64,000 bases of DNA. Origin: Botryllus schlosseri (lineage: Eukaryota). The notes below the pieces were generated by a model. That model did no database searches. It was given only the letters and a program-made list of their open reading frames with translations, and was not told the origin of the DNA. The position numbers were made by a program, and so were the translations under genes. Location of the stretch: contig CM119371.1 of assembly GCA_051294905.1 (NCBI GenBank), positions 4,900,001 to 4,964,000 of the forward strand, written 5' to 3'. The first letter of the stretch is position 1; each line of letters starts with the position of its first letter. This document shows positions 1 to 64,000 of this stretch, one piece after another.

Positions 1-205
1 TGGGTCTAACGAGACTTCAACTGGAAACTGAGCAGTCAACACAATGACTTGGACTCAATTCATAATAACATGACTCGGACTCAAACCTCTGCTCGCTGAC
101 TTTGACCTGGACTCGGACTTGACTGGGTGGTGAATTGAAAATGACTCAACTTGACTCGAGTCAAAACAATAAAAGGTGACTTGCGAATTGGTTAGAGCCC
201 TTATA

Positions 206-358
206 GAAATAAACCCAAATATTTCAGTCCGGGGTAATTGTCAGCAACGAGTAGAGGATGGAAAACAACTTTTTATATCAACATAATTGGTTATATTTTA
301 ATTCTCCATTAGTTGCTAACAATTACCCCTGTCGGCCAAAATTATTTGGGTTCATTTC
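206..358. repeat. Short inverted repeat / small MITE
   Basis: gaaataaacccaaat...ggggtaattgtcagcaac (206-248) pairs with gttgctaacaattacccc...atttgggttcatttc (312-358). Confidence 0.6.
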
Positions 359-786
359 AATATCAATAGATCATTCAATTGTAGAGAGGTAATTCCTGTC
401 ACAGAATTGCTTCTTGCAAGATTGCTGGGACAAATGAGAGAAAAAATGAAGGTTGATTTAAAAGTCAATCCAGTAATTATAACATAATAGATTCAAATGA
501 CCAACTGAGGCTGCTGATTTCTTTGATTTACGAAGTAATACTAGGCACAAGATATCACTCAGGGCTTCGTGTTGTCAAATACGAATTTATTATTATCTTA
601 AATGTCATGATTCAAGTCAAGTAGTGAGAGACTATTTTTGAAGTAACTGACATATAGGCCATTCACACGAAGTGTAATATACCAATACTCGATTCAGGTT
701 CGAGTGCTGGAATCATTGCGTCTAGCCCTACATGCGAGTTATGACCCCTTTTAAAAACCAAGTTCAATATTGAGAAATAGTGACGA

Positions 787-2316
787 AACCCAACTAGGTG
801 TCCACTCCCAACCCATGTCCATTCTTGTCATAAATTTCCGGGAATATTTAGTTGGGTGTGGCTCAAAATGCATTCTTAGTTTGGCTGTCAAAGTCGACGT
901 TTCTTGCTGGGCTCAAATCTATAATCTTCACCTCGATGTTGGTTTTCAGAAATACGTTCTCGAGCTGTCAAGACAAATTTCTCATTCAGTTCAACATGTA
1001 GGCAATATAGCTAAACTAATAATGTAGTTAGTTGAAGATCAACTAACTATTGTTAATTTAACTAGTTCCAGTTCTAATTCTAGTTGCACAGTTTCAAAAA
1101 CTTTAGTTGCTAAACAACTAGAACACATGTGTCAATGTTTGGCGTGAATCGTGATACCGGTATTCTGTTGTTTGATGTTCTTGCAGCCATTGCTAGATCA
1201 GAGACATTACTACTATAAGTGAGGGAGGCTGGGGGTGTATTTTGGGGGTCGAAATCGGTGCATTCAAAAGTCGAAATGCCGAATGATTGGATCTCAAATA
1301 TTTCTCAGCTCATTTACAATACAGCCATTTGTATTATACGTTATTAGTTAGTTTTAGGTTTGTTAGTTGCGGATTCTTAATGTTTGTCACGGTAATTATA
1401 GTTCTTAGAGCGCATTTTGAAAATCGAGAAGTTTGTACATATCTGGTTCCTGCAAGCAATGTCACCTTGATATCTCTGTGAATAATCTTACAATCATGAA
1501 GATAAACAATATCAATACTCATGGGATTGCTAGAATACAAACAACTACAGTATTTGTCAGGCACATTCAAAGCTGCGCTTTTCAACCAGAATTACAATTA
1601 TAGCTACACATTTCCCCCAAATTAGATTAGAATAACTGATTGGTGGTAGAGAACCTGAACACACCGATTCGGTTTCGAATCTAACCTGTTCTATGTCCTT
1701 TATCATGCCTGTCGCTCTTGATAAGAGGAACGCGAAAAGTTTTTCGAATCAATACACGTTACTGTGAATGCATCGTTGAAAGCTGTGAATTAGAATTGCT
1801 TAATTCATGAAAGCCATACAACAAAAATCAAGGTAACTTGATATCAGTTCTAAATTCCCTGTCATAAAGCAACGGAATGACAAATGTCTGTACACCAAGC
1901 TTTGCTAGTTACGTACTATAAAATTCTCCTGCAGTATTTTCAGGAAACCAGAAAATAAATTACAATCGAAATAAGAGCTTGGAAACATTTAACAAATTAG
2001 ATTACAAGTAGATTACCAGTATTTGGTTCTAATTAGTATTATTAGACAACAAGAATTATCTAGTTGTTCAAGTCTGTTAGTAGGCCTAATCAACGTTACA
2101 GAGCTGATGAAATTGTGACCTCCACCCATTGAGAGACATTACAGTTATATCAAGGAAATACTTTTACCTTTCTTTTGTACAACTCGAGAGCGACGTAGAC
2201 AAATCCTTGTCTTCAAAAAATCCGTGAAATCCAACAACATGCTTGTGATTCAAACTGCTATGGAGATTAATCTCTTGACACATTTTGTCTTTCTCATGCT
2301 CATTCACGACCAGTGC
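787..2316 (-). pseudogene. PLK1/polo-like kinase partial copy L5 (exon-2, -3 and -4 relics)
   Basis: Exon 2 at 2316-2168 (cag|[38 protein letters not shown]...|gt); exon 3 3' part about 1515-1466 (IVYLHDCKIIHRDIK|gt); exon 4 at 964-about 787 (cag|LENVFLKTNIEVKIIDLSPARNVDFDSQTKNAF*ATPN*IFPE...). Frameshifts and stops present. Confidence 0.85.
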
Positions 2317-3335
2317 CTGAAATTCAGTTTTGTACAAATTACCGGCTCGATAGTAGACGGTCAAATAACCAACTGTTTTTGAGTACGGCTAGTTTTAGTT
2401 AGTTTTGAAAACTGAGTAGTTCTAGTTCTATTTCTAGTTTCTAGCATTCTGATGTACAGCAGTTTGCACAAGTCAGATGAAATTTGCATTGTATTCAGAT
2501 ACTGTTTTATATGCGGAATGAGTTTTGAACTAGGACAAGAAGCTGAAACGTACAATCAGGAGATATTACCAGTTCACGTAAGTCAGGAGTTAGTTTATTT
2601 TAATAAGGTACCATGCAATGAGAGCCCGACCGATTATATCGTTTGGCCAAAAATGTCGAGTCTTATCGTAAAGTTTGAACGGTATTGCCCATTATAGGTA
2701 AAAATATCAACAATTTTGGTGTCGTGAGAACATGGTAGTGTGCAGTCAGAGAACGGAAGTCTGCACTAACTTGGAATATTCTTATAACTTACAAGTGGTC
2801 AAAATAGTCATCGTTGGAACTCGAGTATAGAAGTAACGTCGTAATTTCTACTCTATTATAAGCAGAAGTAGCGATTTACAAGGAAGGTAATCAAGTAAAC
2901 ATTATACGCCTAGTTTTGCATGAACACTGCACTGTTACATAGGAAGTACACAAGTCGTCTAAAATCATTTGAGTGACTTGAGTAAATAATGCATGTATAC
3001 AGCAAAACCTACTTGAGTACTCTGAATAAGTATAAGTAGTATTGTTACTGACTGCCTCTGCTTACAAGCGTCCTTTGGTCTTTAATGTCTTAGCATAGTA
3101 ACAGCCGTCATTTGTTTGAATAAATGATCTGAAGGTTTGGAATTGTGCCTTAAGCGAGTTGCCATATTATTTCAATAACAGATGAATACGTCGGAGATAT
3201 CAGTGTAAGTGATACTTATCGCTATTAGCTTAAAAATACGATATCGGTTGGGCTCAAGTTATCATGAATGAGACTCGATTCAGAATCGAATCACTTAGGA
3301 AGTCGATTTTGCAAAGACCTGCGAAAAAATCTTAT

Positions 3336-3496
3336 CGTTCAAACTCTGCAGATGACTCCTTTGCTGTAGTTGGCTTTCTGAAAGTATGGGCAAGCAAGTT
3401 GTTCAAGCAGTTTGTGGGCAGCTTCTGTGGAATGTAGCCGTTGAAATACTCACTGGCTCGCACTTTCTTTACAGAGGATTGTCACTCGCCAACTTT
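3336..3496 (-). pseudogene. PLK1-like exon-6 relic (kinase C-terminus), copy L4
   Basis: cag|..LASD...EYFNGYIPQKLPTNCL resembles PLK1 MLQTDPTARP...EFFTSGYIPARLPITCL; frameshifted, donor mutated. Confidence 0.75.
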
Positions 3497-4057
3497 CTGG
3501 TGAAAATCACAAATAGTAATAAAATCACAGACAATAACTCATATTTTGTAAGATTGTTTGGTAACCAGGATTTATGGATTTAAAACTATCATATGAATCA
3601 AAATTTGAATTTCAAATAGGGAACTGTTTCCCTATTTGGACAGGAAGAGATTTAAGTATCATGATTGTAACCACACTGACTATTGAACTTGGCCCTCGAT
3701 GAATTCATCCTTCGGTAAACTCGGCCTATGGTGAATTTGGTAATAAAATCATTATAAATGTCGTGAATTGTATAATAGTAATTTGTCATTGGAGATAATG
3801 GCGAATTGGTGGTGGTGGACATGCCGTACGTATGAATGCCATTATATTCAAGTTCTCAAAAATGGAAGTTTTGTTTTGCGCACACTGTGGTAGATCCCGT
3901 GGAGACGTCGCACTTTCGTGGAGGTGTGCCATGCTGAGGCAAGGTGAGTGTCTGATTAAAAGACTACACCAAGTCGGTTTGGTGCCCTCCTATCTTGTTG
4001 TGCATTGATTTGATAGAAATTTTAATAAATTGATGTCTGAAACATGGCTTGCCATAC

Positions 4058-7000
4058 CAAACACGACTTTATCCGTATAATCCAACCTCTTGCTAATCAA
4101 AATACCGGTAGTGGTGCGGCTGCTGTGGCACTTCCGCCTCATCTGTTGAATTGAAAGCAGTTTTAATATACATAAATTGCACATTGGTCTAGTGCTAACA
4201 ATCTTATCGACAATGTCATTTAAGCGCGAGAGCAGTTATTTGAATCTATGATATTAGAGCAAATCGATATGGACACAGGATTTCTGATAACTTTGAAATT
4301 CAACATTAGTTTTGACTTTTACTGACATTTGTAAACGGGAATATTCAATGCGAAATTCTCTAATATCTGTCAACTTGATAAGAGTATGGAATTCCTAATC
4401 ATTTTACCATTTCGAAAAATTTCAGACAATTCTGCAATTATACATCTGCCATCTTCATGCCACACAGTAAAGACTGTTCGTGAGGTTATCAGGGGTTAGC
4501 TCCAAGCGAAGTCCATTGTTAATAATCACTTATATGTAGCATCTTGTCATTTCTGAATCAGGTGTTAGGTTTCTAGTCGAGATTCTCTCATTATCACGTC
4601 GTAACAGTATGGATGACATGGTAAGTTTAAATATCTGCTTTTTATACGACCACAAACAATATAACGTCATTTATACAGCACATTAAAATCACTGGTTTGT
4701 AGAAGTAGCTTACATTTCATAGAGCAATTCAGCTTAAGATGAAACCTATAAGTGGTTATAATATAGGCCTAAATACCAACCCATATTTACAGCAGACTTC
4801 TGTCTGGGATTTGCATCAATCAATTACTTGAGCTGAGCTTGAAATTCTGTCATATGGAAGTCTGGTGATTGGTTGCTGCATATGATGGTCGCTCTGACTT
4901 GTCACCAACAGGTGTGTGTCTCTGTAGTATCGCACCTGTAAAATGAAATGCTACTTTAAAATATAAAATAACCAGTATAGCAAAATATAAGAAATTCACC
5001 ATGAAGGTAATTCGGCAAATTCCTATCAAACGAGTTCTTGTAAGCCTAGGCTGCTTGGCTTCTTACAAGATTGCTAGCGCCAGAGTTGCGTAACTAGAGA
5101 ATTTTCAGCTTTTTTTGCTTAGATTAGAATTAGAAATATAGATACACATTAATTTCAAAGATAGATTAGAATTAGAATGATTTTGTGATAGCTACAAAGT
5201 TTTTTTCCCAAATCAGAGCACATTTAGATTCGTAACTACGCAGCTATTTCCTAATTAGATTAGAATTGGAACGAGTGAGATCATGAAAATTTGGAAATTG
5301 AATCAAGATAACTTCATATCAGGTCAAAGTTGATTCTCGTGTACGTGAGGATGGCAAATGTCTGTACAGCAAGCTTGGTTCATTTTGCATGACACAGTTC
5401 CTTTGTAGCATTTTTAGGATAACCCAGAAATTAGATGAGGCTGGATATGAGAGCATAGCAACATGTCATAAATTAAATTAGAATCTGATGATCAAAATTT
5501 CGCTCTACTAAATCAACTTAGACATCCAGAATCACCTGGATGCAGCAATTGGCTGATGCTTCAGAGACAAACAAATGGAGGTTGATTGAGAACTGATCCA
5601 GGAATTATGACGCGACCGTAGGTCACTTTGACGTGGTTGAAATCTCGACATTCCTCTGTAAATACCACACATTTACAAAGTAGCCTACTTTCGGGGACCA
5701 CAAGATAACACTACAGACATAAAGGATAGCATCAATTAGTAGGGCTGGCCACAACCATCCACAACTTCAATTAGACTCCATCATCAACTGCAATGATTCG
5801 GAGTCAAGCAGTGAGAGCCATGAAAAATTAGTCGACATTCACATCACGCCAAGAGCCAAATATCAACAATGTTTTAGTATCAATACTTTATTTCTACTTT
5901 CGGAGTCCTCATCAACTCAGTTAGCCGTATCTTAGCATCGAAAAAAGGTTGCTATCATTCTAATGCTAATCTTATTCAAAAATGAATAAAATGTTCTAGT
6001 TGTCCGACTTTGCTTATCTGTGAAGGTGCTAGTTATCGGTTTTATCGGTATTGGCTAAAAAATCTGATTTTGGTCAAGCTCTCATCGTAAACCTGCTGTG
6101 GAATTGTAAGAAATCTCACCGGTGAAGATTGTCTCGCGTTGACATTTGCGATAGGCAAGCAGATGGTTGGTAGTTTTTGAGGCATGTAGGCTTTCAAAAA
6201 GCAGCTGGACACAACTCGCTTGCGCAGAAGGTCCTTGAGATGGGTCAATAGACAACATGCTGTGGACAAAAAAAAATCATGGTAGGTTAGTGTTGATATC
6301 GTGTCGCTATATTCGTATATCTACCGAAAATATACACTTCTTGTCCCTAAAAGTTACCGTAATTTATCAATGAGAATCATAGTTTCATTGGCATTTCCAC
6401 TGTGGAAGGCTGTAAACCTCGATAGGCAATATTGACTACATTGTGATCAAGCCACAGCATTGTCACAAAGTACAGTGAAATAGGTATGGTCGAAAATGAC
6501 TTAATTATCTTTATAATGAGATGTCGCACCGACATTATATTCATAGTGGCAGGGCTGTGATGGCTAGATTCATGACTCGAAACGAGTCCTAATTTTTTAG
6601 TGACACGACTCAAGTCATTTTTTCAGGCTAGTAATACGATTTGACTCGAGTCACCTTGTGTATTGACTAGACTTGTACTCGAGTCATTGTGCATGACTCA
6701 AACCAAGACATATGATTTGGATGATCAAGAAAGACAGCTCATTGTAACTTCGAAGAATATTAAAACCACCACAAGATAGGTAATTGGTCTGTCAGAAACT
6801 GTTAGGTCTGAGGGGAAATACGGTGTTATGAATGTGAACACTTCTACATCATTCTAGCAGAGTTAAAAATTGGTTTGAATCGGTTTGAGCTCAACACTCG
6901 ACAGTTAACACAATGACTTGGACTCGGACTCCAGCCTCAGCACTTGGGCTTGGACTCGACCATCTACTCATTCGCTTGCACTTGACTGGTTGGTGGATAA

Positions 7001-9737
7001 AAAATGACTCGACTTGACTCACTACAAAAGTGATATTGCCTTGCGAATCGGGACCATGTGACTTGGTTACCAACCCTGCATGACGATCGCATAAAATGTG
7101 CATATTTGGAATTTGCATACTCTTTCATAATGTTATGACGCCATGAGAGATACTCAAATATTCGACTCGATTAATAACCAAATCACTCAAGTACTCGATT
7201 TTGCAAAACGCTATCTTTAAGACATATGTAACCTCCTTTTATGAAGTCCCAGTTCAATGTTGCATTACACGCACAAAACACAACCCAGCGACTAGTTGTT
7301 TGCTTAGAAACTGCGTCCCTTCTTTCCGAGATCTTCAGGGGCAATATGGTTGTGTGGGCCTCATGAAGTTGATTTGGTATCCAGGCCAAAATCATCTACC
7401 TTCGCCTCCATGTTATTGTGCAGAAACAGGTTGCCAAGCTGCCAATACAAATGTCACAACTAGTTAAACAAAAGTATTGATACTTGTACATTGTACCAAC
7501 TACCTACTGCTTTTTTGAGTAGTTCAAGTTATCGACGCGGACTTGAAAAGTGAGTAGTTCCGAGTCACAAGTCAATCTCACTTTTATAGTTTTGACTCAA
7601 GTCAAGTCGATTCATTTTCAATTCACCACTGAGTCAGGTCCGAGTCAAAGTCAGCTAGTAGAAAGTGCAGTCCAAGTTACTGTGTTTTGACTCGAGTTCG
7701 GGTCCAAGTCATTCTGTTCACTGTTCAGTTATCAGTCAAATCGCGTTCACTTAATTTCAACTCTCCTCAAGTGATATAGAATGGCTCGAATTCATACTAC
7801 CGTTAATTTCGTCAGTTCAACAGTTTCTGGCCCTATTTTCAAGTATCAGGACTGATATACAAGATACCAATTTTCCAAGTCACAGTGACAGTCCGCCATT
7901 TCACTCATTTCAACAAATGACTCGAGTCATGTCGAGTCATCAAAAATCGCGACTTGAATTTGACTCGAGTCGAGTCATGACTCAAGTCATTACAAACCTG
8001 GCTCAGAGTCATCACGCCAAACAGTGGTATAGGAAGGGCTGAGTATTAAGGGTCGAAACCACCCCTGTTTCAAACTCGAACCCCACAAATTTGAGATGTC
8101 AGTTCTATCTCCGATATAGCTCAGCTCATTTGTAAATTAGCAACCTAAAAATCATTAGCAAGTTGTGTATTGCAGTTAGCTTGCAGCAGATTTTCAATGG
8201 TCGTTGGTTCTTGTTGCGCATGTTGGAAATCCAGTAGTTTATCCAAGTCCACTTTTGAGAGCTTGTAGCGCCATCAATCATTTTACGTTAGTGGTACATA
8301 ATGTGCATAGTTTTATCCACAAATTGACAAACCAATCATCGGTCGGCTCTGGTTCTGACATCATTTTCGAAGAATATTTACGAATGCACCACTGCATACA
8401 ATGTTACCTTGCTATCTCTGTGAATGATTTTACAATCGTGACGATAAACGACACCAAGCAGAATCCGTTGCTTGTGATAACGAGTCTCTGCTTCTGTGAC
8501 GACGCATCTCTTTTTGTAAACTTCCATCAGCGACTGACAACAAAAGTATAATGTAATTAGATCGCTGGAATGAGAAAAACAATAATATTTGTTTGACACA
8601 CGCAAATCAGTGGTTCTCAATCTTTCTGAGTTTGAGGGACGGTAAAATTTGACAGCAGTTTTTGCAGACCGGAAAACCTTCCTAACTTTATTTAATACTA
8701 GCTTTTTATACTGAAGGTGTAATAAATAGGGCTGGCTAAAATAGAGTACCTGAGTGATTTGATTCTGAATCGGGTAATGAGTTTGAGTCACCCATGTTAA
8801 CTTCATAGCAACACCACAAAGAACACAATGCCAATTCTAGTCATATTATAAAGATTATTCGGCACTTTTTTACCATTACTATTTCATCACGCTATGAGAC
8901 AATGCTTTAGGTTGCTCACGACTTCACAGACATGTCATTTTCAGCAACGTGCATAGCTTTGCATTACATGTTTCGTGTACTGCGATACGACCAATCAAGG
9001 TTCACAGATTTTCACAGTGGGAAAATATAATTCCCGAAAGTTCAATTCAGCTCATAGTTAATAAATTTTTTCCATTTTGAGGCATGGAGCGTATATTGTC
9101 AGCACTCGAAACAGTCATTTCATACTACTCGACTCAAATTATCAGAATTGATCTCGATTCAGGTTTGAGTCATTAAATCATTGTGCCCAGCCCGAGTGAT
9201 CACCGTTGTGTCACTAGAAAATGATCACATTATCCAAACTAGATTGGAATTCCAATAATATTGAACATATTTTTCCAAATTAGATTAGAATTTAATTATC
9301 TAGCTGGGAAAAGAAATCAAGTTCAGTTCATATCAATTCGGACTTGATTATCATAAGCATGAGAATAGTTCACCAATCTTGACTTGTTTCACACTATAAG
9401 TGTAGAATTAGTTGACTAATTAGATTTGAATTACATGACAAGTACTTCGTCATATTTAGCCTAATACATTATAGAAGAATATTTATTTGGTTATCCAAGT
9501 CTGTTGGTAATGAACATGACAGATCTAATGCATTTTCGACCGGCGCAGTTAGAGGTACATTACGTTTATAATGAGGAAATACTTTTACACTTCTTCTGCA
9601 CTACTCAAGAACGACGTCGACGAAATCCTTGTCTTGGAACAATCCCTGAAATCCAACGATGTACTTGTGATTGAAACTTCGACGGAGACTGATCTCTTGA
9701 CATATTTGTCTTCCTCATGCTTGTTCACAAGCAATGC
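4058..9737 (-). pseudogene. PLK1-like partial copy L3 (exons 2,3,4,6,7,8); most complete unit, reaches polo-box 1
   Basis: Exon 2 at 9737-9589; exon 3 at 8533-8408 (SLMEVYKKRCVVTEAETRY...HDCKIIHRDSK); exon 4 at 7438-7275 (LGNLFLHNNMEAKVDDFGLDTK...HIAPEDLGKKGRSF*...SLGCVL); exon 6 at 6259-6093 (AYMPQKLPTICL); exon 7 at 4935-4781 (PDFHMTEFQAQLK*LIDANPRQKSAVNM); exon 8 at 4142-4058 (DEAEVP...PVF/ISKRLDYTDKVVFG, cf. PLK1 EEAEDP...FWVSKWVDYSDKYGLG). The exon 7/8 junction G|AT restores Asp. Confidence 0.9.
6550..8000. mobile_element. Two further GACTCGAGTC-rich MITE copies (about 6550-7078 and 7560-8000); relatives at about 1-200, 28020-28213, 37919-38156, 46560-46982, 47456-47992 and 54738-54930
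   Basis: Same internal sequence and palindromic motif arrays as 37263-37844; CAGGG/CAGTG-type ends; TSDs eroded. Confidence 0.7.
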
Positions 9738-11308
9738 CTGGAATTAGATACTAGATTTAGTTGCGGATCTTAAAAATTGAGTAATTCTAGTTCTAGTTGT
9801 GTATGTAAAAATATTTTAGTTGTCGATCAACTAGAAAACACGTGTCTTCGTTTGTCGTGAATCATGATATCGGTTTTCCGTTGTGTGATGTTCTTGCAGC
9901 TGTCTCAGAGTCGTCACTACTAATAATGGTGAAGCCGCAAGGCAAAACCTTATTGCGTACTCTGTAAAAGTAAAGGTACTATTGCTACTGACTGACTCTG
10001 CTTCTACGCGTTCAGATGCATTCTTACTAGTTTATTTCATGTCCAAGTATAGCAACGCCAGCAAAGTGGTTCAAATAAATACTATGAAGGCCTGGAAATA
10101 TGTCTTAAGCTAGTTTCCATATTATTTCAATAGAGGTCGAGGTTATCGGTGAAGGTGCTACATATTGGTATTGGCTCAAAAATAAGATATCTGTCGTGTC
10201 GGGCTCTATTCATGATGAGACTCGAGCACGCGACTCGTAACATAATACTCCATTCAGAATCCAATCAATCAGGAACTCGATTTTGCCAAGACTTACCCAA
10301 ACTCACTGTTGAAACTCAGGAGAGGACGCCTTTGCTGTAGTTGGCTTTCCGAAATTCTAGGCGCCATCATTAATCAGGTTATGGGAAGTTTCCGTGGAAT
10401 GTAGCCGTTGAAATACTTGTTCGCCGGCACTTCCTTTACAGGGGTTGATTTCTAACATTCCAAAGAGAAGATCACAGATACGAACAAAAACAGAGATAGT
10501 ACCCAACATTTTCATAACATTGTTTGTTAATCGGGATTTGTGAATTCAAACCAATCAAGATTCGTATTTGGATAGAAATAGATTCAAGTATCAGATAAGC
10601 AGATTTGCAGACTTGGACAACTAGAAAATTTTCAGCTTTTCCAAATTAAACTAGAATTAGCATTACAGATACAGAGTTAATTTCCATATTAGAACATAAT
10701 TATGATGATATCTACACAGTTATTTCCCAATTAGATTAACATTAGAATGATAGTTACAAATTTTTTTCCGCATTAGATTAGAAAGAGAATAAAAGCTACA
10801 CAGTTTTTATAATAGCTGATTCCGTGAAACCTTGGGACATCGAATCAAGTTCAGTTGATATCAAATCAGAATTCATTCTCATCAGCACAAGAATGGCAAA
10901 TGTCTGTGCAGAAGCTTGGTTGTTTTCACAAGATACAGTTCTCCTGTAGCAATTACAGGAAAACCAGAAATTAGATCAGAATTGAGAGTATAGAAACACT
11001 TGTCATATTGAACAGTTGGTTTGTGGTACAGAACTTGAAGATAGCTTTCAATACAACATCCATTGTAGTAAAATATTTATTCAACTCGAAGACTTTTCGG
11101 GTGCCTCTTTTCAAGAGTTAACGGCACACTAAAGGGATTTAAACAGAATGAAAAGCAAAACCAAAAAGGCGAAGTATGACGCAACAATCAGAAATTACAT
11201 ACCATGAAGTCCGCAATGTAACGATGGCAACAATAACAAACTTGAAGAGTACGATACTAGTAACATAGCATTTTGAAACAAACAATAACAAACACGAATT
11301 AGAACGCA

Positions 11309-12090
11309 CTAATGGGAAATTTGTAAGTTATACAGAAAATCTTTTTGCCTACATAAAATAGGCTTGGTCAATTGGATGATTGTTGATTCTAGGGCTTTCA
11401 AATGAAACAAGGATCTGCCTCGCGCAATGACTGTAAACATTTGGTCATTATAGTTTTGAGCACAAGAAGGGTTCTCACTTAAATGTTGGCCAATTGCCGA
11501 AGCGTATGCTTGGTAATCGTCGTAACAGTCGGTTTTGGCGGCTGATTTGCATTGTCGTGCGAACTCCGTACGGTCATTTGCGCAAGTTTTTGAGCGAATC
11601 AATTTGGGAATGTGTTGCGTTATCCGTTCAAACAATCTTTGTGATGTACGTCCCACATACCTACTATCACAGTGGCACTTAAATTCGTAGACGACGTTAC
11701 TTGCATTTAAAGCAGGAAGTACATCCTTTCGGAAGTTTGGCAGAAGTGGTTTGGTTGTATACACCACATGCGCATTTACACTATAATAACAACGGTGCAC
11801 GGCCGATTTGATCAACTTTTCAAACCGATTCGACACATTGCCTAGCCAAGGTAGATGTAAAAATGCCGGGCATTTTTCCGGTCCATAATTGGGAGGTTGA
11901 TCCGAACGTTTTAACACTCTTGCGAAGGAGCATTTCAATATATGCTCAGGATAGCCATTTTTTGATAGGATAGAATGGATCTCATCCAATTCACGTGGCA
12001 ATTTTTCTGGCGAACAGATACGCAAGGCCCGATAAACCAGAGATGATATTAGGTTGAGTTTTCGCCGCTTCGGGCAGAAAGAATCCCAAC
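11309..12090 (-). CDS. Penelope-like ORF C-terminal fragment: RT thumb plus GIY-YIG endonuclease
   Basis: WDSFCPKRRKLNLISSLVYRALRICS...LSKNGYP (PLE thumb), then NVVYEFKCHCDSRYVGRTSQRLFERITQH...SAIGQHL...LKALESTII (PLE GIY-YIG). The ORF-track N-terminus upstream of 12090 is antisense read-through of the inverted arm. Confidence 0.9.
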
Positions 12091-12609
12091 AGATTGTTTG
12101 AACGGATAACGCAACACATTCCCAAATTGATTCGCTCAAAAACTTGCGCAAATGACCGTACGGAGTTCGCACGACAATGCAAATCAGCCGCCAAAACCGA
12201 CTGTTACGACGATTACCAAGCATACGCTTCGGCAATTGGCCAACATTTAAGTGAGAACCCTTCTTGTGCTCAAAACTATAATGACCAAATGTTTACAGTC
12301 ATTGCGCGAGGCAGATCCTTGTTTCATTTGAAAGCCCTAGAATCAACAATCATCCAATTGACCAAGCCTATTTTATGTAGGCAAAAAGATTTTCTGTATA
12401 ACTTACAAATTTCCCATTAGTGCGTTCTAATTCGTGTTTGTTATTGTTTGTTTCAAAATGCTATGTTACTAGTATCGTACTCTTCAAGTTTGTTATTGTT
12501 GCCATCGTTACATTGCGGACTTCATGGTATGTAATTTCTGATTGTTGCGTCATACTTCGCCTTTTTGGTTTTGCTTTTCATTCTGTTTAAATCCCTTTAG
12601 TGTGCCGTT

Positions 12610-12646
12610 AACTCTTGAAAAGAGGCACCCGAAAAGTCTTCGAGTT
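12610..12646 (+). ncRNA. Candidate minimal type I hammerhead ribozyme (U3-A8 variant) in the PLE pseudo-LTR; mirror copy at 11083-11119 minus
   Basis: AACTC-TTGAAAA-GAGGCACCC-GAA-AAG-T-CTT-C-GAGTT, followed by AATAAA. Stem I AACTC/GAGTT; core UUGAAAA; short stem II; GAAA; minimal stem III AAG/CUU; UC cleavage site. Confidence 0.7.
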
Positions 12647-15527
12647 GAATAAATATTTTACTACAATGGATGTTGTATTGAAAACTTGTCATATTATAAT
12701 TAGATTTCAGGCATTCGCTCTAATTAGTTTTATTAGATAACTCCGCTATGATTATTTAGTGGCCCAAGTCTGACCATGACAATGCAAAAGTACTTCGTTA
12801 CTGATCACCTCTGACCTAGTACAATGCAAGCAATATTACCATGATATCTCTGTGACTGACCTTTCAGTGATGAAGATAAACGGCTCCAAGCACAATCTGC
12901 TGCATGAAAGAACGAGTCTCTGGTTCTGTGATGATCTTTTATAAAGTTCCATCAGCGACTGGCAATCTAAATTAAAGGATTGACAGGATGAAAATAACAA
13001 TACCATTTGCTGCAACATCTAAATCAGTGGTTCCAACCTTTTTGAGCTAGCGGGCCAGTAAAATCTGACAGCAATTTTTTGGAACAGATGAACCTTCCAA
13101 ATTAAAAACTTCATTTCATGCTGCCCTTTTTGATATTTGACTACCTGACTGATTTGAAATTGAATCGAGTAGAATGCTTCGAGTCGAGTATTCGAGTATC
13201 ATTTCTTATAGTTCCATACCAGAATGGTTGAGAAAATTCAAATATGTGGTCTGCCGTTTATGCTGCTACAAACAATATACTGCCATTCCTACATCTTATT
13301 AAAGACAATTTGTCTATTTTCGACCACGCCTATTTCATTACACTATGTTGTCAATGCTGTGATTGATCACGACGTCACAGATATATCATTTCTAATAACG
13401 TGCATAACTTTGTATTACCATACCTCATATGCCGTGATACTGCAAATTGAGGTTTACATCTTTCAACAGTGTGGCAAGGAGCGTATCATATCAGCACTAT
13501 AAAAAATCGTTTTCACTACCAGACTCTGATTATTATGATTTACTCAATTCAGATTCTAATACTCCATTCATTGTGGCAAGCCCCTAGTTGTCGAAATTGT
13601 GCAATTAGAGAATTTTCAGATGTTCAAAACAAGATTAAAATTACAATATTAGCAAAACTCGTTTTTTTCAAATTTGATTAGAATTACAGTGATAGCTAGT
13701 TAGCTACACCCTACACAAGTCTTTCCACTTTAAAGTATAATCATACTTACTCATTTCCTCAAAGAAATTGTACAGAAATACGGTGTCAGTTCATATCACA
13801 TCTGGGTTTATTCTCATGCGCGCGACGATAGCGAATATCTGTACATGAAGCTTGGCTTGTTTCGTACGATACAGTTCTCGTGCAGCATTTTAGGAGCACC
13901 AGACATTACACTGAAATTAAACTGTGGACGTACCGTAAACGCATTGACAAATCAGACTCTCACAGGATTACCAATATTTGGCTCCATTTAGGTTGATTAG
14001 ACAAAAAGTATCTAGTTGTCCTATGTCTGCTAGTAATGAACATTATAGAGCTGATGCAATTGTGCAGCACTTTGAGAGACATTACATTTGTAACGAGGAA
14101 ATGTTCTTACCCTTGTTTTGCACAACTCCACAACTCGAGAACGATGTCGACAAAATCCTTGTCTTGAAAAAATCCGTGAAATCAAACGACATGCTCGTGA
14201 TTGGAACTGCGATGGAGATGATCTCATGACACATTTTGTCTTTCTGATGATCATTTCCTGAAATTGAGACTCGTACAAATCACCTATCTCGTTCGGTGGC
14301 AAGCAACTAACTACGTCTTACTCTGACTAATTCTATTTCTAATTGTGGACTTAGAAAAGTAAGTAGCTCTAGTTGCAGTTGTCCATTTTGTAAATTGAGT
14401 AGTTCTATGGTTGCTCAGTTTGAAAATCCAGTATAGTACCTAACCCACAAACAGTGTATACCTAGGGTTAAGAACAAAATTCATCGAGATAAACTGGTAA
14501 AAGCGAGGAAAACTAATGAATTAGGAATGCGAGCCATTCTATATCACTCGAGCAGAGTTGAAAAAAGTATGTTGAACAGGGATTGAACTGAAAACCCTAC
14601 AGTGAACTCGAGTCAAAACACGAGGGAAAAGATATCGGCAATATTTATGATGTCACGGCATGGTAGTAAGGAGTCAGTGAACTATCATATGCGACTGCTA
14701 CATTGGGAATATTAATATATTTTTATATTTTGTAAGTGTCCGGATGCATCATTTCTAGATTATTTCATGTCCTAGCATAGAAATGACTGTGAAGCCGTTC
14801 TATTTTTTGAAATGTGCCCAAGCTAGAAGAATATCGAAGTTATTGGTGACGGTGCTATGGATAACGGTTTTATCAGTATTGGTTCAATATCCGATACTGT
14901 ACTAAGCATGTAAGAATGGCGATTTGCAAGTTCTTGAGCTTATTTGTTGAATATTCACAAAAATGGAATTAATGCAAGCGACAAATATAATCAGTCACAT
15001 GGATTCGAATCTGTCAATAGATTTGGCGTACCATTGCTATAATTTTATAAGCAAAAGCTTTTTTTTTCGAAGCATTTTGCGAATGCTCCTTTACCAAGAA
15101 ATCGACCTCCCGTGTATCGTTTCACAGCAGAGTCACTCCTCATACACGACTTCATGGATCTCTTTAGTAGCGATATCTACTTTTTCAGGCATTACCTTGA
15201 CATCAAATTCAAATCAATCTGCAAAATCAAATATCGCAAATTACCTAGCACACTGGCATCAGACATATACAAACTACTGGAGTTGCAAAATGAACAATTA
15301 ACTTAAAAATCTACAATCAACTTGAACACAACTGAATAAATACAATTCCGAGGCATCTGATTCATTCATTTTATCGGAATCAGATTTACTTTCCACACAA
15401 ACAACAAAATTACTGAAGAATAAGACCAACAAACCTACCAGACTACAGGATAAACTAGGCAATTACTAGCTAGAAATAAAAATTTCCCATGAACAAAGTC
15501 GAAATTATCCAAGTATGTATTCGTTTC

Positions 15528-18332
15528 CTTGATATCTCTGTGAATTGTCTTACAGTCGTGACGATAAATGACATCCAGCACAATCTGTTGCGTGTCATAA
15601 CGAGTCTCAGGTTCCATGATGACACGCCTTCTTTTGTAAAATTCCATCGGCGACTAAAAACAAATATTAAAGATTATTGGATTTCTAGAATGAGAACAAC
15701 AATATTATTTGTTCGACAATTCTAAATCGGTCAAGCTGTATTGACAACAAATGTTGCAGAGTTGTGAATCTTTCAAATCAGTAAGTTCATTTAATACTGG
15801 CTTTTTGATATTAGACGTGTAGTAGACCTAAGTAAGGCTGGGCGCGGTTCTCAATCGAATATTACTCTTTTTCCCGTCATGCCAGTATGATCATGTGGAA
15901 AGTTCGAACATATGTCTTTGATGCAACCACAAATAATATAAGGCCATTGCACTTGGTGACCATGCTGTGGGTTGATCACTACACAGAAAAGTCATTTCCA
16001 ATAACGCGTGTAGCTGAGTATGACATGTTTCGGATGCCGTGATACAGCCAATCGAGGTTTACAGATATCTGCATTAAGAAATAATATTGAAACTATAATT
16101 CTCATCTAGTTAATCAACTCCGTTCAGTACGGTTCAGTTTATTGTTAATCCTTTATACTCTTGTAGCAAGGATCGTATCGTTTCAGCACTAAAAAAAATC
16201 ATGTCTCGCTACTTGACTCGAATCATTGTGCCCAGTCCTAGTGATCAAAGCTGTTTAATTAGAAAATTTTCATTTTTTCCAAACTAGATTGGAATTAAAA
16301 CGATATGGTTTCTTTCGTAACTAAATTGAAATGATAGTTTTTCCAAATTAGTTAAGAATTAGAATTACTTGATTCACTAAGAAGATGCAGCAAAATCTAG
16401 TACAGTGCATATCATATCTGAGTTTATTCTTATAAGCACGAGAATAGCAGATGTCTGTACGGTGTACATACACCAAGTTTTGCTCGTTTTACCTGGTACA
16501 ATTCCCCTGTATCATTTTCACAGACAGCAGATTAGAATTAAATTGAGGGCAAAAAAACATTTCACAAATTGGGTGGAATTTAAGTATCATCGTCTATAAT
16601 TAGTCTAATAAGACCTCAAGAATTATCTAGTTGGCAAAGTCTGTTAGTAATGAGCATGAGAGAGCTGATGCAATTGCCAAGGTATCACAGTTGTATCAAA
16701 TAAATACTTTTACCCTTCTTTTGCACAACTCCAGAACGATATAGAAAAAATTCCTGTCTTTGAACTATCCATAAAATCGAACGACTTGTTTGTGACTCAA
16801 ACCGTGATGGAGACTGGTCTCTTGACACAATTTGTCTTTCTGATGCTTATTCACAAGAAGTGCCTCATGACACGCCAAATTATTGCTCAATACGTTTGCC
16901 AATAGCATTGTATCGATATCACACTTTGAAAGACATACCGGTATCGGCCATGAGAGGCAAAAAATATTGACAAATATTGCACGGCCACAATTTCTGCAGC
17001 CTTTCTAGTTTATTTCATGTTCAGGCATAACAATGACTGTGAAGCTGTTGTATTTTTGAAAATGTGGCCTAATCTAGAAGAATACTGAGGTTATCGGTGA
17101 AGGTGCTTACCGCTTAGTATCAGTTTCATCGGTATTGGCTTAAAACCCGAGATCGGGCTAGCTCTAGTTATAAAAACCATTCAGACATGGCAACTTGCAA
17201 GTTCTTTACCCTATTTGTTAACACAAGAGTCTTTACAAAATGGTATCAGTGCATGTGATAAATATAATCATTCACACAGATTTAAAAGTGTCGATAAAGA
17301 CGACTCACCTTTGGCACATTTTAACAAGCGAAAGCTGTGTTGTCCTGACTCCAGTGAGTTCAAAGCATTTGGCAAATCCGCCTCTACCAAGAAACGGACC
17401 TCTCATGTATGGTTCCCAGTAGAGTCATCACTAGGGCGGTTTTTTTTCTGACCTAAAAAAAAGAAAAATTTGACGTAAAAAATCCAAATTTTAACTTTCT
17501 TTGACCTAACCAAACTGAATTTTGACCTAATGTATGCAAATTAGGTGTTTTCCCCACATGATGTTAAAATTGTACCACTTATCTTCATTTCTGGTTGGAA
17601 CTGGCTGTCCTAACGAAGTAGTTTGGCCTGGAAAAGCGTTTCTGGCTTAGAAACAGGGAACTTTTTAAATGATAAAACCAATATTTTAATGAAATCTAGC
17701 CCTATGAAGAATTCCAGTGGTTACAACTTACAAGACGTATTATGGTAGAAATAATTTGAAAAAATTGTAGTACCACGAGAGATACTTTCCTACATCTTGG
17801 GTCGAAAGTGCATGTTCTTATTAAGAAACTTGCCAGGGACGTTCAACAGCAGCAGTTGCCGGCTGACAACACTCAAGTTGTGCGTACGCTGCTGGTGACA
17901 CACCATGTTGCTTCATTCTGACAATGTTGTCTACATCACAGTTTTTCATCATGTGCTTCTTGATATAAGAATGATGCAATGCCCAATAAATCTTTCTTCA
18001 GCAAGGATATTCCGGTACGTTGACCATAACACCATGTCCACATAGTGTTTTTTTACCGTTCACAATGAGCAGACAATTAGCCATTTACAACAGTAGGCCT
18101 ATAAAGTAGGCTAAAAGTTGTGAATCATCAAATGATATGTTCACCGACAGTGCAAAATGTACGATACAAACGAAATGCAGATGTCGAAAAAATTTTGACT
18201 CAATGAACAATTTTGACAAATTTCGACACGTCAAAAAAACACCGACCTAGTCATCACACATGCATTCAACGATCTCATTCGTCGCAAATTATACTTGTTC
18301 AGACATAATCGTGAAATCAAATCCAAATCAAT
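15528..18332 (-). pseudogene. PLK1-like partial copy L1 (exons 1,2,3); exon 1 split by a hAT insertion
   Basis: Exon 1 at 18332-17309 after removing insertion 17432-18249 ([41 protein letters not shown]...|gtgagt); exon 2 at 16863-16714; exon 3 at 15653-15528 (MEFYKRRRVIMEPETRYDTQQIVLDVIYRHDCKTIHRDIK). Confidence 0.88.
17432..18249. mobile_element. Non-autonomous hAT element inserted in PLK exon 1
   Basis: 8-bp TSD GTCATCAC at 17424-17431 and 18250-18257. Imperfect TIR TAGG(G/T)CGGT(T/G)TTTTT...TGAC. Removing it restores the exon-1 reading. Confidence 0.88.
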
Positions 18333-19141
18333 CTGCAAAATGAAATATCGTACATTACCGTGCTGGCATCAGACTTATACAAACGACTGGATGTTTAAAC
18401 TGCACAACTAAATCAAAACGAATGACATTTGAAAATCAGTGACTAACGAAAACACGACGCAATGAATTTGATTCCGAAGCAACTCATTCATTATATTTTT
18501 CGGAATCAGATTAGCTTTCCACATTTACATTTGTAAAAATTACTGAAGAATCAGACAGACAGAACTACCACTATACAGGCTAAACTAAGCACTTACTAGC
18601 TATAGCAATAGCTGTGAGATCTTCACACAGACGAAAACGGACCACAACGATATTCGAGAAATGTAGAAAGCTTGTCAAGAAAACATATGTACATCAATAC
18701 TCAAAAAATGTAGAACAATAGTTATCTCTTTCATATTGGCTAGTGTCAATGCAATAGGTTGCATGAGTATCATAAAATGTACGTGAAACATATGTGGGCT
18801 CATTCAGTAGGCCAATGATAGAGATGTAGTAATACGTTCACTCTTCAAGGCAATCACTTGGCACTGCTAGCAGCGAAACAATGTTGAGGCAGCTGCACCA
18901 TGCACGATTCGAATCACTCAGGTACTCGATCATGTCCAGCTGCAGTTGTCGAGTTGAAATATACATAATTCGGCAACTCTATAAATTTGCAAGTCATTCA
19001 GATTCCATCAGTCACCAAGTATGCCTTCCTACATTAGCACATTGGTGATTGATCGGGTTCTGGGCAAAAATAAGGACGTCATTTCGAATTCTTTCTACCT
19101 GAGCTTGCAGTTAGTCTTCTTAGTAAATGCTTTTCCACACA

Positions 19142-19566
19142 CCGTAATTTTTCATGTTTAATGCGCAAAATTTTACCGATTTCATGTCCCAAAAACGAGG
19201 GATGCACATTACGCATCGGTAGAAGTCTTGAAAAAATCTCTCGAAATAAAACTTGAAATCACACCTTTCCACATGTTTGTTGTCAATCCCGCATCACATT
19301 CAGGTACCGTGCCCAGTAATTCGTATTATAAGTGTTGCGTGACGCTAAATAGTGAGAATGACGGTGCTGCACGCGCTAGCAATTTTCGCTAATTTATAGC
19401 GTCAACGCCAGGTCTGAACAATGGCATCTTAAACAGGACATATATGCCTAATCCTTGACCAGAGCAATTGCATTTGTGATAGGGATTGCGCACACGATAT
19501 CGTCGCTGGTCTGAACTATCGAGTCGCAAGCCTCGCAAGGACGTTATTATACATGGGAAATTACGG
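19142..19566. mobile_element. Tc1/mariner-type (CCGTA-terminal) MITE inserted in a degenerate terminal zinc finger
   Basis: TIR CCGTAATTT..CATGT.TAAT at both ends; flanks TA (19567-8) and CA (19140-1, mutated TA). Removing it gives minus-strand FDICGKAFTKKTNCKLR*. Confidence 0.78.
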
Positions 19567-19611
19567 TATATCAAAATAATGAATTTTAGTGCCAGAATGC
19601 ATATCCATATG

Positions 19612-21657
19612 TTACTTGAGGTGGCCCTTCATAGTAAAAGCTTTCCCACATATATCAGAAACATGATTTCGGATGCCAGCATGCATTTCCATATGACGCT
19701 TGAGGTTACCCTTCTGAGTGAAGGCTTTGCCACATATAGCACATGTATGATTTTTGATTCCAGCATGCTTATCCATATGCAACTTGAGGGTACCCTTCTG
19801 AGTGAATGCTTTACGACATATAGCACATGTATGATTTTTGATTCCAGCATGCTTATCCATATGACGCTTGAGATAATCCTTAATAGTGAATGCTTTACCA
19901 CATATAGCACATGTATGATTTTTTATTCCAACATGCTTATCCATATGACTCTTGAGGTTACCCTTCTCAGTGAATGCTTTACCACATATAGCACATGTAT
20001 GATTTTTGATTCCAGCATGCTTATCCTTATGCAACTTGAGGGTACACTTCTGAGTGAATGCTTTACCACATATAGCACATGTATGATTTTTGATTCCAGC
20101 ATGCTTATCCATATGACGCTTGAGATAATCCTCAATAGTGAATGCTTTCCCACATATATCACAAACATGATTTCGGATGCCAGCATGCATTTCCATATGA
20201 CGCTTGAGATAATCCTCAATAGTGAATGCTTTCCCACATATATCACAAACATGATTTCGGATGCCAGCATGTATTTCCATATGACACTTGAGGTTCCCCT
20301 TCTGAGTGAAGGCTTTGCCACATATAGCACATGTATGATTTTTGATTCCAGCATGCTTATCCATATGCAACTTGAGGGTACCCTTCTGAGTGAACACTTT
20401 ACCACATATAGCACATACATGATTTTTGCCTCCAGCATGCTTATCCATATGCAACTTGAGGGTACCCTTCCAAGTGAATGCTTTACCACATATATCACAA
20501 ACATGATTTCGGATGCCAGCATGCATATCCATATGACGCTTGAGGGTACCCTTCTCAGTGAATGCTTTACCACATATAGCACATGTTTGATTTTTGAATC
20601 CAGCATGCTTATGCATATGCAACTTGAGGGTACCCTTCCAAGTGAATGCTTCACCACATATAGCACATGCATGATTTTTGCTTCCAGCATGCTTATCCAT
20701 ATGCAACTTGAGGGTACCCTTTCGAGTGAATGCTTTACCACATATAGCACATGTATGATTTTTGATTCCAACATGCTTATCCATATGACGCTTGAGGTTA
20801 CCCTCCTCAGTGAATGCTTTACCACATATAGCACATGCATGATTTTTGATTCCAGCATGCTTATCCATATGCAACTTGAGGGTACCCTTCCAAGTGAATG
20901 CTTTACCACATATACCACATGCATGATTTTTGCCTCCAGCATGCTTATCCATATGCAACTTGAGGGTACCCTTCCGAGTGAATGCTTTACCACATATAGC
21001 ACATGTATGATTTTTGATTCCAACATGCTTATCCATATGACGCTTGAGATGATCCTTCATAGTGAATGCTTTCCCACATATATCACAAACATGATTTCGG
21101 ATGCCAGCATGCATTTCCATATGACGCTTGAGGGTACCCTTCTGAGTGAAGGCTTTGCCACATATAGCACATGTAGGATTTTTGATTCCAGCATGCTTAT
21201 CCATATGCAACTTGAGGGTACCCTTCTGAGTGAACACTTCACCACATATAGCACATGCATGATTTTTGCCTCCAGCATGCTTATCCATATGCAACTTGAG
21301 GGTACTCTTCCGAGTGAATGCTTTACCACATATAGCACATGTATGATTTTTGATTCCAGCATGCTTATCCATATGCATCTTGTGGTGACTCTTCTTAGTG
21401 AATGATTTACCACATACATCACATTCATGATTTCTGATTCCAGCATGCACATCCATATGACGCTTGAGGGCACCCTGCTGTGAGAATGCTTCCCCACATA
21501 CATCACATTCAATATTTTTGATGCCAGCATGCATATTCATTTGATGCTTGAGGTTACTATTCCCTGTAAATGCTTTCCAATATATATCGAATCGTAGTTC
21601 TTTCAGGCCGTGGTCAATAGTTGATACTGGACTCACAGCAGGCTTTTCTTCATGACA
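19612..21657 (-). CDS. C2H2 zinc-finger array exon (22 intact tandem fingers, 84-bp repeat, HAGIKNH-type linker)
   Basis: 674-aa open frame of CxxCGKAFTxKxxLKxHMDKH units. In-frame splice acceptor cttttctctag| at 21659-21658, so the GTG start in the ORF track is probably not real. The stop falls inside finger 23 and degenerate repeats continue beyond it. Confidence 0.9.
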   Translation of the reverse strand, partial: CHEEKPAVSPVSTIDHGLKELRFDIYWKAFTGNSNLKHQMNMHAGIKNIECDVCGEAFSQQGALKRHMDVHAGIRNHECDVCGKSFTKKSHHKMHMDKHAGIKNHTCAICGKAFTRKSTLKLHMDKHAGGKNHACAICGEVFTQKGTLKLHMDKHAGIKNPTCAICGKAFTQKGTLKRHMEMHAGIRNHVCDICGKAFTMKDHLKRHMDKHVGIKNHTCAICGKAFTRKGTLKLHMDKHAGGKNHACGICGKAFTWKGTLKLHMDKHAGIKNHACAICGKAFTEEGNLKRHMDKHVGIKNHTCAICGKAFTRKGTLKLHMDKHAGSKNHACAICGEAFTWKGTLKLHMHKHAGFKNQTCAICGKAFTEKGTLKRHMDMHAGIRNHVCDICGKAFTWKGTLKLHMDKHAGGKNHVCAICGKVFTQKGTLKLHMDKHAGIKNHTCAICGKAFTQKGNLKCHMEIHAGIRNHVCDICGKAFTIEDYLKRHMEMHAGIRNHVCDICGKAFTIEDYLKRHMDKHAGIKNHTCAICGKAFTQKCTLKLHKDKHAGIKNHTCAICGKAFTEKGNLKSHMDKHVGIKNHTCAICGKAFTIKDYLKRHMDKHAGIKNHTCAICRKAFTQKGTLKLHMDKHAGIKNHTCAICGKAFTQKGNLKRHMEMHAGIRNHVSDICGKAFTMKGHLK

Positions 21658-22295
21658 CTAGAGAAAAGACCCACAGATTTTCAGCATTTCAGCATATAGA
21701 CTTAGTTCAATTATAGTACGGCCACATCTGCAATGCATAAAAGTGTGGAGCTACTTTAAACCAAGAGCATTATAAGATTGTAGCCATAAAAGTAGTAGTA
21801 CATAATACAAAACTATTAATAGCATGGAATGACTTCATCAATGAGAGTGTAAAAAATCATTATATTACATTTTAATGTAGTCTTAATGTTTAATGTAGTC
21901 GGATATCTTCATGAGAACTATTGTTATATCGAAAGTTTCGATCATTTCAGTAACAAACCATTCATAACACGAGAAAAAACACAACGCTGAGTGACAATGG
22001 CGCATATTTACAAATGAATTACGGAATTTCTCCAAGAACCATCAAAAGATGTAACTGTGACCATGAGCATTGAGCGGCTTCAATGAATATAAGTTTCACA
22101 TTAACAGTACTATTTTTACTTATATATAGGTTGAAAAGAAAAAATTTCCTGCTAGTTTGTAGCTTGTCGTTCCTGTCAGAAGCACAGCGTCACCACAACA
22201 CCTATGGTACGTTATAAGCAAGGGGCGGGCAACTTCTCTAGTCGGCGGAACGGATATAGGAAAATAAAGTACTTGGCGGGCCGGATTGCTGTAAC

Positions 22296-24068
22296 CAGTG
22301 CTTTTCAACCTTTTTGAGCTCCATTCACACTTTTTTTTGTAAAATAAATTTAATTCGCACAAATTATCGGGTGTTGTTATACAAAAAGAAGATGAAGATA
22401 CCTAACAACATTTTGTTGAGATGTGCAACAAATTGGCTACTGTATCTTAAGCTATCAATTGTCTCATTAAAAAGGCAACTTTTTCGCTCGTTTTGATTTT
22501 AACTATTTCACTAAAATCCTCCTCGACCAAACAAGTTGTTGGGTTTTGTACATGAACTAGTCTACTAGTGCTTGGATGGCCAGGTCCTAAAATATGTTCT
22601 GCACTCCTATCAAAAATGCAGCGTATCTTTGGCGAGTGAAAAGTGGTTGCTGGCAGAAATCGCTTTTGAGAGCTGACACAAAGGTCCCGGAGGCTCCAGG
22701 CTGTCGAAAGGGCGAAAAATCCACGTTTGTGTTGGGGCTTTTGCCTCATGTCTTGGAACATTAGGTGCAAAACGATCAAGGAGAGTATAGGCAAATTGAT
22801 TAGAGCTCGCTACCTTCTGATACGTCGCTCCAACTTCTGTATCGCGAGTATATGCAAAGAGCAAATGAACTCACGATACTGTGTGTTCTGCTTTTTAGAT
22901 CAATCCAACTTAAGAATTCATCATAGTTTAATTACGGTAAAGCAGCTTTTAGAGTATCACCAAAATCCTAATTTTTGTGACATCTTGCGAACCGAGCATC
23001 ACCCATGAAAAGGAATTCATTACAGTTGTATGCTACGATTTTACGGGCATGTATGGCATACAGAACGCGCGCAACACAATTCTGCCGAACACACCTCTAC
23101 AAAACATGTCTGACGCACGCGATTTTAAATTGGGGCGAATGAAATTCATCTAATTGTCGCAGTTGTACTAATTGCTACGGATCATACACATATCCAAAGG
23201 TTTGGCCATCCAGCGTCGGTCGTTTTTGGACCAAGGTTTTGTCGCCGCTTATGTTTCTGGCCCCGCATCTTATCAGCGGTTTGTTGGTTAAAGCGTTACG
23301 TCTTCACGTGCCCCGACGCAAAAAGGGTTGGCTTCGAAATGAATGAGTCTCATAGGCCTGAACTCGCTCGTTTCACACCCCTACACTAGTTCTTCCCAAC
23401 GGTCTTCCTCCATGTTTTCAGGAAAAAACAGTCTGACAAATCTTATCATGAATTATCATGATGAAGCCATATTTTCTGCGTGTCTCGCTCATTGGCTGTA
23501 GTAGCCTACCCAACACAGTGATCTTGGACATGTAAAAAACTATTGCAAGATTTTTTGCAATAAATTCAACAAATATTACATGCATATTAGCAGATAGCTC
23601 TGGCACTGTGTCGACCAAAAATTACACCCTTTGCTGTCCATAATTAACCCTTGAAGGGGATAAAATTTACGTTACACTAACTCTCAAATGTGAGTTTGTA
23701 ATGATAGTCCTTTTTAGCCTGTCGCAAGCTCAGACGGGTTGATATACTGCTTGTCTCCCACTACACCAGCTTCCAAACCAGGCTTTTGGTTACATGATAA
23801 TTATAGCGTGAAAATATTAATTCACCACGGCTTGGTGGTGCGTCGCAAGTGAAACAAGTTTACAATTGCGTCGCCACTACAAAAGCTACACTCCCCTTGA
23901 ATTTCCTATTAGGCTTATTCTACGTTACAAAAATTAGGAATTATTCACGATTTTCATTCGCACATTATACGGATTTTCATTTGCACTATTCGCACCACCT
24001 TCGTCATTCGCACTGCAATTTTTTTCATTCGCACTAGTGCGAACCGTCTCACAGGTTGAAAAGCACTG
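22296..24068. mobile_element. hAT element nested in 22220-26031
   Basis: Perfect 16-bp TIR CAGTGCTTTTCAACCT; perfect 8-bp TSD GCTGTAAC at 22288-22295 and 24069-24076. Confidence 0.92.
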
Positions 24069-24225
24069 GCTGTAACGATACATTACTCGCCCATTTATCC
24101 ACATATAAAAGGAATAAATCGTATTTATCGAATGTATTGTAACGACAGCAATGTCACTTCAAAGCTATTTCTCTCTGATAATGAGCAAGACAATTTGGAT
24201 TTGAGAATATATCATTGCCACACAG

Positions 24226-25396
24226 CAGTGGTCTGGAACCTATGGCTCGCGAGCCAAATATGGCTCTTTTGGGGATAAGATATGTGTCTTTGCCAAATAT
24301 TAATTTTTTTACTGAATTGCTCAATGTTGCAGCGACTTGTTAGTAAATTTTCATCACGATCCGAAGAATTATTCCCGTGGCAGTATAAACATGTCTTTGA
24401 GAGGTAAAGGCAACACCGTCTGCAGGTTTAGTAGCTCGAACTCTTTTCAAAATCCTCAAATTTAAGTTACTGTCGCGCCGGCGACCAATATCACCCGCGA
24501 ATTCGATGTAGCCTACCCGACTCGAAATCTTGAATTGCGTGATACGTTGATTGATCCAAGAGAATAACAGACATGGCGACACCAACATGACGCAGTTTTC
24601 AAATACACATTGTCTTCCTGATGTACGGCGTGACATGAACTGTCGTGGACGTGACATTCACAATTACAAACTCGATTTACAAACAACGTTCTTGATTGGC
24701 AAGTAGCTGTACCGGCGATAAATAGGCGTGTAGCGCCACGTTATATGTTACGGCTTTGAGAATTGAGAAGTCGATCAGTATTTGAATTTTCGGAATCAGT
24801 GCCACAGTTACATTGGATTTTAATATCAGTTATAAAAAATTCCAAGCGATTTACGATGAATTGCGTTATCAATGGTGAGGCATGGCCCCTCTGTGCCTTA
24901 CCTCTCGTTTCGCGCTTTATTTTCGATTAGTAAAATGCAAATTGTGGGAATTTGAGAGAAAAATGTATAAAATCTAGTCTTTCATGAACATCAATAGAAA
25001 ATACCAATAATAATTGAACGTTTCAAAATCTTCGTTAACAGCTTAGATTGGATAGGCCTATATATAGATTGCTGTAGTGACCATGTTTGGCTCCCCCTAC
25101 GCCTGTGATCATGGGTTCTCGCATTTATAAGGAGTGTCAAGGCGAACCTACGTTCTCATAATTCAAATTTTGCATTCTCAAGTAAGGCAACCATCATGAT
25201 AAGTTCTAGTTTTTACAGAGAAAATGTGGTGCACACGACGAATCCCGTGTAGAGAGTGCGAATTAATACTACCATGACATCAGAAATTTCCAATTGCGAC
25301 GTAATATCTGATTGACATGCATGGCTTTTTGAGAGGTAAAATGGGAAAAAATAAGGCCAATATGGCCCTTCAGACAAAAAAGGTTCCCGACCACTG
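24226..25396. mobile_element. Second hAT element nested in 22220-26031
   Basis: TIR CAGTGGTC(T/G)GGAACCT; TSD CCACACAG (24218-24225) vs CCATATAG (25397-25404), two transitions apart; subterminal ATGGCTC-like motifs. Confidence 0.82.
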
Positions 25397-26299
25397 CCAT
25401 ATAGACACCCCCATGTCTGCTCTCTGATCAATCAACACGCGGTGCTATCCCTAATTAAGATTTCAAGGTGTTCGATAAGCCCGGTACCCTAAATTTACCA
25501 AGATATCAATTCATTAGGGTTTAGAAGGTGACGAGATAGCATCGTTGTTCAACTGTGTGGCCTAATTAATCTCGATATTGAATTCATGCGACCCGCGTCC
25601 TCTACGAATTTTGAAAAGTGGCCAGCGACCCGTTTTAAGTTGGCGACCCCTGGCAAAAGCGGTGTGTTGCAAAAGCCTAGAAGTCGGCGGTTTGGAATCA
25701 AAAACAAGAAATATCAGCCTGGTGTAAATGATCATTGTAGTCAACAAACAGCATGATTACCACAAATGACAATAGGATTGAATACATCGTAAATGCCGAT
25801 AATGCAAGTCTTCTCGCCTCGACGAACTTACGCGTAAGCTCAACTCTTGTACGCTGCGCAGTGCGCACATGCGCATATGATAACGTACAGTCACTAAAAT
25901 TTGACCTAGTAAGCAAGTAGTGGGGGAATTCGGCTAACAACAGGAACCACGGGCCACATTGTCATGTAAGCAGGAAAACTGTCCGCGGGCCGGACAAAAT
26001 CCCTTCACGGGCCGTATGTTGCCCGCTCCTGTTATAAGCTGTCTCAACACACATTACTGCAAGAATAACAATCATGATAGTCAGTGGATTCATTAATCGA
26101 CAACTGAATAATTAAGGTCGAATTGCACCCAATTCATAGCCAATCCTATACATAAAATAAAAATTCAGTCACTGATTATGCCAGTAATAAAATTCTAAAC
26201 TAATTTCCGAAATATTTCCCCGCTCTGATCAGTGTTGGGATGACTCGAGTCAGACTCTAGTCAACTTTTTCGTATGACTTGAATTGGAGCTTCAGAAAT

Positions 26300-26560
26300 G
26301 CGGATTGGTGTTTTGTGGCATATACACAGATTAATGATATACATATGCTGCTGGACAAGGACGGTGCATGCAGATAGAGCCTTTTACGGCATTCTAAGTC
26401 TTGCACCAACCCTCCATGCTATCCCAGTATAGCATGAGCACCAAGCAGGGAAGTCATGGATACCAGTGTTACTAATCGGGTCTTTGGTCTGACTCGGCCA
26501 AGGATCAAACCCACGACCTACCGAATAAGAAAACGGACGCTTCACCATTACGCTATATTG
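26300..26560 (-). mobile_element. tRNA-derived SINE relic (5' head deleted in the twin at about 56280-56470)
   Basis: Plus strand ...gtctttggtctgactcggccaaggatcaaacccacgacctaccg...ggacgcttcaccattacgcta is the reverse complement of a tRNA-like head with A/B-box-like motifs. Recognised by pattern only. Confidence 0.5.
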
Positions 26561-26792
26561 TCGGTTAACCTCGTGACTCGGAGCAGAATTTAGTAGTCAA
26601 TTTCAAGTCATCAAATAAGCGATGTACCATGGGCAAGTTGGGATTGTTCGCGATACGCTGGTGTCACTTGTGAGAGCGACCAGTCATTCACTGCCAGTCA
26701 TTCACTGATTGTAGGTTTCTCCGATCCTTCATTGGTACACAACTAGGAAATTGACCACAAACGAAATGATCACAGCTTATGTTGTCGTAATA

Positions 26793-27634
26793 CAGTGGTT
26801 CTCAACCGATTGTCCGCAAAGAATGTTCAGATAGTCCGCGAATCCTCCAAATTTGCAAAATGGTTGAAAACCAAAATTGTATTTTTTTAATTAGTGAAAT
26901 ATTTTCGCTCCAGAACTGTTCAAACTTCAGGACTGACATAAACAGAAATACAGTCTTAGATGAAATATTCTACTAGGGAAACGCATTTTAGTAACCAATA
27001 GTCTACTGATACAAAGATATTGCTGTTTAGAGAGAAATTTTTCAATCTAATTTTTTTAATGTACCCAGAATTCAAAGAACAACATTTGTAAATATTGGAC
27101 AATTATGTATGAGGGTATGCATTACAAATGTCAGAAAATTTGCTAAATTATAATGGAACGAGTCATAACCGATATTACAGAATAACTTCATATTGACTTG
27201 CTAGATAAAAGTGAATAGGCTGGAGGTTAGATGTTCTGTTTCTCAATGTTGATGCCGTATATATCAGACCAAAATTGTCTTCTGAAACGCTGCGGTTAAT
27301 TATTACATTCGCCATCTCCTATCACTGTGGAAATGTATTTTTGGCACTCATGTCAAATCGACGACGTGGATTTTCCAGCACGACAGCGTAGTCAAAGAAA
27401 TGTAGCTACAGAATTCGCTACATTAGGTCCTCCCAATTTGTACATCAATAGTATGTTGATATTTTCTGGAAAAGTCATTTGGTCGATCTTTAGTTGCCTA
27501 CAGTTAACATTTGCAAATGGTATATGATGATTGCACGATATTTGAGGTAAATTTGAACTAATAATCGTGGTAGGGGTTCACGAGGGTCCGTGGCGGTCTG
27601 AAAGGAGTCAAGACAAAAAGCTCGAGAACCACTG
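26793..27634. mobile_element. Older hAT-type non-autonomous element present in both arms (twin about 55327-56167)
   Basis: TIR CAGTGGTTCTC / GAGAACCACTG; TSD degenerate (tcgtaata / atctaata). Confidence 0.65.
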
Positions 27635-28559
27635 ATCTAATAGGAGCGTATCTTTGTTTCTTAGGCCGCTCAAGTGCTTACCTTATGTAGTGCTCACCTT
27701 TACCAACTTTCTTGTATGATTTAAATCCAATGTATATAGTTTATGCTTTTAAATCCTCATGGATATGTAGCTGAGTAGGGTATTGTACCATATCGAGGCT
27801 TCGTATTGGATCCTCTATGTTGGCTGATAATAACAGAGTGGCTATACAGTTACTCAAGTATTATTTACCAGTCCCGCGTGTTGGTGAGCGATACAACGCC
27901 ATTTTGTATGTATAGTCAACTTTATATTCGCTATTCGATTCAAGATAAATGTTCATTTTGGTCAATCAATCTGTCTTTCACACAGTCAGCAAAATGTAAT
28001 GACTTTTCAGCAACACTCATACTTCAGCAATTCAATTTGACTTGAACCATGACCTGAATCGCGACTTGACTCGAGTAACCTCCAAAAAACGAGTGACTTG
28101 AATTGACTCGAGTCACCTTCGAAAATCGATTGACACGACTTGACTCGAGTCAAAATTTGCAATGACTCGAGATGACTCATGACATGAAGGTAGTGACTTG
28201 ACCCCAACACTGGCTCAAATACAGATTCTAATCTAATCTGTAAAAGGTTTGTATGCTCTCATTTTATTTCTTATCTGCCGTCTGGTTTTATTGAAACTGT
28301 ACTGTACCGTGTGAATCGAGCCAGGATTACTGTACACATATTTCCATAAGTATGAGAATGAGCTCTGATTTGATATGAGATTAAATTGATTCAACTACAA
28401 AGTTTTCACGAATTCAGTATCAGTAACTTCAAGTCTAATCTAATTTGGAAATTTGAAAAATGTTAGCTAGCTAACTTTAAAAAAACTGAAAGCCGTCTAG
28501 TTGTTCAAGTCTGCCCTAAACCCATTACAACACAATTAATTTTAACATGTACACAGTAC

Positions 28560-28704
28560 ACTGGAAACACGTATTGGTGATTGTCATATTGTTGTGGATA
28601 GAAAAAGACCCAAAGGTGGTGAATTGATCCCCACACTGGCTACAATTGACGGCAGGACTAAACTTGAAGATTTTAGCACATACTGCACACAGAGTGGACA
28701 CTGC
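28560..28704 (-). CDS. Possible upstream exon of the zinc-finger gene (degenerate C2H2-like motifs); twin at 54253-about 54395 plus
   Basis: ttgcag|AVSTLCAVCAKIFKFSPAVNCSQCGDQFTTFGSFSIHNNMT, on the same strand as the ZF exon in both arms. Donor site uncertain. Confidence 0.4.
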
Positions 28705-31700
28705 CTGCAAATCCTAGTTTTCAAATTGGTTCCCTTTTTATAGACCTCATTTCATTTTGAACTTCTGCAATCAAAACGAGATGGAAGAATTTTGCATGGA
28801 ATTTTACCATATTTATGAATATAGTTAATGAAATGCTATGTATATGACCTTTTGAATTCCCGGAACCATTCAATATGGTTTCAACAATTTTAATTCCAAT
28901 TTTAGACCTTTTAACGTGGTGCCCGCATGAGTTCTCTCATGCGTAATCAGTAGATATAAGTCGAGTATTAGGCTTCGAGTCAAGTTGGGGATTTGAGTAT
29001 CCTTCATTGTGACGACATAACAATACGAAAGATGTGTCAAGTTCAGATATGTACCATTTACGCGATCACGAAGTGTATAATGCCAGTTTTATATCACAAT
29101 AAAGATAGCTTGGTGTTTTTAGACCACAACCATTTCATTCAACTTTTGACAACAATTCATGTTTTCAATCCTTTCACAGAAGAAAATAGCATCGAAAATC
29201 GAATTCTGATTTGACAAGTTACATCTTAGTGGCGAGGATCATATGATTTCGAAACTCAGAAAAAAACAATCCCTTATTGTCCCAATCAATTCATTAAAAC
29301 CTGATGCCCACTAGGACACTACCCAGCCCTAGCAATTACTATTGTAGCGCTTTTCAGATCATCTTTGGAGCTTGGAAAAAATTAGAATCACGGGACCCAA
29401 ATATCGTTTTGGGTTTCACAAGGCGTAGTTTACTCTGCAAGACTGGAACTGTGCAATGATACAGGCTCATGAACTCGTTCAATCCAGTTTTAACGATGAA
29501 ATGTCCTATCGGAAATAGTATTATTTTTCATAATCCAACATTTCGTACCCTGCTACTTCTATGGGTTGGAGTTGATGAATATGCACCATTCAATATTTTT
29601 GTAGACAACCTACCAATTCCATGTGCGAGCCGATACAATTTAAATGAAATTTTTGATTGTAATTAAAAATCAATAATTTTTTACCATATTACTTTCCGCT
29701 TAACAAACTTGGCATTTTCATCAACTAGCCAGTAAAATTTGAAAACAAAATTGATTTTCAAACAACCCTAAAAGTCTGTCTACTTTACAAAGCCCAATTA
29801 TTATAACGCCGTAATACGAGCAGGGATGTTGGCAGTATCCCGACTAGATATCTTCTAGAACTGTAGTTCTTCAACTTTTAAAGACACACCTCCTCGGTCA
29901 ATATTAAAAACTTCCACCACCCACTAATCAAATCAAAAGGCAAGGCATTGTGAAAGCTATAACTCTTTTAGCAGTAGTTCTTGGCCTTTCCTAGCTACGA
30001 TAACTAGGCAAGCCCATACGATAATCTGCAGGCCTTAAGCAAACTACAAATTTTCGCCTAATTACGAAAACCAATATCCATCACATTGCACAACGGATGC
30101 ATTACTGTAGAATACTGGTGCGCAAAATTAACTGTGAATAAACAACAGCGTCAAAATTATTGAATGCTTTTCACAAAAATACAAAAAATATTAATGAAGA
30201 TTTACAGTAGTAATAACCCTACTAATTATAGATAGTAACAGGATAAGAAAGTGCTTGCATTTTAATAAGAGAAGTTCAGCTCATAATAGCTGATTGCTTT
30301 ACTTTCAACAAATTCGATCACCAATGTATGGCCGTAATATTATAACTCTTAGTAACGTATCAAGGAGTGTATGATTACATTATCATAATGGAAAAAATCA
30401 TCTCGCACTACTCAACTTGCATTATTGCAATTAATACTAAATTCGAATACAATAATGTAATCATTGTGCCCATCGGCACTGGTGACATTTTCAACAGTGA
30501 AAATATGAACATAGGAACCAACAATAAGACACCATATACAAGCAGCTCTCACAAATCATGTGACATTAACCAAAAACATCAGACAAACATCGATACTTCC
30601 AGGGATGCAAGCTTTATACGACAATAATCAGTCTGAAGATTGTTAAAATTAGCAAACTTATGCACATGCTGCAATACCTTCTTTGGTATACTCCGCACAC
30701 TGGAAAATGTTCCCCATGATTACCAACAATCAATGTTCCCCATGAGCAATTGAGCATGTCAACATTTATGGTTCTTGCGCGATATTCAAGTGTTCCCTAT
30801 TTTCATCTCTTTTGTCTTCACCTGGACATCTCTCTTAATCTATATGACAATTGAGTTTGCATTTGGCTAGTGAAATACAATGCTCGTTTTGAATGTGCAC
30901 AAACGATACATCATTTCCGATCGCTCAGACTGGAAAAAGTGGTTGTTTTCAGCAATAAGTTGCGCGTGACAGAAGGGTTTCTTGCATAGAATAATCAAGT
31001 AATTAGGCAAAAATTTCTGCATGACGCTGCCATCAATTCCATTCTGGTCAATCGCCAAAACAAAAAAGTGACAGTAGGCCCTATCAGATATTTCATTCGC
31101 GTACTATAGTCATGGAGATTTTGGGAACGCCGATTGGTGGTGATCATGGGGATCACTTTCCAATGTGTAACTAAAGACGTACCGAACAAGTGGTGCAGAA
31201 TGTCGGATAACCTTTTCGAAGATATATGTTTATCCAAACTCTATTGCAGGCCCTTTTCAAGATAGACATACGCATGGAAAAATCACCGTTCTCAGTCATA
31301 CTTGTACAGACTACTGAATTTTCAAATTGAGTAAACAAAACTCGAATTATTCACTTTTAGACACGCTAGAAAAGACTAGAACTAACTGCCTTCGCAACTA
31401 TGAATCACAAGTATAGATTCAATCTCGAATCGACTTCATATTTATCTTATTAGAATCGGCTTTCCGCATGAACAATGAACATCAGTGCAATTTTAAAATG
31501 GGAGGGGTCTTGACCCTCGAAAACTTCCCCTTAGCTGCTCAACCGTTACTAGTGATGATTCTGAGCTTGCAATTGTTATTAGTTGCAAGAACATCAGCCA
31601 ATAAAACACTGGCATCACAATTTACGTTAGATGACAATACGTTTTCTACTTCTAATTCAAGTTACAGTTTATCGGCAGCTAATTATATCTAACTCGAACT

Positions 31701-32644
31701 ATAACTATAACCTATTCAAAATCACGAACTAGAATTAGAAGTACTTGGGAATTTGACCAAAAACTAACAACTTAACTAAACTGAGCAGTGAGCACTGAGC
31801 AGTGAATATGAAAAGCAGAACACCTGAGGTCGGGCAGACCTTATGCAGTCATAGCGACACCTTAGGGTTGTACGGCGGCAAAAAAGTAGAAAGCAGAACT
31901 ACCTGGCAGGAAATATTATTTGTAATATTTATTTTTTCGTGAGATAATCATATGGTGTCGTTCTTTTGATGCACTGTTGACTATAGGTACCAATATTTTA
32001 TAGTGATGTATCAGACGTGTAATGAGGTAGATTTTCGTATTCTATGTTACTCTTACTGGGCAATAATTTTAGGTCATAATTATAAGGCGTGCTGATTAGC
32101 GCAAGAGTTCGTCATGTTAGTAAAGGTTGAAAACCACTGATCTAATATCAGTTTCGCAGATTAATAAATCTTTCATTCCACATCTTGCATGGTTATTAAC
32201 ACTAGCTTTTGTATGATCGACGAAATAAAAAAACTTTCGTCTGTTTTGTTGTCATTCGTTTACGGCTCATTGACCTCGGCCGCAATATAGATGGGTGATT
32301 CCCCTCTTGAGTAGATATTTGATTGCTCACTGGTCAGCGAAAGTATAGATTACTAACATCAGAAAGTTAGTAATCTATTGCAAAAGTATAATTCAGATTA
32401 CTGTTATTATAAAGAAGAAGCTATATACTTTATGACATAACCTTTTACCAGTGTCAAAGACTAATACCAATTATCCCACGCGACTTGTATTTCTCAATTC
32501 GCGAATTATCATCAAATTATCTCTCTGGACTAGACACGAGAAATTAGGATGTTACCGTCACCGCTCATGATCAGTTCCGCTATTATAATTCCATCTGTTT
32601 TACCTGAGGACCTCAAGTTAAGGTTCTGTGCAGACTTCTACAAA

Positions 32645-33190
32645 GGGTATAGTTTGGCAAATTTCGAATATTTCTCGTGCATAAATTTGAATTTTTATGA
32701 CTGTGCATTCGAGCGTATCGGGTCGTTGGACACCTTGCGCCACTTGGATATCGCTGAAAATCGGTGTGCTGTTACGTTTAACTACAGGCTATAGGTATAT
32801 GAAAACTATTCCTTGACACAGGGTATAGTTTGAAAAATTTCGAATATTTTTCGTGCATAAATTTGAATTTTCATGACTGTGCAGTCCAGCGTATCGGGTC
32901 CGTTGGACACCTTGCGCCACTTGGATATCGCTGAAAATTGGTGTGCTGCTAGGCGTAACTGTAATCTATAGGTATTTGAGAACCATTCCTTGACACAGGG
33001 TATAGTTTGAAAAATTTTGAATATTTTTCGTGAATGAATTTGTATTTTTATGACTGTGCATGTGCAGTCCAGCGTATCGGGTCCGTTGGACACCTTGCGC
33101 CACTTGGATAACGCTGAAAATTGGTGTCGAATATTTTTCGTGATAAATTTGAATGCGCCACTTGGAAATAGTTGACAATTTGTGTGGTGT
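32645..33190 (+). repeat. Tandem repeat, 176-177 bp unit, about 3 copies
   Basis: gggtatagttt starts units at 32645, 32821 and 32998; all contain gttggacaccttgcgccacttggata. Confidence 0.9.
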
Positions 33191-34395
33191 CAGATTTGCC
33201 TGCAAACTATACATATGTGAACGCCATACATTGCCACAGTCTCTAGTTTGAAGAAGATGGATTCGATTCTAAGTTCAGTGACTGTTTAGTTGAGCGTATC
33301 ATATAGTTTAGAGACATTTGAGGTACGGCATTTAGCGTGTCGGAGCAATATTTGTTTTGTCGAATCCAGATTTTGTGTGCTACAACTACATTTTGAGAAA
33401 TTTCGTTTGCAGCAGAGCGATACCTTGCAGCTGTGAAAATTTCATGATGGAGATAGTCATTCGCGAGATAGCTGTGCTGAGTTAACAGTGTTGAGGTGCT
33501 AGTCGAGCTTATATTCTTTATTAGTTGTTTCACAAATGACGTGATGCGATAAAATCAGTCGAGTATTTATACGCTTTATTGATTTGAAGGCAATTTAATG
33601 AGTATTTCACCGTAACCTACGTCGAAACATCGTATGTGGCGGATGGCTGCCCCGCGGCATGGCCGGAAACTTGATCCTGGTGATACATCCAATACCTGCG
33701 GTAATCTACACAGTAGTTCTGATATTTATTTTTGATGGCTAGAATTTGATGGCTAACTTCGTCCCGGTTGTTTTACCTGAGGACCTCAAGTTAAGGTTCT
33801 GTGCAGACTTCTACAAAGTATCGATCTGGTTGGCTGACGGTCAATTAATTGCTGTTTCTTCAATAGTTGAATGTTATCAGTTGCATATTTCGAACATTTC
33901 TACTTCTAGTTCCACAGTTGTGCATTTAAAAAGATATTATTTACTCAAGCACTATAGAAAACATGTGACGTAATTTAAGATGAATCGTGATATCCGTGTT
34001 CGGTTGTGTGATGTTGTTGTAGCTAGCCATTAGCAATAATGGCCGATTGCTATCTCGGAGTCGTCGCTATACTAACAGACCTGTATGGAATCTGTGTCCT
34101 GTGCTCACACAATTTACTGCGAGCGCCTTACTGTTATAGTAGTCAAAACTTACCGAGATTTCAGTCGGGCTAACAGTAACGGAGATGTACCCTGGGCTTC
34201 TAGTTCCAGTTCTAGCTGCCTAGTCTTCTAGTCAAGTCTTTGAACTACAAGTATGCATCAAGTTTCTTATGCATATTTTTAGACAATAAAACAGTTTTAT
34301 CAACTATAGCCACTAAGATGTTACCAAATATGTTATTTTTGAACAACCCCATATCAGTTATAGTATCTGTTATTGCTCGATATTTCATTTTGCAG

Positions 34396-37300
34396 ACTGA
34401 TTTGTGTTTAATCTCACGGTAATGTATTGATAAAGTTGACAATCGCCACTAAAACTATCCCCATAGTCGTATGTGATGATTCAACTGGGGAACGATGCAA
34501 AGAGGTCCTATCTTGGCAAGGGGGGAGGGGGGGGGGGCGAAATGCTCTGAAATCAAGGTAGTCCAATCAAAAGAAGATTTCGCTTGTAAAATTGCGTCAA
34601 AGGTGAATCAAGTGTGATGACGCAAGAAATCTATGTGACGCATATATGTTATACGCACCGATGCCATATTTTGTTAACTGTGTTGAAAACAAGGATTTGG
34701 TCTGAAGCTTGAAAGTTGTCATCCTCAAAGCCAATCTAACACAATGAAGCAAACCTTCACTTGGGCACCCTTGTGCCTGCAATGTCGTCAGGGTTCAGAA
34801 TTCAGTTTCTGGTCCAAGTTCAAGACAAAGTCCGCCTAGAGCCACGTATTGAACAACTCGTATAGAATGGCATTTTGATTACCTTTAGTAACTCTCTTCA
34901 TCCCTTAAGTCTTGGTTAAAGTGTAATAGTGTTTGAAGAGCTGGATAATTTGGTTGTCTCTGTCCCTTTTCCCAACATGCCATATAGTACCAAACATTTG
35001 AATATAAAGGAAATAAAAATTTCATGCAGCTAGAACTATGTACAACTCACTCAAGACTCACGACTAGAACTGCTCCCTTTTCACAACTCAACACTAGAGC
35101 TAGAAACTGCCTACACACGCTCACTAATCACTAAAACTACTTACTTGAAAAAACTCGTTACTAGAACTAGAACTACCCACTTTATGAAATGTGCAACTAG
35201 AACTACTCTAAATTTCGGTGGTCAGTTGGCCGTCAACTAAATACTTTGATAATTTGTACATGTCTAGATTTCAGGCTCTGCTCCGAATGAGCATGAGAAA
35301 GATAAAATGTGTCTAGAGATCAGTCTCCATCGCAATTTGAATCCCAAGCATAATGTTGTATTTCCAAGACAATGAATTTGTCTACATCGTTCTTGAGTAG
35401 TGCTAAAAAAGGGTAAGCGTATTTCCTTGTTACAACTGTAATGTATGTCTAACTGTTGTGATGGCATTTGCATCAGCTTTTTGATCTTCATTACCGGGCA
35501 GATTTGGACAACTAGATAATTCGAGTTGCCTAATTAGACTAACCATAGCCAAATGCTGATAATCTAATAATAATCCAAGTTGAGAAATGCTCATATGCTC
35601 TCATTTTTATTCTAATATAAATTCTGGATTGCCGGAAAGTGCTACAGGAGAACTGCATAGTGCGAAATGAGCCGGCTTGTTGTACAGACACTTTCCATTT
35701 ACTTGCTTATGAGAATCAGCTCTTGTTTGATATGAAGTGAATTTGATTTTTGTTGCATTTGTTTTACGAACGATAACTGATTCTTATTGTAATCTAATTC
35801 CGATAAGTTGCGTAGCTATTATTTTATTCTGATCTAGTTTGAAAAGGCTAAAAAAATTATCGTTGCACAACTCTGATCACAAGTGCTGGCACAAAGATTT
35901 GAGTGCTCGAATCTGAATCTGGAGTAATTCTAATAATTCGAGTAGTGAGAGATAATGTTTTGGAGTAGTGAGTTTGCACGCTCCCTGTCACAAGAAGAAA
36001 AGATTAATAATACTGAACTGAGCTTAATGGAGAGTAAATTTAGCCTACCAATGATAAGAATTACAGTTTCAATAGTATTTCTCACTGTGGATATCCATAT
36101 ATGTAAACCTCGATTGGTCGTGTTGCAGCATACAAAACATGTGTACAAAGCTACTCGCATTAGTGGAAATAACATATTTGTGAAGTCGTGATCAAGCCAT
36201 AGCATTGTCACAATGTCCAGTGAGATAAGCATTGTCAAAAAAGACCATATTTAATGTGATGTACAACTGGCGTTATTTTCTTTGAGGTAGCATAAGGGTA
36301 CCGAGTTGACCCTCAAACAGCATTCATATCCATTTCATCTGACGTCTTAATGACTACTATCGAATAGTCGACACGGAACAGAATCACTCAGGTGGACCTA
36401 CTTGACTCTGCCCGACCTTAATTAGCACATTCCCAAAAACATACTTCAAAAGCTCATTCATTCAAAGATTTTCCTTGTATTCATCGAGATTGTCAACTTG
36501 ATGCTTTAGTGGGAGCTTCTTTTAGATATTCTCAACAGATAATGTCTTGATTTCACTCTAGCAATCCAATTCTCTCTGATTTTGGTTTCATTTGCTGATT
36601 AAAGTTCACGAAAGAAGACGCGCCATCATAGAACCAAAGACACGTTATCGCATGCAACAAATTCAGCTTGGAGTTGTTCATCTTCACGATTGTAATATCA
36701 TTCACAGAGATATCAAGGTAACATTGCTTGCAGTAGTAGGCTACTAAACTACTGGATTTTATTGCGCAACTAGTTCTACAACTACTCACTCTCACAACTA
36801 GAACTACAACTAGAACTGCTAACTTTTCAAAATTTGCAAATCCAATTAGAATAACAACTACTCACTTTTAAATGCCAGATCACATTACGGATGGTTTGGT
36901 ATTTTTCAACCATATCTATTTTCTTCCACTTTGTGACAATGCGGTGTGTTGATCACGACTTCACAGAAATGTCATTTCCACTAACACTGTACTTTTATCC
37001 TACATATTTCTTAACCTGTGATACGACCGATCGATGCTCACAGCCTTCCTCATTATGTTTCATTTCAGAACTGACAAAATCATCTCTCACAACTCGATTC
37101 GAATTATTGTGCTAGCAGTAGCAACAAATATCTGAGTTGGCAACTTTATGCGTATTTTACTTTATGGTGTGTGTTGGTCACTCATCTGCTGTCTGAAGGC
37201 CAGACGTTGCAGGAAACCTTCCTGAAAGTGGAGAATCATGAATACATGATTCCACAAAATATCAGGATTGTAACCAAATCACAAGGCTACCAGTCACAAG

Positions 37301-37882
37301 TCAATCTCACTTATATAGTTTTTACTCGAGTCCAGTCGAGTCATTTTCAATCACCACCGAGTCAAGTCCGAGTCCAAGTCATCGAGCTGCGGCTCAAGTC
37401 CAAGTCATTATATCATGACTCGAGTCCAAGTCCTTGTGTTGACGGCGGAATTTCCAGTTAAAGTATTGTTAAATCCACTTTTTATAAGTCTGTTTGGTGA
37501 TATCGAATTGCCGCATTTATAATATACTAATTTTCCTCACTTTTAGCAGTTTCTGGTCGCATTTTCAAGAGGGCTACCAGTGCCAATGACAAAATCCCAA
37601 TAGGTTGGTTACTTTACTATTCTTCGAAATTACAATGACATGTCGATCTTGGCCGTGTGAGTCTCGAGTCATATGACTTATTTCGAGTCATGCGCAATGA
37701 CTCGAGTCCAAGTCGAGTCAACACACAGATCGACTCGAGTCGTGTGGAGACATTTCTGTATTTTGAGAGAATGACTCAAGTCAAATCGAGTCATCAGAAA
37801 ATCGTGACTTTAGTCGAATCATGACTCGAGTCATTACAACCTTGCAAAATATATTATTTACAGTTACCGATCTTATCAAAAG
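34396..37882 (+). pseudogene. PLK1-like partial copy R1 (exons 1,2,3,5)
   Basis: Exon 1 at 34396-34602 (ATKTIPIVVCDDSTGERC..LGKGG..AKCSEIKVVQSKEDFACKIASK|gt); exon 2 at 35275-35412; exon 3 at about 36592-36717 (..IIHRDIK|gt); exon 5 at about 37165-37882 (EGQTLQETFLKVENHEYMIPQNI[MITE]LFTVTDLIKR|gt, cf. PLK1 [33 protein letters not shown]). Confidence 0.85.
37263..37844. mobile_element. GACTCGAGTC-rich hAT MITE inserted in PLK exon 5
   Basis: 8-bp TSD CAAAATAT at 37255-37262 and 37845-37852; imperfect TIR CAGGATTGTAA / TTACAACCTTG; many GACTCGAGTC palindromes. Confidence 0.85.
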
Positions 37883-38160
37883 GTATCGTATTTTGATTTT
37901 TTTTTCTAATGGGCTCTGCAGTGTTGGGATGGCAGAGTCTAATTTTTCAAGTGTCTTGACTTAAATCGAGTCGCCTTCAAAAAATGAGCGACGTTAATCG
38001 ACTCAAGTCTCCTTCAAATATCCAATGACTCAACTTGACTCGAGTCACATTCAAAAGTGGAGTAACTTGACTTGCCTCAAAAAATGGAGTAACTTGACTC
38101 CATTCAAACTGTGCAATGACTCGCGACTCGAACATAATGAATCGTTCATAACACTGACCT

Positions 38161-38829
38161 TGCGTCATCACGGAACCAGAGTCTAGTTATGATATGCAAC
38201 ATATTTTGCTTGGAGTCCTTAATCTTCATACTGGTAAAATCATTCACACGGATATCAAGGTGACATTTTGTTGCAGTGGTAACGTACTTGTACAAACTAC
38301 TGGACTATTGAAATATGCTACTAGTACTAAAACGAGACTTGCTCACTTTCCAGAATTTTCGACTAGAACTAGAACGAACGACAATTAAGAATCCACAACG
38401 AACTACTTAACTTGCATATGAATTACTGAATTGCCATGAACTAAAAAATAAGAACATGACACAACAGAAAAACGTTATCATGATTCATACAAAATGTGTT
38501 TTCTAGTTGCCCGACAACCAAACTTTTCAAATCTGCAACTAAATCTAATTAAAAAAGCAGTATTTTGTTGGCTATCAACGAACTAGATTGGTAATTTGTA
38601 CAAGTCTGGATGCTTGTGTAACAAAATGCGACATTTGTATTGACAGCTGAAGAATCGATTCCTGAACAACAATATAAAGATGAAGATATTCTGGCCTAGC
38701 TACCAAATCCGACTTTGACTACCAAAAAAAGACTACATTATGCGGCACACCCAACTGTATTGCCCTGGAAGTTCTAGGAAAATAAGGACACAGTTTCAAA
38801 GTGGACACCCGGTCGTTGGGTTGTGTTAT
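38161..38829 (+). pseudogene. PLK1-like partial copy R2 (exons 3,4)
   Basis: Exon 3 at 38161-38259 (VITEPESSYDMQHILLGVLNLHTGKIIHTDIK|gt); exon 4 at 38647-38829 ([45 protein letters not shown]|gtgagt), which keeps the TLCGTPN activation loop. Confidence 0.88.
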
Positions 38830-39507
38830 GTGAGTATGATGCAGCATTGAGGTCGTAATGGTCTTAGGTGTAGAGCTGGACAATACCGCGAACCCGAGTA
38901 ATTCGACTCTGAATCGAGTCGAGTATTTGAGTAGCATTCATTACAACGTCCACAACATTATGATTGAAGTGCAAAATTGCAATATGAACCTTTTATGCAA
39001 CCACAACAAATATACTGCCAGTTCTACATCATAATAAAGATAATTTTGTAGTTTTTCGGCCATGCTAATTTCATTGCACTTCGTGACAATGCTGTGAGTT
39101 GATATTTCATGGCTCCCACAGAGGAAAATCATATCAAAACTATAATTCTCATTGATGGATTTCATCTTAGTAACCAGGAGCGTATCATTTTAAAACTAAA
39201 AAATCATCACTCAATTCTCGACTCTAATCATTAGAATTGATGCTCAACTCAGATTCCAATATCAGAATCATTGTTTCCAGTCCTAGCCATAAGCCTCCCA
39301 ATCGATAACTTGATGCATTTTTTAATTTACCCTTGGTATACATGGTTGGCCAGTAAGGTACCATAATGGATTTTCGAAATGTGCAACTATAGCTAGAACT
39401 ACTCCCTTTTCCAAGTCCACATTTAGAAATAAGACTAGTCAGAGGAAGACGTAGTTAGTTGCTCGTCACCTAACTAGATTGGTTATTTGAACGAATCTCA
39501 ATTTCAG

Positions 39508-39645
39508 GAAATGTCATCAGAAAGACAAAATGTGTCAGGAGATCATCAATGTTGCTGCTGGAATCACAAGCAAGTCGTTTGATTTTGCGGATTTTTCCAA
39601 GACGAGGATTTTTTCTACATCGTCCTCGAGTTGTGCAAAAGAAGG
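39508..39645 (+). pseudogene. PLK1-like exon-2 relic, copy R3
   Basis: cag|..HQKDKMCQEII...GFFQDEDFFYIVLELCKR|gt, frameshifted. Confidence 0.8.
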
Positions 39646-40236
39646 GTAAAAACATTTCCTCGTTACAACTGTAATGTCTCTCAAACTGTGGTGGTCGCAA
39701 TTGCCTCAGCTCTGTCACGTTCAATAAACCTCCTAGCAGACTTGGACAGCTACATAATTCTTGTCTAATTAGCCTTACTAGAGCCCAAAATACTGGTAAT
39801 CTAGTTTTAATCTGATTTCTCAATGCCTTTACGTCCACATTTTAATTTCATTCTGATTTCTGGTGTTCCTGAATATGGTGCAAAAGAACTGTATCGTATG
39901 AAACAAGCCAAGCCTGGTTTACGGACAATTGCTATTCTCGTGCTTACGAGAATAAACCCGGAATTGTTATCAAATGAACTTGCCTTTCGTACTATTTCTT
40001 TGATGAATTAGGTAATTACCATTCCAATCCAATTTGGAAAGACATTTGTAGCTATCATTCTAATTCTGGTCAAATTTGAAAAAAAACGTTTATCCATAAT
40101 GTTATGATTGACTCCAAATGGAGACACGCGTTTTCTAGTTGATTGGCAACTGAAATTATAAATTCGCAAATAGAACTAGTATTACTCACTTTTCAAAGTT
40201 CGCAACTGAAACTAGTTTCCGGTATCTGAATTCCAG

Positions 40237-41784
40237 GCTTTGCTGGTGGATGATCGTCAGAAAGACGGAATGTGTCAAAGTATCATCAATATCGCATTTT
40301 GAATCACAAGCACGTCATTGGATTTTGCGGAATTTTATCACTCGCTGACTTGGATAACCAATTGATATTAAGTAAACTTATTTTTGGTGGATTTCATTTG
40401 CGGATTCCGTAATTCTAGTCTAATTTGTAAAAAATAAATAATATATAGCTGCCACAAAAGGTAAACAAACTGAGCCAATGAGAGATTGAATTTATCAATG
40501 AGAATTATGGTTCGATGGTATTTTCCACTGTGGAAAGCTACAAACCTCGATAGGTCATATCACAGCATACGTAACACGTAGCACAAAGCTAAACAAGTCA
40601 CTTGAAATGACATATCTGTGAAGTCGTGATCAACTCACAGCATTGTCGTAATGTGTAATGTAATCGGTATGTTTTGCATATTTACAAACTTAGCAAATTA
40701 TCCATGCTGGTATGGCATCATGATAAGTGATGCTCCAATAGTAGGTTAAGAGCCACTGATTCAGATGTTGCCAACAAATAATATTGCTGTTTTCATCTTA
40801 TCAATTTGATTACCTTTCCTTTATGTTTTCAGTCGTTGATGGAAGTTTACAAAAAAGACGCGTCATCACAGATCCAGAGACTCGTTATTGCATGCGACCG
40901 ATTCTGATTCGTGTCGTTATCTTCACGATTGTAAGATCATTCGCAGAGGTATCAAGGTAATAATTGTAGCGTAGTTGTTCAATAAAACTAGTTAGAGCGA
41001 TTGCCTGTTATCTAGTTTTGTCAAAGTTTTCCATGTGCTCATTAATCTAATTTCTGGTTTTTCTGAAATTGATAGATTGGAACTATATCTTGTGAAACCA
41101 ACCAAACTCGGTGTACAGCCACTTGCCATTCTTGAGCTTGTGCGAATAAACTCAGATTTGATATGAAATGAACTTCATCCGATGTCCAAGGTTTTGTCAA
41201 ATCAGTAATTCTAATTGTCATTTAATTTTGACAAATTTGTGTAGCCGTCATTCTAATTACTGTCTGATTTGAAGAAAAACTGTTTAGTTTTCATTCTGAT
41301 TCTAGTCAAATTCGAAACAAAAACTGTGTAGCTGTCATTCTAATTGTACTCTCATATGGAAAAAAACTTTGTAAATGTACTTTAATTCTCATCCTGATAT
41401 AATTTCCTGAAGCTGAAAATTTTCTAGTTGTTTAAGTCTGCAAATCTGCTTCTCCTGATCGTTGAATCTCTTCCTATTCAAACGCGGAATTAGTTTACGA
41501 TATCAAATCTATATCTGCATGCGTATTATAGTTCTAATTCCACACATCTTGATTTCTAAATATATTTGGCAATATGTGAGTTAGTATCTGTGATTTGATT
41601 ATTATCTGTGCATTTCTCACTAGAATGTTGGCAAGCGACCCGTCTCATTGAACCTCCGTAGAAGAAATACTGGCGAGCGAGTTCTCTAACGGCTACATGT
41701 CACGGAAACTGGCACAAACTGCTTGACCTGGCGCCCAGGTTCTCGGAAAGTCGTCACCAAAGCGTCCTCAGCAGAGTTTGAACG
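40237..41784 (+). pseudogene. PLK1-like partial copy R4 (truncated exon 2, exons 3 and 6)
   Basis: Exon 2 at 40237-about 40335; exon 3 at 40833-40956; exon 6 at 41624-41784 (MLASDPSH*TSVEEILASEFSNGYMSRKL...). Confidence 0.82.
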
Positions 41785-42590
41785 GTAAGATTTTTTCGTA
41801 GGCCTTAGCAAATTCGAGTTCGCGATTGATTCGATGCTGAATTGAGTATTGCATTTCGAGCCGCGTACTCGAGTCTCACTCATGATAACTTGAGCCTAGC
41901 TGATATCGTATTTTGAGCCAATACCGATAAGTAGCTCTTTCACCGATAACCCAACTATATCCGGCCGATATTGAAATAATATGGCAACTAACTCAAGGCA
42001 CATTTCCAAACCTTAAGAGCATATATTTGAACAACGTTATGGCCGTTGCTAAACTTAGATATGAAATAAACTAGAAAGGATGCATCTAGACACTTGTAAG
42101 CGGTCAGTAACGAAGCACTTCTACTTTTACCGAGTACTCAAATAGGTTTTATCGTACCCTTGCACTAATTACTTGAGTCAGTCAAGTGATTATGATTTTA
42201 GACTACTTGTTTACCTCCTACGTAACAGTTCAGTTTTTACTCAAAACTAGGTCTACAATAACTACTTTACTACCTACTTCAGAATCGTTTCTTCAGCTTT
42301 TACTTGAGCAGAAATTACGACATTACTTCTATACTCAGGTACTAACGGTGACTATTTTGACCACTCGTAAGCTATAAGAAATCGATGAATATTCCCATTG
42401 TAGCAATCATAGAGGATAGTTCTCTGACTGCCTGCTTTCATCTAGTGACGTCACACAACAGAACACCAGTACGACGACATGCATTTTCTAGTTTTTTAAC
42501 AACTGTATTTGTTTGAATCTGCAACTTGAATTAGAACTACTCACTTTTCATAATCTGCAACTAAAACTAGTGCCGGTATCTGAATTTCAG

Positions 42591-44241
42591 GCACTTCTCG
42601 TGAAGCATCATCCGAAAGACATAATGTGCCGAGAGATCCGCCTCCATCGCAGTTTGAATCACAAGCAAGTCGTTGGATTTCACGGATTCTTCCAAGACAA
42701 GGATTTACATTGTTCTCGAATTGTGCAGAAGGCAAAAGAAGGGTAAAAAAATTATTTACTTGACACATGTCCAGTAGTGGTATGTGTGGTAACAGTATAT
42801 ATGATGCACACACACACCCTGGCCCGACCGCATAACTCATAAAACTTGTCACGCAGCTGTACTTGACTACTCCAATTTGTGAAATGTTCCTGTACTCTCA
42901 TTCTTATTCTAATCTATTCACTGGTTTTCCTAAAAATGCTACAAGAGAACTGTATAGTGCAAAACGAACCAAGCTTGTTGTACCTATACGTACAGACATT
43001 TGCCATTCTCATGCTTATGAGAGCAAACGCACAATTGATGAAATGAACTTGATTTGTGTTTTATGTCTATTGCGAATTATGTAATTATATTTCTAAATAA
43101 ATTTTGAAAAATATTTCGCTGTCTTTCAACTTCCCATCTAATTTAGGAAAATATAGATATCTTAGATATTCCCAACAAACAATATTATTGATTTCATTAG
43201 ATCAATCCAATTATCTTTTTATTTTGTTGTCAGCCACGGATGGAGCTTCACAAAAGGAGGCGTGCCATCACAGGACCAGATACTTGTTGTTGCATGCAAC
43301 AGATTCTGCTTGGAGTTGTTTATCTTCAAGATCGTAAGATGATTCACAGAGATATCATGGTAATATTGCTTGCAGTAGTGCATTGTGCTACGTCAGAGGT
43401 GGTCAGTAACGATGGAACGTGCCAAGCTTACTGTACAGACATTTGCGATTCTTGTGCTTATGAGAAGGAACTCTGGTTTGGTATGAATTGAACTTCATTC
43501 CATGTCCCAAGGTTTCGTGAAATCAGTCACGGTACTTTAATCTAATTTTGAAAAATCTGTGTAGCTATCATTCGAAATTTAGTCTGATTTCAAGAAAAAT
43601 GGGGCATCTTCAATTCTAATTCCAATCGAGTACCATAAAATGTGTAGCTATTATTATAATTTCAATCTAATTTCGAAAATTGTGGACATATCATCATAAA
43701 TATACTGTAATATGGAAAAACTTTGTATCTGGAATGCTAATCCTAGTCTAATTTGAAAACGGGGGAACATTTTATAGTTGTCCAAGTCTACATATAGGTT
43801 TATCATGATACTTGAATCTCTTCATTTCCGGAAACGGAAATAGTTTACTATTTTAAAGAATTTCCGGAAGTTTTGTTGACCAATGTCTAAGTTGAAGCAA
43901 AACCATTTAAAATATACATTGAAATAATTTTCCAACCACAGAGACTTAATTCAGTCCACAAAGGGTTAAATCTTGATTTGTTTTATTGTTTGAAATCCAC
44001 AAATCCTGATTGCCAAACAATTTTATAAAAACATGAGTTACTATCTGGGATTTGATTACCATTTGTGATTTTGTCACTGGAATGTAGGCGAGTGACCCGA
44101 CTCAACGGCCCTCTATAGAAGAAGTGCTGGCGAGCTTGAACGGCAACATTCCTCAGCAACTACCCACAACCTACTGGACGATGGCGCCTAGAATTTCGGA
44201 AAGCCGACCACAGCAAATGCTTGCTCTCCTGAGTTTCAACA
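42591..44241 (+). pseudogene. PLK1-like partial copy R5 (exons 2,3,6)
   Basis: Exon 2 at 42591-42742 ([38 protein letters not shown]); exon 3 at 43234-43359 (MELHKRRRAITGPDT...MQQILLGVVYLQDRKMIHRDIM); exon 6 at 44081-44241 (ASDPTQRPSIEEVLASLNGNIPQQLPTTYWTMAPRISE). Confidence 0.88.
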
Positions 44242-47200
44242 GTGAGTTTTTCGTAGGTCTTGGCAAAATCGAGTTCCTGATTGATCGGATCTGGATCGAG
44301 TATTACGTTTTGAGACGCGTACTCGAGTCTCATTCATGATCACTAGAGCCTGACCGATATCGTATTTTTGAGCCAATACCAACAAGTAGCACCTTCACTG
44401 ATAACCTCGATATATTCGACCTATTTTGAAATAATATGGCAACTAGCTCAAGACACATTTCCAAACCTTCAGCACATTTATTTGAACCACTTTTTGCGGC
44501 CGTTGCTAGACTTGGACATGAAATAAACTAGAAAGGATGCAACTAACGCATGTAAGCGGAGTCAGTCCGTAGCAATAGTAGAGAAAACTAAAAGGATTTG
44601 CCTGCGGCTTCACCATTATTGGTAGTGATGACTCTGAGACGGCTGAAAGAACATCACACAACGGAAAACCGGTATCATGATTCACGACCAACGAAGACAC
44701 GTATTTTCTAGTTGATCGGCAACTAAAATATTTTTACATGCACAACTAAAACTAGAACTACTCACTTTTTAAAAGCCGAACTAAAGCTATTATTCCAATT
44801 TCAGGCATTGCATGTGAAGTAGCAGGAGAAAGATGAATGTATCAAGAGATGAGTCTCCGTCGAAGTTTAAATCGCAAGCACGTCGTTGGATTTCAAGGAT
44901 TGTTCCAAGACATGGATTTTGCCTACGTCGTTCTCGAGTATCTAGTGTAAAAGAAGGTAAAAGAATTTCCTCGTTACAAATGTAATGTACCTGTTACTGT
45001 GCTGGTCGAAAATGCATTAGATCTGTCATGTTCATTACCAGCAGACTTGAACAACCAGATCATTATTGTTGTATACCGTAATATATTAGGCTAAATAGGG
45101 CGAAGTACTTGTGATGTAATTCAAATCTAATTAGTCAACTAATTCTACATATGTAGTTTGGTGAACTATCCTCATGCTTATGATAATCAAGTCCGAATTG
45201 ATATGAACTGAACTTGATTTCTTTTCCCAACTAGGTACTTAAATTCTAATCTAATTTGGATGAATGTGTTCAATATATTTCTAATCTACTTTGAATAATG
45301 TGAAATTTTCTAGTGACACAACTGTGATCACTAGTGCTGGGCACAGTGATTGGATGACTCAAATCTGAATCGAGTATCAATTCTGATAATTTGAGTCGAG
45401 TAGTAGGAAATGTTTGTTTCGAGTGCTGAAAATATACGCTCCATGCCTCAAAATTGAAAATTTATATCAACTATGAGCTGAATTGAACCAGTGGGAATTA
45501 TATTTCTCGCTATGAAAAGCTGTGAACCTTGATTGGTCGTATCGCAGCATACGAAACATGTAGTACAAAGCTATTCACGTTACTGAAAATGACATGTCTG
45601 TGAAGTCGTGAGCAACCTAAAGCATTGTCCCATAGTGTGATGAAATAGATATGGTAAAAAAGTGCCAAATAATCCTTCTAATATGACTAGAATTGGCATT
45701 GTGTTCTTTGTGGTGTTGCTGTGACTTTAACACGAGTTACTCAAACTCATTACTCGATTCAGAATCAAATCACTCAGGTACTCTATTTTAGCCAGCCCTA
45801 TTTATTTCACGTTCAGTATCAAAAAGCATGTATTAAATGAAATTTGGAAGGTTCACCGGTCTGCAAAAACTGTTGTCAAATTTGACCGTCCCTCTAACTT
45901 AGAAAGATTGAGAACCACTGATTTGCGTGTCAAACGTATATTATTGTTTTTCTCATTCCAGCGATCCAATTACATAATACTTTTGTTGTCAGTCGCTGAT
46001 GGAAGTTTACAAAAAGAGATGCGTCGTCACAGAAGCAGAGACCCGTTATCGCAGGCAACGGATTCTGCTTCATGTTGTTGATCGTCACGATTGTAAAATC
46101 ATTCACAGAGATATCAAGGTAACATTGTATGCAGTCGTGCATTCGTAAGCAATCTTCGGAAATTTTGTCAGAAACAGAGCTGGCCGATAATTGGTTTGTC
46201 AATTTGGGGATGAAACTATGCACATTATCTACCACTAACATAAAATAATAGATGGCGCTACAATCTCTCTAAAGTGGACTTGTACAAACTACTGGATTTT
46301 CAACATGCGCAACAAGAATTGGAACTGCTCACTTTTCCTAATTCTTTACTAGTACCAACAACCATTGAAAATCAGCCACTAACTAACTAATACACAACTC
46401 GCTAATGATTGTTTGGTTAATAAATTACAAATGAGCTGAGAAATATCGGAGATAGAATTGGCATCTCAAATTGATGGGGTTTTTAGTTTAAAACGGGAGT
46501 GGTTTCGACCCCCAATACTCAGCCCAGCCTGTACCATTGTTTGGCACGATGACTCAGAGCTAGGGCTGTCATGAGTCAACTCAAGTCAAACTCGAGTCGC
46601 GCTTATTTGGTGACTCGTCTTGACTCGATACATATGACTGTCACTGTAACTTCGAAGAATAGTGAAGTCGCCACATGATTGGTATTCCCTATATCAGTCT
46701 TGAAAATAGGGCCAGAAACTGTAAGACTGATGAAAATAACGATAGTATGAATGCAAGTGATTCTATATCACTCGAGGAGAGTTGGACAAAGTGAATTGAA
46801 ACGGATTGTAATGATAACTGGACATTGAACATAATGACTTGGACTCGAGTCAAAACGCCATAAATCAGACTACACTTTTTACTATCTGACTCTGACTCGG
46901 ACTTGAGTCGGTGGTGAATTGAAAATGAATCGACTTGACTCGAGTCAAAACTTTAAAAAGTGAGATTGACTTGTGACTCGGAACCACTCACTTTTCAAGT
47001 CCGCATCTATAACTTGAACTACTCAAAAACAGTAGGTATTGGCCAGCAAGTAATTGGATTGGTAGTTTGTACAAGTCTGTTTACTTTTGTTTAAATAATT
47101 GCGAAATTTGTATTGACAGCTTGGCAACCTGTTTCTGAACAATAACATGGAGGCGAAAATGATTTTGGCCTGGATACCAAATCAACTTTATGAGGCCCAC

Positions 47201-48456
47201 ACAACCATATTACCCCTGTAGATCTCAGAAAGAAGGGACGCAGTTTCGAAGGAAACAACGAGTCACTGGGTTGTGTTTTGTGTGTGTAATGCAACATTAA
47301 ACTGGGACTTCATAAAAGGAGGTTATATATGTCTTAAAGATAGCGTTCTGCAAAATCGAGTACCTAAGTGATTTGGTTATTAATCGAGTCGAATATTTGA
47401 GTATCTCTCATGACGTCGTAAATTCCAAATATGCACATTTTATGCGATCGCCATGCAGGGTTGATAACCAAGTCACAAGGTCCCGAGTCGCAAGGCAATC
47501 TCACTTTTGTAGTTTTGACTTGAGTCAAGTCGAGTCATTTTCAATTCACCAACCAGTCAAGTGCAAGTGAATGAGTAGATGGTCGAGTCCAAGCCCAAGT
47601 GTTGTGGCTGGAGTCCGAGTCCAAGTCATCGTGTTAACTGTTGAGTGTTGAGCTCAAACTGATTCAAACCAATTTTCAACTCTGCTCGAATGATTTACAA
47701 TTGCTCACATTCATAACACCGTATTTCCCCTCAGACCTAACAGTTTCTGGCAGACCAATTACCAATCTTGTGGTGATTTTAATATTCTTTGAAGTTACAA
47801 TGAGCTGTCTGTCTTGGCCATCCTAGTCATATGTCCTGGTTTGAGTCATGCACAATGACTCGAGTACAAGTCGAGTCAATACACAAGGTGACTCGAGTCG
47901 AATCATATTACGCGCCTGGAAAAATGACTCGAGTCGTGTCACTAAAAAATTAGGACTCGTTTCGAGTCATGAATCCAGCCATCACAGCCCTGCCACTGTG
48001 AATATAATGTCGGTACTACATCTCATTATAAAGATAATTTAGTCATTTTCGACCATACCTATTTCACTGTACTTTGTGACAATGCTGTGGCTTGATCACA
48101 ATGTAGGCAATACCGCATATCGAGTTTTACAGCCTTCCACAGTGGAAATGCCATTGAAACTAATTCTCATTGATAAATTATGGTAACTGTTAGGGACAAC
48201 AAGTGTATATTTTCAGTAAATATACGGATATAGCGACACGATATCAACACTAAAATACCATGATTTTTTCAGCATTTTGTCTATTGACCCATCTCAACGA
48301 CCTTCCGTGAAGCCAGTTGTCTCCAGCTACTTTGTGAAAGCCTACATACCTCAAAAACTACCGACCATCTGCTTGCCTATCACAAATGTCAACGCGAGAT
48401 AATCTTCACCGGTGATATTTTTACACAGCAAGTTAACAATTAGATCTTGACCAAAA
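43160..48456. repeat. Inverted segmental duplication A, right arm
   Basis: See left arm. Lacks the Penelope insertion together with some flanking sequence. Confidence 0.9.
44805..48431 (+). pseudogene. PLK1-like partial copy R6 (exons 2,3,4,6); inverted twin of L3
   Basis: Exon 2 at 44805-44956; exon 3 at 45993-46118; exon 4 at 47120-47279 (LGNLFLNNNMEAK/DFGLDTK...); exon 6 at 48273-48431 (IDPSQRPSVKPVVSSYFVKAYIPQKLPTICL). Confidence 0.88.
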
Positions 48457-48759
48457 CCAACCAACGCGAAAAACAATTTATTTTATCGTTTATAAATTTT
48501 CACATGTTCATGGGAAGCATTGGTTTCATGGGGATCACTTCTCGATGTGTGGAGAATAACGAAGAAGTCCCCTCTTTTTAGCTCGCTACTGGACTACGAG
48601 CGGCGGCACTGCCACACATGCTGTGCATTACGCTTGAAACACAGGGTAACGTATCACGATTTCATTGCAGTACTTCACATCAAGAATTAACTTCGCATAT
48701 GATGGATGGGCATTGGGCTGCTGTGATGAAGGCATTCCAAAGTAAATATAGTCAGAAGG

Positions 48760-48909
48760 ACTGGTACTGTGGAGTATGTGACCTTCAACTTACAGAGAGC
48801 AATTCAATTCGTTGTGACTCCTGTCTCTACCGGGATCATCTCCTATGTGCTGGCCTAAACACTTCCCCAAAACAAAAAAAAAATGGTCCTGTGGCCGCTG
48901 CAAAAAATA
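48760..48909 (+). pseudogene. PHD-finger relic, probably from a DNA transposon (MULE-like) ORF
   Basis: WYCGVCDLQLTESNSIRCDSCLYRDHLLCAGLNTSPKQK, then a frameshift in the A-run to KWSCGRCKK*, completing C4HC3. Confidence 0.7.
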
Positions 48910-49367
48910 ATAGATGCCTCTGTTAGAAAAATAGGTAGCGGCAACTTTGACATTGAAAGTACTTCAATGTTAGTTTTCATGCTTGATGTTCCCAGTGAAA
49001 ACACGCTATCAATGCTCAAATATCTTGGAAGCAGCAAATTGTATGCACAGCATTTACTGTCACTTGCAATATGGAACGTACGGAAATGCCAGCATGCATA
49101 CCAGATTAACACCCAATGATCATATATACATTGAAAGTTATACAAAAATATTTTTCGAACGTATGTGTTCGATGACTTTTTTCATACCTGCTTGTGCTTA
49201 AGTTGTTCACTTCTTTAATACAAGACCCTCGTCGAAGGGAAATATCTACTTGGGCCCATTTAATAGCTACCTAACCAAGAGATCTATCAACTGACCTATC
49301 ATTTTGAATGGATTACCATCTGTGAATTGCTGTATGGCAAATACCTCATTACCTCTTGTCGCCATAA

Positions 49368-49462
49368 TAACACTCTTGCTATACCTGATTACCTCTGATA
49401 GTCCTATTAACACTCTTGACCTACCTGATTGCCTCTGATAGTCGTATTAACACTGTTGCCCT
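49368..49462 (+). repeat. 40-bp tandem repeat, about 2.4 copies
   Basis: taacactcttg...tacctgatt.cctctgatagtc.tat repeated. Confidence 0.8.
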
Positions 49463-50741
49463 ACTTCGCCCAGACATTCATTCATTTGCTATCATTTAAT
49501 TTTTCTTCATCTTTTCAACTACAATTCGTTACAGATGGATGATACAGAGACAATGTAGGCATATACTTGTACCATGCGAGTTTTATCAGACCACTTGACT
49601 TCCAAGGCTGTATCGATCTCTCCTATCCGACACCAAATACTGTGCATGTGCAATGTGCATGCACATATTTTCTGTATGATCATTGCTGCTGTCCATTTGT
49701 TCTGTATTTCTGTTCGTATGAAAATAAAGACTCACAGTCTCTCTCAGTTGGTATTCGAATCAATACTGCGCAGCAACATCAAGTATAAGTACTCGTAGTA
49801 CAGCAGAGGTGACAATTCCGTCTTAGCTGTACAAGTTCACGTACAATTGGTTAGGTCAACGACGCTTGCATGAGTTCAGAAATAGGTGGACGCAGCAAGA
49901 ATCTCAGCGAATCGTTCGTATTCTGACTGCATCCGGTTATTTAACCATAGCACTTTGGAACTCTTCGTATGGCGCAAACATTCCCTCGGAGCTCCAATTA
50001 TGAGCATACAAATCAGTATCCTACTTGTTCTTACTTCATTAAGCGTAGGTGAAGATCTCTTGTAAAGGTAAAGGTGGGCGTCAAGTTCTGGTACTTTCAC
50101 GACAGCAATTTGCAATTATTAGTATGGCGTAAACTTTCCCTCGGAGCTATAATTATGAGCATACAAATCACTGATCAAATCAGTAAGAGTAACCATTCAA
50201 ATCAGTAACCAGAAATGCGAATGAATAATGTACAAAACCGAAACCTGTCAAAAACGCATACGGTCTCCATAGTAACGGGCCTACGTCACACGGTGCCGGA
50301 CGAATAGCCTGAGAAAATTATTCGTCCGGTAACGGACGAGTAGCCACCGCCTTTTTTATTTCATCGATCATACAAAAGCTAATGTTAATAACCATGCAAG
50401 ATGTGGAATGATAAATTTAATAATCTCCGAAACTGATATTAGATCAGTGGTTTTCAACCTTTACTAACATGACGAACTCTTGCGCTAATCAGCAAGCCTT
50501 CTATGGCCGAAAATTATTGCCCAGTAAGAGTATCATAGAATACGAAAATCTACCTCATTATACGCCTGACACATCACTGTAAAATATTGTTCCTCAAGTC
50601 AACAGTGCATCAAAAGAACGACACCCTATGATTGTCTCACGAAAAAAATATTAGAAAGAATATTTCCTGCCAGGCAGTTCTGCTTCCTACTTTTTTGCCG
50701 CCGTACGACCCTAAGGTGTCGCTATGACTCCATAAGGTCTG

Positions 50742-51150
50742 CAGAGATGAGCATGGATTAGGATTAGGTTTTGAAAAAACAGGATTTGTGAAATTTTGTC
50801 GGATTTGGATTGGATTTGGATTAGACATTATTTTCAGAACGGATTAGGATTTGGATTGAATTCACCTATTTTCTGGGAGATTGAAATGTCGTGTGGCGAA
50901 TGGCGACAAACTTTATTTAGATCAGGTAATGATGTACTTATGGTTACTAAGTTATCGTGAATCAAGTGAATCGTTTGTTGTGAAAGAAAATTTTCGAATC
51001 CCTCCATTGCATAAATTAGATTTTTTTCTGAATTTCCAGCTGGAATCGGATTAGGATTGGACATGGACTTGAATTTGAAAAAGATTTGGATTTGAAGGTT
51101 CGGATTTGGATTGTATTAGGACATAGAAATTTCAAATCCGCTCATCTCTG
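50742..51150. mobile_element. hAT MITE with GGATT(A/T) subterminal arrays, absent from the left twin
   Basis: TIR CAGAGATGAGC; perfect 8-bp TSD AAGGTCTG at 50734-50741 and 51151-51158; single empty site at about 31835-31842. Confidence 0.9.
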
Positions 51151-54100
51151 AAGGTCTGCCCAATGATTGGGTATGCGAGACCTCAGGACTCAGGTGTTCT
51201 GCTTTTCATATTCACTGCTCAGTGCTCAGTTTAGTTTAGTTGTTAGTTGTAGGTCGAATTTTCAAGTAGTTCAAATTCTATTTCGTGATTTTGAATAGTT
51301 TATAGTTATAGTTAGAGAAAATTAGCTGCCGATAAACTGAAACTTGAATCAGAAGTCAGAAGTAGAAAACGTATTGTCATCTAACGTAAATTGTGATGCC
51401 AGTGTTTTATTGGGTGATGTTCTTGCAACTAATAACAATTACAAGCTCAGAATCATCACTAGTAACGGTTGAGCAGCTAAGGGGTGGTTTTCGATGGTCA
51501 AAACCCATCCCATTTCAAACTTGCACTGATGTTCATTGTTCATGCAGAAAGCCGATTCTAATAAGATAAATATGAAGTCGATTCAAGATTGAATCTATAC
51601 TTGTGATTCATAGTTGCGAAGGCAGTTAGTTCTAGTCTTTTCTGGCGTGTCTAAAAGTGAATAATTCGAGTTTTGTTTACTCAATTTGAAAATTCAGTAG
51701 TTTGTACAAGTATCACTGCGAACGGTGCTTTTTCCAGGCATATGTCTATCTTGAAAAGGGCCTGCAATAGAGTTTGGATAAATATATATCTCCGAAAAGG
51801 TTATCTGACATTCTGCAGCACTTGTTCGGTACGCATTTACACATTGGAAAGTGATCCCCATGATCAACACCAATCGGCGTTCCCAAAAACTCCATGACTA
51901 CGTACGCGAGAGTAAGCGAATGAAATATCTGACACTGTCACATTTTTGTTTTGATGATCGGCCAGAGTGGAATTGGTGGCAACGTCACACACAACTTTTC
52001 CTGTGATTACTTGATTATTCTACGCAAGAAACCCTTCTGTCACGCGCAACTTATTGCTGAAAACAACCACTTTTTCCATTCTGGGCGTACGGAAATGATG
52101 TATTGTTTGTGCACATTCAAAAGGGGCATTGTATTTCACTAGCCAAATGCAACTCAATTGTCATTCGATTAAGAGAGATATCCAAGAGATGAAAATAAGG
52201 AACACTTGAATATTGCGCAAAAACCATAAATGTTGACATGCTCAATTGCTCATGGGGAACATTGATTGTTGGTAATCATGGGGAACATTTTCCAGTGTGC
52301 GGAGAATACCAAAGAAGGTATTGCAGCATGTGCATAAGTTCGCTAATTTTAACAATCTTCAGACTGATTATTTTCGTATAAAGCTTGCCTCCCTGGAAGT
52401 ATTGATGTTTGTCTAATGTTTTTGGTTATGGTCACATTATGATTTGTGAGAGCTGCTTGTATATGGTGTCTTATCGTTGGTTCCTATATGTTCATATTTT
52501 CACTGTTGAAAAATTTCACTAGTGCCGATGGGTACAATGGTTACATTACTGTATTCGAATTTTAGTATTAATTGCAATAATTCAAGTAGAGTAGTGAGAG
52601 ATGATTTTTTTCAAGTACGGTACTGTAATGTAATCTTACACTCCTTGATAAGATACTAAGAGTTATATTCTTACTGCCATACATCGGTGATCGAATTTGT
52701 TGGAAGTAAAGCAAATTTCTCTTATTAAAATACAAACTCTTTCTTGTCCTGTTTCAATCTTTTTGTATTTTTGTGAAAAACATTCGATAATTTTGACGCT
52801 GTTGTATATGCACAGTTGATTTTGCGCACCAGTATTCTATAGTAATGCATCAGTTGTGCAATGTGATGGATTTTGGTTTCTGTAATTTCGAAAATTTGTA
52901 GTTTGCTGAAGGCCTGCTGATTATCGTATGGGCTTGCCTAGTTATCGTAGTTAGGAAAGGCCAAGAACTACTGCTAAAACAGTTATAGCTTTCACAATGC
53001 CTTGCCGTTTGATTTGATAAGTGGGTGGTGGAAGTTTTTAATATTGACCGAGGAGGTGTGTCTTAAAAAGTTGAAGAACTACTGTTCTAGAAAATATATA
53101 TTCGGTATACTGCCAACGTTCCTGCTCGTATTACAGTGCTATAATAGTTGGGCTTTGTAAAGTAGACAGACTTTTGGGGTTGTTTGAAAATCAATTTTGT
53201 TTTCAAATCTTACTGGCTAGTTGATGAATATGCCAAGTTTGTTAAGCGGAAACTAATATGGTAGAAAATTATTGATTTTTAACAACAATCAAAAATTTCA
53301 TTGAAATTGTATCGGCTCCCACATGGAATTGTTAGGTTGTCTACAAAAATATTGAATGATGCATATTCATCAACTCCAACCCATAGAAGTAGTAGTAGTA
53401 GAAGTATGGTACGAAATGTTGGATTATGAAAAATAATACTATTTCCGATAGGACATTTCATCGTTAAAACTGGATTGAACGAGTTCATGAGCCTGTATCA
53501 TTGCACAGTTCCAGTCTTGCAGAGTTAACTACGCCTTGTGAAACCCAAAACGATATTTGGGTCCCGTGATTCTAATTTTTTGCAAGCTCCAAAGATGATC
53601 TGAAAAGCGCTACAATAGTAATTGCTAGGGCTGGGTAGTGTCCTAGTGGGCATCAGGTTTTAATGAATTGATTGGGACAATAAGGGATTGTTTTTTTCTG
53701 AGTTTCGAAATCATATGATCCTCGCCACTAATATGTAACTTGTCAAAGCAGAATTCGAGTTTCGATGCTATTTTCTTCTGTGAAAGGATTGAAAACATGA
53801 ATTGTTGTCAAAAGTTGAATGAAATGGTTGTGGTCTAAAAACACCAAGCTATCTTTATTGTGATATAAAACTGGCAGTATACACTTCGTGATCGCGTAAA
53901 TGGTACATATCTGAACTTGACACATCTTTCGTATTGTTATGTCGTCACAATGAAGGATACTCAAATCCCCAACTTGACTCGAAGCCTAATACTCGATTTA
54001 TATCTACTGATTACGCATGGGAGAACTCATGCGGGCACCACGTTAAAAGGTCTAAAATTGGAATCAAAATTGTTGAAACCATATTGAATGGTTCCGGGAA

Positions 54101-57100
54101 TTCAAAAGGTCATATACATAGCATTTCATTAACTATATTCATAAATATGGTAAAATTCCATGCAAAATTCTTCCATCTCGTTTTGATTGCAGAAGTTCAA
54201 AATGAAATGAGGTCTATAAAAAGGGAACCAATTTGAAAACTAGGATTTGCAGGCAGTGTCCACTCTGTGTGCAGTATGTGCTAAAATCTTCAAGTTTAGT
54301 CCTGACATCAATTGTAGCCAGTGTGGGGATCAATTCACCACCTTTGGGTCTTTTTCTATCCACAACAATATGACCATCACCAATACGTGTTTCCAGTGTA
54401 CATGTTAAAATTAATTGTGTTGTAATGGGTTTAGGGCAGACTTGAACAACTAGACGGCTTTCAGCTTTTATAAAGTTAGCTAGCTAACATTTTTCAAATT
54501 TCCAAATTAGATTAGGCTTGAAGTTGCTGATACTGAATTCGTGAAAACTTTGTAGTTGAATCAATTTAATCTCATATCAAATCAGAGTTCATTCTCATAC
54601 TTATGGAAATATGTGTACAGTAATCCTGGCTCGATTCACACGGTACAGTACAGTTTCAATAAAACCAGACAGCAGATAAGAAATAAAATGAGAGCACACA
54701 AACCTTTTACAGATTAGATTAGAATCTGTATTTGAGCCAGTGTTGCGGTCAAGTCACTACCTTCATGTCATGAGTCATCTCGAGTCATTGCAAATTTTGA
54801 CTCGAGTCAAGTCGTGTCAATCGATTTTTGAAGGTGACTCGAGTTAATTCAAGTCACTCGTTTTTTGGAGGTTACTCGAGTCAAGTCGCGATTCAAGTCA
54901 TGGTTCAAGTCAAATTGAATTGCTGAAGTATGAGTGTTGCTGAAAAGTCATTACATTTTGCTGACTGTGTGAAAGACAGATTGATTGACCAAAATGAACA
55001 TTTATCTTGAATCGAATAGCGAATATAAAGTTGACTATACATACAAAATGGCGTTGTATCGCTCACCAACACGCGGGACTGGTAAATAATACTTGAGTAA
55101 CTGTATATCCACATGCTCTACAGTCTGTTATTATCAGCCAACATAGAGGATCCAATACGAAGCCTCGATATGGTACAATACCCTACTCAGCTACATATCC
55201 GTGAGAATTTAAAAGCATAAACTATATACATTGGATTTAAATCATACAAGAAAGTTGGTAAAGGTGAGCACTACATAAGGTAAGCACTTGAGCGACCTAA
55301 GAAACAAAGATACGCTCCTATTAGATCAGTGGTTCCCAAGCTTTTTGTCTTCGCCGGCCCCTTTAGGACCGCCACGGACCCTCGTGGACCCCTACCCCGA
55401 TTATTAGTTCATATTTACCACAAATATCGTGCAACCGTCATATACCATTTGCAAATGTTAACTGTAGGCAACCAAAGATCGACCAAATGACTTTTCCAGA
55501 AAATAACAACATACTATTGATGTACAAATTGGGAGGACCTAATGTAGCGAATTCTGTAGCTGCATTTCTTTGACTACGCTGTCGTGCTGGAAAATCCACG
55601 TCATCGATTTGACATGAGTGCCAAAAATACATTTCCACAGTGATAGGAGATGGCGAATGTAATAATTAACCGCAGCGTTTCAGAAGACAATTTTGGTCTG
55701 ATATATACGGCATCAACATTGAGAAACAGAACATCTAACGTCCAGCCTATTCACTTTCATCTAGCAGGTCAATATGAAGTTATTCTGGAATATCGGTTAT
55801 GACTCGTTCCATTATAATTTAGCAAATTTTCTGACATTTGTAATGCATACCCTCATAATTGTCCAATATTTACAAATGTTGTTCTTTGAATTCTGGGTAC
55901 ATTAAAAAAATTAGATTGAAAAATTCTCTCTAAACAGCAATATCTTTGTATCAGTAGACTATTGGTTACTAAAATGCGTTTCCCTAGTAGAATATTTCAT
56001 CTAATACTGTATTTCTGGTTATGTCAGTCCTGAAGTTTGAACAGTTCTGGAGCGAAAATATTTCACTAATTAAAAAAATACAAATTTGGTTTTCAACCAT
56101 TTTGCAAATTTGGAGGATTCGCAGACTATCTGAACATGCTTTGCGGACAATCGGTTGAGAACCACTGTATTACGACAACATAAGCTGTGATCATTTCGTT
56201 TGTGGTCAATTTCCTAGTTGTGTACCAATGAAGGATCGGAGAAACCTACAATCAGTGAATGACTGGCAGTGAATGACCGAGTCAGACCAAAGACCCGATT
56301 AGTAACACTGGTATCCATGACTTCCCTGCTTGGTGCTCATGCTATACTGGGATAGCATGGAGGGTTGATGCAAGACTTACAATGCCGTAAAAGGCTATAT
56401 CTGCACGCACCGTCCTCGTCCAGCGGCATATGTATATCATAAGTCGGTGTATATGCCACAAAACAGCAATCAACACCAATCCGCATTTCTGAAGCTCCGA
56501 TTCAAGTCATACAAAAAAGTTGACTAGAGTCTGACTCGAGTCATCCCAACACTGATCAGAGCGGGGAAATATTTCGGAAATTAGTTCACAATTTGATTAC
56601 CGGCCTAATCAGTGTAATTAGATAGCTATGATTGTCTAGTTGTCCTTGTCCGGTTAAGTGATAGGATATCGTAGGATAGGGTATACTTCTGGAGTTGGGT
56701 TGGCGTAAAATTAAGATCGGGGTAAGGGTTACTGCTGCTTCCACAATACACTAAACTTAAACCACTCAGGAACACCATGAATGTTGACATAGTCACATGG
56801 AACCGCGATTAGTGATGGTCATGTTGTTGTACATTTGTTATTGGCGTGATTGAAGCTGTGCTCAATGAAAAGTGATACATAATCTTCAGAGATGAATTGT
56901 TATACCGTACACCTGAATTTTTATTTTATGTAGACGGTTGGCTATGAATTTGGTGCAATTCAACCCTAATTATTCAGTTGTCCAATAATGACTCCACTAA
57001 CTATCATGATTGTTGTTCTTGCAGTAATGTGTATTGAGACAGCTTATAGCGTACCATAGGTGTTTTGGTGACGCTGTGCTTCTGACAGGAACGACCAGCT

Positions 57101-57581
57101 ACAAACAGTTAATGTGAACCTTATTACTGACAAAACTACTGCAGGGCATATTCATTGAAGCCGCTCAATGTTCATGGTCACAGGTACATCTTTTAATGGT
57201 TCTTGGAAAATTTCCGTAATTCATTTGTAAATATGCGCCATTGTCACTCAGCGTTGTGTTTTGTCTCGTGTTATGAATGGTTTGTTACTAAAATGATCGA
57301 AACTTTCGATATAACAATAGTTCTCTTGAAGATATCCGACTACATTAAACAATAAGACTACATTACAATGTAATATAATGATTTTTTACACTCTCATTGA
57401 TGAAGTCATTTCCATGCTATTAATAGTTTTGTATGTTGTACTATATCTTGTTATGGCTAAAATCTTATAATGCTCTTAGTTTAAAGTAGTTCCACACTTT
57501 CATGCATTGCAGGTGTGGCGTACTATAATTGAACTAAGTTTATATGCTGAAATGCGGAAAATCTGTGGGTCTTTTCTTTAG

Positions 57582-58898
57582 TGTCATAAAGAAAAGCCTG
57601 CTGTGAATCCAGTATCAACTATTGACCACGGCCTGAAAGAACTCCGATTCGATATATATTGTAAAGCATTTACAGGGAATAGTAACCTCAAGCATCAAAT
57701 GGATATGCATGCTGGCATCAAAAATGTTGAATGTGATGTATGTGGTAAAGCATTCTCGCAGCAGGGTGCCCTCAAGCGTCATATGCATGTGCATGCTAGA
57801 ATCAGGAATCATGAATGTGATGTATGTGGCAAAGCATTCACTAAGAACAGTCACCTCAAGATGCACATGGATGAGCATGCTGGAATCAAAAATCATACAT
57901 GTGCTATATGTGGTAAAGCATTCACTCGGAAGGGTACCCTCAAGTTGCATATGGATAAGCATGCTGGAATAAAAAATCACACATGTGCTCTATGTGGCAA
58001 AGCATTCACTGAGAAGGGTACCCTCAAGCTTCATATGGATATGCATGCTGGCATCCTAAATCATATTTGTGATATATGTGGGAAAGCATTCACTCGGGAG
58101 GGTACCCTCAAGCATCATATGGATATGCATGCTGGCATCCGAAATCATGTTTGTGATATATGTGGGAAAGCATTCACTTTGAAGGGTCACCTCAAGGGTC
58201 ATATGGATAAGCATGCTGGAATCAAAAATCATACATGTGCTATATGTGGCAAAGCATTCACTCGGAAGGGTACCCTCAAGTTGCATATGGATAAGCATGC
58301 TGGAATAAAAAATCATACATGTGCTCTATGTGGCAAAGCATTCACTGAGAAGGGTACCCTCAAGCTTCATATGGATATGCATGCTGGGATTAAAAATCAT
58401 ATTTGTGATATATGTGGGAAAGCATTCACTCGGGAGGGTACCCTCAAGCATCATATGGATATGCATGCTGGCATCCGAAATCATTTTTGTGATATATGTG
58501 GGAAAGCATTCACTTTGAAGGGTCACCTCAAGGGTCATATGGATAAGCATGTTGGAATCAAAAATCATACATGTGCTATATGTGGTAAAGCATTCACTCA
58601 GAAGGGTACCCTCAAGCTTCATATGGATAAACATGCTGGAATCGAAAATCATACATGTGCTCTATGTGGCAAAGCATTCACTCAGAAGGGTAACCTCAAG
58701 CGTCATATGGATAAGCATGCTGGAATCAAAAATCATACATGTGCTCTATGTGGCAAAGCATTCACTCAGAAGGGTAACCTCAAGTGTCATATGGATAAGC
58801 ATGTTGGAATCAAAAATCATACATGTGCTATATGTGGTAAAGCATTCACTCAGAAGGGTGCCCTCAAGTTGCATATGGATAAGCATGCTGGAATCTAA
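57582..58898 (+). CDS. Paralogous C2H2 zinc-finger array exon (14 fingers before first TAA)
   Basis: In-frame acceptor cttttctttag| at 57580-57581; 431-aa ORF; N-terminal region nearly identical to the minus-strand paralogue. Confidence 0.85.
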   Translation, partial: CHKEKPAVNPVSTIDHGLKELRFDIYCKAFTGNSNLKHQMDMHAGIKNVECDVCGKAFSQQGALKRHMHVHARIRNHECDVCGKAFTKNSHLKMHMDEHAGIKNHTCAICGKAFTRKGTLKLHMDKHAGIKNHTCALCGKAFTEKGTLKLHMDMHAGILNHICDICGKAFTREGTLKHHMDMHAGIRNHVCDICGKAFTLKGHLKGHMDKHAGIKNHTCAICGKAFTRKGTLKLHMDKHAGIKNHTCALCGKAFTEKGTLKLHMDMHAGIKNHICDICGKAFTREGTLKHHMDMHAGIRNHFCDICGKAFTLKGHLKGHMDKHVGIKNHTCAICGKAFTQKGTLKLHMDKHAGIENHTCALCGKAFTQKGNLKRHMDKHAGIKNHTCALCGKAFTQKGNLKCHMDKHVGIKNHTCAICGKAFTQKGALKLHMDKHAGI

Positions 58899-59495
58899 AA
58901 TCATGCCTGTGCTATATGTGGTAAAGAATTCGCTGAGAAGAGTACCCCCAAGCTTCATATGGATATGCATGCTGGCATCCTAAATCATATTTGTGATATA
59001 TGTGGCAAAGCATTCACTGAGAAGGGTACCCTCAAGCTTCATATGGATATGCATGCTGGCATCCGAAATCATGTTTGTGATATATGTGGTAAAGCATTCA
59101 CTTTGAAGGGTGACCTCAAGCGTCATATGGATAAGCATGTTGGAATCAAAAATCATACATGTGCTATATGTGGCAAAGCATTCACTCAGAAGGGTAACCT
59201 CAAGTTGCAAATGGATAAGCATGCTGGTATCTAAAATCATGCCTGTGCTATATGTGGTAAAGAATTCGCTGAGAAGAGTACCCCCAAGCTTCATATGGAT
59301 ATGCATGCTGGCATCCGAAATCATGTTTGTGATATATGTGGGAAAGCATTCATCATGAAGGGTAACCTCAAGCTTCATATGGATATGCATGCCGGTAACA
59401 AAGATCATAAATGTGATATATGTGGTAAAGCATTTGCTCAGATGGGTAATCTCAAGATTCATATTCATAAACATGCTGGCATCAAAATTCAATAA
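58899..59495 (+). pseudogene. Seven further in-frame zinc-finger repeats beyond premature TAA codons
   Basis: The same frame continues; TAA at 58896-58898 and 59232-59234 replaces the linker Lys codon AAA. Confidence 0.85.
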
Positions 59496-62400
59496 TGTCT
59501 TATTTGTGGAGAAGTTGCATCATAAGTGCTAATTGTTCGGGAAAATTACTCTAAAAATTTAGGACAACGTTCACTGGAGATTGGACAGGCATTTCCTCAT
59601 AAATTTACCATACTCCATATTATGGTGATGCATTCTGGGAGTTTGGACTATGTATGAGGAATTTCTGCAGAAATATTGACTCTGAACTGTTACCTTCCGT
59701 TTGCTATGCTCACTTCATCTCACAACTTCACCGATATGTCATTTCAACTTACTTGTGTTGGTTTGTACTACACCTTTTGTGTGCTACAATACGACCAATC
59801 GAGGTTTATAGCCTTCCGCGATATAGAAGAGTACGGAACTATAATCCCCCTTGATAAATTAACTCTTAGTTGTAAGGAGCATTTAATTTTAGTGCGAAAA
59901 GTAATCACATCTCACCAATCGACTCAAATGATTACAACTAATTTTCAAATCGTTGTGCCTAGCCCAATAAGTAACTAGTTGGCAAAAATGGGCTATGGAC
60001 TACAAATGGAAAGCTCTTTGACGGGATAACGGACATTGTTCAACTCCGTCGGGATGCATTAGTGCAATGGTTATTGTGTGTGTCTTGGATACCTCGTTCC
60101 TTTGCTGGTCTCTGTGCTCAGAGCTTTTCTCGAATATTGAACGTATTTTATTACATATCTCTCGGTATCATGTGAGATAAGCTTGCGGATCTTTGGTGCA
60201 CGTTTTTGGATACCATTCAGTTTATTGAAGGATATTATCCGATGAATATATGTAAAAGAGGCAACCATCATTGTACATTCGTTGAATTTGTCAGGGCAAG
60301 AACTAACGCGAGACTGTTGCTTTTAAATAATGCTCACAAACTATAAGCTTTGATTCATCAACTTTGTGTTGCGACCCGAGCTGTGGTTGTGAAGAGTTGA
60401 GAGTTTATTGATAGCAACATAACAGAAGGTGGTCAAATGCATGATCAATTATGTTCTATTATGGGCGTACAGTACATAGAACTAGGTGAGAGCGAGAGTT
60501 TAGCTCAGTTTATATGCATTTTCACCCGAAATACCAGAAGAATAGCGATACAATGAAACGATAGGAAGAAGATGAAACGATCTGAAATAGTCTCTAATGA
60601 TGTAAAGAATGCATTAAAAAGGGGGATATCCGCTAAATGAAACAGGAAATAATGGTATAGAAAGCTAGAAGCGATGAAGACATTATCAAAACTGGTAAGT
60701 GTTGATTTGTATCTTTTTTTATAGAAATAGACCTAAATATTCGGCTGACACTCGTGACAGCTAATCGTATGCAACTGCATATAATTGGAAAAAACAATTT
60801 ATACCAGATATCTATCAGAAAATATCTATAAGTTCCCCCAAAGCTGTGAGATTCACATGACATTCTGTGGCCGGCCACAGAACAGATACGAGCTCGCTGT
60901 GGCCGGTGCTTCCCCCGTTCCGATTTGATTTTCAACCGTAAGATGTGCATGGTGCAGTTGCAATCGATTGTATAGTTAGTTTTATTTTGTAAATATGCAA
61001 ACCTACGATTAAACAATATGATGATGATAATGTCCTTCATTTTTCAACCATGTTTATCGTTTATGATGAGTCTGCGATGCGAATAAGTGTACATATAGGC
61101 CTATATATTTGATCATGCAGTTTAAGGATGTTTGTAGGGGCAGTTTAAAATCTTTCGTGGATTGCCCTGATGAATTTATGAATAATACAATACTGTACTG
61201 GGAATTTGTCTTAATTCACTACCGATTTTCGATTTACGCTTAAGTAGACTCGAATATATACCTCCTTGAATGCATAATATGTTCCATCGATATACTGGAT
61301 CGGTCAATATGCGGTCATTTTAACTGTTTTCATGTTTTCAATACTAAATACCGTAATGAAAGTACCCGAACGAAACAATTACGGATTCAAAGAACCAAGA
61401 ATATGTGGAAAATACTGTTTCAAGTTCCAGAAAAGCTGTGAAATCCACATAACATTCTGTGGCCGGCCACAGAGCAGCTCGCAGCTCACTGTGGCCGGTC
61501 CTTCCCCCGATCTGATTTGTCTTTCCAACGCTATTGGACATGTAGTCCATAGTTTGTTATCTTTCGTGTAGCTCAATAGCTGTGAATTGGATAATGCCAG
61601 GCTGATACAATCCTTTCTTTCTGTATCAGGTCTATGATGAGTCCGCGATATACGGTTATATACATATTTGATTATCGTACTGCTATACAATACATACGAC
61701 GTTCGAGATCCTCAATATCAATGGAGCTTGCACTCATTTGCACGATGAGAATTGTGTCGATGAATCTAAGAATATTTCTATGGTGTAGCAGCACGTGAAC
61801 TTGACACACTGCAGATGTGCTGTAGATGTAGAATAAAGGCAACGATGTAGCCTAACCTACCGGTAATATTGGTAAAATGTGGGGCTTTGTTCCCAGAAAT
61901 TTGATTTTGGTCACGTTTCCGATCCTATATAATTTGTATGTATAATGTATATCCAACTAGGTGCCGTTCTTCCAGGTCGAAGCAAATAATGTACGAATGA
62001 GATGCATGTCGCAGTCACTAACGATGCCGTGTATGCCAGAGGATACTTGATTACTTGGGTGCAAGGATCGTTTTGTATCGCATGTCGTTGTTAGATCAAG
62101 CTGCTAACCGATGTGGTGGGCATAGGACGTAAATGTACCTGCTATATAATTAAATTTCAGTTATAATAATAGATAACTTCAGATACTTTGCGTCATCTAA
62201 GGCAGCATCTGCGACATCAAATGCAGCGCCATCGATCGATGAAAAAATGCCCATGCCAAGCCTGCGAATTGACCAATAGGCATGGTATATTTTTGGTTGA
62301 TGCAGGGAACAATGTGCAATTCAGCGAACAATCTTGATGACACAGACAAGTCCCAATCGTTCATTATAGTTCGACATTTGAATGCAGTGCAAATACTTAT

Positions 62401-63179
62401 CGCCGTGTAAAGTGCATCTGATCTCTCGTGCCCCTGGGTGTTTTCTGTAAAAAGCATGTACTGGACACATTGCATTCATGCAACTACTTGTATATGAATT
62501 GTGAATGATTGTACTCACATCTTCAATTGCTTCAGATTTTGTGAAATTGGTAACGGAATAAACAAACTTTTTGTAGCAAAATATGACGGTTTCTTTATGT
62601 AGAAAACGAAAGAGGGGCAGGGAGTCAGATTATCTACGTTTGCATCACTGATGGGCTTGGGCGATGGAGATGCGAAGAAACTGCACGGCTATCGAGTCTG
62701 CACCACGGTTTTAACTTTCCACGCAATACCATTGCGTTGATCGCCTGGCGTGGAAGCTGTGTGGACACCAGTTTTAATGTAAAGACGTTTGTCTGACCGA
62801 GCAATAAGATGTACGCAGTACGCTTATACATTACTCTATCAAATATTTATCTAGATTCTAGAAAGTTCAAGGAACGTATGTTTCGGTGTTAGTTTACAAC
62901 GCACCGTCCCAGAGTACTTTTTCAATAGTCAGTGGGAATTAAATTCATATCTACAGCGAACAGAGAAGGTAACGCGTGTAAAGCCGTGCAAATTTTGAAC
63001 CCATCCCTAAACTACTCAATAAAGTGGTAATTTAACTTAGGCACGTGCGATAATAGTGGAAGTCGTCTATACAAACCTTGCCACCAGCAAGTTCGTATTG
63101 CAAATGAAGAAGATCTACTTGGCAATTCTCAAATTGGATGCAAAGGGCGGATTTTTATCCAACTAGATGTGCCAAAATC

Positions 63180-63358
63180 ACGAACTGGCCATGATCTCGT
63201 GGCCGGCCACGATGAATTCTTATGGCCGGCCATGAAATTCACTGTGGCCGGCCACGAGACATAACGCATTTTCATGGCCGGCCACGAGATATTCGTGGCC
63301 GGCCACAAAAATATCTGTGGCCAGTAAGTGGCCACGGAAAAGCTGAGACCCCTACTGA
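63180..63358. mobile_element. Probable DNA-transposon terminus with an array of TGGCCGGCCA palindromes
   Basis: Five GGCCGGCC cores between 63198 and 63306, ending in gctgagacccctactg. The same core occurs in the diverged direct repeats at about 60840-60940 and 61430-61530. Confidence 0.5.
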
Positions 63359-63515
63359 ACTTTTTTATAACACGCCTTACAGTTACAAAAATGTGATGAC
63401 AAGAAGGAGCCTAGTTCAACCCCAAAAACACATAGGTAGCATTGGCGTAGCCAGGGAGCGGCGATACCCTACTCCAAATTTCTGGAACATTTTAGCAAAA
63501 CCAATGGTAGTTTGG

Positions 63516-63790
63516 GGAGACCGGCGACAAATGTAACACGGGGCAAATGTAACAATCGACCTCACCGCTAGTAGGATGAAGAAATCGCCTTCATGTTTTG
63601 AGTGCACATGCGGTAGTTATGTCTTCTAATATACCTGAAGTTACGTTGAGCTACGACGCGAAACCCCGGAATAATTTCGAAAAAACGAAATTTCGTACCC
63701 ATGAGTAACTAGGACTTGCGTCGCCGTGAAGGCACCATCCTGACACACTAATCATGGTCGAGCGTGTCAGGGGCAATTGTAACACATTGT
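63516..63790. mobile_element. Probable Tc1/mariner-type transposon 5' end
   Basis: ggggagaccggcgacaaatgtaacacggggcaaatgtaaca, with a third ggggcaattgtaacac at about 63770. This is the repeated subterminal motif pattern of such elements; the partner end is not in the window. Confidence 0.4.
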
Positions 63791-64000
63791 TACTTAGGCT
63801 ACTTACAATATCTTTTCAATGCTGAACATCTGTGTTCATATGTTGGTATAACCATTTATCTACTGCAGATGAATCTTGCAACAGCCAGAAGTTCAATACC
63901 AGAACAGACACTACCTGGTCATACCAATGATCCTCTGTCGGGACGGCCATACAGAAGTGGTGATGTGAATCTTAGGGTCCGGTTATTTCCGTGATTCTAC

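What the first reader, a model, noticed from the sequence alone, without database searches (positions are those of the whole stretch)
787..48431. Exon-scrambled amplicon of a divergent Polo-like kinase 1: 34 exon copies, no intact gene
Seen: exon 1 x3, exon 2 x9, exon 3 x9, exon 4 x4, exon 5 x1, exon 6 x6, exon 7 x1 and exon 8 x1, with introns co-amplified, in repeated 2-3-(4)-6 modules. Kinase N-lobe exons are strongly over-represented and only one clear polo-box exon exists. Known: PLK1/polo is a conserved, normally low-copy mitotic/meiotic kinase. Inference: DNA-level birth-and-death amplification of a cell-division kinase, a pattern associated with germline conflict loci. It could also yield truncated dominant-negative products or small RNAs against the parent gene. 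The ORF track shows only scraps, so standard annotation would miss it.
Basis: partly seen in the sequence, partly recalled or inferred. Interest (0 to 1): 0.8.

Follow-up and report, generated by a model that had tools for sequence, protein, structure and literature searches.

The report
Decayed tandem array of PLK1 pseudogene fragments
Two inverted stretches of this animal genome hold 34 broken exon copies, introns included, of a Polo-like kinase 1 gene; they look like neutrally decaying debris of old DNA duplications rather than a working gene or conflict locus.

Summary
tblastn with PLK1 proteins finds 34 exon-like pieces: exon 1 x3, 2 x9, 3 x9, 4 x4, 5 x1, 6 x6, 7 x1, 8 x1. Seventeen lie on the minus strand (797-17409) and 17 on the plus strand (34433-48384). 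Reversed and shuffled controls give no hits. Introns and most splice dinucleotides are co-duplicated.

The source is clearly PLK1. The consensus of exons 2-3 is 88% identical to an intact 570-aa PLK1 (P0125).

No unit can encode a protein: 9 of 9 exon 2 copies and 4 of 4 exon 4 copies carry stops or frameshifts. All four exon 6-to-exon 2 junctions are homologous. This points to one partial intragenic duplication that was then propagated in tandem, followed by a 4.5-kb inverted duplication and repeat insertions.

Evolution looks neutral. In the youngest pair, exon identity equals non-exon identity (88.7% vs 88.3%). The codon-model omega is 0.85 and not distinguishable from 1.

RNA reads from three runs land almost only on high-copy repeats, and no listed joint links two PLK exon pieces.

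The germline-conflict, dominant-negative and small-RNA ideas have no support, although small RNAs could not be tested. Partial PLK1 pseudogene copies are already described in Daphnia pulex. Verdict: real but ordinary.

The parts
17332..17409 (-). unit M1 exon 1 piece
   Evidence: tblastn P0125 aa 26-51, 65% id, E 2e-6
16714..16863 (-). unit M1 exon 2 (150 nt, in-frame stop)
15528..15653 (-). unit M1 exon 3 (open frame, donor GT changed to GA)
15066..15182 (-). unit M2 exon 1 (has ATG, then a stop)
14111..14257 (-). unit M2 exon 2 (indels and a stop)
12840..12958 (-). unit M2 exon 3 (7-nt deletion, stop)
11043..12686 (.). young palindromic insertion (arms 11043-11645 / 12083-12686, 99.5% identical) between exon 3 and exon 6 of M2; holds a 327-aa ORF of no recognised family
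10272..10436 (-). unit M2 exon 6, type B (2 stops)
9589..9737 (-). unit M3 exon 2 (1-nt deletion, stop)
8408..8533 (-). unit M3 exon 3 (open, AG/GT kept)
7274..7441 (-). unit M3 exon 4 (24-nt deletion, 3 stops), flanked by inverted copies of a high-copy repeat (6793-7054, 7557-7829)
6147..6267 (-). unit M3 exon 6, type A (frameshift: two overlapping HSPs in different frames)
4782..4883 (-). exon 7 piece (linker between kinase domain and polo box; 1 stop)
   Evidence: tblastn P0126 aa 333-366, 62% id, E 1e-8
4056..4235 (-). possible exon 8 (first polo-box) remnant; weak
   Evidence: E 0.32 with P0001; hmmsearch E 2; no Pfam hit; right strand and order after exon 7
3298..3498 (-). exon 6, type B (2 stops), start of the last minus-arm unit
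2168..2316 (-). unit M4 exon 2 (1-nt deletion)
1466..1537 (-). unit M4 exon 3, 3' part only
797..967 (-). unit M4 exon 4 (2 stops)
34433..34602 (+). unit P1 exon 1 (frameshift; stop right after the ATG)
35275..35412 (+). unit P1 exon 2 (12 nt deleted, 2 stops)
36592..36717 (+). unit P1 exon 3 (open, acceptor AG changed to AT)
37156..37263 (+). only exon 5 piece; weak, cut off by a high-copy repeat from about 37263
   Evidence: E 0.003; DNA read; repeat homology
38121..38259 (+). second exon 3 of P1 (homologous part 38167-38259; 5' part replaced)
38623..38830 (+). unit P1 exon 4 (frameshift, 2 stops)
39508..39645 (+). unit P2 exon 2 (indels, stop)
40237..40367 (+). unit P2 second, truncated exon 2 copy
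   Evidence: E 0.063; 79.5% DNA identity to 39514-39596
40833..40956 (+). unit P2 exon 3 (two 1-nt deletions)
41610..41825 (+). unit P2 exon 6, type B (3 stops)
42591..42742 (+). unit P3 exon 2 (frameshifts)
43234..43359 (+). unit P3 exon 3 (open; the Lys of the HRDIK motif is Met)
44082..44243 (+). unit P3 exon 6, type B (1 stop)
44805..44956 (+). unit P4 exon 2 (frameshifts)
45993..46118 (+). unit P4 exon 3 (open)
47117..47280 (+). unit P4 exon 4 (deletions, 1 stop)
48265..48384 (+). unit P4 exon 6, type A (open)
6065..10558 (-). left copy of the youngest (inverted) segmental duplication: exon 6B of M2 plus the whole of unit M3
   Evidence: blastn 84% over 4611 columns; MAFFT 88% in matched columns
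43982..48459 (+). right copy of the same inverted duplication: exon 6B of P3 plus unit P4

Best explanation
This is a cluster of unprocessed (DNA-duplicated) pseudogene fragments of a PLK1 paralog. It is the decayed remnant of a tandem array and has no present function.

Likely history:
1. An intact PLK1-type gene with introns of about 1 kb underwent a partial intragenic tandem duplication. This joined the sequence after exon 6 to the sequence before exon 2.
2. The exon 2-3-(4)-6 unit, 2.3-3.6 kb long, was propagated head to tail, most simply by unequal crossing-over. One sub-lineage lost exons 4-5 by deletion, giving the '2-3-6B' units.
3. Further local rearrangements produced the exon 1-2-3 units.
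4. A 4.5-kb piece was later copied in inverted orientation. High-copy repeats and a young palindromic element inserted.

Shown here: the copies, their lesions, the shared junction, neutral divergence of the youngest pair, and PLK1 ancestry. Inferred: the order of events, unequal crossing-over as the amplifying mechanism, and the absence of function.
For: PLK1 ancestry:
- An exon 3 copy hits PLK1 best in the PDB: E 3e-7, against PLK2 at 2e-6 and PLK3 at 5e-5.
- A profile of 6 exon 3 copies retrieves two intact full-length proteins with kinase and POLO-box Pfam domains, P0125 (E 2e-21) and P0126.
- P0125 itself matches PLK1 kinase (1e-147) and PLK1 polo-box (5e-107) structures better than PLK2, PLK3 or PLK4.
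- The majority consensus of exons 2-3 is an open frame, 81 of 92 residues identical to P0125. The next best of 194 PLK-like proteins compared, after P0126 at 83%, is 71%.

Pseudogene state:
- 9 of 9 exon 2 copies have a stop or frameshift.
- 4 of 9 exon 3 copies are frameshifted, and 2 of the 5 open ones have lost a splice dinucleotide.
- 4 of 4 exon 4 copies and 5 of 6 exon 6 copies are disabled.

DNA-level tandem origin:
- Introns align between units.
- All 4 exon 6B-to-exon 2 spacers are homologous end to end.

Neutrality:
- In the youngest pair, exons are 627/707 identical and non-exon sequence 3230/3660, Fisher p = 0.80.
- GY codon model on 8 units, exons 2+3: omega 0.85, lnL -1262.97, against -1263.44 with omega fixed at 1. 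2dlnL = 0.94, not significant.

No Pfam reverse transcriptase, transposase or helicase domain appears in 100 of the 115 ORFs of at least 75 aa. The 15 omitted ORFs were overlapping frames of the two zinc-finger arrays.
Against: Among the older copies, exons are better conserved than flanking introns.
- Mean pairwise identity is about 79.5% in exons 2 and 3, against 43-68% in the flanks.
- Third codon positions of exon 2 are less conserved than first and second (74.5% vs 82%).
- A Nei-Gojobori comparison to the consensus gives omega 0.59.

So some early divergence may have happened under constraint, or gene conversion from a functional gene may have acted. Intron flank alignments at this distance are unreliable, however.

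Other limits:
- Splice dinucleotides are retained more often than decay alone might suggest, but the numbers are small.
- Expression was probed in only 3 RNA runs of unknown tissue, with 3-6% of each run read.
- Small RNAs were not probed.
- The rest of the genome could not be searched. The parent gene and other arrays are therefore unseen, and unequal crossing-over is not distinguished from other duplication mechanisms.
Confidence: 0.8

Rival explanations
1. Transposon-mediated gene-fragment capture. A Helitron-like or Pack-type element picked up PLK1 exons 2-6 with their introns, and the copies arose by transposition or rolling-circle tandem formation.
For: The partial unit with a single shared junction is what one captured fragment would look like. 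The arms are riddled with very high-copy repeats: summed DNA depth exceeds 100,000 at 1-647, 7118-7764 and 17470-18116, against roughly 85-650 in the bins with least repeat. Exon 4 of M3 and of P4 is flanked by inverted copies of one such repeat.
Against: - No transposase, Rep/helicase or reverse transcriptase domain in the 100 ORFs scanned.
- Units abut head to tail without intervening unrelated DNA, sharing intron-derived spacers.
- Bins holding mainly PLK exons have low DNA depth, for example 85 at 14882-15528. At 90% identity or more the exons are therefore not part of a high-copy family.
- Element termini were not searched for systematically.
Confidence: 0.08
2. A regulatory RNA locus. 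The two inverted arms are transcribed into long hairpin or dual-strand precursors that give endo-siRNAs or piRNAs acting on PLK1 paralogs. This could be a live or recently extinct germline-conflict system, with a suppressor array derived from an amplified gene.
For: Inverted arms exist: 6065-10558 against 48459-43982, 88% identical in aligned columns. Multigene amplification linked to genetic conflict is a described pattern (PMC10618873, seen as a search listing and the start of its abstract only).
Against: - The arms are 33-38 kb apart and 12% diverged. The other units are 20-35% diverged from each other.
- The consensus is only 88% identical in protein to the closest intact PLK1, so long perfect matches to a parent mRNA are unlikely (inference).
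- 97-98% of laid RNA reads are under 99% alike. 81-99% of them run on into unlike sequence, and they pile up on the repeat bins.
- No listed joint links two PLK exon pieces. The only RNA-supported joints, 5148>9270 and 10659>9271, have 22-24-nt sides and lie in repeats.
- No Rfam family matches.
Confidence: 0.05
3. At least one unit still makes a truncated kinase-like protein or a functional transcript, for example an N-lobe fragment acting as a dominant negative.
For: 5 of 9 exon 3 copies and one exon 6 copy keep open frames. Most splice dinucleotides are kept. Older copies show somewhat better exon than intron conservation.
Against: Every exon 2 copy (9 of 9) and every exon 4 copy (4 of 4) is broken. 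All 3 exon 1 copies are broken or incomplete: two by a stop or frameshift, and M1 lacks its N-terminal part. No unit therefore offers an open exon 1-2-3 path. No listed RNA joint links two PLK exon pieces. The youngest pair evolves neutrally.
Confidence: 0.04
4. Assembly artefact: mis-joined or collapsed reads of a single PLK1 gene give the appearance of scrambled exons.
For: Repeat-rich regions are prone to mis-assembly. DNA runs hold only 35-43% of the sampled 31-mers of 6065-10558.
Against: The copies differ by 12-35% and each carries its own lesions, which assembly errors do not produce. Contigs of DNA run X2 match 1547-1792, 3695-3910 and 5449-5692 with 0 differences, although that run may be the sample the assembly came from.
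Confidence: 0.03

Closest known systems
Partial PLK1-like copies POLO-F to POLO-K of Daphnia pulex (Schurko, Logsdon & Eads 2009, PMC2680839; passages read)
   Same: These are lineage-specific extra PLK1 copies that are truncated, rearranged or carry stop codons. [quoted passage not shown]
   Different: The Daphnia report lists six gene models. As far as the passages I read show, it does not describe a head-to-tail array of one partial unit with a shared junction, nor inverted arms. Three of the Daphnia copies had EST or tiling-array signal; here no locus-specific RNA was seen. The organism of this window is not known to me. The closest named full-length PLK1s to P0125 are annelid, at 61-62% (names).
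Unprocessed (duplicated) pseudogene clusters formed by tandem duplication and unequal crossing-over (general knowledge, recalled)
   Same: Introns and splice-site remnants are retained. Units lie head to tail with a common junction, carry independent disabling mutations, and diverge neutrally.
   Different: The repeated unit is an internal part of a gene (exons 2-6) rather than whole genes. The array is also partly duplicated in inverted orientation.
Ampliconic conflict systems built from duplicated genes, such as Stellate/Su(Ste) and Dox/Nmy in Drosophila (recalled; general review PMC10618873 seen only as a listing and abstract start)
   Same: A cell-division or chromatin-related gene is amplified into arrays, with inverted or antisense copies that could give small RNAs.
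   Different: Those systems keep highly similar copies, intact ORFs or active small-RNA production, and germline expression. Here copies are 12-35% diverged, all are broken, and no locus-specific RNA was seen.
Canonical PLK1 (human and zebrafish structures, such as 2rku and 3d5u; intact relative P0125)
   Same: Exon translations match the PLK1 kinase domain from the glycine-rich loop to the end of the C-lobe, plus the linker. The consensus keeps the HRD and DFG regions.
   Different: There is no continuous ORF, and the polo-box domain is nearly absent. The copies share substitutions absent from P0125 and P0126, for example GFFQD instead of GFFED and HDCK instead of HDKK.

Membership tests
Polo-like kinase 1 (as the source gene) | Kinase-domain sequence closer to PLK1 than to PLK2/3/4 or other kinases | tested here: met
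   PDB ranking is PLK1 > PLK2 > PLK3 for an exon 3 copy. The consensus of exons 2-3 is 88% identical to P0125, and P0125 is PLK1-type in both domains.
Polo-like kinase 1 (as the source gene) | C-terminal polo-box domain | tested here: inconclusive
   Only one weak piece, at 4056-4235: E 0.32, HMM E 2, no Pfam POLO_box hit at E<=5. A linker exon just upstream of it is clear (E 1e-8).
Polo-like kinase 1 (as a functional member) | Continuous open reading frame with intact catalytic motifs | tested here: not met
   9 of 9 exon 2 copies and 4 of 4 exon 4 copies are broken.
Unprocessed (duplicated) pseudogenes | Intron-exon structure of the parent retained | tested here: met
   AG/GT remnants at exon ends and alignable introns between units.
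Unprocessed (duplicated) pseudogenes | Disabling mutations and neutral evolution | tested here: met
   Lesions. Exon and non-exon identity are equal in the youngest pair, p = 0.80. Omega is 0.85, not significantly different from 1. Caveat: the older copies show better exon than intron conservation.
Unprocessed (duplicated) pseudogenes | No functional transcript | tested here: inconclusive
   Three RNA runs gave almost only repeat-derived partial matches. Only 3-6% of each run was read, and the tissues are unknown.
Processed pseudogenes / retrocopies | Intronless copy of the mRNA with a poly(A) remnant | tested here: not met
   Exon pieces are separated by introns of 0.5-1.3 kb that are homologous between units.
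Transposon-captured gene fragments (Helitron or Pack-type) | Fragment lies inside an element with defined termini, or a linked transposon protein | tested here: inconclusive
   No transposon protein domain in 100 ORFs. Termini and target-site duplications were not searched for systematically. Genome-wide dispersal is not testable because no genome is held.
hpRNA / endo-siRNA or piRNA-producing inverted-repeat loci | Inverted arms transcribed and processed into small RNAs complementary to a target | not testable with these tools
   The arms exist. No long-RNA support was found. No small-RNA library or parent nucleotide sequence was available.
Ampliconic germline-conflict gene families | Many near-identical copies with intact ORFs and germline expression | tested here: not met
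   Copies are 12-35% diverged, none has an intact ORF, and no locus-specific RNA was seen.

The most novel reading that the evidence does not exclude
The array is the fossil, or a still weakly active remnant, of a germline conflict. In this reading, a divergent PLK1 paralog was amplified. The inverted arms (6065-10558 and 43982-48459) served, or still serve, as a hairpin or dual-strand small-RNA source that silences PLK1-paralog copies. This would resemble suppressor arrays such as Su(Ste) or Nmy.
Probability: 0.05. Interest if true: 0.7.

Novelty: new member of a known kind. Interest (0 to 1): 0.2.

Why it matters
The practical value is mainly for annotation and gene-family counting. The 34 PLK1-like fragments could be mistaken for extra polo kinase genes, or could seed chimeric gene models. 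They should be flagged as pseudogenic.

The locus is also a clean worked example of how one partial intragenic duplication, with a single exon 6-to-exon 2 junction, can grow into a multi-unit array and then decay neutrally. It shows that the lineage once had a PLK1 paralog distinct from the intact PLK1 represented by P0125.

It does not open a long-standing question unless small RNAs from the inverted arms are found.

Tried and rejected
- **Whole genome:** not held, so the intact parent, other arrays and copy number could not be sought.
- **Earlier findings of this scan:** none, whether searched by place, words, sequence or relatives.
- **Taxon from the neighbouring zinc-finger ORF:** only generic C2H2 hits at 46% identity or less, so uninformative.
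- **Names for the closest intact PLK1s:** P0125 and P0126 are unnamed. A full-library search with P0125 gave only representatives at 66% identity or less. The species stays undetermined.
- **Run search:** no RNA holder is listed.
- **Read laying:** no support for locus-specific transcription. This is not proof of silence.
- **Palindromic insertion at 11043-12686:** from memory I thought its ORF resembled the GIY-YIG endonuclease of Penelope-like elements. Pfam gave no such hit even at E<=5, so I dropped that label.
- **RNA and repeat scans:** Rfam gave 0 hits. tRNA scanning gave one dubious call. Tandem-repeat scanning found only the 84-nt zinc-finger periodicity and small arrays. Nothing bears on the PLK array.
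- **Literature:** two searches for PLK1 pseudogene arrays or lineage-specific PLK expansions found nothing beyond the Daphnia paper.
- **Nei-Gojobori omega of 0.59 against the majority consensus:** I give it less weight than the ML codon model. It includes the misaligned rows M4 exon 3 and P2b exon 2, and it uses a consensus as reference.
Full report
**Material.** The window is animal DNA with about 38% G+C. No whole genome is held for it, and no earlier notes of this scan touch it.

A 152-aa frame from 8378-8836(-) matches solved PLK1 kinase domains best. The E-value is 3e-7, with PLK2 and PLK3 behind.

tblastn of three insect polo/PLK1 proteins, and later of the much closer P0125 and P0126, finds PLK kinase-domain pieces only in two stretches. 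These are 797-17409 on the minus strand and 34433-48384 on the plus strand.

With P0125 there are 39 HSPs at E<=1e-3. The reversed window and three shuffled windows each give 0.

Merged into exon pieces, the counts are exon 1 x3, exon 2 x9, exon 3 x9, exon 4 x4, exon 5 x1, exon 6 x6, exon 7 x1 and exon 8 x1. Three pieces are weak:
- the exon 5 piece (E 0.003);
- the truncated second exon 2 of unit P2 (E 0.063, but 79.5% DNA identity to its neighbour);
- the polo-box piece at 4056-4235, which has a match of about 10 residues, E 0.32, HMM E 2, and no Pfam POLO_box hit.

An HMM of three PLK1s run over all 2907 six-frame ORFs adds no significant pieces elsewhere. Between the arms there are only chance-level rows (E 3.5-46).

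**2. Anatomy**

MAFFT alignments of the copies show real exon edges. Exon 2 is 150 nt and exon 3 is 126 nt, both in phase 0. AG is kept at 9 of 9 exon 2 and 6 of 9 exon 3 acceptors. GT is kept at 8 of 9 donors of each. Introns of 0.5-1.3 kb are homologous between units.

In gene orientation the minus arm reads:
- M1: 1-2-3
- M2: 1-2-3-[palindromic insertion]-6B
- M3: 2-3-4-6A-7-8
- then 6B, followed by M4: 2-3'-4

The plus arm reads:
- P1: 1-2-3-5-3'-4
- P2: 2-2'-3-6B
- P3: 2-3-6B
- P4: 2-3-4-6A

Exon 6 comes in two sequence types. Type A follows exon 4. Type B sits in units that lack exons 4-5.

The four spacers that lead from an exon 6B to the next exon 2 align along their whole length. All these junctions therefore descend from one original junction.

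M2 plus M3 look like a single gene with an internal duplication of exons 2-6, running on into the linker exon 7 (E 1e-8) and the possible exon 8.

**3. State of the copies**
- All 9 exon 2 copies carry a stop or a frameshift.
- Exon 3 is open in 5 of 9 copies. Of those five, M1 has lost its donor, P1a its acceptor, and P3 has Met in place of the catalytic-loop Lys.
- All 4 exon 4 copies have stops or deletions.
- 5 of 6 exon 6 copies are disabled.
- Two of the three exon 1 copies have a stop or frameshift. The third, M1, lacks its N-terminal part.
- Exon 7 has a stop.

No unit offers an open path.

**4. What was the source?**

A profile of six exon 3 translations (A1) retrieves P0125 (570 aa, E 2e-21) and P0126 (572 aa). 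Both carry kinase and POLO-box Pfam domains. Both sit on contigs of 1955 and 2385 nt, so their coding sequence is uninterrupted. I infer that these are spliced transcripts.

P0125 is PLK1-type in both domains. Its kinase domain scores 1e-147 to PLK1, against 4e-103 to PLK2, 1e-96 to PLK3 and 7e-62 to PLK4. Its polo box scores 5e-107 to PLK1.

The majority consensus of the nine decayed copies over exons 2-3 is an open frame. It is 81 of 92 residues identical to P0125 and 76 of 92 to P0126. The next best among 194 PLK-like proteins compared is 71%.

Most copies share substitutions that P0125 and P0126 lack. The founder was therefore already a diverged paralog, or P0125 belongs to a related species. 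I cannot tell which. The closest named full-length PLK1s to P0125 are annelid, at 61-62% (names). The species was not determined.

**5. Selection**

The youngest duplicate pair is 6065-10558 against 48459-43982, in inverted orientation. Exon columns are 627/707 identical (88.7%) and non-exon columns 3230/3660 (88.3%). Fisher p is 0.80.

A GY+F3X4 codon model was fitted to exons 2+3 of 8 units, with stops and gapped codons masked. The rows P2b and P1b were left out, and M4 contributed only its exon 2 and the last third of exon 3. It gives omega 0.85. Fixing omega at 1 costs 0.47 lnL units (2dlnL = 0.94), which is not significant. The tree is star-like, with internal branches making up 15% of its length, so a separate test on internal branches has no power.

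Some results point the other way:
- A cruder Nei-Gojobori comparison to the consensus gives omega 0.59.
- Third positions of exon 2 are less conserved than first and second positions.
- Exons of the older copies are about 79.5% identical pairwise, against 43-68% in the flanks.

Early constraint or gene conversion is therefore possible, although flank alignments at that distance are poor. Within sub-families, blastn identities of intron and exon are similar. For P2 against P3 they are 74-77% and about 76%.

**6. Expression**

One stretch (1-19400) was laid with bulk RNA run X23, single-cell RNA runs X21 and X22, and DNA run X2, at 90% likeness.
- 2352, 6226 and 5410 RNA reads were laid. Only 69, 138 and 139 of them are 99% alike or better.
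- Shares of 0.99, 0.85 and 0.81 run on into unlike sequence.
- The reads pile up in the bins where summed DNA depth shows very high-copy repeats: 1-647, 7118-7764, 10353-10999 and 17470-18116.
- Among the joints listed (15 shown, 901 not shown), none links two PLK exon pieces. The RNA-supported ones, 5148>9270 and 10659>9271, have 22-24-nt sides and lie in repeats.

This gives no support for transcription of the array, but it is not proof of silence. Only 3-6% of each run was read, tissues are unknown, and no small-RNA data were available.

X2 contigs match three stretches with 0 differences. This supports the assembly there, although X2 may be the source sample.

**7. Mechanism and rivals**

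The best reading is a decayed array of unprocessed pseudogene fragments. Its steps are one partial intragenic tandem duplication, propagation of the unit (most simply by unequal crossing-over), an internal deletion of exons 4-5 in one sub-lineage, a later inverted 4.5-kb duplication, and repeat insertions.

- **Transposon capture** is less likely. There are no transposon protein domains in the 100 of 115 ORFs of at least 75 aa that were scanned. Units abut through intron-derived spacers. DNA depth is low over exon-only bins. Element termini were not searched for, however, and the genome could not be scanned.
- **A small-RNA or conflict role** is not excluded but has nothing in its favour beyond the inverted geometry.
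- **An assembly artefact** does not explain copies that differ by 12-35% and each carry private lesions.

**8. Comparison with what is known**

Partial, rearranged or stop-containing PLK1-like copies are described in Daphnia pulex as POLO-F to POLO-K, interpreted as pseudogenes or remnants of partial duplications (PMC2680839, passages read). Two further literature searches found no other report of PLK1 pseudogene arrays.

Conflict-driven ampliconic families differ in keeping near-identical, intact, germline-expressed copies (review PMC10618873, seen as listing and abstract start only; the Drosophila examples are recalled). That is not the case here.

**Verdict**

The functional part is unsupported. 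This is a new example of a known kind, of low to moderate interest.

Noticed in passing
19612-21657 (-) and 57582-59495 (+): Two copies of a C2H2 zinc-finger array with a strict 84-nt (28-aa) period. They are 88% identical and in inverted orientation (19730-22219 against 59509-57042). The left copy is one open frame of 681 aa with about 20 fingers. The right copy is split by stops into frames of 438, 111 and 86 aa. Database relatives are only generic, at 46% identity or less.
   Followed up: partly
26683-31828 and 51189-56277: A 5.2-kb inverted segmental duplication at 93% identity, with no Pfam-recognisable ORF. Together with the zinc-finger pair and the PLK pair, the window holds three inverted duplicate blocks of different ages. 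Their order is not collinear, so there were at least two separate events.
   Followed up: partly
11043-12686: A young palindrome with 604-nt arms 99.5% identical, inserted in unit M2. A 327-aa ORF runs through it. From memory I thought of the endonuclease of a Penelope-like element, but Pfam gave no supporting hit.
   Followed up: partly
1-647, 6793-7054, 7557-7829, 10353-10999, 17470-18180, 37263-37742, 46641-46985, 47479-47803: Very high-copy repeats, with summed DNA contig depth above 100,000 in run X2 and transcribed copies elsewhere in the genome. One family flanks exon 4 of units M3 and P4 as an inverted pair and truncates the only exon 5 piece.
   Followed up: partly
873-1100, 1590-1918, 2412-2993, 15803-16128: In DNA run X2, contigs about 95% identical to the window have roughly 3 times the depth (19-25) of contigs that match exactly (about 8). 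This hints at other haplotypes or further near-identical copies of the array elsewhere.
   Followed up: no
1069-1213, 9785-9900, 33895-34024, 38450-38547, 44622-44759: A repeat of about 120 nt lies just upstream of exon 4 in two units, just upstream of exon 2 in two others, and once upstream of exon 1 in the opposite relative orientation. It could be a small mobile element or a trace of further exon shuffling.
   Followed up: no
48582-48923 (+): A 114-aa ORF with a weak PHD-finger-like match (E 0.004, below the Pfam cut-off), directly after the end of the plus arm.
   Followed up: no
13848-13891: Hundreds of single-cell RNA reads (420 and 242, all on one strand) match only this stretch of about 43 nt, with two fixed differences and unlike sequence on both sides. 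This looks like a short piece shared with an expressed transcript from elsewhere, not expression of this locus.
   Followed up: no

Follow-up and report, generated by a model that had tools for sequence, protein, structure and literature searches.

PLK1 is an essential mitotic kinase gene that is normally present in low copy number. In Botryllus schlosseri, a 64,000-nucleotide stretch of contig CM119371.1 (positions 4,900,001 to 4,964,000; hereafter the window, with the contig abbreviated C1) contains many copies of PLK1 exons in repeated modules. The question raised by this locus is whether the amplification of a cell-division kinase serves some function or has left only debris. The original prediction, made from the letters of the window, associated the pattern with germline conflict, and suggested truncated dominant-negative products or small RNAs directed against the parent gene. 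The evidence described below points instead to non-functional, unprocessed pseudogene debris of the organism's own PLK1 that was probably spread by segmental duplication, a reading to which we assign a probability of about 0.8.

PLK1 exon copies in the window

We searched the window by tblastn with the ten exon peptides of an intact PLK1 gene from the same genome (PB, C1:6285475-6298474). These peptides alone recovered three copies of E1, nine each of E2 and E3, four of E4, six of E6, and one of E8. With an ascidian PLK1 (P0011) as query, 33 HSPs passed E<=1e-3, among them one extra match, the single copy of E7 (4782-4883). The E8 copy (4053-4097) scores weakly in tblastn (E=0.01) and is backed by a nucleotide match with an E-value of 5.8e-9. 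A candidate for E5 (37132-37254) aligns with the PB peptide at 32% identity (E 0.002-0.007), and is counted as doubtful because its score is marginal and the ascidian query gave no match there. With E7 and the doubtful E5, the window holds 34 exon copies (Table 1), the same tally as originally predicted. All copies within 797-18306 are on the minus strand and all within 34433-48375 are on the plus strand. The leftmost copy (M6) extends beyond the window, where E8-E11 are located at C1:4898553-4896154.

Exons E2, E3, E4, and E6 are over-represented; the original prediction had noted this for the kinase N-lobe exons. The polo-box part (E8-E11) is reduced to one degraded E8 piece without any E9-E11, and none of the matches listed in a Pfam search for POLO_box falls within the window. 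This skew recurs across the whole surrounding field of about 2.5 Mb. No Rfam family reached its gathering score anywhere in the window.

When the E2 copy at 2164-2388 was compared with PDB, 12 of the 14 matched sequences were PLK1 (E 5e-11 to 1e-9), with E-values of 2e-6 for PLK2 and 1e-5 for PLK3. Nucleotide identity between the window copies and the PLK1 exons of the same genome is 66-91%. These similarities indicate that the exon copies derive from PLK1 and from no other kinase, as predicted. Among named PLK1 proteins, the closest belong to ascidian tunicates. No field of tunicate PLK1 fragments is described in the titles and opening lines of abstracts listed by literature searches.

Table 1. 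Modules of PLK1 exon copies and other features, in positions of the window
Feature	Positions	Strand	Remarks
Module M6	797..2313	-	E2 + E3 + E4
M6 E2	2167-2313	-	frameshift
M6 E3	1463-1537	-	3' third only
M6 E4	797-967	-	3 stops
M5, solitary E6	3337..3501	-	78% nucleotide identity to parent; frameshifting indels
Module M4	4053..9708	-	most complete copy in the window; without E5
M4 E2	9592-9708	-	stop and frameshift
M4 E3	8405-8536	-	clean
M4 E4	7307-7441	-	3 stops, indels
M4 E6	6147-6270	-	truncated
M4 E7	4782-4883	-	stop, frameshift
M4 E8	4053-4097	-	frameshift
M3, solitary E6	10305..10439	-	5'-truncated; stop and frameshift
Module M2	12837..15192	-	E1 + E2 + E3
M2 E1	15066-15192	-	indels
M2 E2	14131-14217	-	stop, frameshift
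M2 E3	12837-12938	-	stop, 7-nt deletion
Module M1	15528..18306	-	E1 + E2 + E3
M1 E1, two pieces	18241-18306 and 17332-17409	-	stops, indels
M1 E2	16714-16860	-	stop
M1 E3	15528-15653	-	clean
Module M7	34433..37254	+	E1 + E2 + E3 + doubtful E5
M7 E1	34433-34602	+	indels
M7 E2	35289-35412	+	2 stops, frameshifts
M7 E3	36595-36720	+	clean
M7 E5	37132-37254	+	doubtful
Module M8	38167..38815	+	E3 + E4
M8 E3	38167-38262	+	5'-truncated, indels
M8 E4	38693-38815	+	stop, 5-nt deletion
M9, solitary E2	39509..39645	+	stop and frameshift; the only E2 of 9 without a following E3
Module M10	40290..41783	+	E2 + E3 + E6; without E4, E5
M10 E2	40290-40349	+	truncated
M10 E3	40830-40959	+	two 1-nt deletions
M10 E6	41613-41783	+	stop, indels
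Module M11	42594..44243	+	E2 + E3 + E6; without E4, E5
M11 E2	42594-42735	+	frameshifts
M11 E3	43231-43362	+	clean
M11 E6	44070-44243	+	stop
Module M12	44837..48375	+	E2, E3, E4, E6; without E5; inverted counterpart of M4
M12 E2	44837-44938	+	3 stops
M12 E3	45990-46121	+	clean
M12 E4	47117-47250	+	stop, indels
M12 E6	48274-48375	+	truncated
Inverted duplication, left arm	6065..10558	.	pairs with 43982-48459
Inverted duplication, right arm	43982..48459	.	pairs with 6065-10558
Penelope-like retroelement (tentative), young insertion	11043..12686	.	inside PLK1 array
C2H2 zinc-finger exon ZL	19615..21657	-	uninterrupted 681-codon frame; 84-bp finger array, 23.4 units
C2H2 array ZR	57582..59495	+	inverted ZL paralogue (88%); 438-codon open frame, then two in-frame stops

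Intact parental genes

Two intact PLK1 copies, PA and PB, are located on the same contig, 0.9 and 1.4 Mb from the window (C1:5.79 and 6.29 Mb). All 11 exons are open in both. Their coding sequences differ at 42 of 1698 bases and in no amino acid, and this pattern of 42 silent changes without a replacement suggests very strong constraint; their introns are 79-96% identical. Over exon 9 the parents share 82% identity with the PLK1 of Ciona and Styela, and they are ordinary PLK1 genes. The window fragments come from this ordinary PLK1 of the same genome, and what was initially described as a divergent PLK1 is better regarded as a decayed one.

Co-amplified introns and loss of coding capacity

Parental exon order and intron spacing are retained in the window copies. 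In eight of nine cases E2 is followed by an E3 on the same strand at a distance of 0.48-1.19 kb (the parental intron is 0.92 kb), and homology with the parent continues for 12-240 nt into the introns flanking the exon copies. The spacings and the intron homology indicate amplification at the DNA level with introns included, in agreement with the original prediction. An origin as a processed pseudogene (retrocopy) was rejected on account of the intron-length spacers between exon copies and the intronic homology.

There is no intact PLK1 gene in the window. Scored as 35 pieces (one E1 copy is split in two), the 34 copies include five that are full-length, in frame, and free of stops, all of them E3; the other 30 pieces are disabled by truncation, frameshift, or stop. 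Each clean E3 adjoins a disabled exon, adjacent pairs of clean exons do not occur, and no reading frame in the window crosses two adjacent exons. A continuous E1-E6 kinase coding sequence, which we take as the mark of a functional PLK1, is absent from the window and present at C1:5.79 and 6.29 Mb. Against simple decay, the share of clean E3 copies (5/9) is somewhat above what we would guess at 17-19% divergence.

The surrounding field and its zinc-finger genes

The 64-kb window samples a field of about 2.5 Mb (C1:4.03-6.51 Mb) that includes both intact genes and about 90 partial PLK1 copies. With the parents excluded, the field holds at least about 23 copies of E1, 86 of E2, 93 of E3, 63 of E4, 7 of E5, 68 of E6, and ~19-21 of E9, counts that rest on search tables and are lower bounds; sequence was read directly for 264 kb plus 70 kb. 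Most matches to the abundant exons are located in the field (95 of 106 for E3 and 88 of 92 for E2), and the E2 and E3 matches elsewhere represent other kinases or small contigs. Three other contigs carry a 3-kb segment with PLK1 E8-E10 that is 97.9-100% identical.

C2H2 zinc-finger genes with open frames alternate with PLK1 fragments in the field. Their frames measure 400-905 codons, and they match only zinc-finger families in Pfam. Of 19 matches to the zinc-finger leader, 16 fall in the region of the PLK1 fragments. PLK1 fragments and zinc-finger genes occur together in duplicated blocks about 10-20 kb long, some of them direct and others inverted copies. Two examples are C1:4772532-4791597 paired with 4907694-4929085 (81.7%) and C1:4711827-4723374 paired with 4820652-4834333 (82%); coordinates and identities only are used here, since chained lengths are inflated by self-matches of the zinc-finger arrays. 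Within the window, ZL shares the strand of module M1, lies immediately upstream of it, and is co-duplicated with PLK1 debris. Differences between ZL and ZR are distributed evenly over the codon positions (100:103:92). The zinc-finger genes may have been the driver of the duplications. A parental unit composed of a zinc-finger gene and PLK1 was considered and not confirmed, since the 7-9 kb upstream of PA and PB showed no zinc-finger gene. Equal-scoring matches also suggest large mirror pairs around the window, at C1:4.60 and 5.27 Mb and at 4.78 and 5.05 Mb.

The PLK1 array in the window is interrupted by an element whose two arms, 11043-11645 and 12083-12686, are inverted repeats of each other with 99.5% identity. 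It encloses a 327-aa ORF (11312-12292, minus strand) that matches no Pfam family; the nearest Atlas clusters carry HTH_animal, with GIY-YIG in 13-19% of members, and the Penelope-like assignment drawn from them is offered as a lead only. Pfam likewise gave no family for a 114-aa ORF at 48582-48926. Short dispersed repeats, shared with parental introns, occur at several exon-block junctions; one of these (44624-44789) immediately precedes the E2 copy at 44797 and has its mirror at 9741-9925.

Substitution patterns

In trees of E2, E3, E4, and E6, every fragment is placed apart from the PA and PB pair, and the fragments in the 264 kb read form one clade separate from the two intact genes. Pairwise divergence is 6-35% between copies and 9-34% between copies and parents. 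Substitutions on terminal fragment branches are spread evenly over the codon positions (259:256:294, chi-square p=0.19), and those on parental branches are distributed as 0:0:30. For 12 of 13 mutual-nearest fragment pairs (one was dropped, its members each being closer to the parent than to the partner), the differences are 59:60:64 and pN/pS is 0.71. Between the inverted arms, which are 84% identical with gaps counted, mismatches in aligned columns amount to 64/624 in exons (10.3%) and 446/3743 outside them (11.9%; Fisher p=0.25). In their recent history the fragments have evolved neutrally.

Deeper branches carry a mild excess of third-position changes, both within the fragment clade (96:80:138, p=2e-4) and on its stem (17:6:32), and some of the fragment ancestors may therefore have worked as PLK1 paralogues for a time. 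Measured against the parent, the fragments have a pN/pS of 0.40, below the ~0.5 that we would expect had they been neutral from the start. Early fragment history may have been partly under constraint. Relaxation of base composition together with ascertainment bias could be an alternative source of both the internal excess and the value of 0.40.

Transcription

Transcription was assessed in four RNA-seq runs from ordinary or single-cell mRNA libraries whose tissue is unrecorded, in which about 5.8 billion letters were read. Depth over bins with PLK1 fragments was 0-2.6 without strand bias, and 87-95% of the placed reads continue into unlike sequence, so they originate elsewhere. A segment of the same stretch (49676-50342) is covered 61-80x in three runs; read mapping therefore works, and this segment is not a matched control for the fragments. 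Among the matches listed for the window there was no RNA record (seven entries with shares of 0.05-0.34, none of them RNA).

The truncated dominant-negative products once suggested find no support in these mRNA-type runs or in the frames, none of which spans two adjacent exons. Similarly, the ideas of germline conflict and of small RNAs against the parent gene so far gain no support from the even codon positions on terminal branches and between nearest pairs, the equal divergence of exons and introns, or the low RNA-seq depth. The original prediction had named neutral substitution on all branches, with neither transcripts nor small RNAs, as the sign of passive segmental-duplication debris, and the evidence leans to that side.

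Origin of the fragments

The debris would go back to ancient tandem duplicates of PLK1, complete or partial, that arose beside the gene. These copies probably lost function and underwent internal deletions, of E5 early and of E4 or E1 in some lineages, and such deletions would have yielded E2-E3-(E4)-E6 units. Within a zinc-finger cluster that was itself growing, unequal crossing-over and repeated segmental duplication, both direct and inverted, may then have raised the number of these dead units, carried along as passengers. At present the fragments would be inert, possibly except as homology that promotes further rearrangement.

A history of true birth-and-death, in which complete paralogues of a functional PLK1 multigene family were active, died serially, and left fragments as a record of their turnover rather than of copying from a unit already dead, is possible and we judge it unlikely. 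The third-position excess on stem and internal branches and the pN/pS against the parent are consistent with it, as are the two paralogues still alive, the nearly full-length old copies (E2-E11 with E5 included at C1:4704216-4710887; E2-E4 plus E8-E11 at C1:4896154-4902313), and the PLK1 genes and partial copies of Daphnia pulex, as given in the accessible part of that report (PMC2680839). However, E2 and E3 (86 and 93) greatly outnumber E5 (7), E1 (23), and E9 (~20), and therefore most of the copying started from units already shortened. The nearest pairs, which represent the most recent duplications, are neutral, and the excess itself may arise without selection if GC-richer third positions relax to an AT-rich background. 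The inverted arrays might alternatively constitute a small-RNA or hairpin locus, a germline source of dsRNA or piRNA precursors that tunes or attacks PLK1 and could reflect germline conflict. Inverted arms do exist, larger mirrored pairs are suggested by equal-scoring matches at C1:4606624(+) and 5265971(-), and it is a cell-division kinase that was amplified. Moreover, window fragments and parental exons share 17 exact matches of at least 20 nt (longest 26 nt, with PA and PB counted separately), and the arms together with these few matches would permit some small-RNA targeting. Nevertheless, the arms are merely 84-89% alike and about 33 kb apart, and so would make a poor hairpin. Between them exons are no better conserved than introns and codon positions are even, so nothing preserves complementarity to PLK1; identity to parental exons is just 66-91%, and depth in the four mRNA-type runs is near zero without strand bias. 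We consider such a locus very improbable. An equally slender chance attaches to a more elaborate proposal, by which the field would be an ampliconic, palindrome-rich germline region whose arrays would set PLK1 dosage through precursors of piRNAs or endo-siRNAs transcribed in gonads, with the zinc-finger genes repressing or licensing the arrays and PA and PB kept as a dosage pair. If true, this would bear on how germline lineages compete.

Capture and spread of gene fragments by transposons, in the style of Pack-MULE, Helitron, or CACTA elements, could account for the dispersed repeats at exon-block junctions (for example 44624-44789) and for the E8-E10 segment found at 97.9-100% identity on three other contigs. 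Fragments of E2-E6 are nevertheless undispersed, with the great majority of E2 and E3 matches in a single 2.5 Mb region, and they keep parental exon order and intron spacing within duplicated blocks of 10-20 kb that include zinc-finger genes. Common terminal repeats were not noticed in an unsystematic look, and we hold this route to be highly improbable. An inflated copy number from uncollapsed haplotypes or mis-joins deserves hardly any credence. The region is highly repetitive and similar pieces are present on C17 and on the small unplaced contigs C93, C94, C147, and C183, but the divergence of copies from each other and from the parents is far beyond the allelic range, the 264 kb read contain zero N, and lesions are distinct between copies.

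Comparison with known systems

Unprocessed pseudogenes in regions of segmental duplication resemble the field: they too are DNA-level copies with introns and lesions, neutral, located near the parent, and left in mosaic order by repeated block duplication, direct as well as inverted. The scale of the field is unusual, with some 90 partial copies, all from a single essential, single-domain kinase gene, spread across 2.5 Mb. Its exon skew is strong (E2, E3, E4, and E6 abundant, E5 and polo-box exons rare), and two intact parents with identical proteins are located inside it.

The KRAB-ZNF clusters of human chromosome 19 are tandemly expanding clusters of polydactyl C2H2 genes. Expanding C2H2 clusters share with the field long open arrays (up to 905 codons here), local blocks in direct and inverted orientation, dying copies such as ZR with its two in-frame stops, and neighbouring sequence carried as a passenger. 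Here, by contrast with KRAB-ZNF clusters, the passenger is a recognisable essential kinase gene; the comparison covers the finger exons, for which Pfam showed zinc-finger families and nothing else.

Amplified germline arrays involved in conflict or silencing include Stellate/Su(Ste), the Dox/Nmy hpRNAs, and Slx/Sly, which are young, homogeneous, and transcribed, with open frames or small RNAs. Analogues of a hairpin locus are Su(Ste)/Stellate and the Dox-suppressing hpRNAs of Drosophila, and the pseudogene-derived endo-siRNAs of mouse oocytes. Like conflict arrays, the field has a gene fragment at many copies and inverted layouts in one chromosomal region. Unlike them, its copies are old (6-35% apart), broken, neutral, and unseen in the four mRNA-type RNA-seq runs.

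Within the same gene family, Daphnia pulex has three PLK1 genes and six partial copies, POLO-F to POLO-K, that are truncated, rearranged, or stop-bearing and that the authors took for pseudogenes or for what is left of partial duplications; some have expression evidence (accessible part of PMC2680839). Both cases combine several functional PLK1 paralogues (two in B. schlosseri) with broken copies. In contrast to the field, the accessible part of that report gives six partial copies rather than about 90, and describes no array interleaved with zinc-finger genes.

Significance

If the arrays fed silencing of PLK1 through gonad small RNAs, the locus would be of far greater importance, and nothing here points that way. 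As read here, it matters chiefly for gene annotation and for how genomes evolve. Automated gene prediction would find only scraps, or might report spurious truncated kinases over 2.5 Mb. The field also offers a dated, layered case of segmental-duplication dynamics in a zinc-finger cluster of an invertebrate chordate. It shows that an essential mitotic kinase gene, normally present in few copies, can be duplicated some 90 times with no new functional gene as the outcome, while two paralogues with identical proteins are retained under very strong constraint.

PLK1 fragments in the window

AT-rich throughout (GC 0.36–0.43), the window covers C1:4900001–4964000, and its stop-to-stop ORF list holds two long C2H2 zinc-finger frames and, of kinase sequence, nothing but the motif scraps that the original prediction described. 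One such scrap (2164–2388, minus strand) has PLK1 as its best match among solved structures. PLK1 accounts for 12 of its 14 matched sequences (E 5e-11 to 1e-9), ahead of PLK2 (2e-6) and PLK3 (1e-5), which confirms the proposed Polo identity.

We counted fragments by tblastn with the exon peptides of PB, one of the two intact PLK1 genes of this genome (PA and PB, the parents, with coding exons E1–E11), and with a Styela PLK1. Together the hits reproduced the predicted tally of 34 exon copies exactly, in 35 pieces: three copies of E1 (one split in two), nine each of E2 and E3, four of E4, six of E6, one each of E7 and E8, and one doubtful copy of E5 (32% identity, E 0.002–0.007). The Styela protein, an independent query, gave 33 HSPs in the window and no match to this E5 copy. 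Minus-strand fragments lie within 797–18306 and plus-strand fragments within 34433–48375. Taken strand by strand, the fragments fall into twelve modules, with types that include E1-E2-E3 (twice), E2-E3-E4-E6-E7-E8, E2-E3-E6 (twice) and E2-E3-E4-E6. For the module furthest left, E2-E3-E4, the matching E8–E11 lie beyond the window edge, and it thus represents an old, nearly whole gene copy without E1 and E5–E7.

The fragments were copied as DNA, introns included. In eight of nine cases E3 follows E2 at 0.48–1.19 kb, the parental intron measuring 0.92 kb, and homology to the parent (66–91% nucleotide identity in exons) reaches 12–240 nt into the flanking introns. The prediction of DNA-level amplification with introns is therefore upheld, as is that of no intact gene. 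When each piece was aligned pairwise to its parental exon, only five of 35 were full-length, in frame and free of stops; all five are E3, each adjoins a disabled exon, and no reading frame in the window spans two exons.

Comparison of the window with itself revealed three inverted repeats (see table). The pair with arms at 26683–31828 and 51189–56277 contains no PLK1 piece and no long ORF, and is younger than the PLK1-bearing arms. A young retroelement is inserted within the array at 11043–12686. Pfam gave no family for its 327-aa ORF; the nearest Atlas clusters carry HTH_animal, with GIY-YIG in 13–19% of members, which suggests a Penelope-like element. A tandem repeat overlaps ORFs that are repeated on both strands.

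Features of the window and of related loci (plain numbers, window positions; C1, contig CM119371.1; other C numbers, further contigs of the assembly)
Feature	Location	Strand	Remarks
Leftmost module	2313–797		E8–E11 at C1:4898553–4896154
E8 copy	4053–4097
E7 copy	4782–4883
Doubtful E5 copy	37132–37254
Inverted duplication	6065–10558 / 48459–43982		84%
Inverted pair	26683–31828 / 56277–51189		5.2 kb, 92.8%
Inverted zinc-finger arrays	19.6–21.7 kb / 57.6–59.5 kb	− / +	88%
Left array (ZL)	19615–21657	−	84-bp unit x23.4; 681 codons open
Right array (ZR)	57582–59495	+	84-bp unit x21.5; two in-frame stops
Retroelement	11043–12686		inverted arms 99.5% identical
Tandem repeat	32640–33127		177-bp unit, 2.7 copies, 89% matches
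PA	~C1:5790872–5807146	−	complete PLK1 gene
PB	~C1:6285475–6298495	+	complete PLK1 gene
Third, partial PLK1 copy	~C1:6302400–6308500	+	directly downstream of PB
Shared block, direct	C1:4772532–4791597 / 4907694–4929085		81.7%
Shared block, inverted	C1:4711827–4723374 / 4820652–4834333		82%
Left-flank inverted pair	C1:4747724–4751914 / 4753456–4757680		4.2 kb, 99.5% identical, 1.5-kb gap
Open frame, 1347 codons	C1:4889720–4893760	+	reverse transcriptase, RNase H, integrase
E8–E10 segment with introns	C8:20709684–20712842		147-codon open frame
E8–E10 segment with introns	C16:22462891–22466049
E8–E10 segment with introns	C16:22487652–22490810
E8–E10 segment with introns	C12:20418600–20421758
E8–E10 segment with introns	C12:20459780–20462938

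The two intact PLK1 genes

A polo box profile and an insect polo protein, run against the genome of the same animal, led us to PA and PB, which are inverted relative to each other and separated by about 480 kb. Guided by ascidian PLK1 proteins, we found all 11 coding exons of PB to be open. Over exon 9, Ciona and Styela PLK1 are the closest named proteins (82%), and unnamed transcript-derived ones reach 85–86%. Of 1698 coding bases compared, 42 differ between PA and PB without changing a single residue, and the introns of the two genes are 79–96% identical. These comparisons point to two paralogues of some age and not to an assembly duplicate, with very strong purifying selection acting on both; exon-biased gene conversion between the copies of this essential kinase gene is an alternative to such selection. 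No zinc-finger frame occurs within 7–9 kb upstream of either gene. In the partial copy downstream of PB, pieces of E1 and E3 are degraded and E8, E10 and E11 are well kept, E10 being stop-free and 91% identical to a tunicate PLK1.

A 2.5-Mb field of fragments

We searched the whole assembly (495.5 Mb, 219 contigs) exon by exon. C1:4.03–6.51 Mb takes in nearly all PLK1-like matches (95 of 106 for E3, 88 of 92 for E2), and we refer to it as the field. The counts are lower bounds, the E3 search having recovered eight of the nine window copies. The exon skew noted in the window extends throughout: with both parents left out, the field contains at least 86 copies of E2, 93 of E3, 63 of E4 and 68 of E6, versus at least 23 of E1, 7 of E5 and about 19–21 of E9. 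The difference between E3 and E5 is not an artefact of detection, because both query peptides are 44 aa long. On these counts, most copying was of units in which E1, E5 and the polo-box exons were already missing.

A few PLK1 pieces occur elsewhere, on C17 and on the small contigs C93, C94, C147 and C183. The E8–E10 segments on C8, C12 and C16 are at least 3 kb long and 97.9–100% identical to one another, with E9 protein 93–94% identical to the parents; here a polo-box piece has spread recently and separately from the C1 field. The search tables also contain fragment pairs of equal score on opposite strands, for example at C1 4606624 (+)/5265971 (−) and 4779393 (−)/5055868 (+). The midpoints of these mirror pairs (4.60 versus 5.27 Mb and 4.78 versus 5.05 Mb) fall at window positions of about 36.3 kb and 17.6 kb, and these equal-score rows suggest large inverted duplications, nested and with the window at their centre.

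Association with zinc-finger genes

Over the 264 kb made up of the window and its 200-kb left flank, groups of PLK1 fragments are interleaved with C2H2 zinc-finger genes whose frames (353–905 codons) are still open. Duplicated blocks contain both. The non-repetitive leader of a zinc-finger gene in the window has 19 matches in the genome, 16 of them in the field, and most head long open frames. ZL and ZR diverge by about 14%, with differences spread evenly over codon positions (100:103:92), a pattern compatible with fingers whose evolution is relaxed or diversifying, the open frame presumably being selected in at least one copy.

Two further features lie in the left flank. A transposon or foldback structure of very recent date probably accounts for the 4.2-kb inverted pair, and the 1347-codon frame 6 kb from the window is apparently an intact LTR-retrotransposon pol gene.

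Selection on the fragments

Compared with the parent, 57 fragment copies from the 264 kb gave a pN/pS ratio of 0.40 (pN 0.16, pS 0.41; codon positions 519:421:846), values that take in the constrained parental lineage. Among mutual-nearest fragment pairs the differences were 59:60:64 and pN/pS was 0.71; this covers 12 of 13 pairs, the members of the other both being closer to the parent than to each other. In the inverted arms of the window, mismatches affect 64 of 624 exon positions (10.3%) and 446 of 3743 non-exon positions (11.9%; Fisher p=0.25). We also mapped changes by parsimony on FastTree trees of E1, E2, E3, E4 and E6 (chi-square tests). Terminal fragment branches are even (259:256:294, p=0.19). 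Since nearest pairs are also even and exons diverge like introns, the fragments have been neutral since their recent duplications.

Third positions are in excess on internal branches of the fragment clades (96:80:138, p=2e-4) and on the stem between parents and fragments (17:6:32, p=9e-5), and parental branches carry 0:0:30. The E2, E3, E4 and E6 trees place PA and PB together with every fragment on the opposite side. One possible source of the codon signal on deeper branches is a period in which some ancestors still worked as paralogues; another is base composition relaxing once function was lost.

Expression

Four RNA-seq runs of the same species label were matched to positions 33001–53000 at 92% identity or more, placing 540–3286 reads per run. 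Of these, 87–95% continue into dissimilar sequence and so come from related repeats elsewhere. Depth in PLK1-fragment bins is 0–2.6 on either strand, which argues against abundant polyadenylated transcripts of the fragments, a result that bears on mRNA-type runs and not on small RNAs or gonad-restricted expression. A peak at 37.0–38.3 kb is a dispersed repeat with 10–12 copies in the 264 kb. The segment 49676–50342 (core ~49716–50061, ~345 nt), single-copy in the 264 kb, reaches 61–80x in three of four runs, so read placement works. On either side the loose ends of its reads agree, and every read has a 1-nt deletion at 49715. This depth comes either from an exon of a gene not yet annotated or from reads of a near-identical paralogue. 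Exact matches of 20 nt or more between fragments and parental exons are few, 17 in all, the longest 26 nt (PA and PB counted separately).

Origin of the array

We consider the fragments to be unprocessed pseudogene debris of PLK1, with a probability of about 0.8. The data establish where the fragments come from, that they carry lesions, have recently been neutral, extend over a whole region and were duplicated along with zinc-finger genes. For the order of events, we infer that old tandem copies, whole or partial, arose beside PLK1. Loss of function would have been followed by internal deletions, E5 first, that left E2-E3-(E4)-E6 units, and unequal exchange with direct and inverted block duplication would then have multiplied these units in an expanding zinc-finger cluster, the PLK1 pieces being its passengers.

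The alternative of a former functional PLK1 multigene family bears on the early history and partly coincides with this account. The codon signal on deeper branches is compatible with it and the exon skew is not, and we regard it as rather unlikely. A small-RNA or hairpin locus is very improbable. Neither the small-RNA idea nor that of germline conflict found support, so that the original prediction holds in part, for DNA-level amplification and exon skew. Capture of PLK1 fragments by transposons is slightly less probable still, given their restriction to one region, and an assembly artefact is scarcely credible for copies 6–35% divergent from one another.

In architecture the C1 field resembles two features of vertebrate genomes, fields of mosaic segmental duplication and zinc-finger clusters that expand in tandem. 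It is unlike amplified conflict arrays such as Stellate/Su(Ste) and Slx/Sly, which are young, homogeneous and transcribed. The literature we searched held no description of a PLK1 fragment field in tunicates. The nearest published precedent that we found is Daphnia pulex, with three PLK1 genes and six partial copies that carry stops or rearrangements and that the authors take for pseudogenes or for what is left of partial duplications (PMC2680839). The Botryllus field is a duplicated pseudogene array, ordinary in kind and unusual in scale.

What the first reader, a model, noticed from the sequence alone, without database searches (positions are those of the whole stretch)
19612..21657. PRDM9-like minisatellite zinc-finger array with diversity focused on DNA-contact residues
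Seen: 22 fingers on a homogenised 84-bp unit. The framework CxxCGKAFT.K..LK.HMDKHAGIKNH is nearly fixed, while helix position -1 (R,Q,M,W,E,I), +3 (T,N,H,Y) and +6 (L,R,C,S) vary freely. The linker is AGIKNH rather than canonical TGEKPY. Known: concerted evolution with hypervariable -1/3/6 is the hallmark of PRDM9 and of TE-targeting ZF arrays. Inference: a fast-retargeting DNA-binding protein. No SET, KRAB or SSXRD domain is visible, so it is not called PRDM9.
Basis: partly seen in the sequence, partly recalled or inferred. Interest (0 to 1): 0.72.

Follow-up and report, generated by a model that had tools for sequence, protein, structure and literature searches.

The report
Reshuffled zinc-finger array, not PRDM9
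This is a real, rapidly reshuffled string of 22 DNA-binding zinc fingers in what is probably a sea-squirt zinc-finger gene cluster; it resembles PRDM9 only mildly, shows none of PRDM9's other domains nearby, and may be a gene in early decay.

Summary
The array is real: 22 intact C2H2 fingers on an 84-bp unit, behind a splice acceptor, closed by a broken 23rd finger. Contact positions are enriched for amino-acid change (3.4 times other free sites, p=0.0005), but the signature is moderate. They hold 0.36 of amino-acid diversity; 37 of 40 full-length PRDM9s score higher, and 8 of 142 control arrays score as high. Only 23% of finger pairs exceed 90% DNA identity. No PR/SET, KRAB or SSXRD match was found. 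Its flanks differ by 2-8%, yet finger order is not collinear after finger 3, which shows fast turnover. RNA depth is 0.2-2 with no splice joint listed. Recent private changes look neutral. Best reading: last exon of a lineage-specific poly-zinc-finger gene in a duplicating cluster, possibly decaying. Earlier scan notes already describe this cluster on neighbouring DNA.

The parts
19666..21513 (-). 22 intact C2H2 fingers on an 84-bp unit (array A); fingers 1-2 are older, diverged units and fingers 3-22 are the homogenised core
21514..21657 (-). Exon leader of 48 codons with a degenerate finger lacking both cysteines; first in-frame Met at residue 40
21658..21682 (-). Pyrimidine tract and AG splice acceptor in phase 0 with the array, conserved in the sister copy
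   Evidence: use in splicing not shown
19582..19665 (-). Broken finger 23 (first Cys replaced, stop at helix position +6, 19612-19614)
19102..19141 (-). Isolated finger remnant downstream of the stop
   Evidence: nhmmer E=0.00035
22220..26030 (.). 3.8-kb insertion in the presumed intron of copy A, absent from copy B; 9-bp direct repeat and short terminal inverted repeats (hAT-like, label recalled)
26033..32232 (-). Upstream block duplicated with the array (7.0% and 1.9% diverged from copy B in its two parts); presumed introns, 5' exons and promoter; no intact coding exon identified
28528..28763 (-). Cys-rich, zinc-finger-like pseudo-exon behind an AG, interrupted by stops in both copies; no RNA reads
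   Evidence: weak atlas lead, recognition below threshold
27682..27803 (-). Candidate small exon with two strong donor sites; stops in all three frames, so non-coding or decayed
   Evidence: inference from sequence
57582..59500 (+). Sister array B: 21 units, frame closed by a stop after finger 14 (58896-58898) and a second stop in unit 18
50352..57581 (+). Upstream block of copy B, inverted duplicate of 21658-32232

Best explanation
The stretch is the last exon of a lineage-specific poly-C2H2 zinc-finger gene in a large, actively duplicating cluster of a probable ascidian genome. Shown: the 84-bp units behave as a coding minisatellite. Units and part-units are copied and shuffled, so two copies only 2-8% apart in flanking DNA share just their first three fingers in order. 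Shown: zinc ligands and core residues were kept by selection while changes at helix -1, +2, +3 and +6 were tolerated or mildly favoured. Inferred: the product is, or recently was, a sequence-specific DNA-binding protein whose target changes as fingers are reshuffled, most plausibly a transcriptional regulator of repeats like other expanded poly-ZF families. It has no recognisable effector domain in the window. Whether this copy still works is open; copy B is truncated by stops.
For: Open 681-codon frame; 0 nonsynonymous steps at 15.3 sites in the six structural positions of fingers 3-22 against 12 synonymous steps at 16.6 sites. Contact sites 15 steps at 9.2 sites against 20 at 42.9 elsewhere, p=0.0005; copy B p=0.0009. 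126 of 351 site pairs fail the four-gamete test. 17 of 20 A core units have their nearest neighbour in A and 14 of 17 B units in B. 6 of 13 contact triplets of A are shared with B. Conserved acceptor. Exon-bin RNA depth 0.17-2.06 in 4 of 4 runs and 0 in the adjacent intron bin. PLK1 pseudo-exons flank both copies, matching earlier notes on the cluster. Selection at -1/3/6 is general in expanded poly-ZF families (PMC2604467, PMC10547256; passages).
Against: No splice joint at 21658 among the 15 joints shown (9 not shown), and the few reads cannot be assigned to A, B or another paralog at a 90% cut-off. No intact upstream coding exon was found. Private single changes in A are 9 nonsynonymous to 2 synonymous, the neutral 4:1 ratio. 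A versus B over the first 132 codons gives pN/pS 0.63, not different from 1 (p=0.41). No DNA target was tested. The taxon rests on earlier scan notes, not on a close homolog (best identities 61% over 35% of a short query, otherwise 49% or less in long matches).
Confidence: 0.6

Rival explanations
1. Copy A is already a pseudogene. The contact-site pattern is inherited from a functional ancestor, and the array now turns over as a neutral minisatellite whose in-frame 84-bp steps keep the frame open.
For: Neutral 9:2 ratio of private changes; damage at both ends: Trp for the Cys kept in B in the leading unit, His for the core Leu in finger 2, broken finger 23; the 3' end of B has no counterpart in A; upstream Cys-rich exon broken in both copies; very low RNA and no joint; B carries two internal stops; the neighbourhood is kinase pseudo-exon debris.
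Against: None of the 11 private changes breaks a zinc ligand or makes a stop (expected fractions 0.127 and 0.038 per change, so not significant). All 22 fingers keep four ligands. Reads lie on the exon and not the adjacent intron. Low depth from 6-13% of four runs is weak evidence, and the tool may drop human-like reads.
Confidence: 0.27
2. It is a PRDM9 orthologue or truncated PRDM9 paralog whose KRAB, SSXRD and PR/SET exons lie outside the window or were lost, and it specifies or once specified recombination hotspots.
For: All fingers sit in one terminal exon with a homogenised 84-bp unit. Only 6 of 142 control arrays are as homogeneous, and two of these six are oyster PR/SET proteins. The share 0.36 is inside the PRDM9 range of 0.33-1.0.
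Against: No PR/SET match: best tblastn E-values of three oyster PR/SET N-termini were 0.36 or worse over both strands. No SET, PR, KRAB or SSXRD family in 88, 148 and 122 stop-free stretches, although the same scans found decayed kinase exons. The oyster PR/SET arrays have TGEKP linkers and shares of 0.47-0.53. Tunicate PRDM9 was reported without concerted evolution or positive selection (PMC2779102 passage).
Confidence: 0.05
3. The contact-site excess comes from neutral tolerance at surface helix positions plus CpG hypermutation in arginine codons, with no positive selection.
For: 17 of 30 CpGs in the core units fall in the -1 and +6 codons. Q and W at -1 and C and H at +6 are one CpG transition from the Arg codons. 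Synonymous steps are also high in contact codons (4 at 2.8 sites). Across 56 controls the share rises with homogenisation (Spearman 0.79). This rival is compatible with the best explanation and bears only on the selection step.
Against: Multi-base alleles at contact codons (I at -1, Y at +3, L at +6) are not CpG products. The contact nonsynonymous rate is 2.2 times the array-wide synonymous rate in A (p=0.04).
Confidence: 0.35
4. A and B are two haplotypes of one locus placed side by side by the assembly, so their different arrays are alleles.
For: A 2.9-kb part of the block differs by only 1.9%. An ascidian genome paper reports 3.63% heterozygosity (PMC12448946 passage), so alleles in this group can be that far apart.
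Against: Similarity stops at both ends of the block, other parts differ by 7.0-7.6%, the copies are inverted, and older inverted duplicates (84% over 4.6 kb) surround them.
Confidence: 0.05

Closest known systems
Lineage-specific poly-C2H2 zinc-finger expansions (KRAB-ZNF clusters, cyprinid FiNZ-ZNFs; PMC2604467 and PMC10547256, passages read)
   Same: Clustered, recently duplicated genes; fingers in one long exon; change focused on -1/3/6; truncated copies alongside.
   Different: No effector domain found; linker [AV]G[IG][KR]N, seen as the majority linker in 0 of 142 controls, of which 124 use TGEKP or TGERP; stronger within-gene homogenisation than 136 of 142 controls.
PRDM9 zinc-finger coding minisatellite (PMC2779102 passages; PMC5519329 section 25 and part 1 of section 10; PMC11703093 passages)
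   Same: 84-bp unit, terminal exon, unit shuffling, diversity enriched at contact residues.
   Different: No KRAB, SSXRD or PR/SET found. Share 0.36 against 0.69 (human) and 0.91 (mouse). 23% of finger pairs over 90% identical against all pairs in mouse. The value is close to rainbow trout PRDM9 alpha2.2 (0.367), which its authors judge to be no longer under Red Queen dynamics.
Ascidian zf-C2H2 expansions (PMC8122590, passages read)
   Same: The zf-C2H2 family is the one that changes most in size among tunicates.
   Different: The passages read give gene counts only, nothing on array homogenisation or contact-site diversity.

Membership tests
Poly-C2H2 zinc-finger genes | Tandem 28-residue C2H2 fingers with intact ligands | tested here: met
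   22 adjacent fingers; Pfam zf-C2H2 E=3e-116
Poly-C2H2 zinc-finger genes | Occurs in a cluster of recent duplicates | tested here: met
   Inverted sister copy in the window; wider cluster from earlier notes, not checked beyond the window
Poly-C2H2 zinc-finger genes | Canonical TGEKP-type linker (usual, not obligatory) | tested here: not met
   0 of 22 linkers
Poly-C2H2 zinc-finger genes | Spliced, expressed transcript | tested here: inconclusive
   Exon depth 0.17-2.06, intron 0, no joint listed, reads not assignable to a copy
PRDM9 | PR/SET domain with catalytic tyrosines upstream | tested here: not met
   No match in the 64-kb window by tblastn or in 358 upstream stop-free stretches by Pfam; exons beyond the window or under about 33 codons are not excluded
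PRDM9 | KRAB and SSXRD domains | tested here: not met
   No Pfam match; 864 non-finger segments of 308 fetched proteins, some KRAB-bearing, gave one weak hit elsewhere (E=0.006). Sensitivity for these short domains is limited
PRDM9 | Concerted evolution of the array | tested here: met
   Met at moderate strength: identity 0.847, 53 of 231 pairs over 90%, mosaic units
PRDM9 | Diversity concentrated at -1, 2, 3, 6 and top-ranked among the species' ZF genes | tested here: inconclusive
   Share 0.362, lower than 37 of 40 full-length PRDM9 rows; same-species rank not possible, no genome held
PRDM9 | High allelic diversity and meiotic expression | not testable with these tools
   Needs population genotyping and gonad RNA
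TE-silencing ZNFs (KRAB, FiNZ) | N-terminal repressor domain | tested here: not met
   None recognised; an unknown lineage-specific domain is not excluded
TE-silencing ZNFs (KRAB, FiNZ) | Binds and represses transposable elements | not tested
   No motif predictor or TE library was available

The most novel reading that the evidence does not exclude
An ascidian zinc-finger family with a non-canonical linker and no known effector domain has independently evolved PRDM9-style behaviour: its arrays are rebuilt within a few percent of neutral divergence under ongoing selection on contact residues, and it retargets DNA in an arms race with repeats or in hotspot choice, in a lineage whose own PRDM9 was reported not to evolve this way.
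Probability: 0.12. Interest if true: 0.65.

Novelty: new member of a known kind. Interest (0 to 1): 0.27.

Why it matters
As read here it is an ordinary but clean example of how poly-zinc-finger genes turn over outside vertebrates, with a built-in comparison: two young copies whose arrays have been rebuilt. It also shows that a PRDM9-like look can arise without PRDM9's other domains. If the novel case held, it would give an invertebrate-chordate system for testing what drives contact-site diversification without KRAB or SET.

Tried and rejected
No whole genome is held, so no same-species ranking or search for a separate PRDM9 was possible. Three protein searches found no close relative: 120 listed of 2869 hits, 44 of 50 short candidates, 150 listed of 130303; the two long lists are dominated by long generic arrays, so a close relative lower down is not excluded. 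Reads were laid only on 21340-32600, so fingers 4-23 and the 3' end were not examined. The atlas search of the 28528-28713 stretch gave zinc-finger-type neighbours at about 0.90 with recognition below the tool's threshold, a weak lead. A rough donor scan found 5 strong sites and no convincing phase-0 coding exon. Weak Pfam hits below their cut-offs (C1_1, DZR_2, fn1, PHD and others) were rejected as chance. The plus strand of 1-19500 and of 50400-57581 was not scanned with Pfam. The long frames on the opposite strand and in the shifted frame (19483-21405, 19923-21056) were rejected as by-products of the repeat. Pairwise pN/pS (0.53 against 0.41 at -1/3/6) was not relied on, because gene conversion breaks tree assumptions (PMC5519329 section 25). 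No structure or complex prediction was run. Six paper searches listed no description of this array or linker type; only listings were seen for most papers and the library is partial. No supplements were read; Supplementary file 3B of PMC5519329 holds the per-gene background values and may bear on the ranking. Scan look-ups by sequence and nearby place were empty.

Full report
Observation. The minus strand carries a stop-free frame at 19612-21657 (681 aa) over an 84-bp tandem array (23.4 copies, 85% matches). It holds 22 adjacent fingers with all four zinc ligands, a degenerate leading unit, and a 23rd finger with a lost Cys and the stop codon. A pyrimidine tract and AG precede the frame in phase 0, so it reads as a last exon. 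The residue before the first Cys is as variable as +3 and +6.

Strength of the PRDM9 signature. I used the published statistic, the share of amino-acid diversity at -1, 2, 3 and 6 (formula in PMC5519329 section 25; positions stated in PMC11703093 passages). Array A gives 0.362 and array B 0.35, against 0.143 if uniform. Of 41 full-length PRDM9 rows in Table 1, one has no value and 37 of the other 40 are higher. As a control I took the longest array of each fetched protein: 142 of 308 had 8 or more adjacent fingers and 166 were dropped. Their median share is 0.257; 8 of 142 reach A's value and 6 of 142 its finger identity of 0.737. These controls come from other species and were chosen by similarity, so they only place A in the upper tail. 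At DNA level 53 of 231 finger pairs exceed 90% identity and none is identical; in mouse Prdm9 all pairs exceed 90% (PMC2779102 passage).

Selection. Counting minimal steps between codon alleles in fingers 3-22, the six structural positions show 0 nonsynonymous steps, contact sites 15 at 9.2 sites, other sites 20 at 42.9 sites, and synonymous change 12 at 16.6 sites. The contact excess over other sites is firm (p=0.0005; copy B p=0.0009). The excess over synonymous change is borderline (ratio 2.2, p=0.04 uncorrected; B 1.5, p=0.31; pooled p=0.06). CpG sites concentrate in the -1 and +6 Arg codons (17 of 30) and can explain part of it. Against current function, changes seen once among the 37 core units are 9 nonsynonymous to 2 synonymous in A, the neutral ratio, though none hits a zinc ligand.

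The sister copy. A self-comparison shows the array with its upstream block duplicated in inverted orientation: 19730-32232 against 50352-59509. Flanks differ by 7.6%, 1.9% and 7.0% in three parts. Fingers 1-3 are each other's counterparts; after that the order is not collinear (distances 7, 6, 4, then 4-17 of 84). 17 of 20 A core units and 14 of 17 B core units have their nearest neighbour in their own array, and 126 of 351 site pairs fail the four-gamete test. The arrays were therefore rebuilt by unit copying and recombination after the duplication; unequal crossover and gene conversion are the inferred mechanisms. B has a stop after finger 14 and another in unit 18. A has a 3.8-kb insertion in its presumed intron.

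Upstream domains. tblastn with the N-terminal parts of three oyster PR/SET-finger proteins (domain confirmed) gave nothing better than E=0.36 on either strand, and 864 non-finger segments from 308 proteins gave one weak hit outside the arrays. Pfam scans of 88 and 148 minus-strand stretches upstream of A and 122 plus-strand stretches between the copies found no SET, PR, KRAB, SSXRD, BTB, ZAD or THAP family. The same method detected decayed kinase exons, which serves as a positive control. The only exon-like coding candidate in the duplicated block, 28528-28763, is Cys-rich and broken by stops in both copies. If the upstream exons are non-coding, translation from Met 40 would give fingers only (inference).

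Expression. Four bulk RNA runs from two studies, 6-13% of each read, gave depth 2.06, 0.17, 0.46 and 1.37 in the bin 21340-21715 and 0 in the next bin. No joint at the acceptor is among the 15 shown; 9 were not shown. The reads cannot be assigned to one copy, and the tool may drop human-like reads. This fits low expression of some family member and does not show a transcript of A.

Context. Earlier scan notes place zinc-finger genes with PLK1 debris 60 kb before, 89 kb after and 1.5 Mb after this window, and call other genes of the genome sea-squirt type. I confirmed the debris inside the window: one piece matches PLK1 (E=2.9e-7) and related pieces lie at 18 places. The taxon was not tested here. 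No close protein relative was listed.

Mechanism and comparison. Shown: minisatellite-type turnover, past purifying selection on the fold, enriched change at contact residues. Inferred: a DNA-binding regulator whose target shifts as fingers are reshuffled. A role against repeats follows from analogy with expanded poly-ZF families, where selection at -1, 3 and 6 is general (PMC2604467 passages) and fish FiNZ-ZNFs repress transposons (PMC10547256 passages); it was not tested. That non-canonical linkers can weaken DNA binding is recalled, not tested. The array works like the PRDM9 minisatellite in how it mutates, but it fails membership on domains. Tunicate PRDM9 itself was reported without concerted evolution (PMC2779102 passage), which is what gives the novel case its interest. 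Also read as passages: PMC8122590, PMC12448946, bioRxiv 10.64898/2026.09.07.749791.

Verdict. A real feature with a partly supported reading: a new member of the lineage-specific poly-ZF kind (confidence 0.6), with a pseudogene as the main rival (0.27) and PRDM9 unlikely (0.05). Interest 0.27.

Noticed in passing
window 1451-16866 (minus) and 35286-46145 (plus): Decayed PLK1-like kinase exon pieces at 18 places, 8 on the minus and 10 on the plus strand; agrees with earlier notes on neighbouring windows.
   Followed up: partly
window 11043-12686: A 604-bp inverted repeat at 99.5% identity around a 327-codon frame at 11309-12292 that looks like the end of a Penelope-type retroelement (label recalled; no Pfam match above cut-off).
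   Followed up: no
window 26228-26603: A short interspersed repeat drawing RNA depth of about 270-1860 from copies elsewhere; probably a tRNA-derived SINE (label recalled).
   Followed up: no
window 6065-10558 and 43982-48459: An older inverted duplication, 84% identical over 4.6 kb.
   Followed up: no
window 26683-29600 and 53330-56277: This part of the duplicated block is 1.9% diverged while its neighbours are 7.0-7.6%, which suggests later gene conversion between the inverted copies.
   Followed up: partly
window 32640-33127: Tandem repeat of 177 bp, 2.7 copies, 89% matches, between two copies of an exact 50-bp direct repeat at 32596 and 33769.
   Followed up: no
proteins P0009 and P0088: Oyster PR/SET zinc-finger proteins annotated as generic have contact shares of 0.47 and 0.53, so they look like PRDM9 orthologues.
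   Followed up: no
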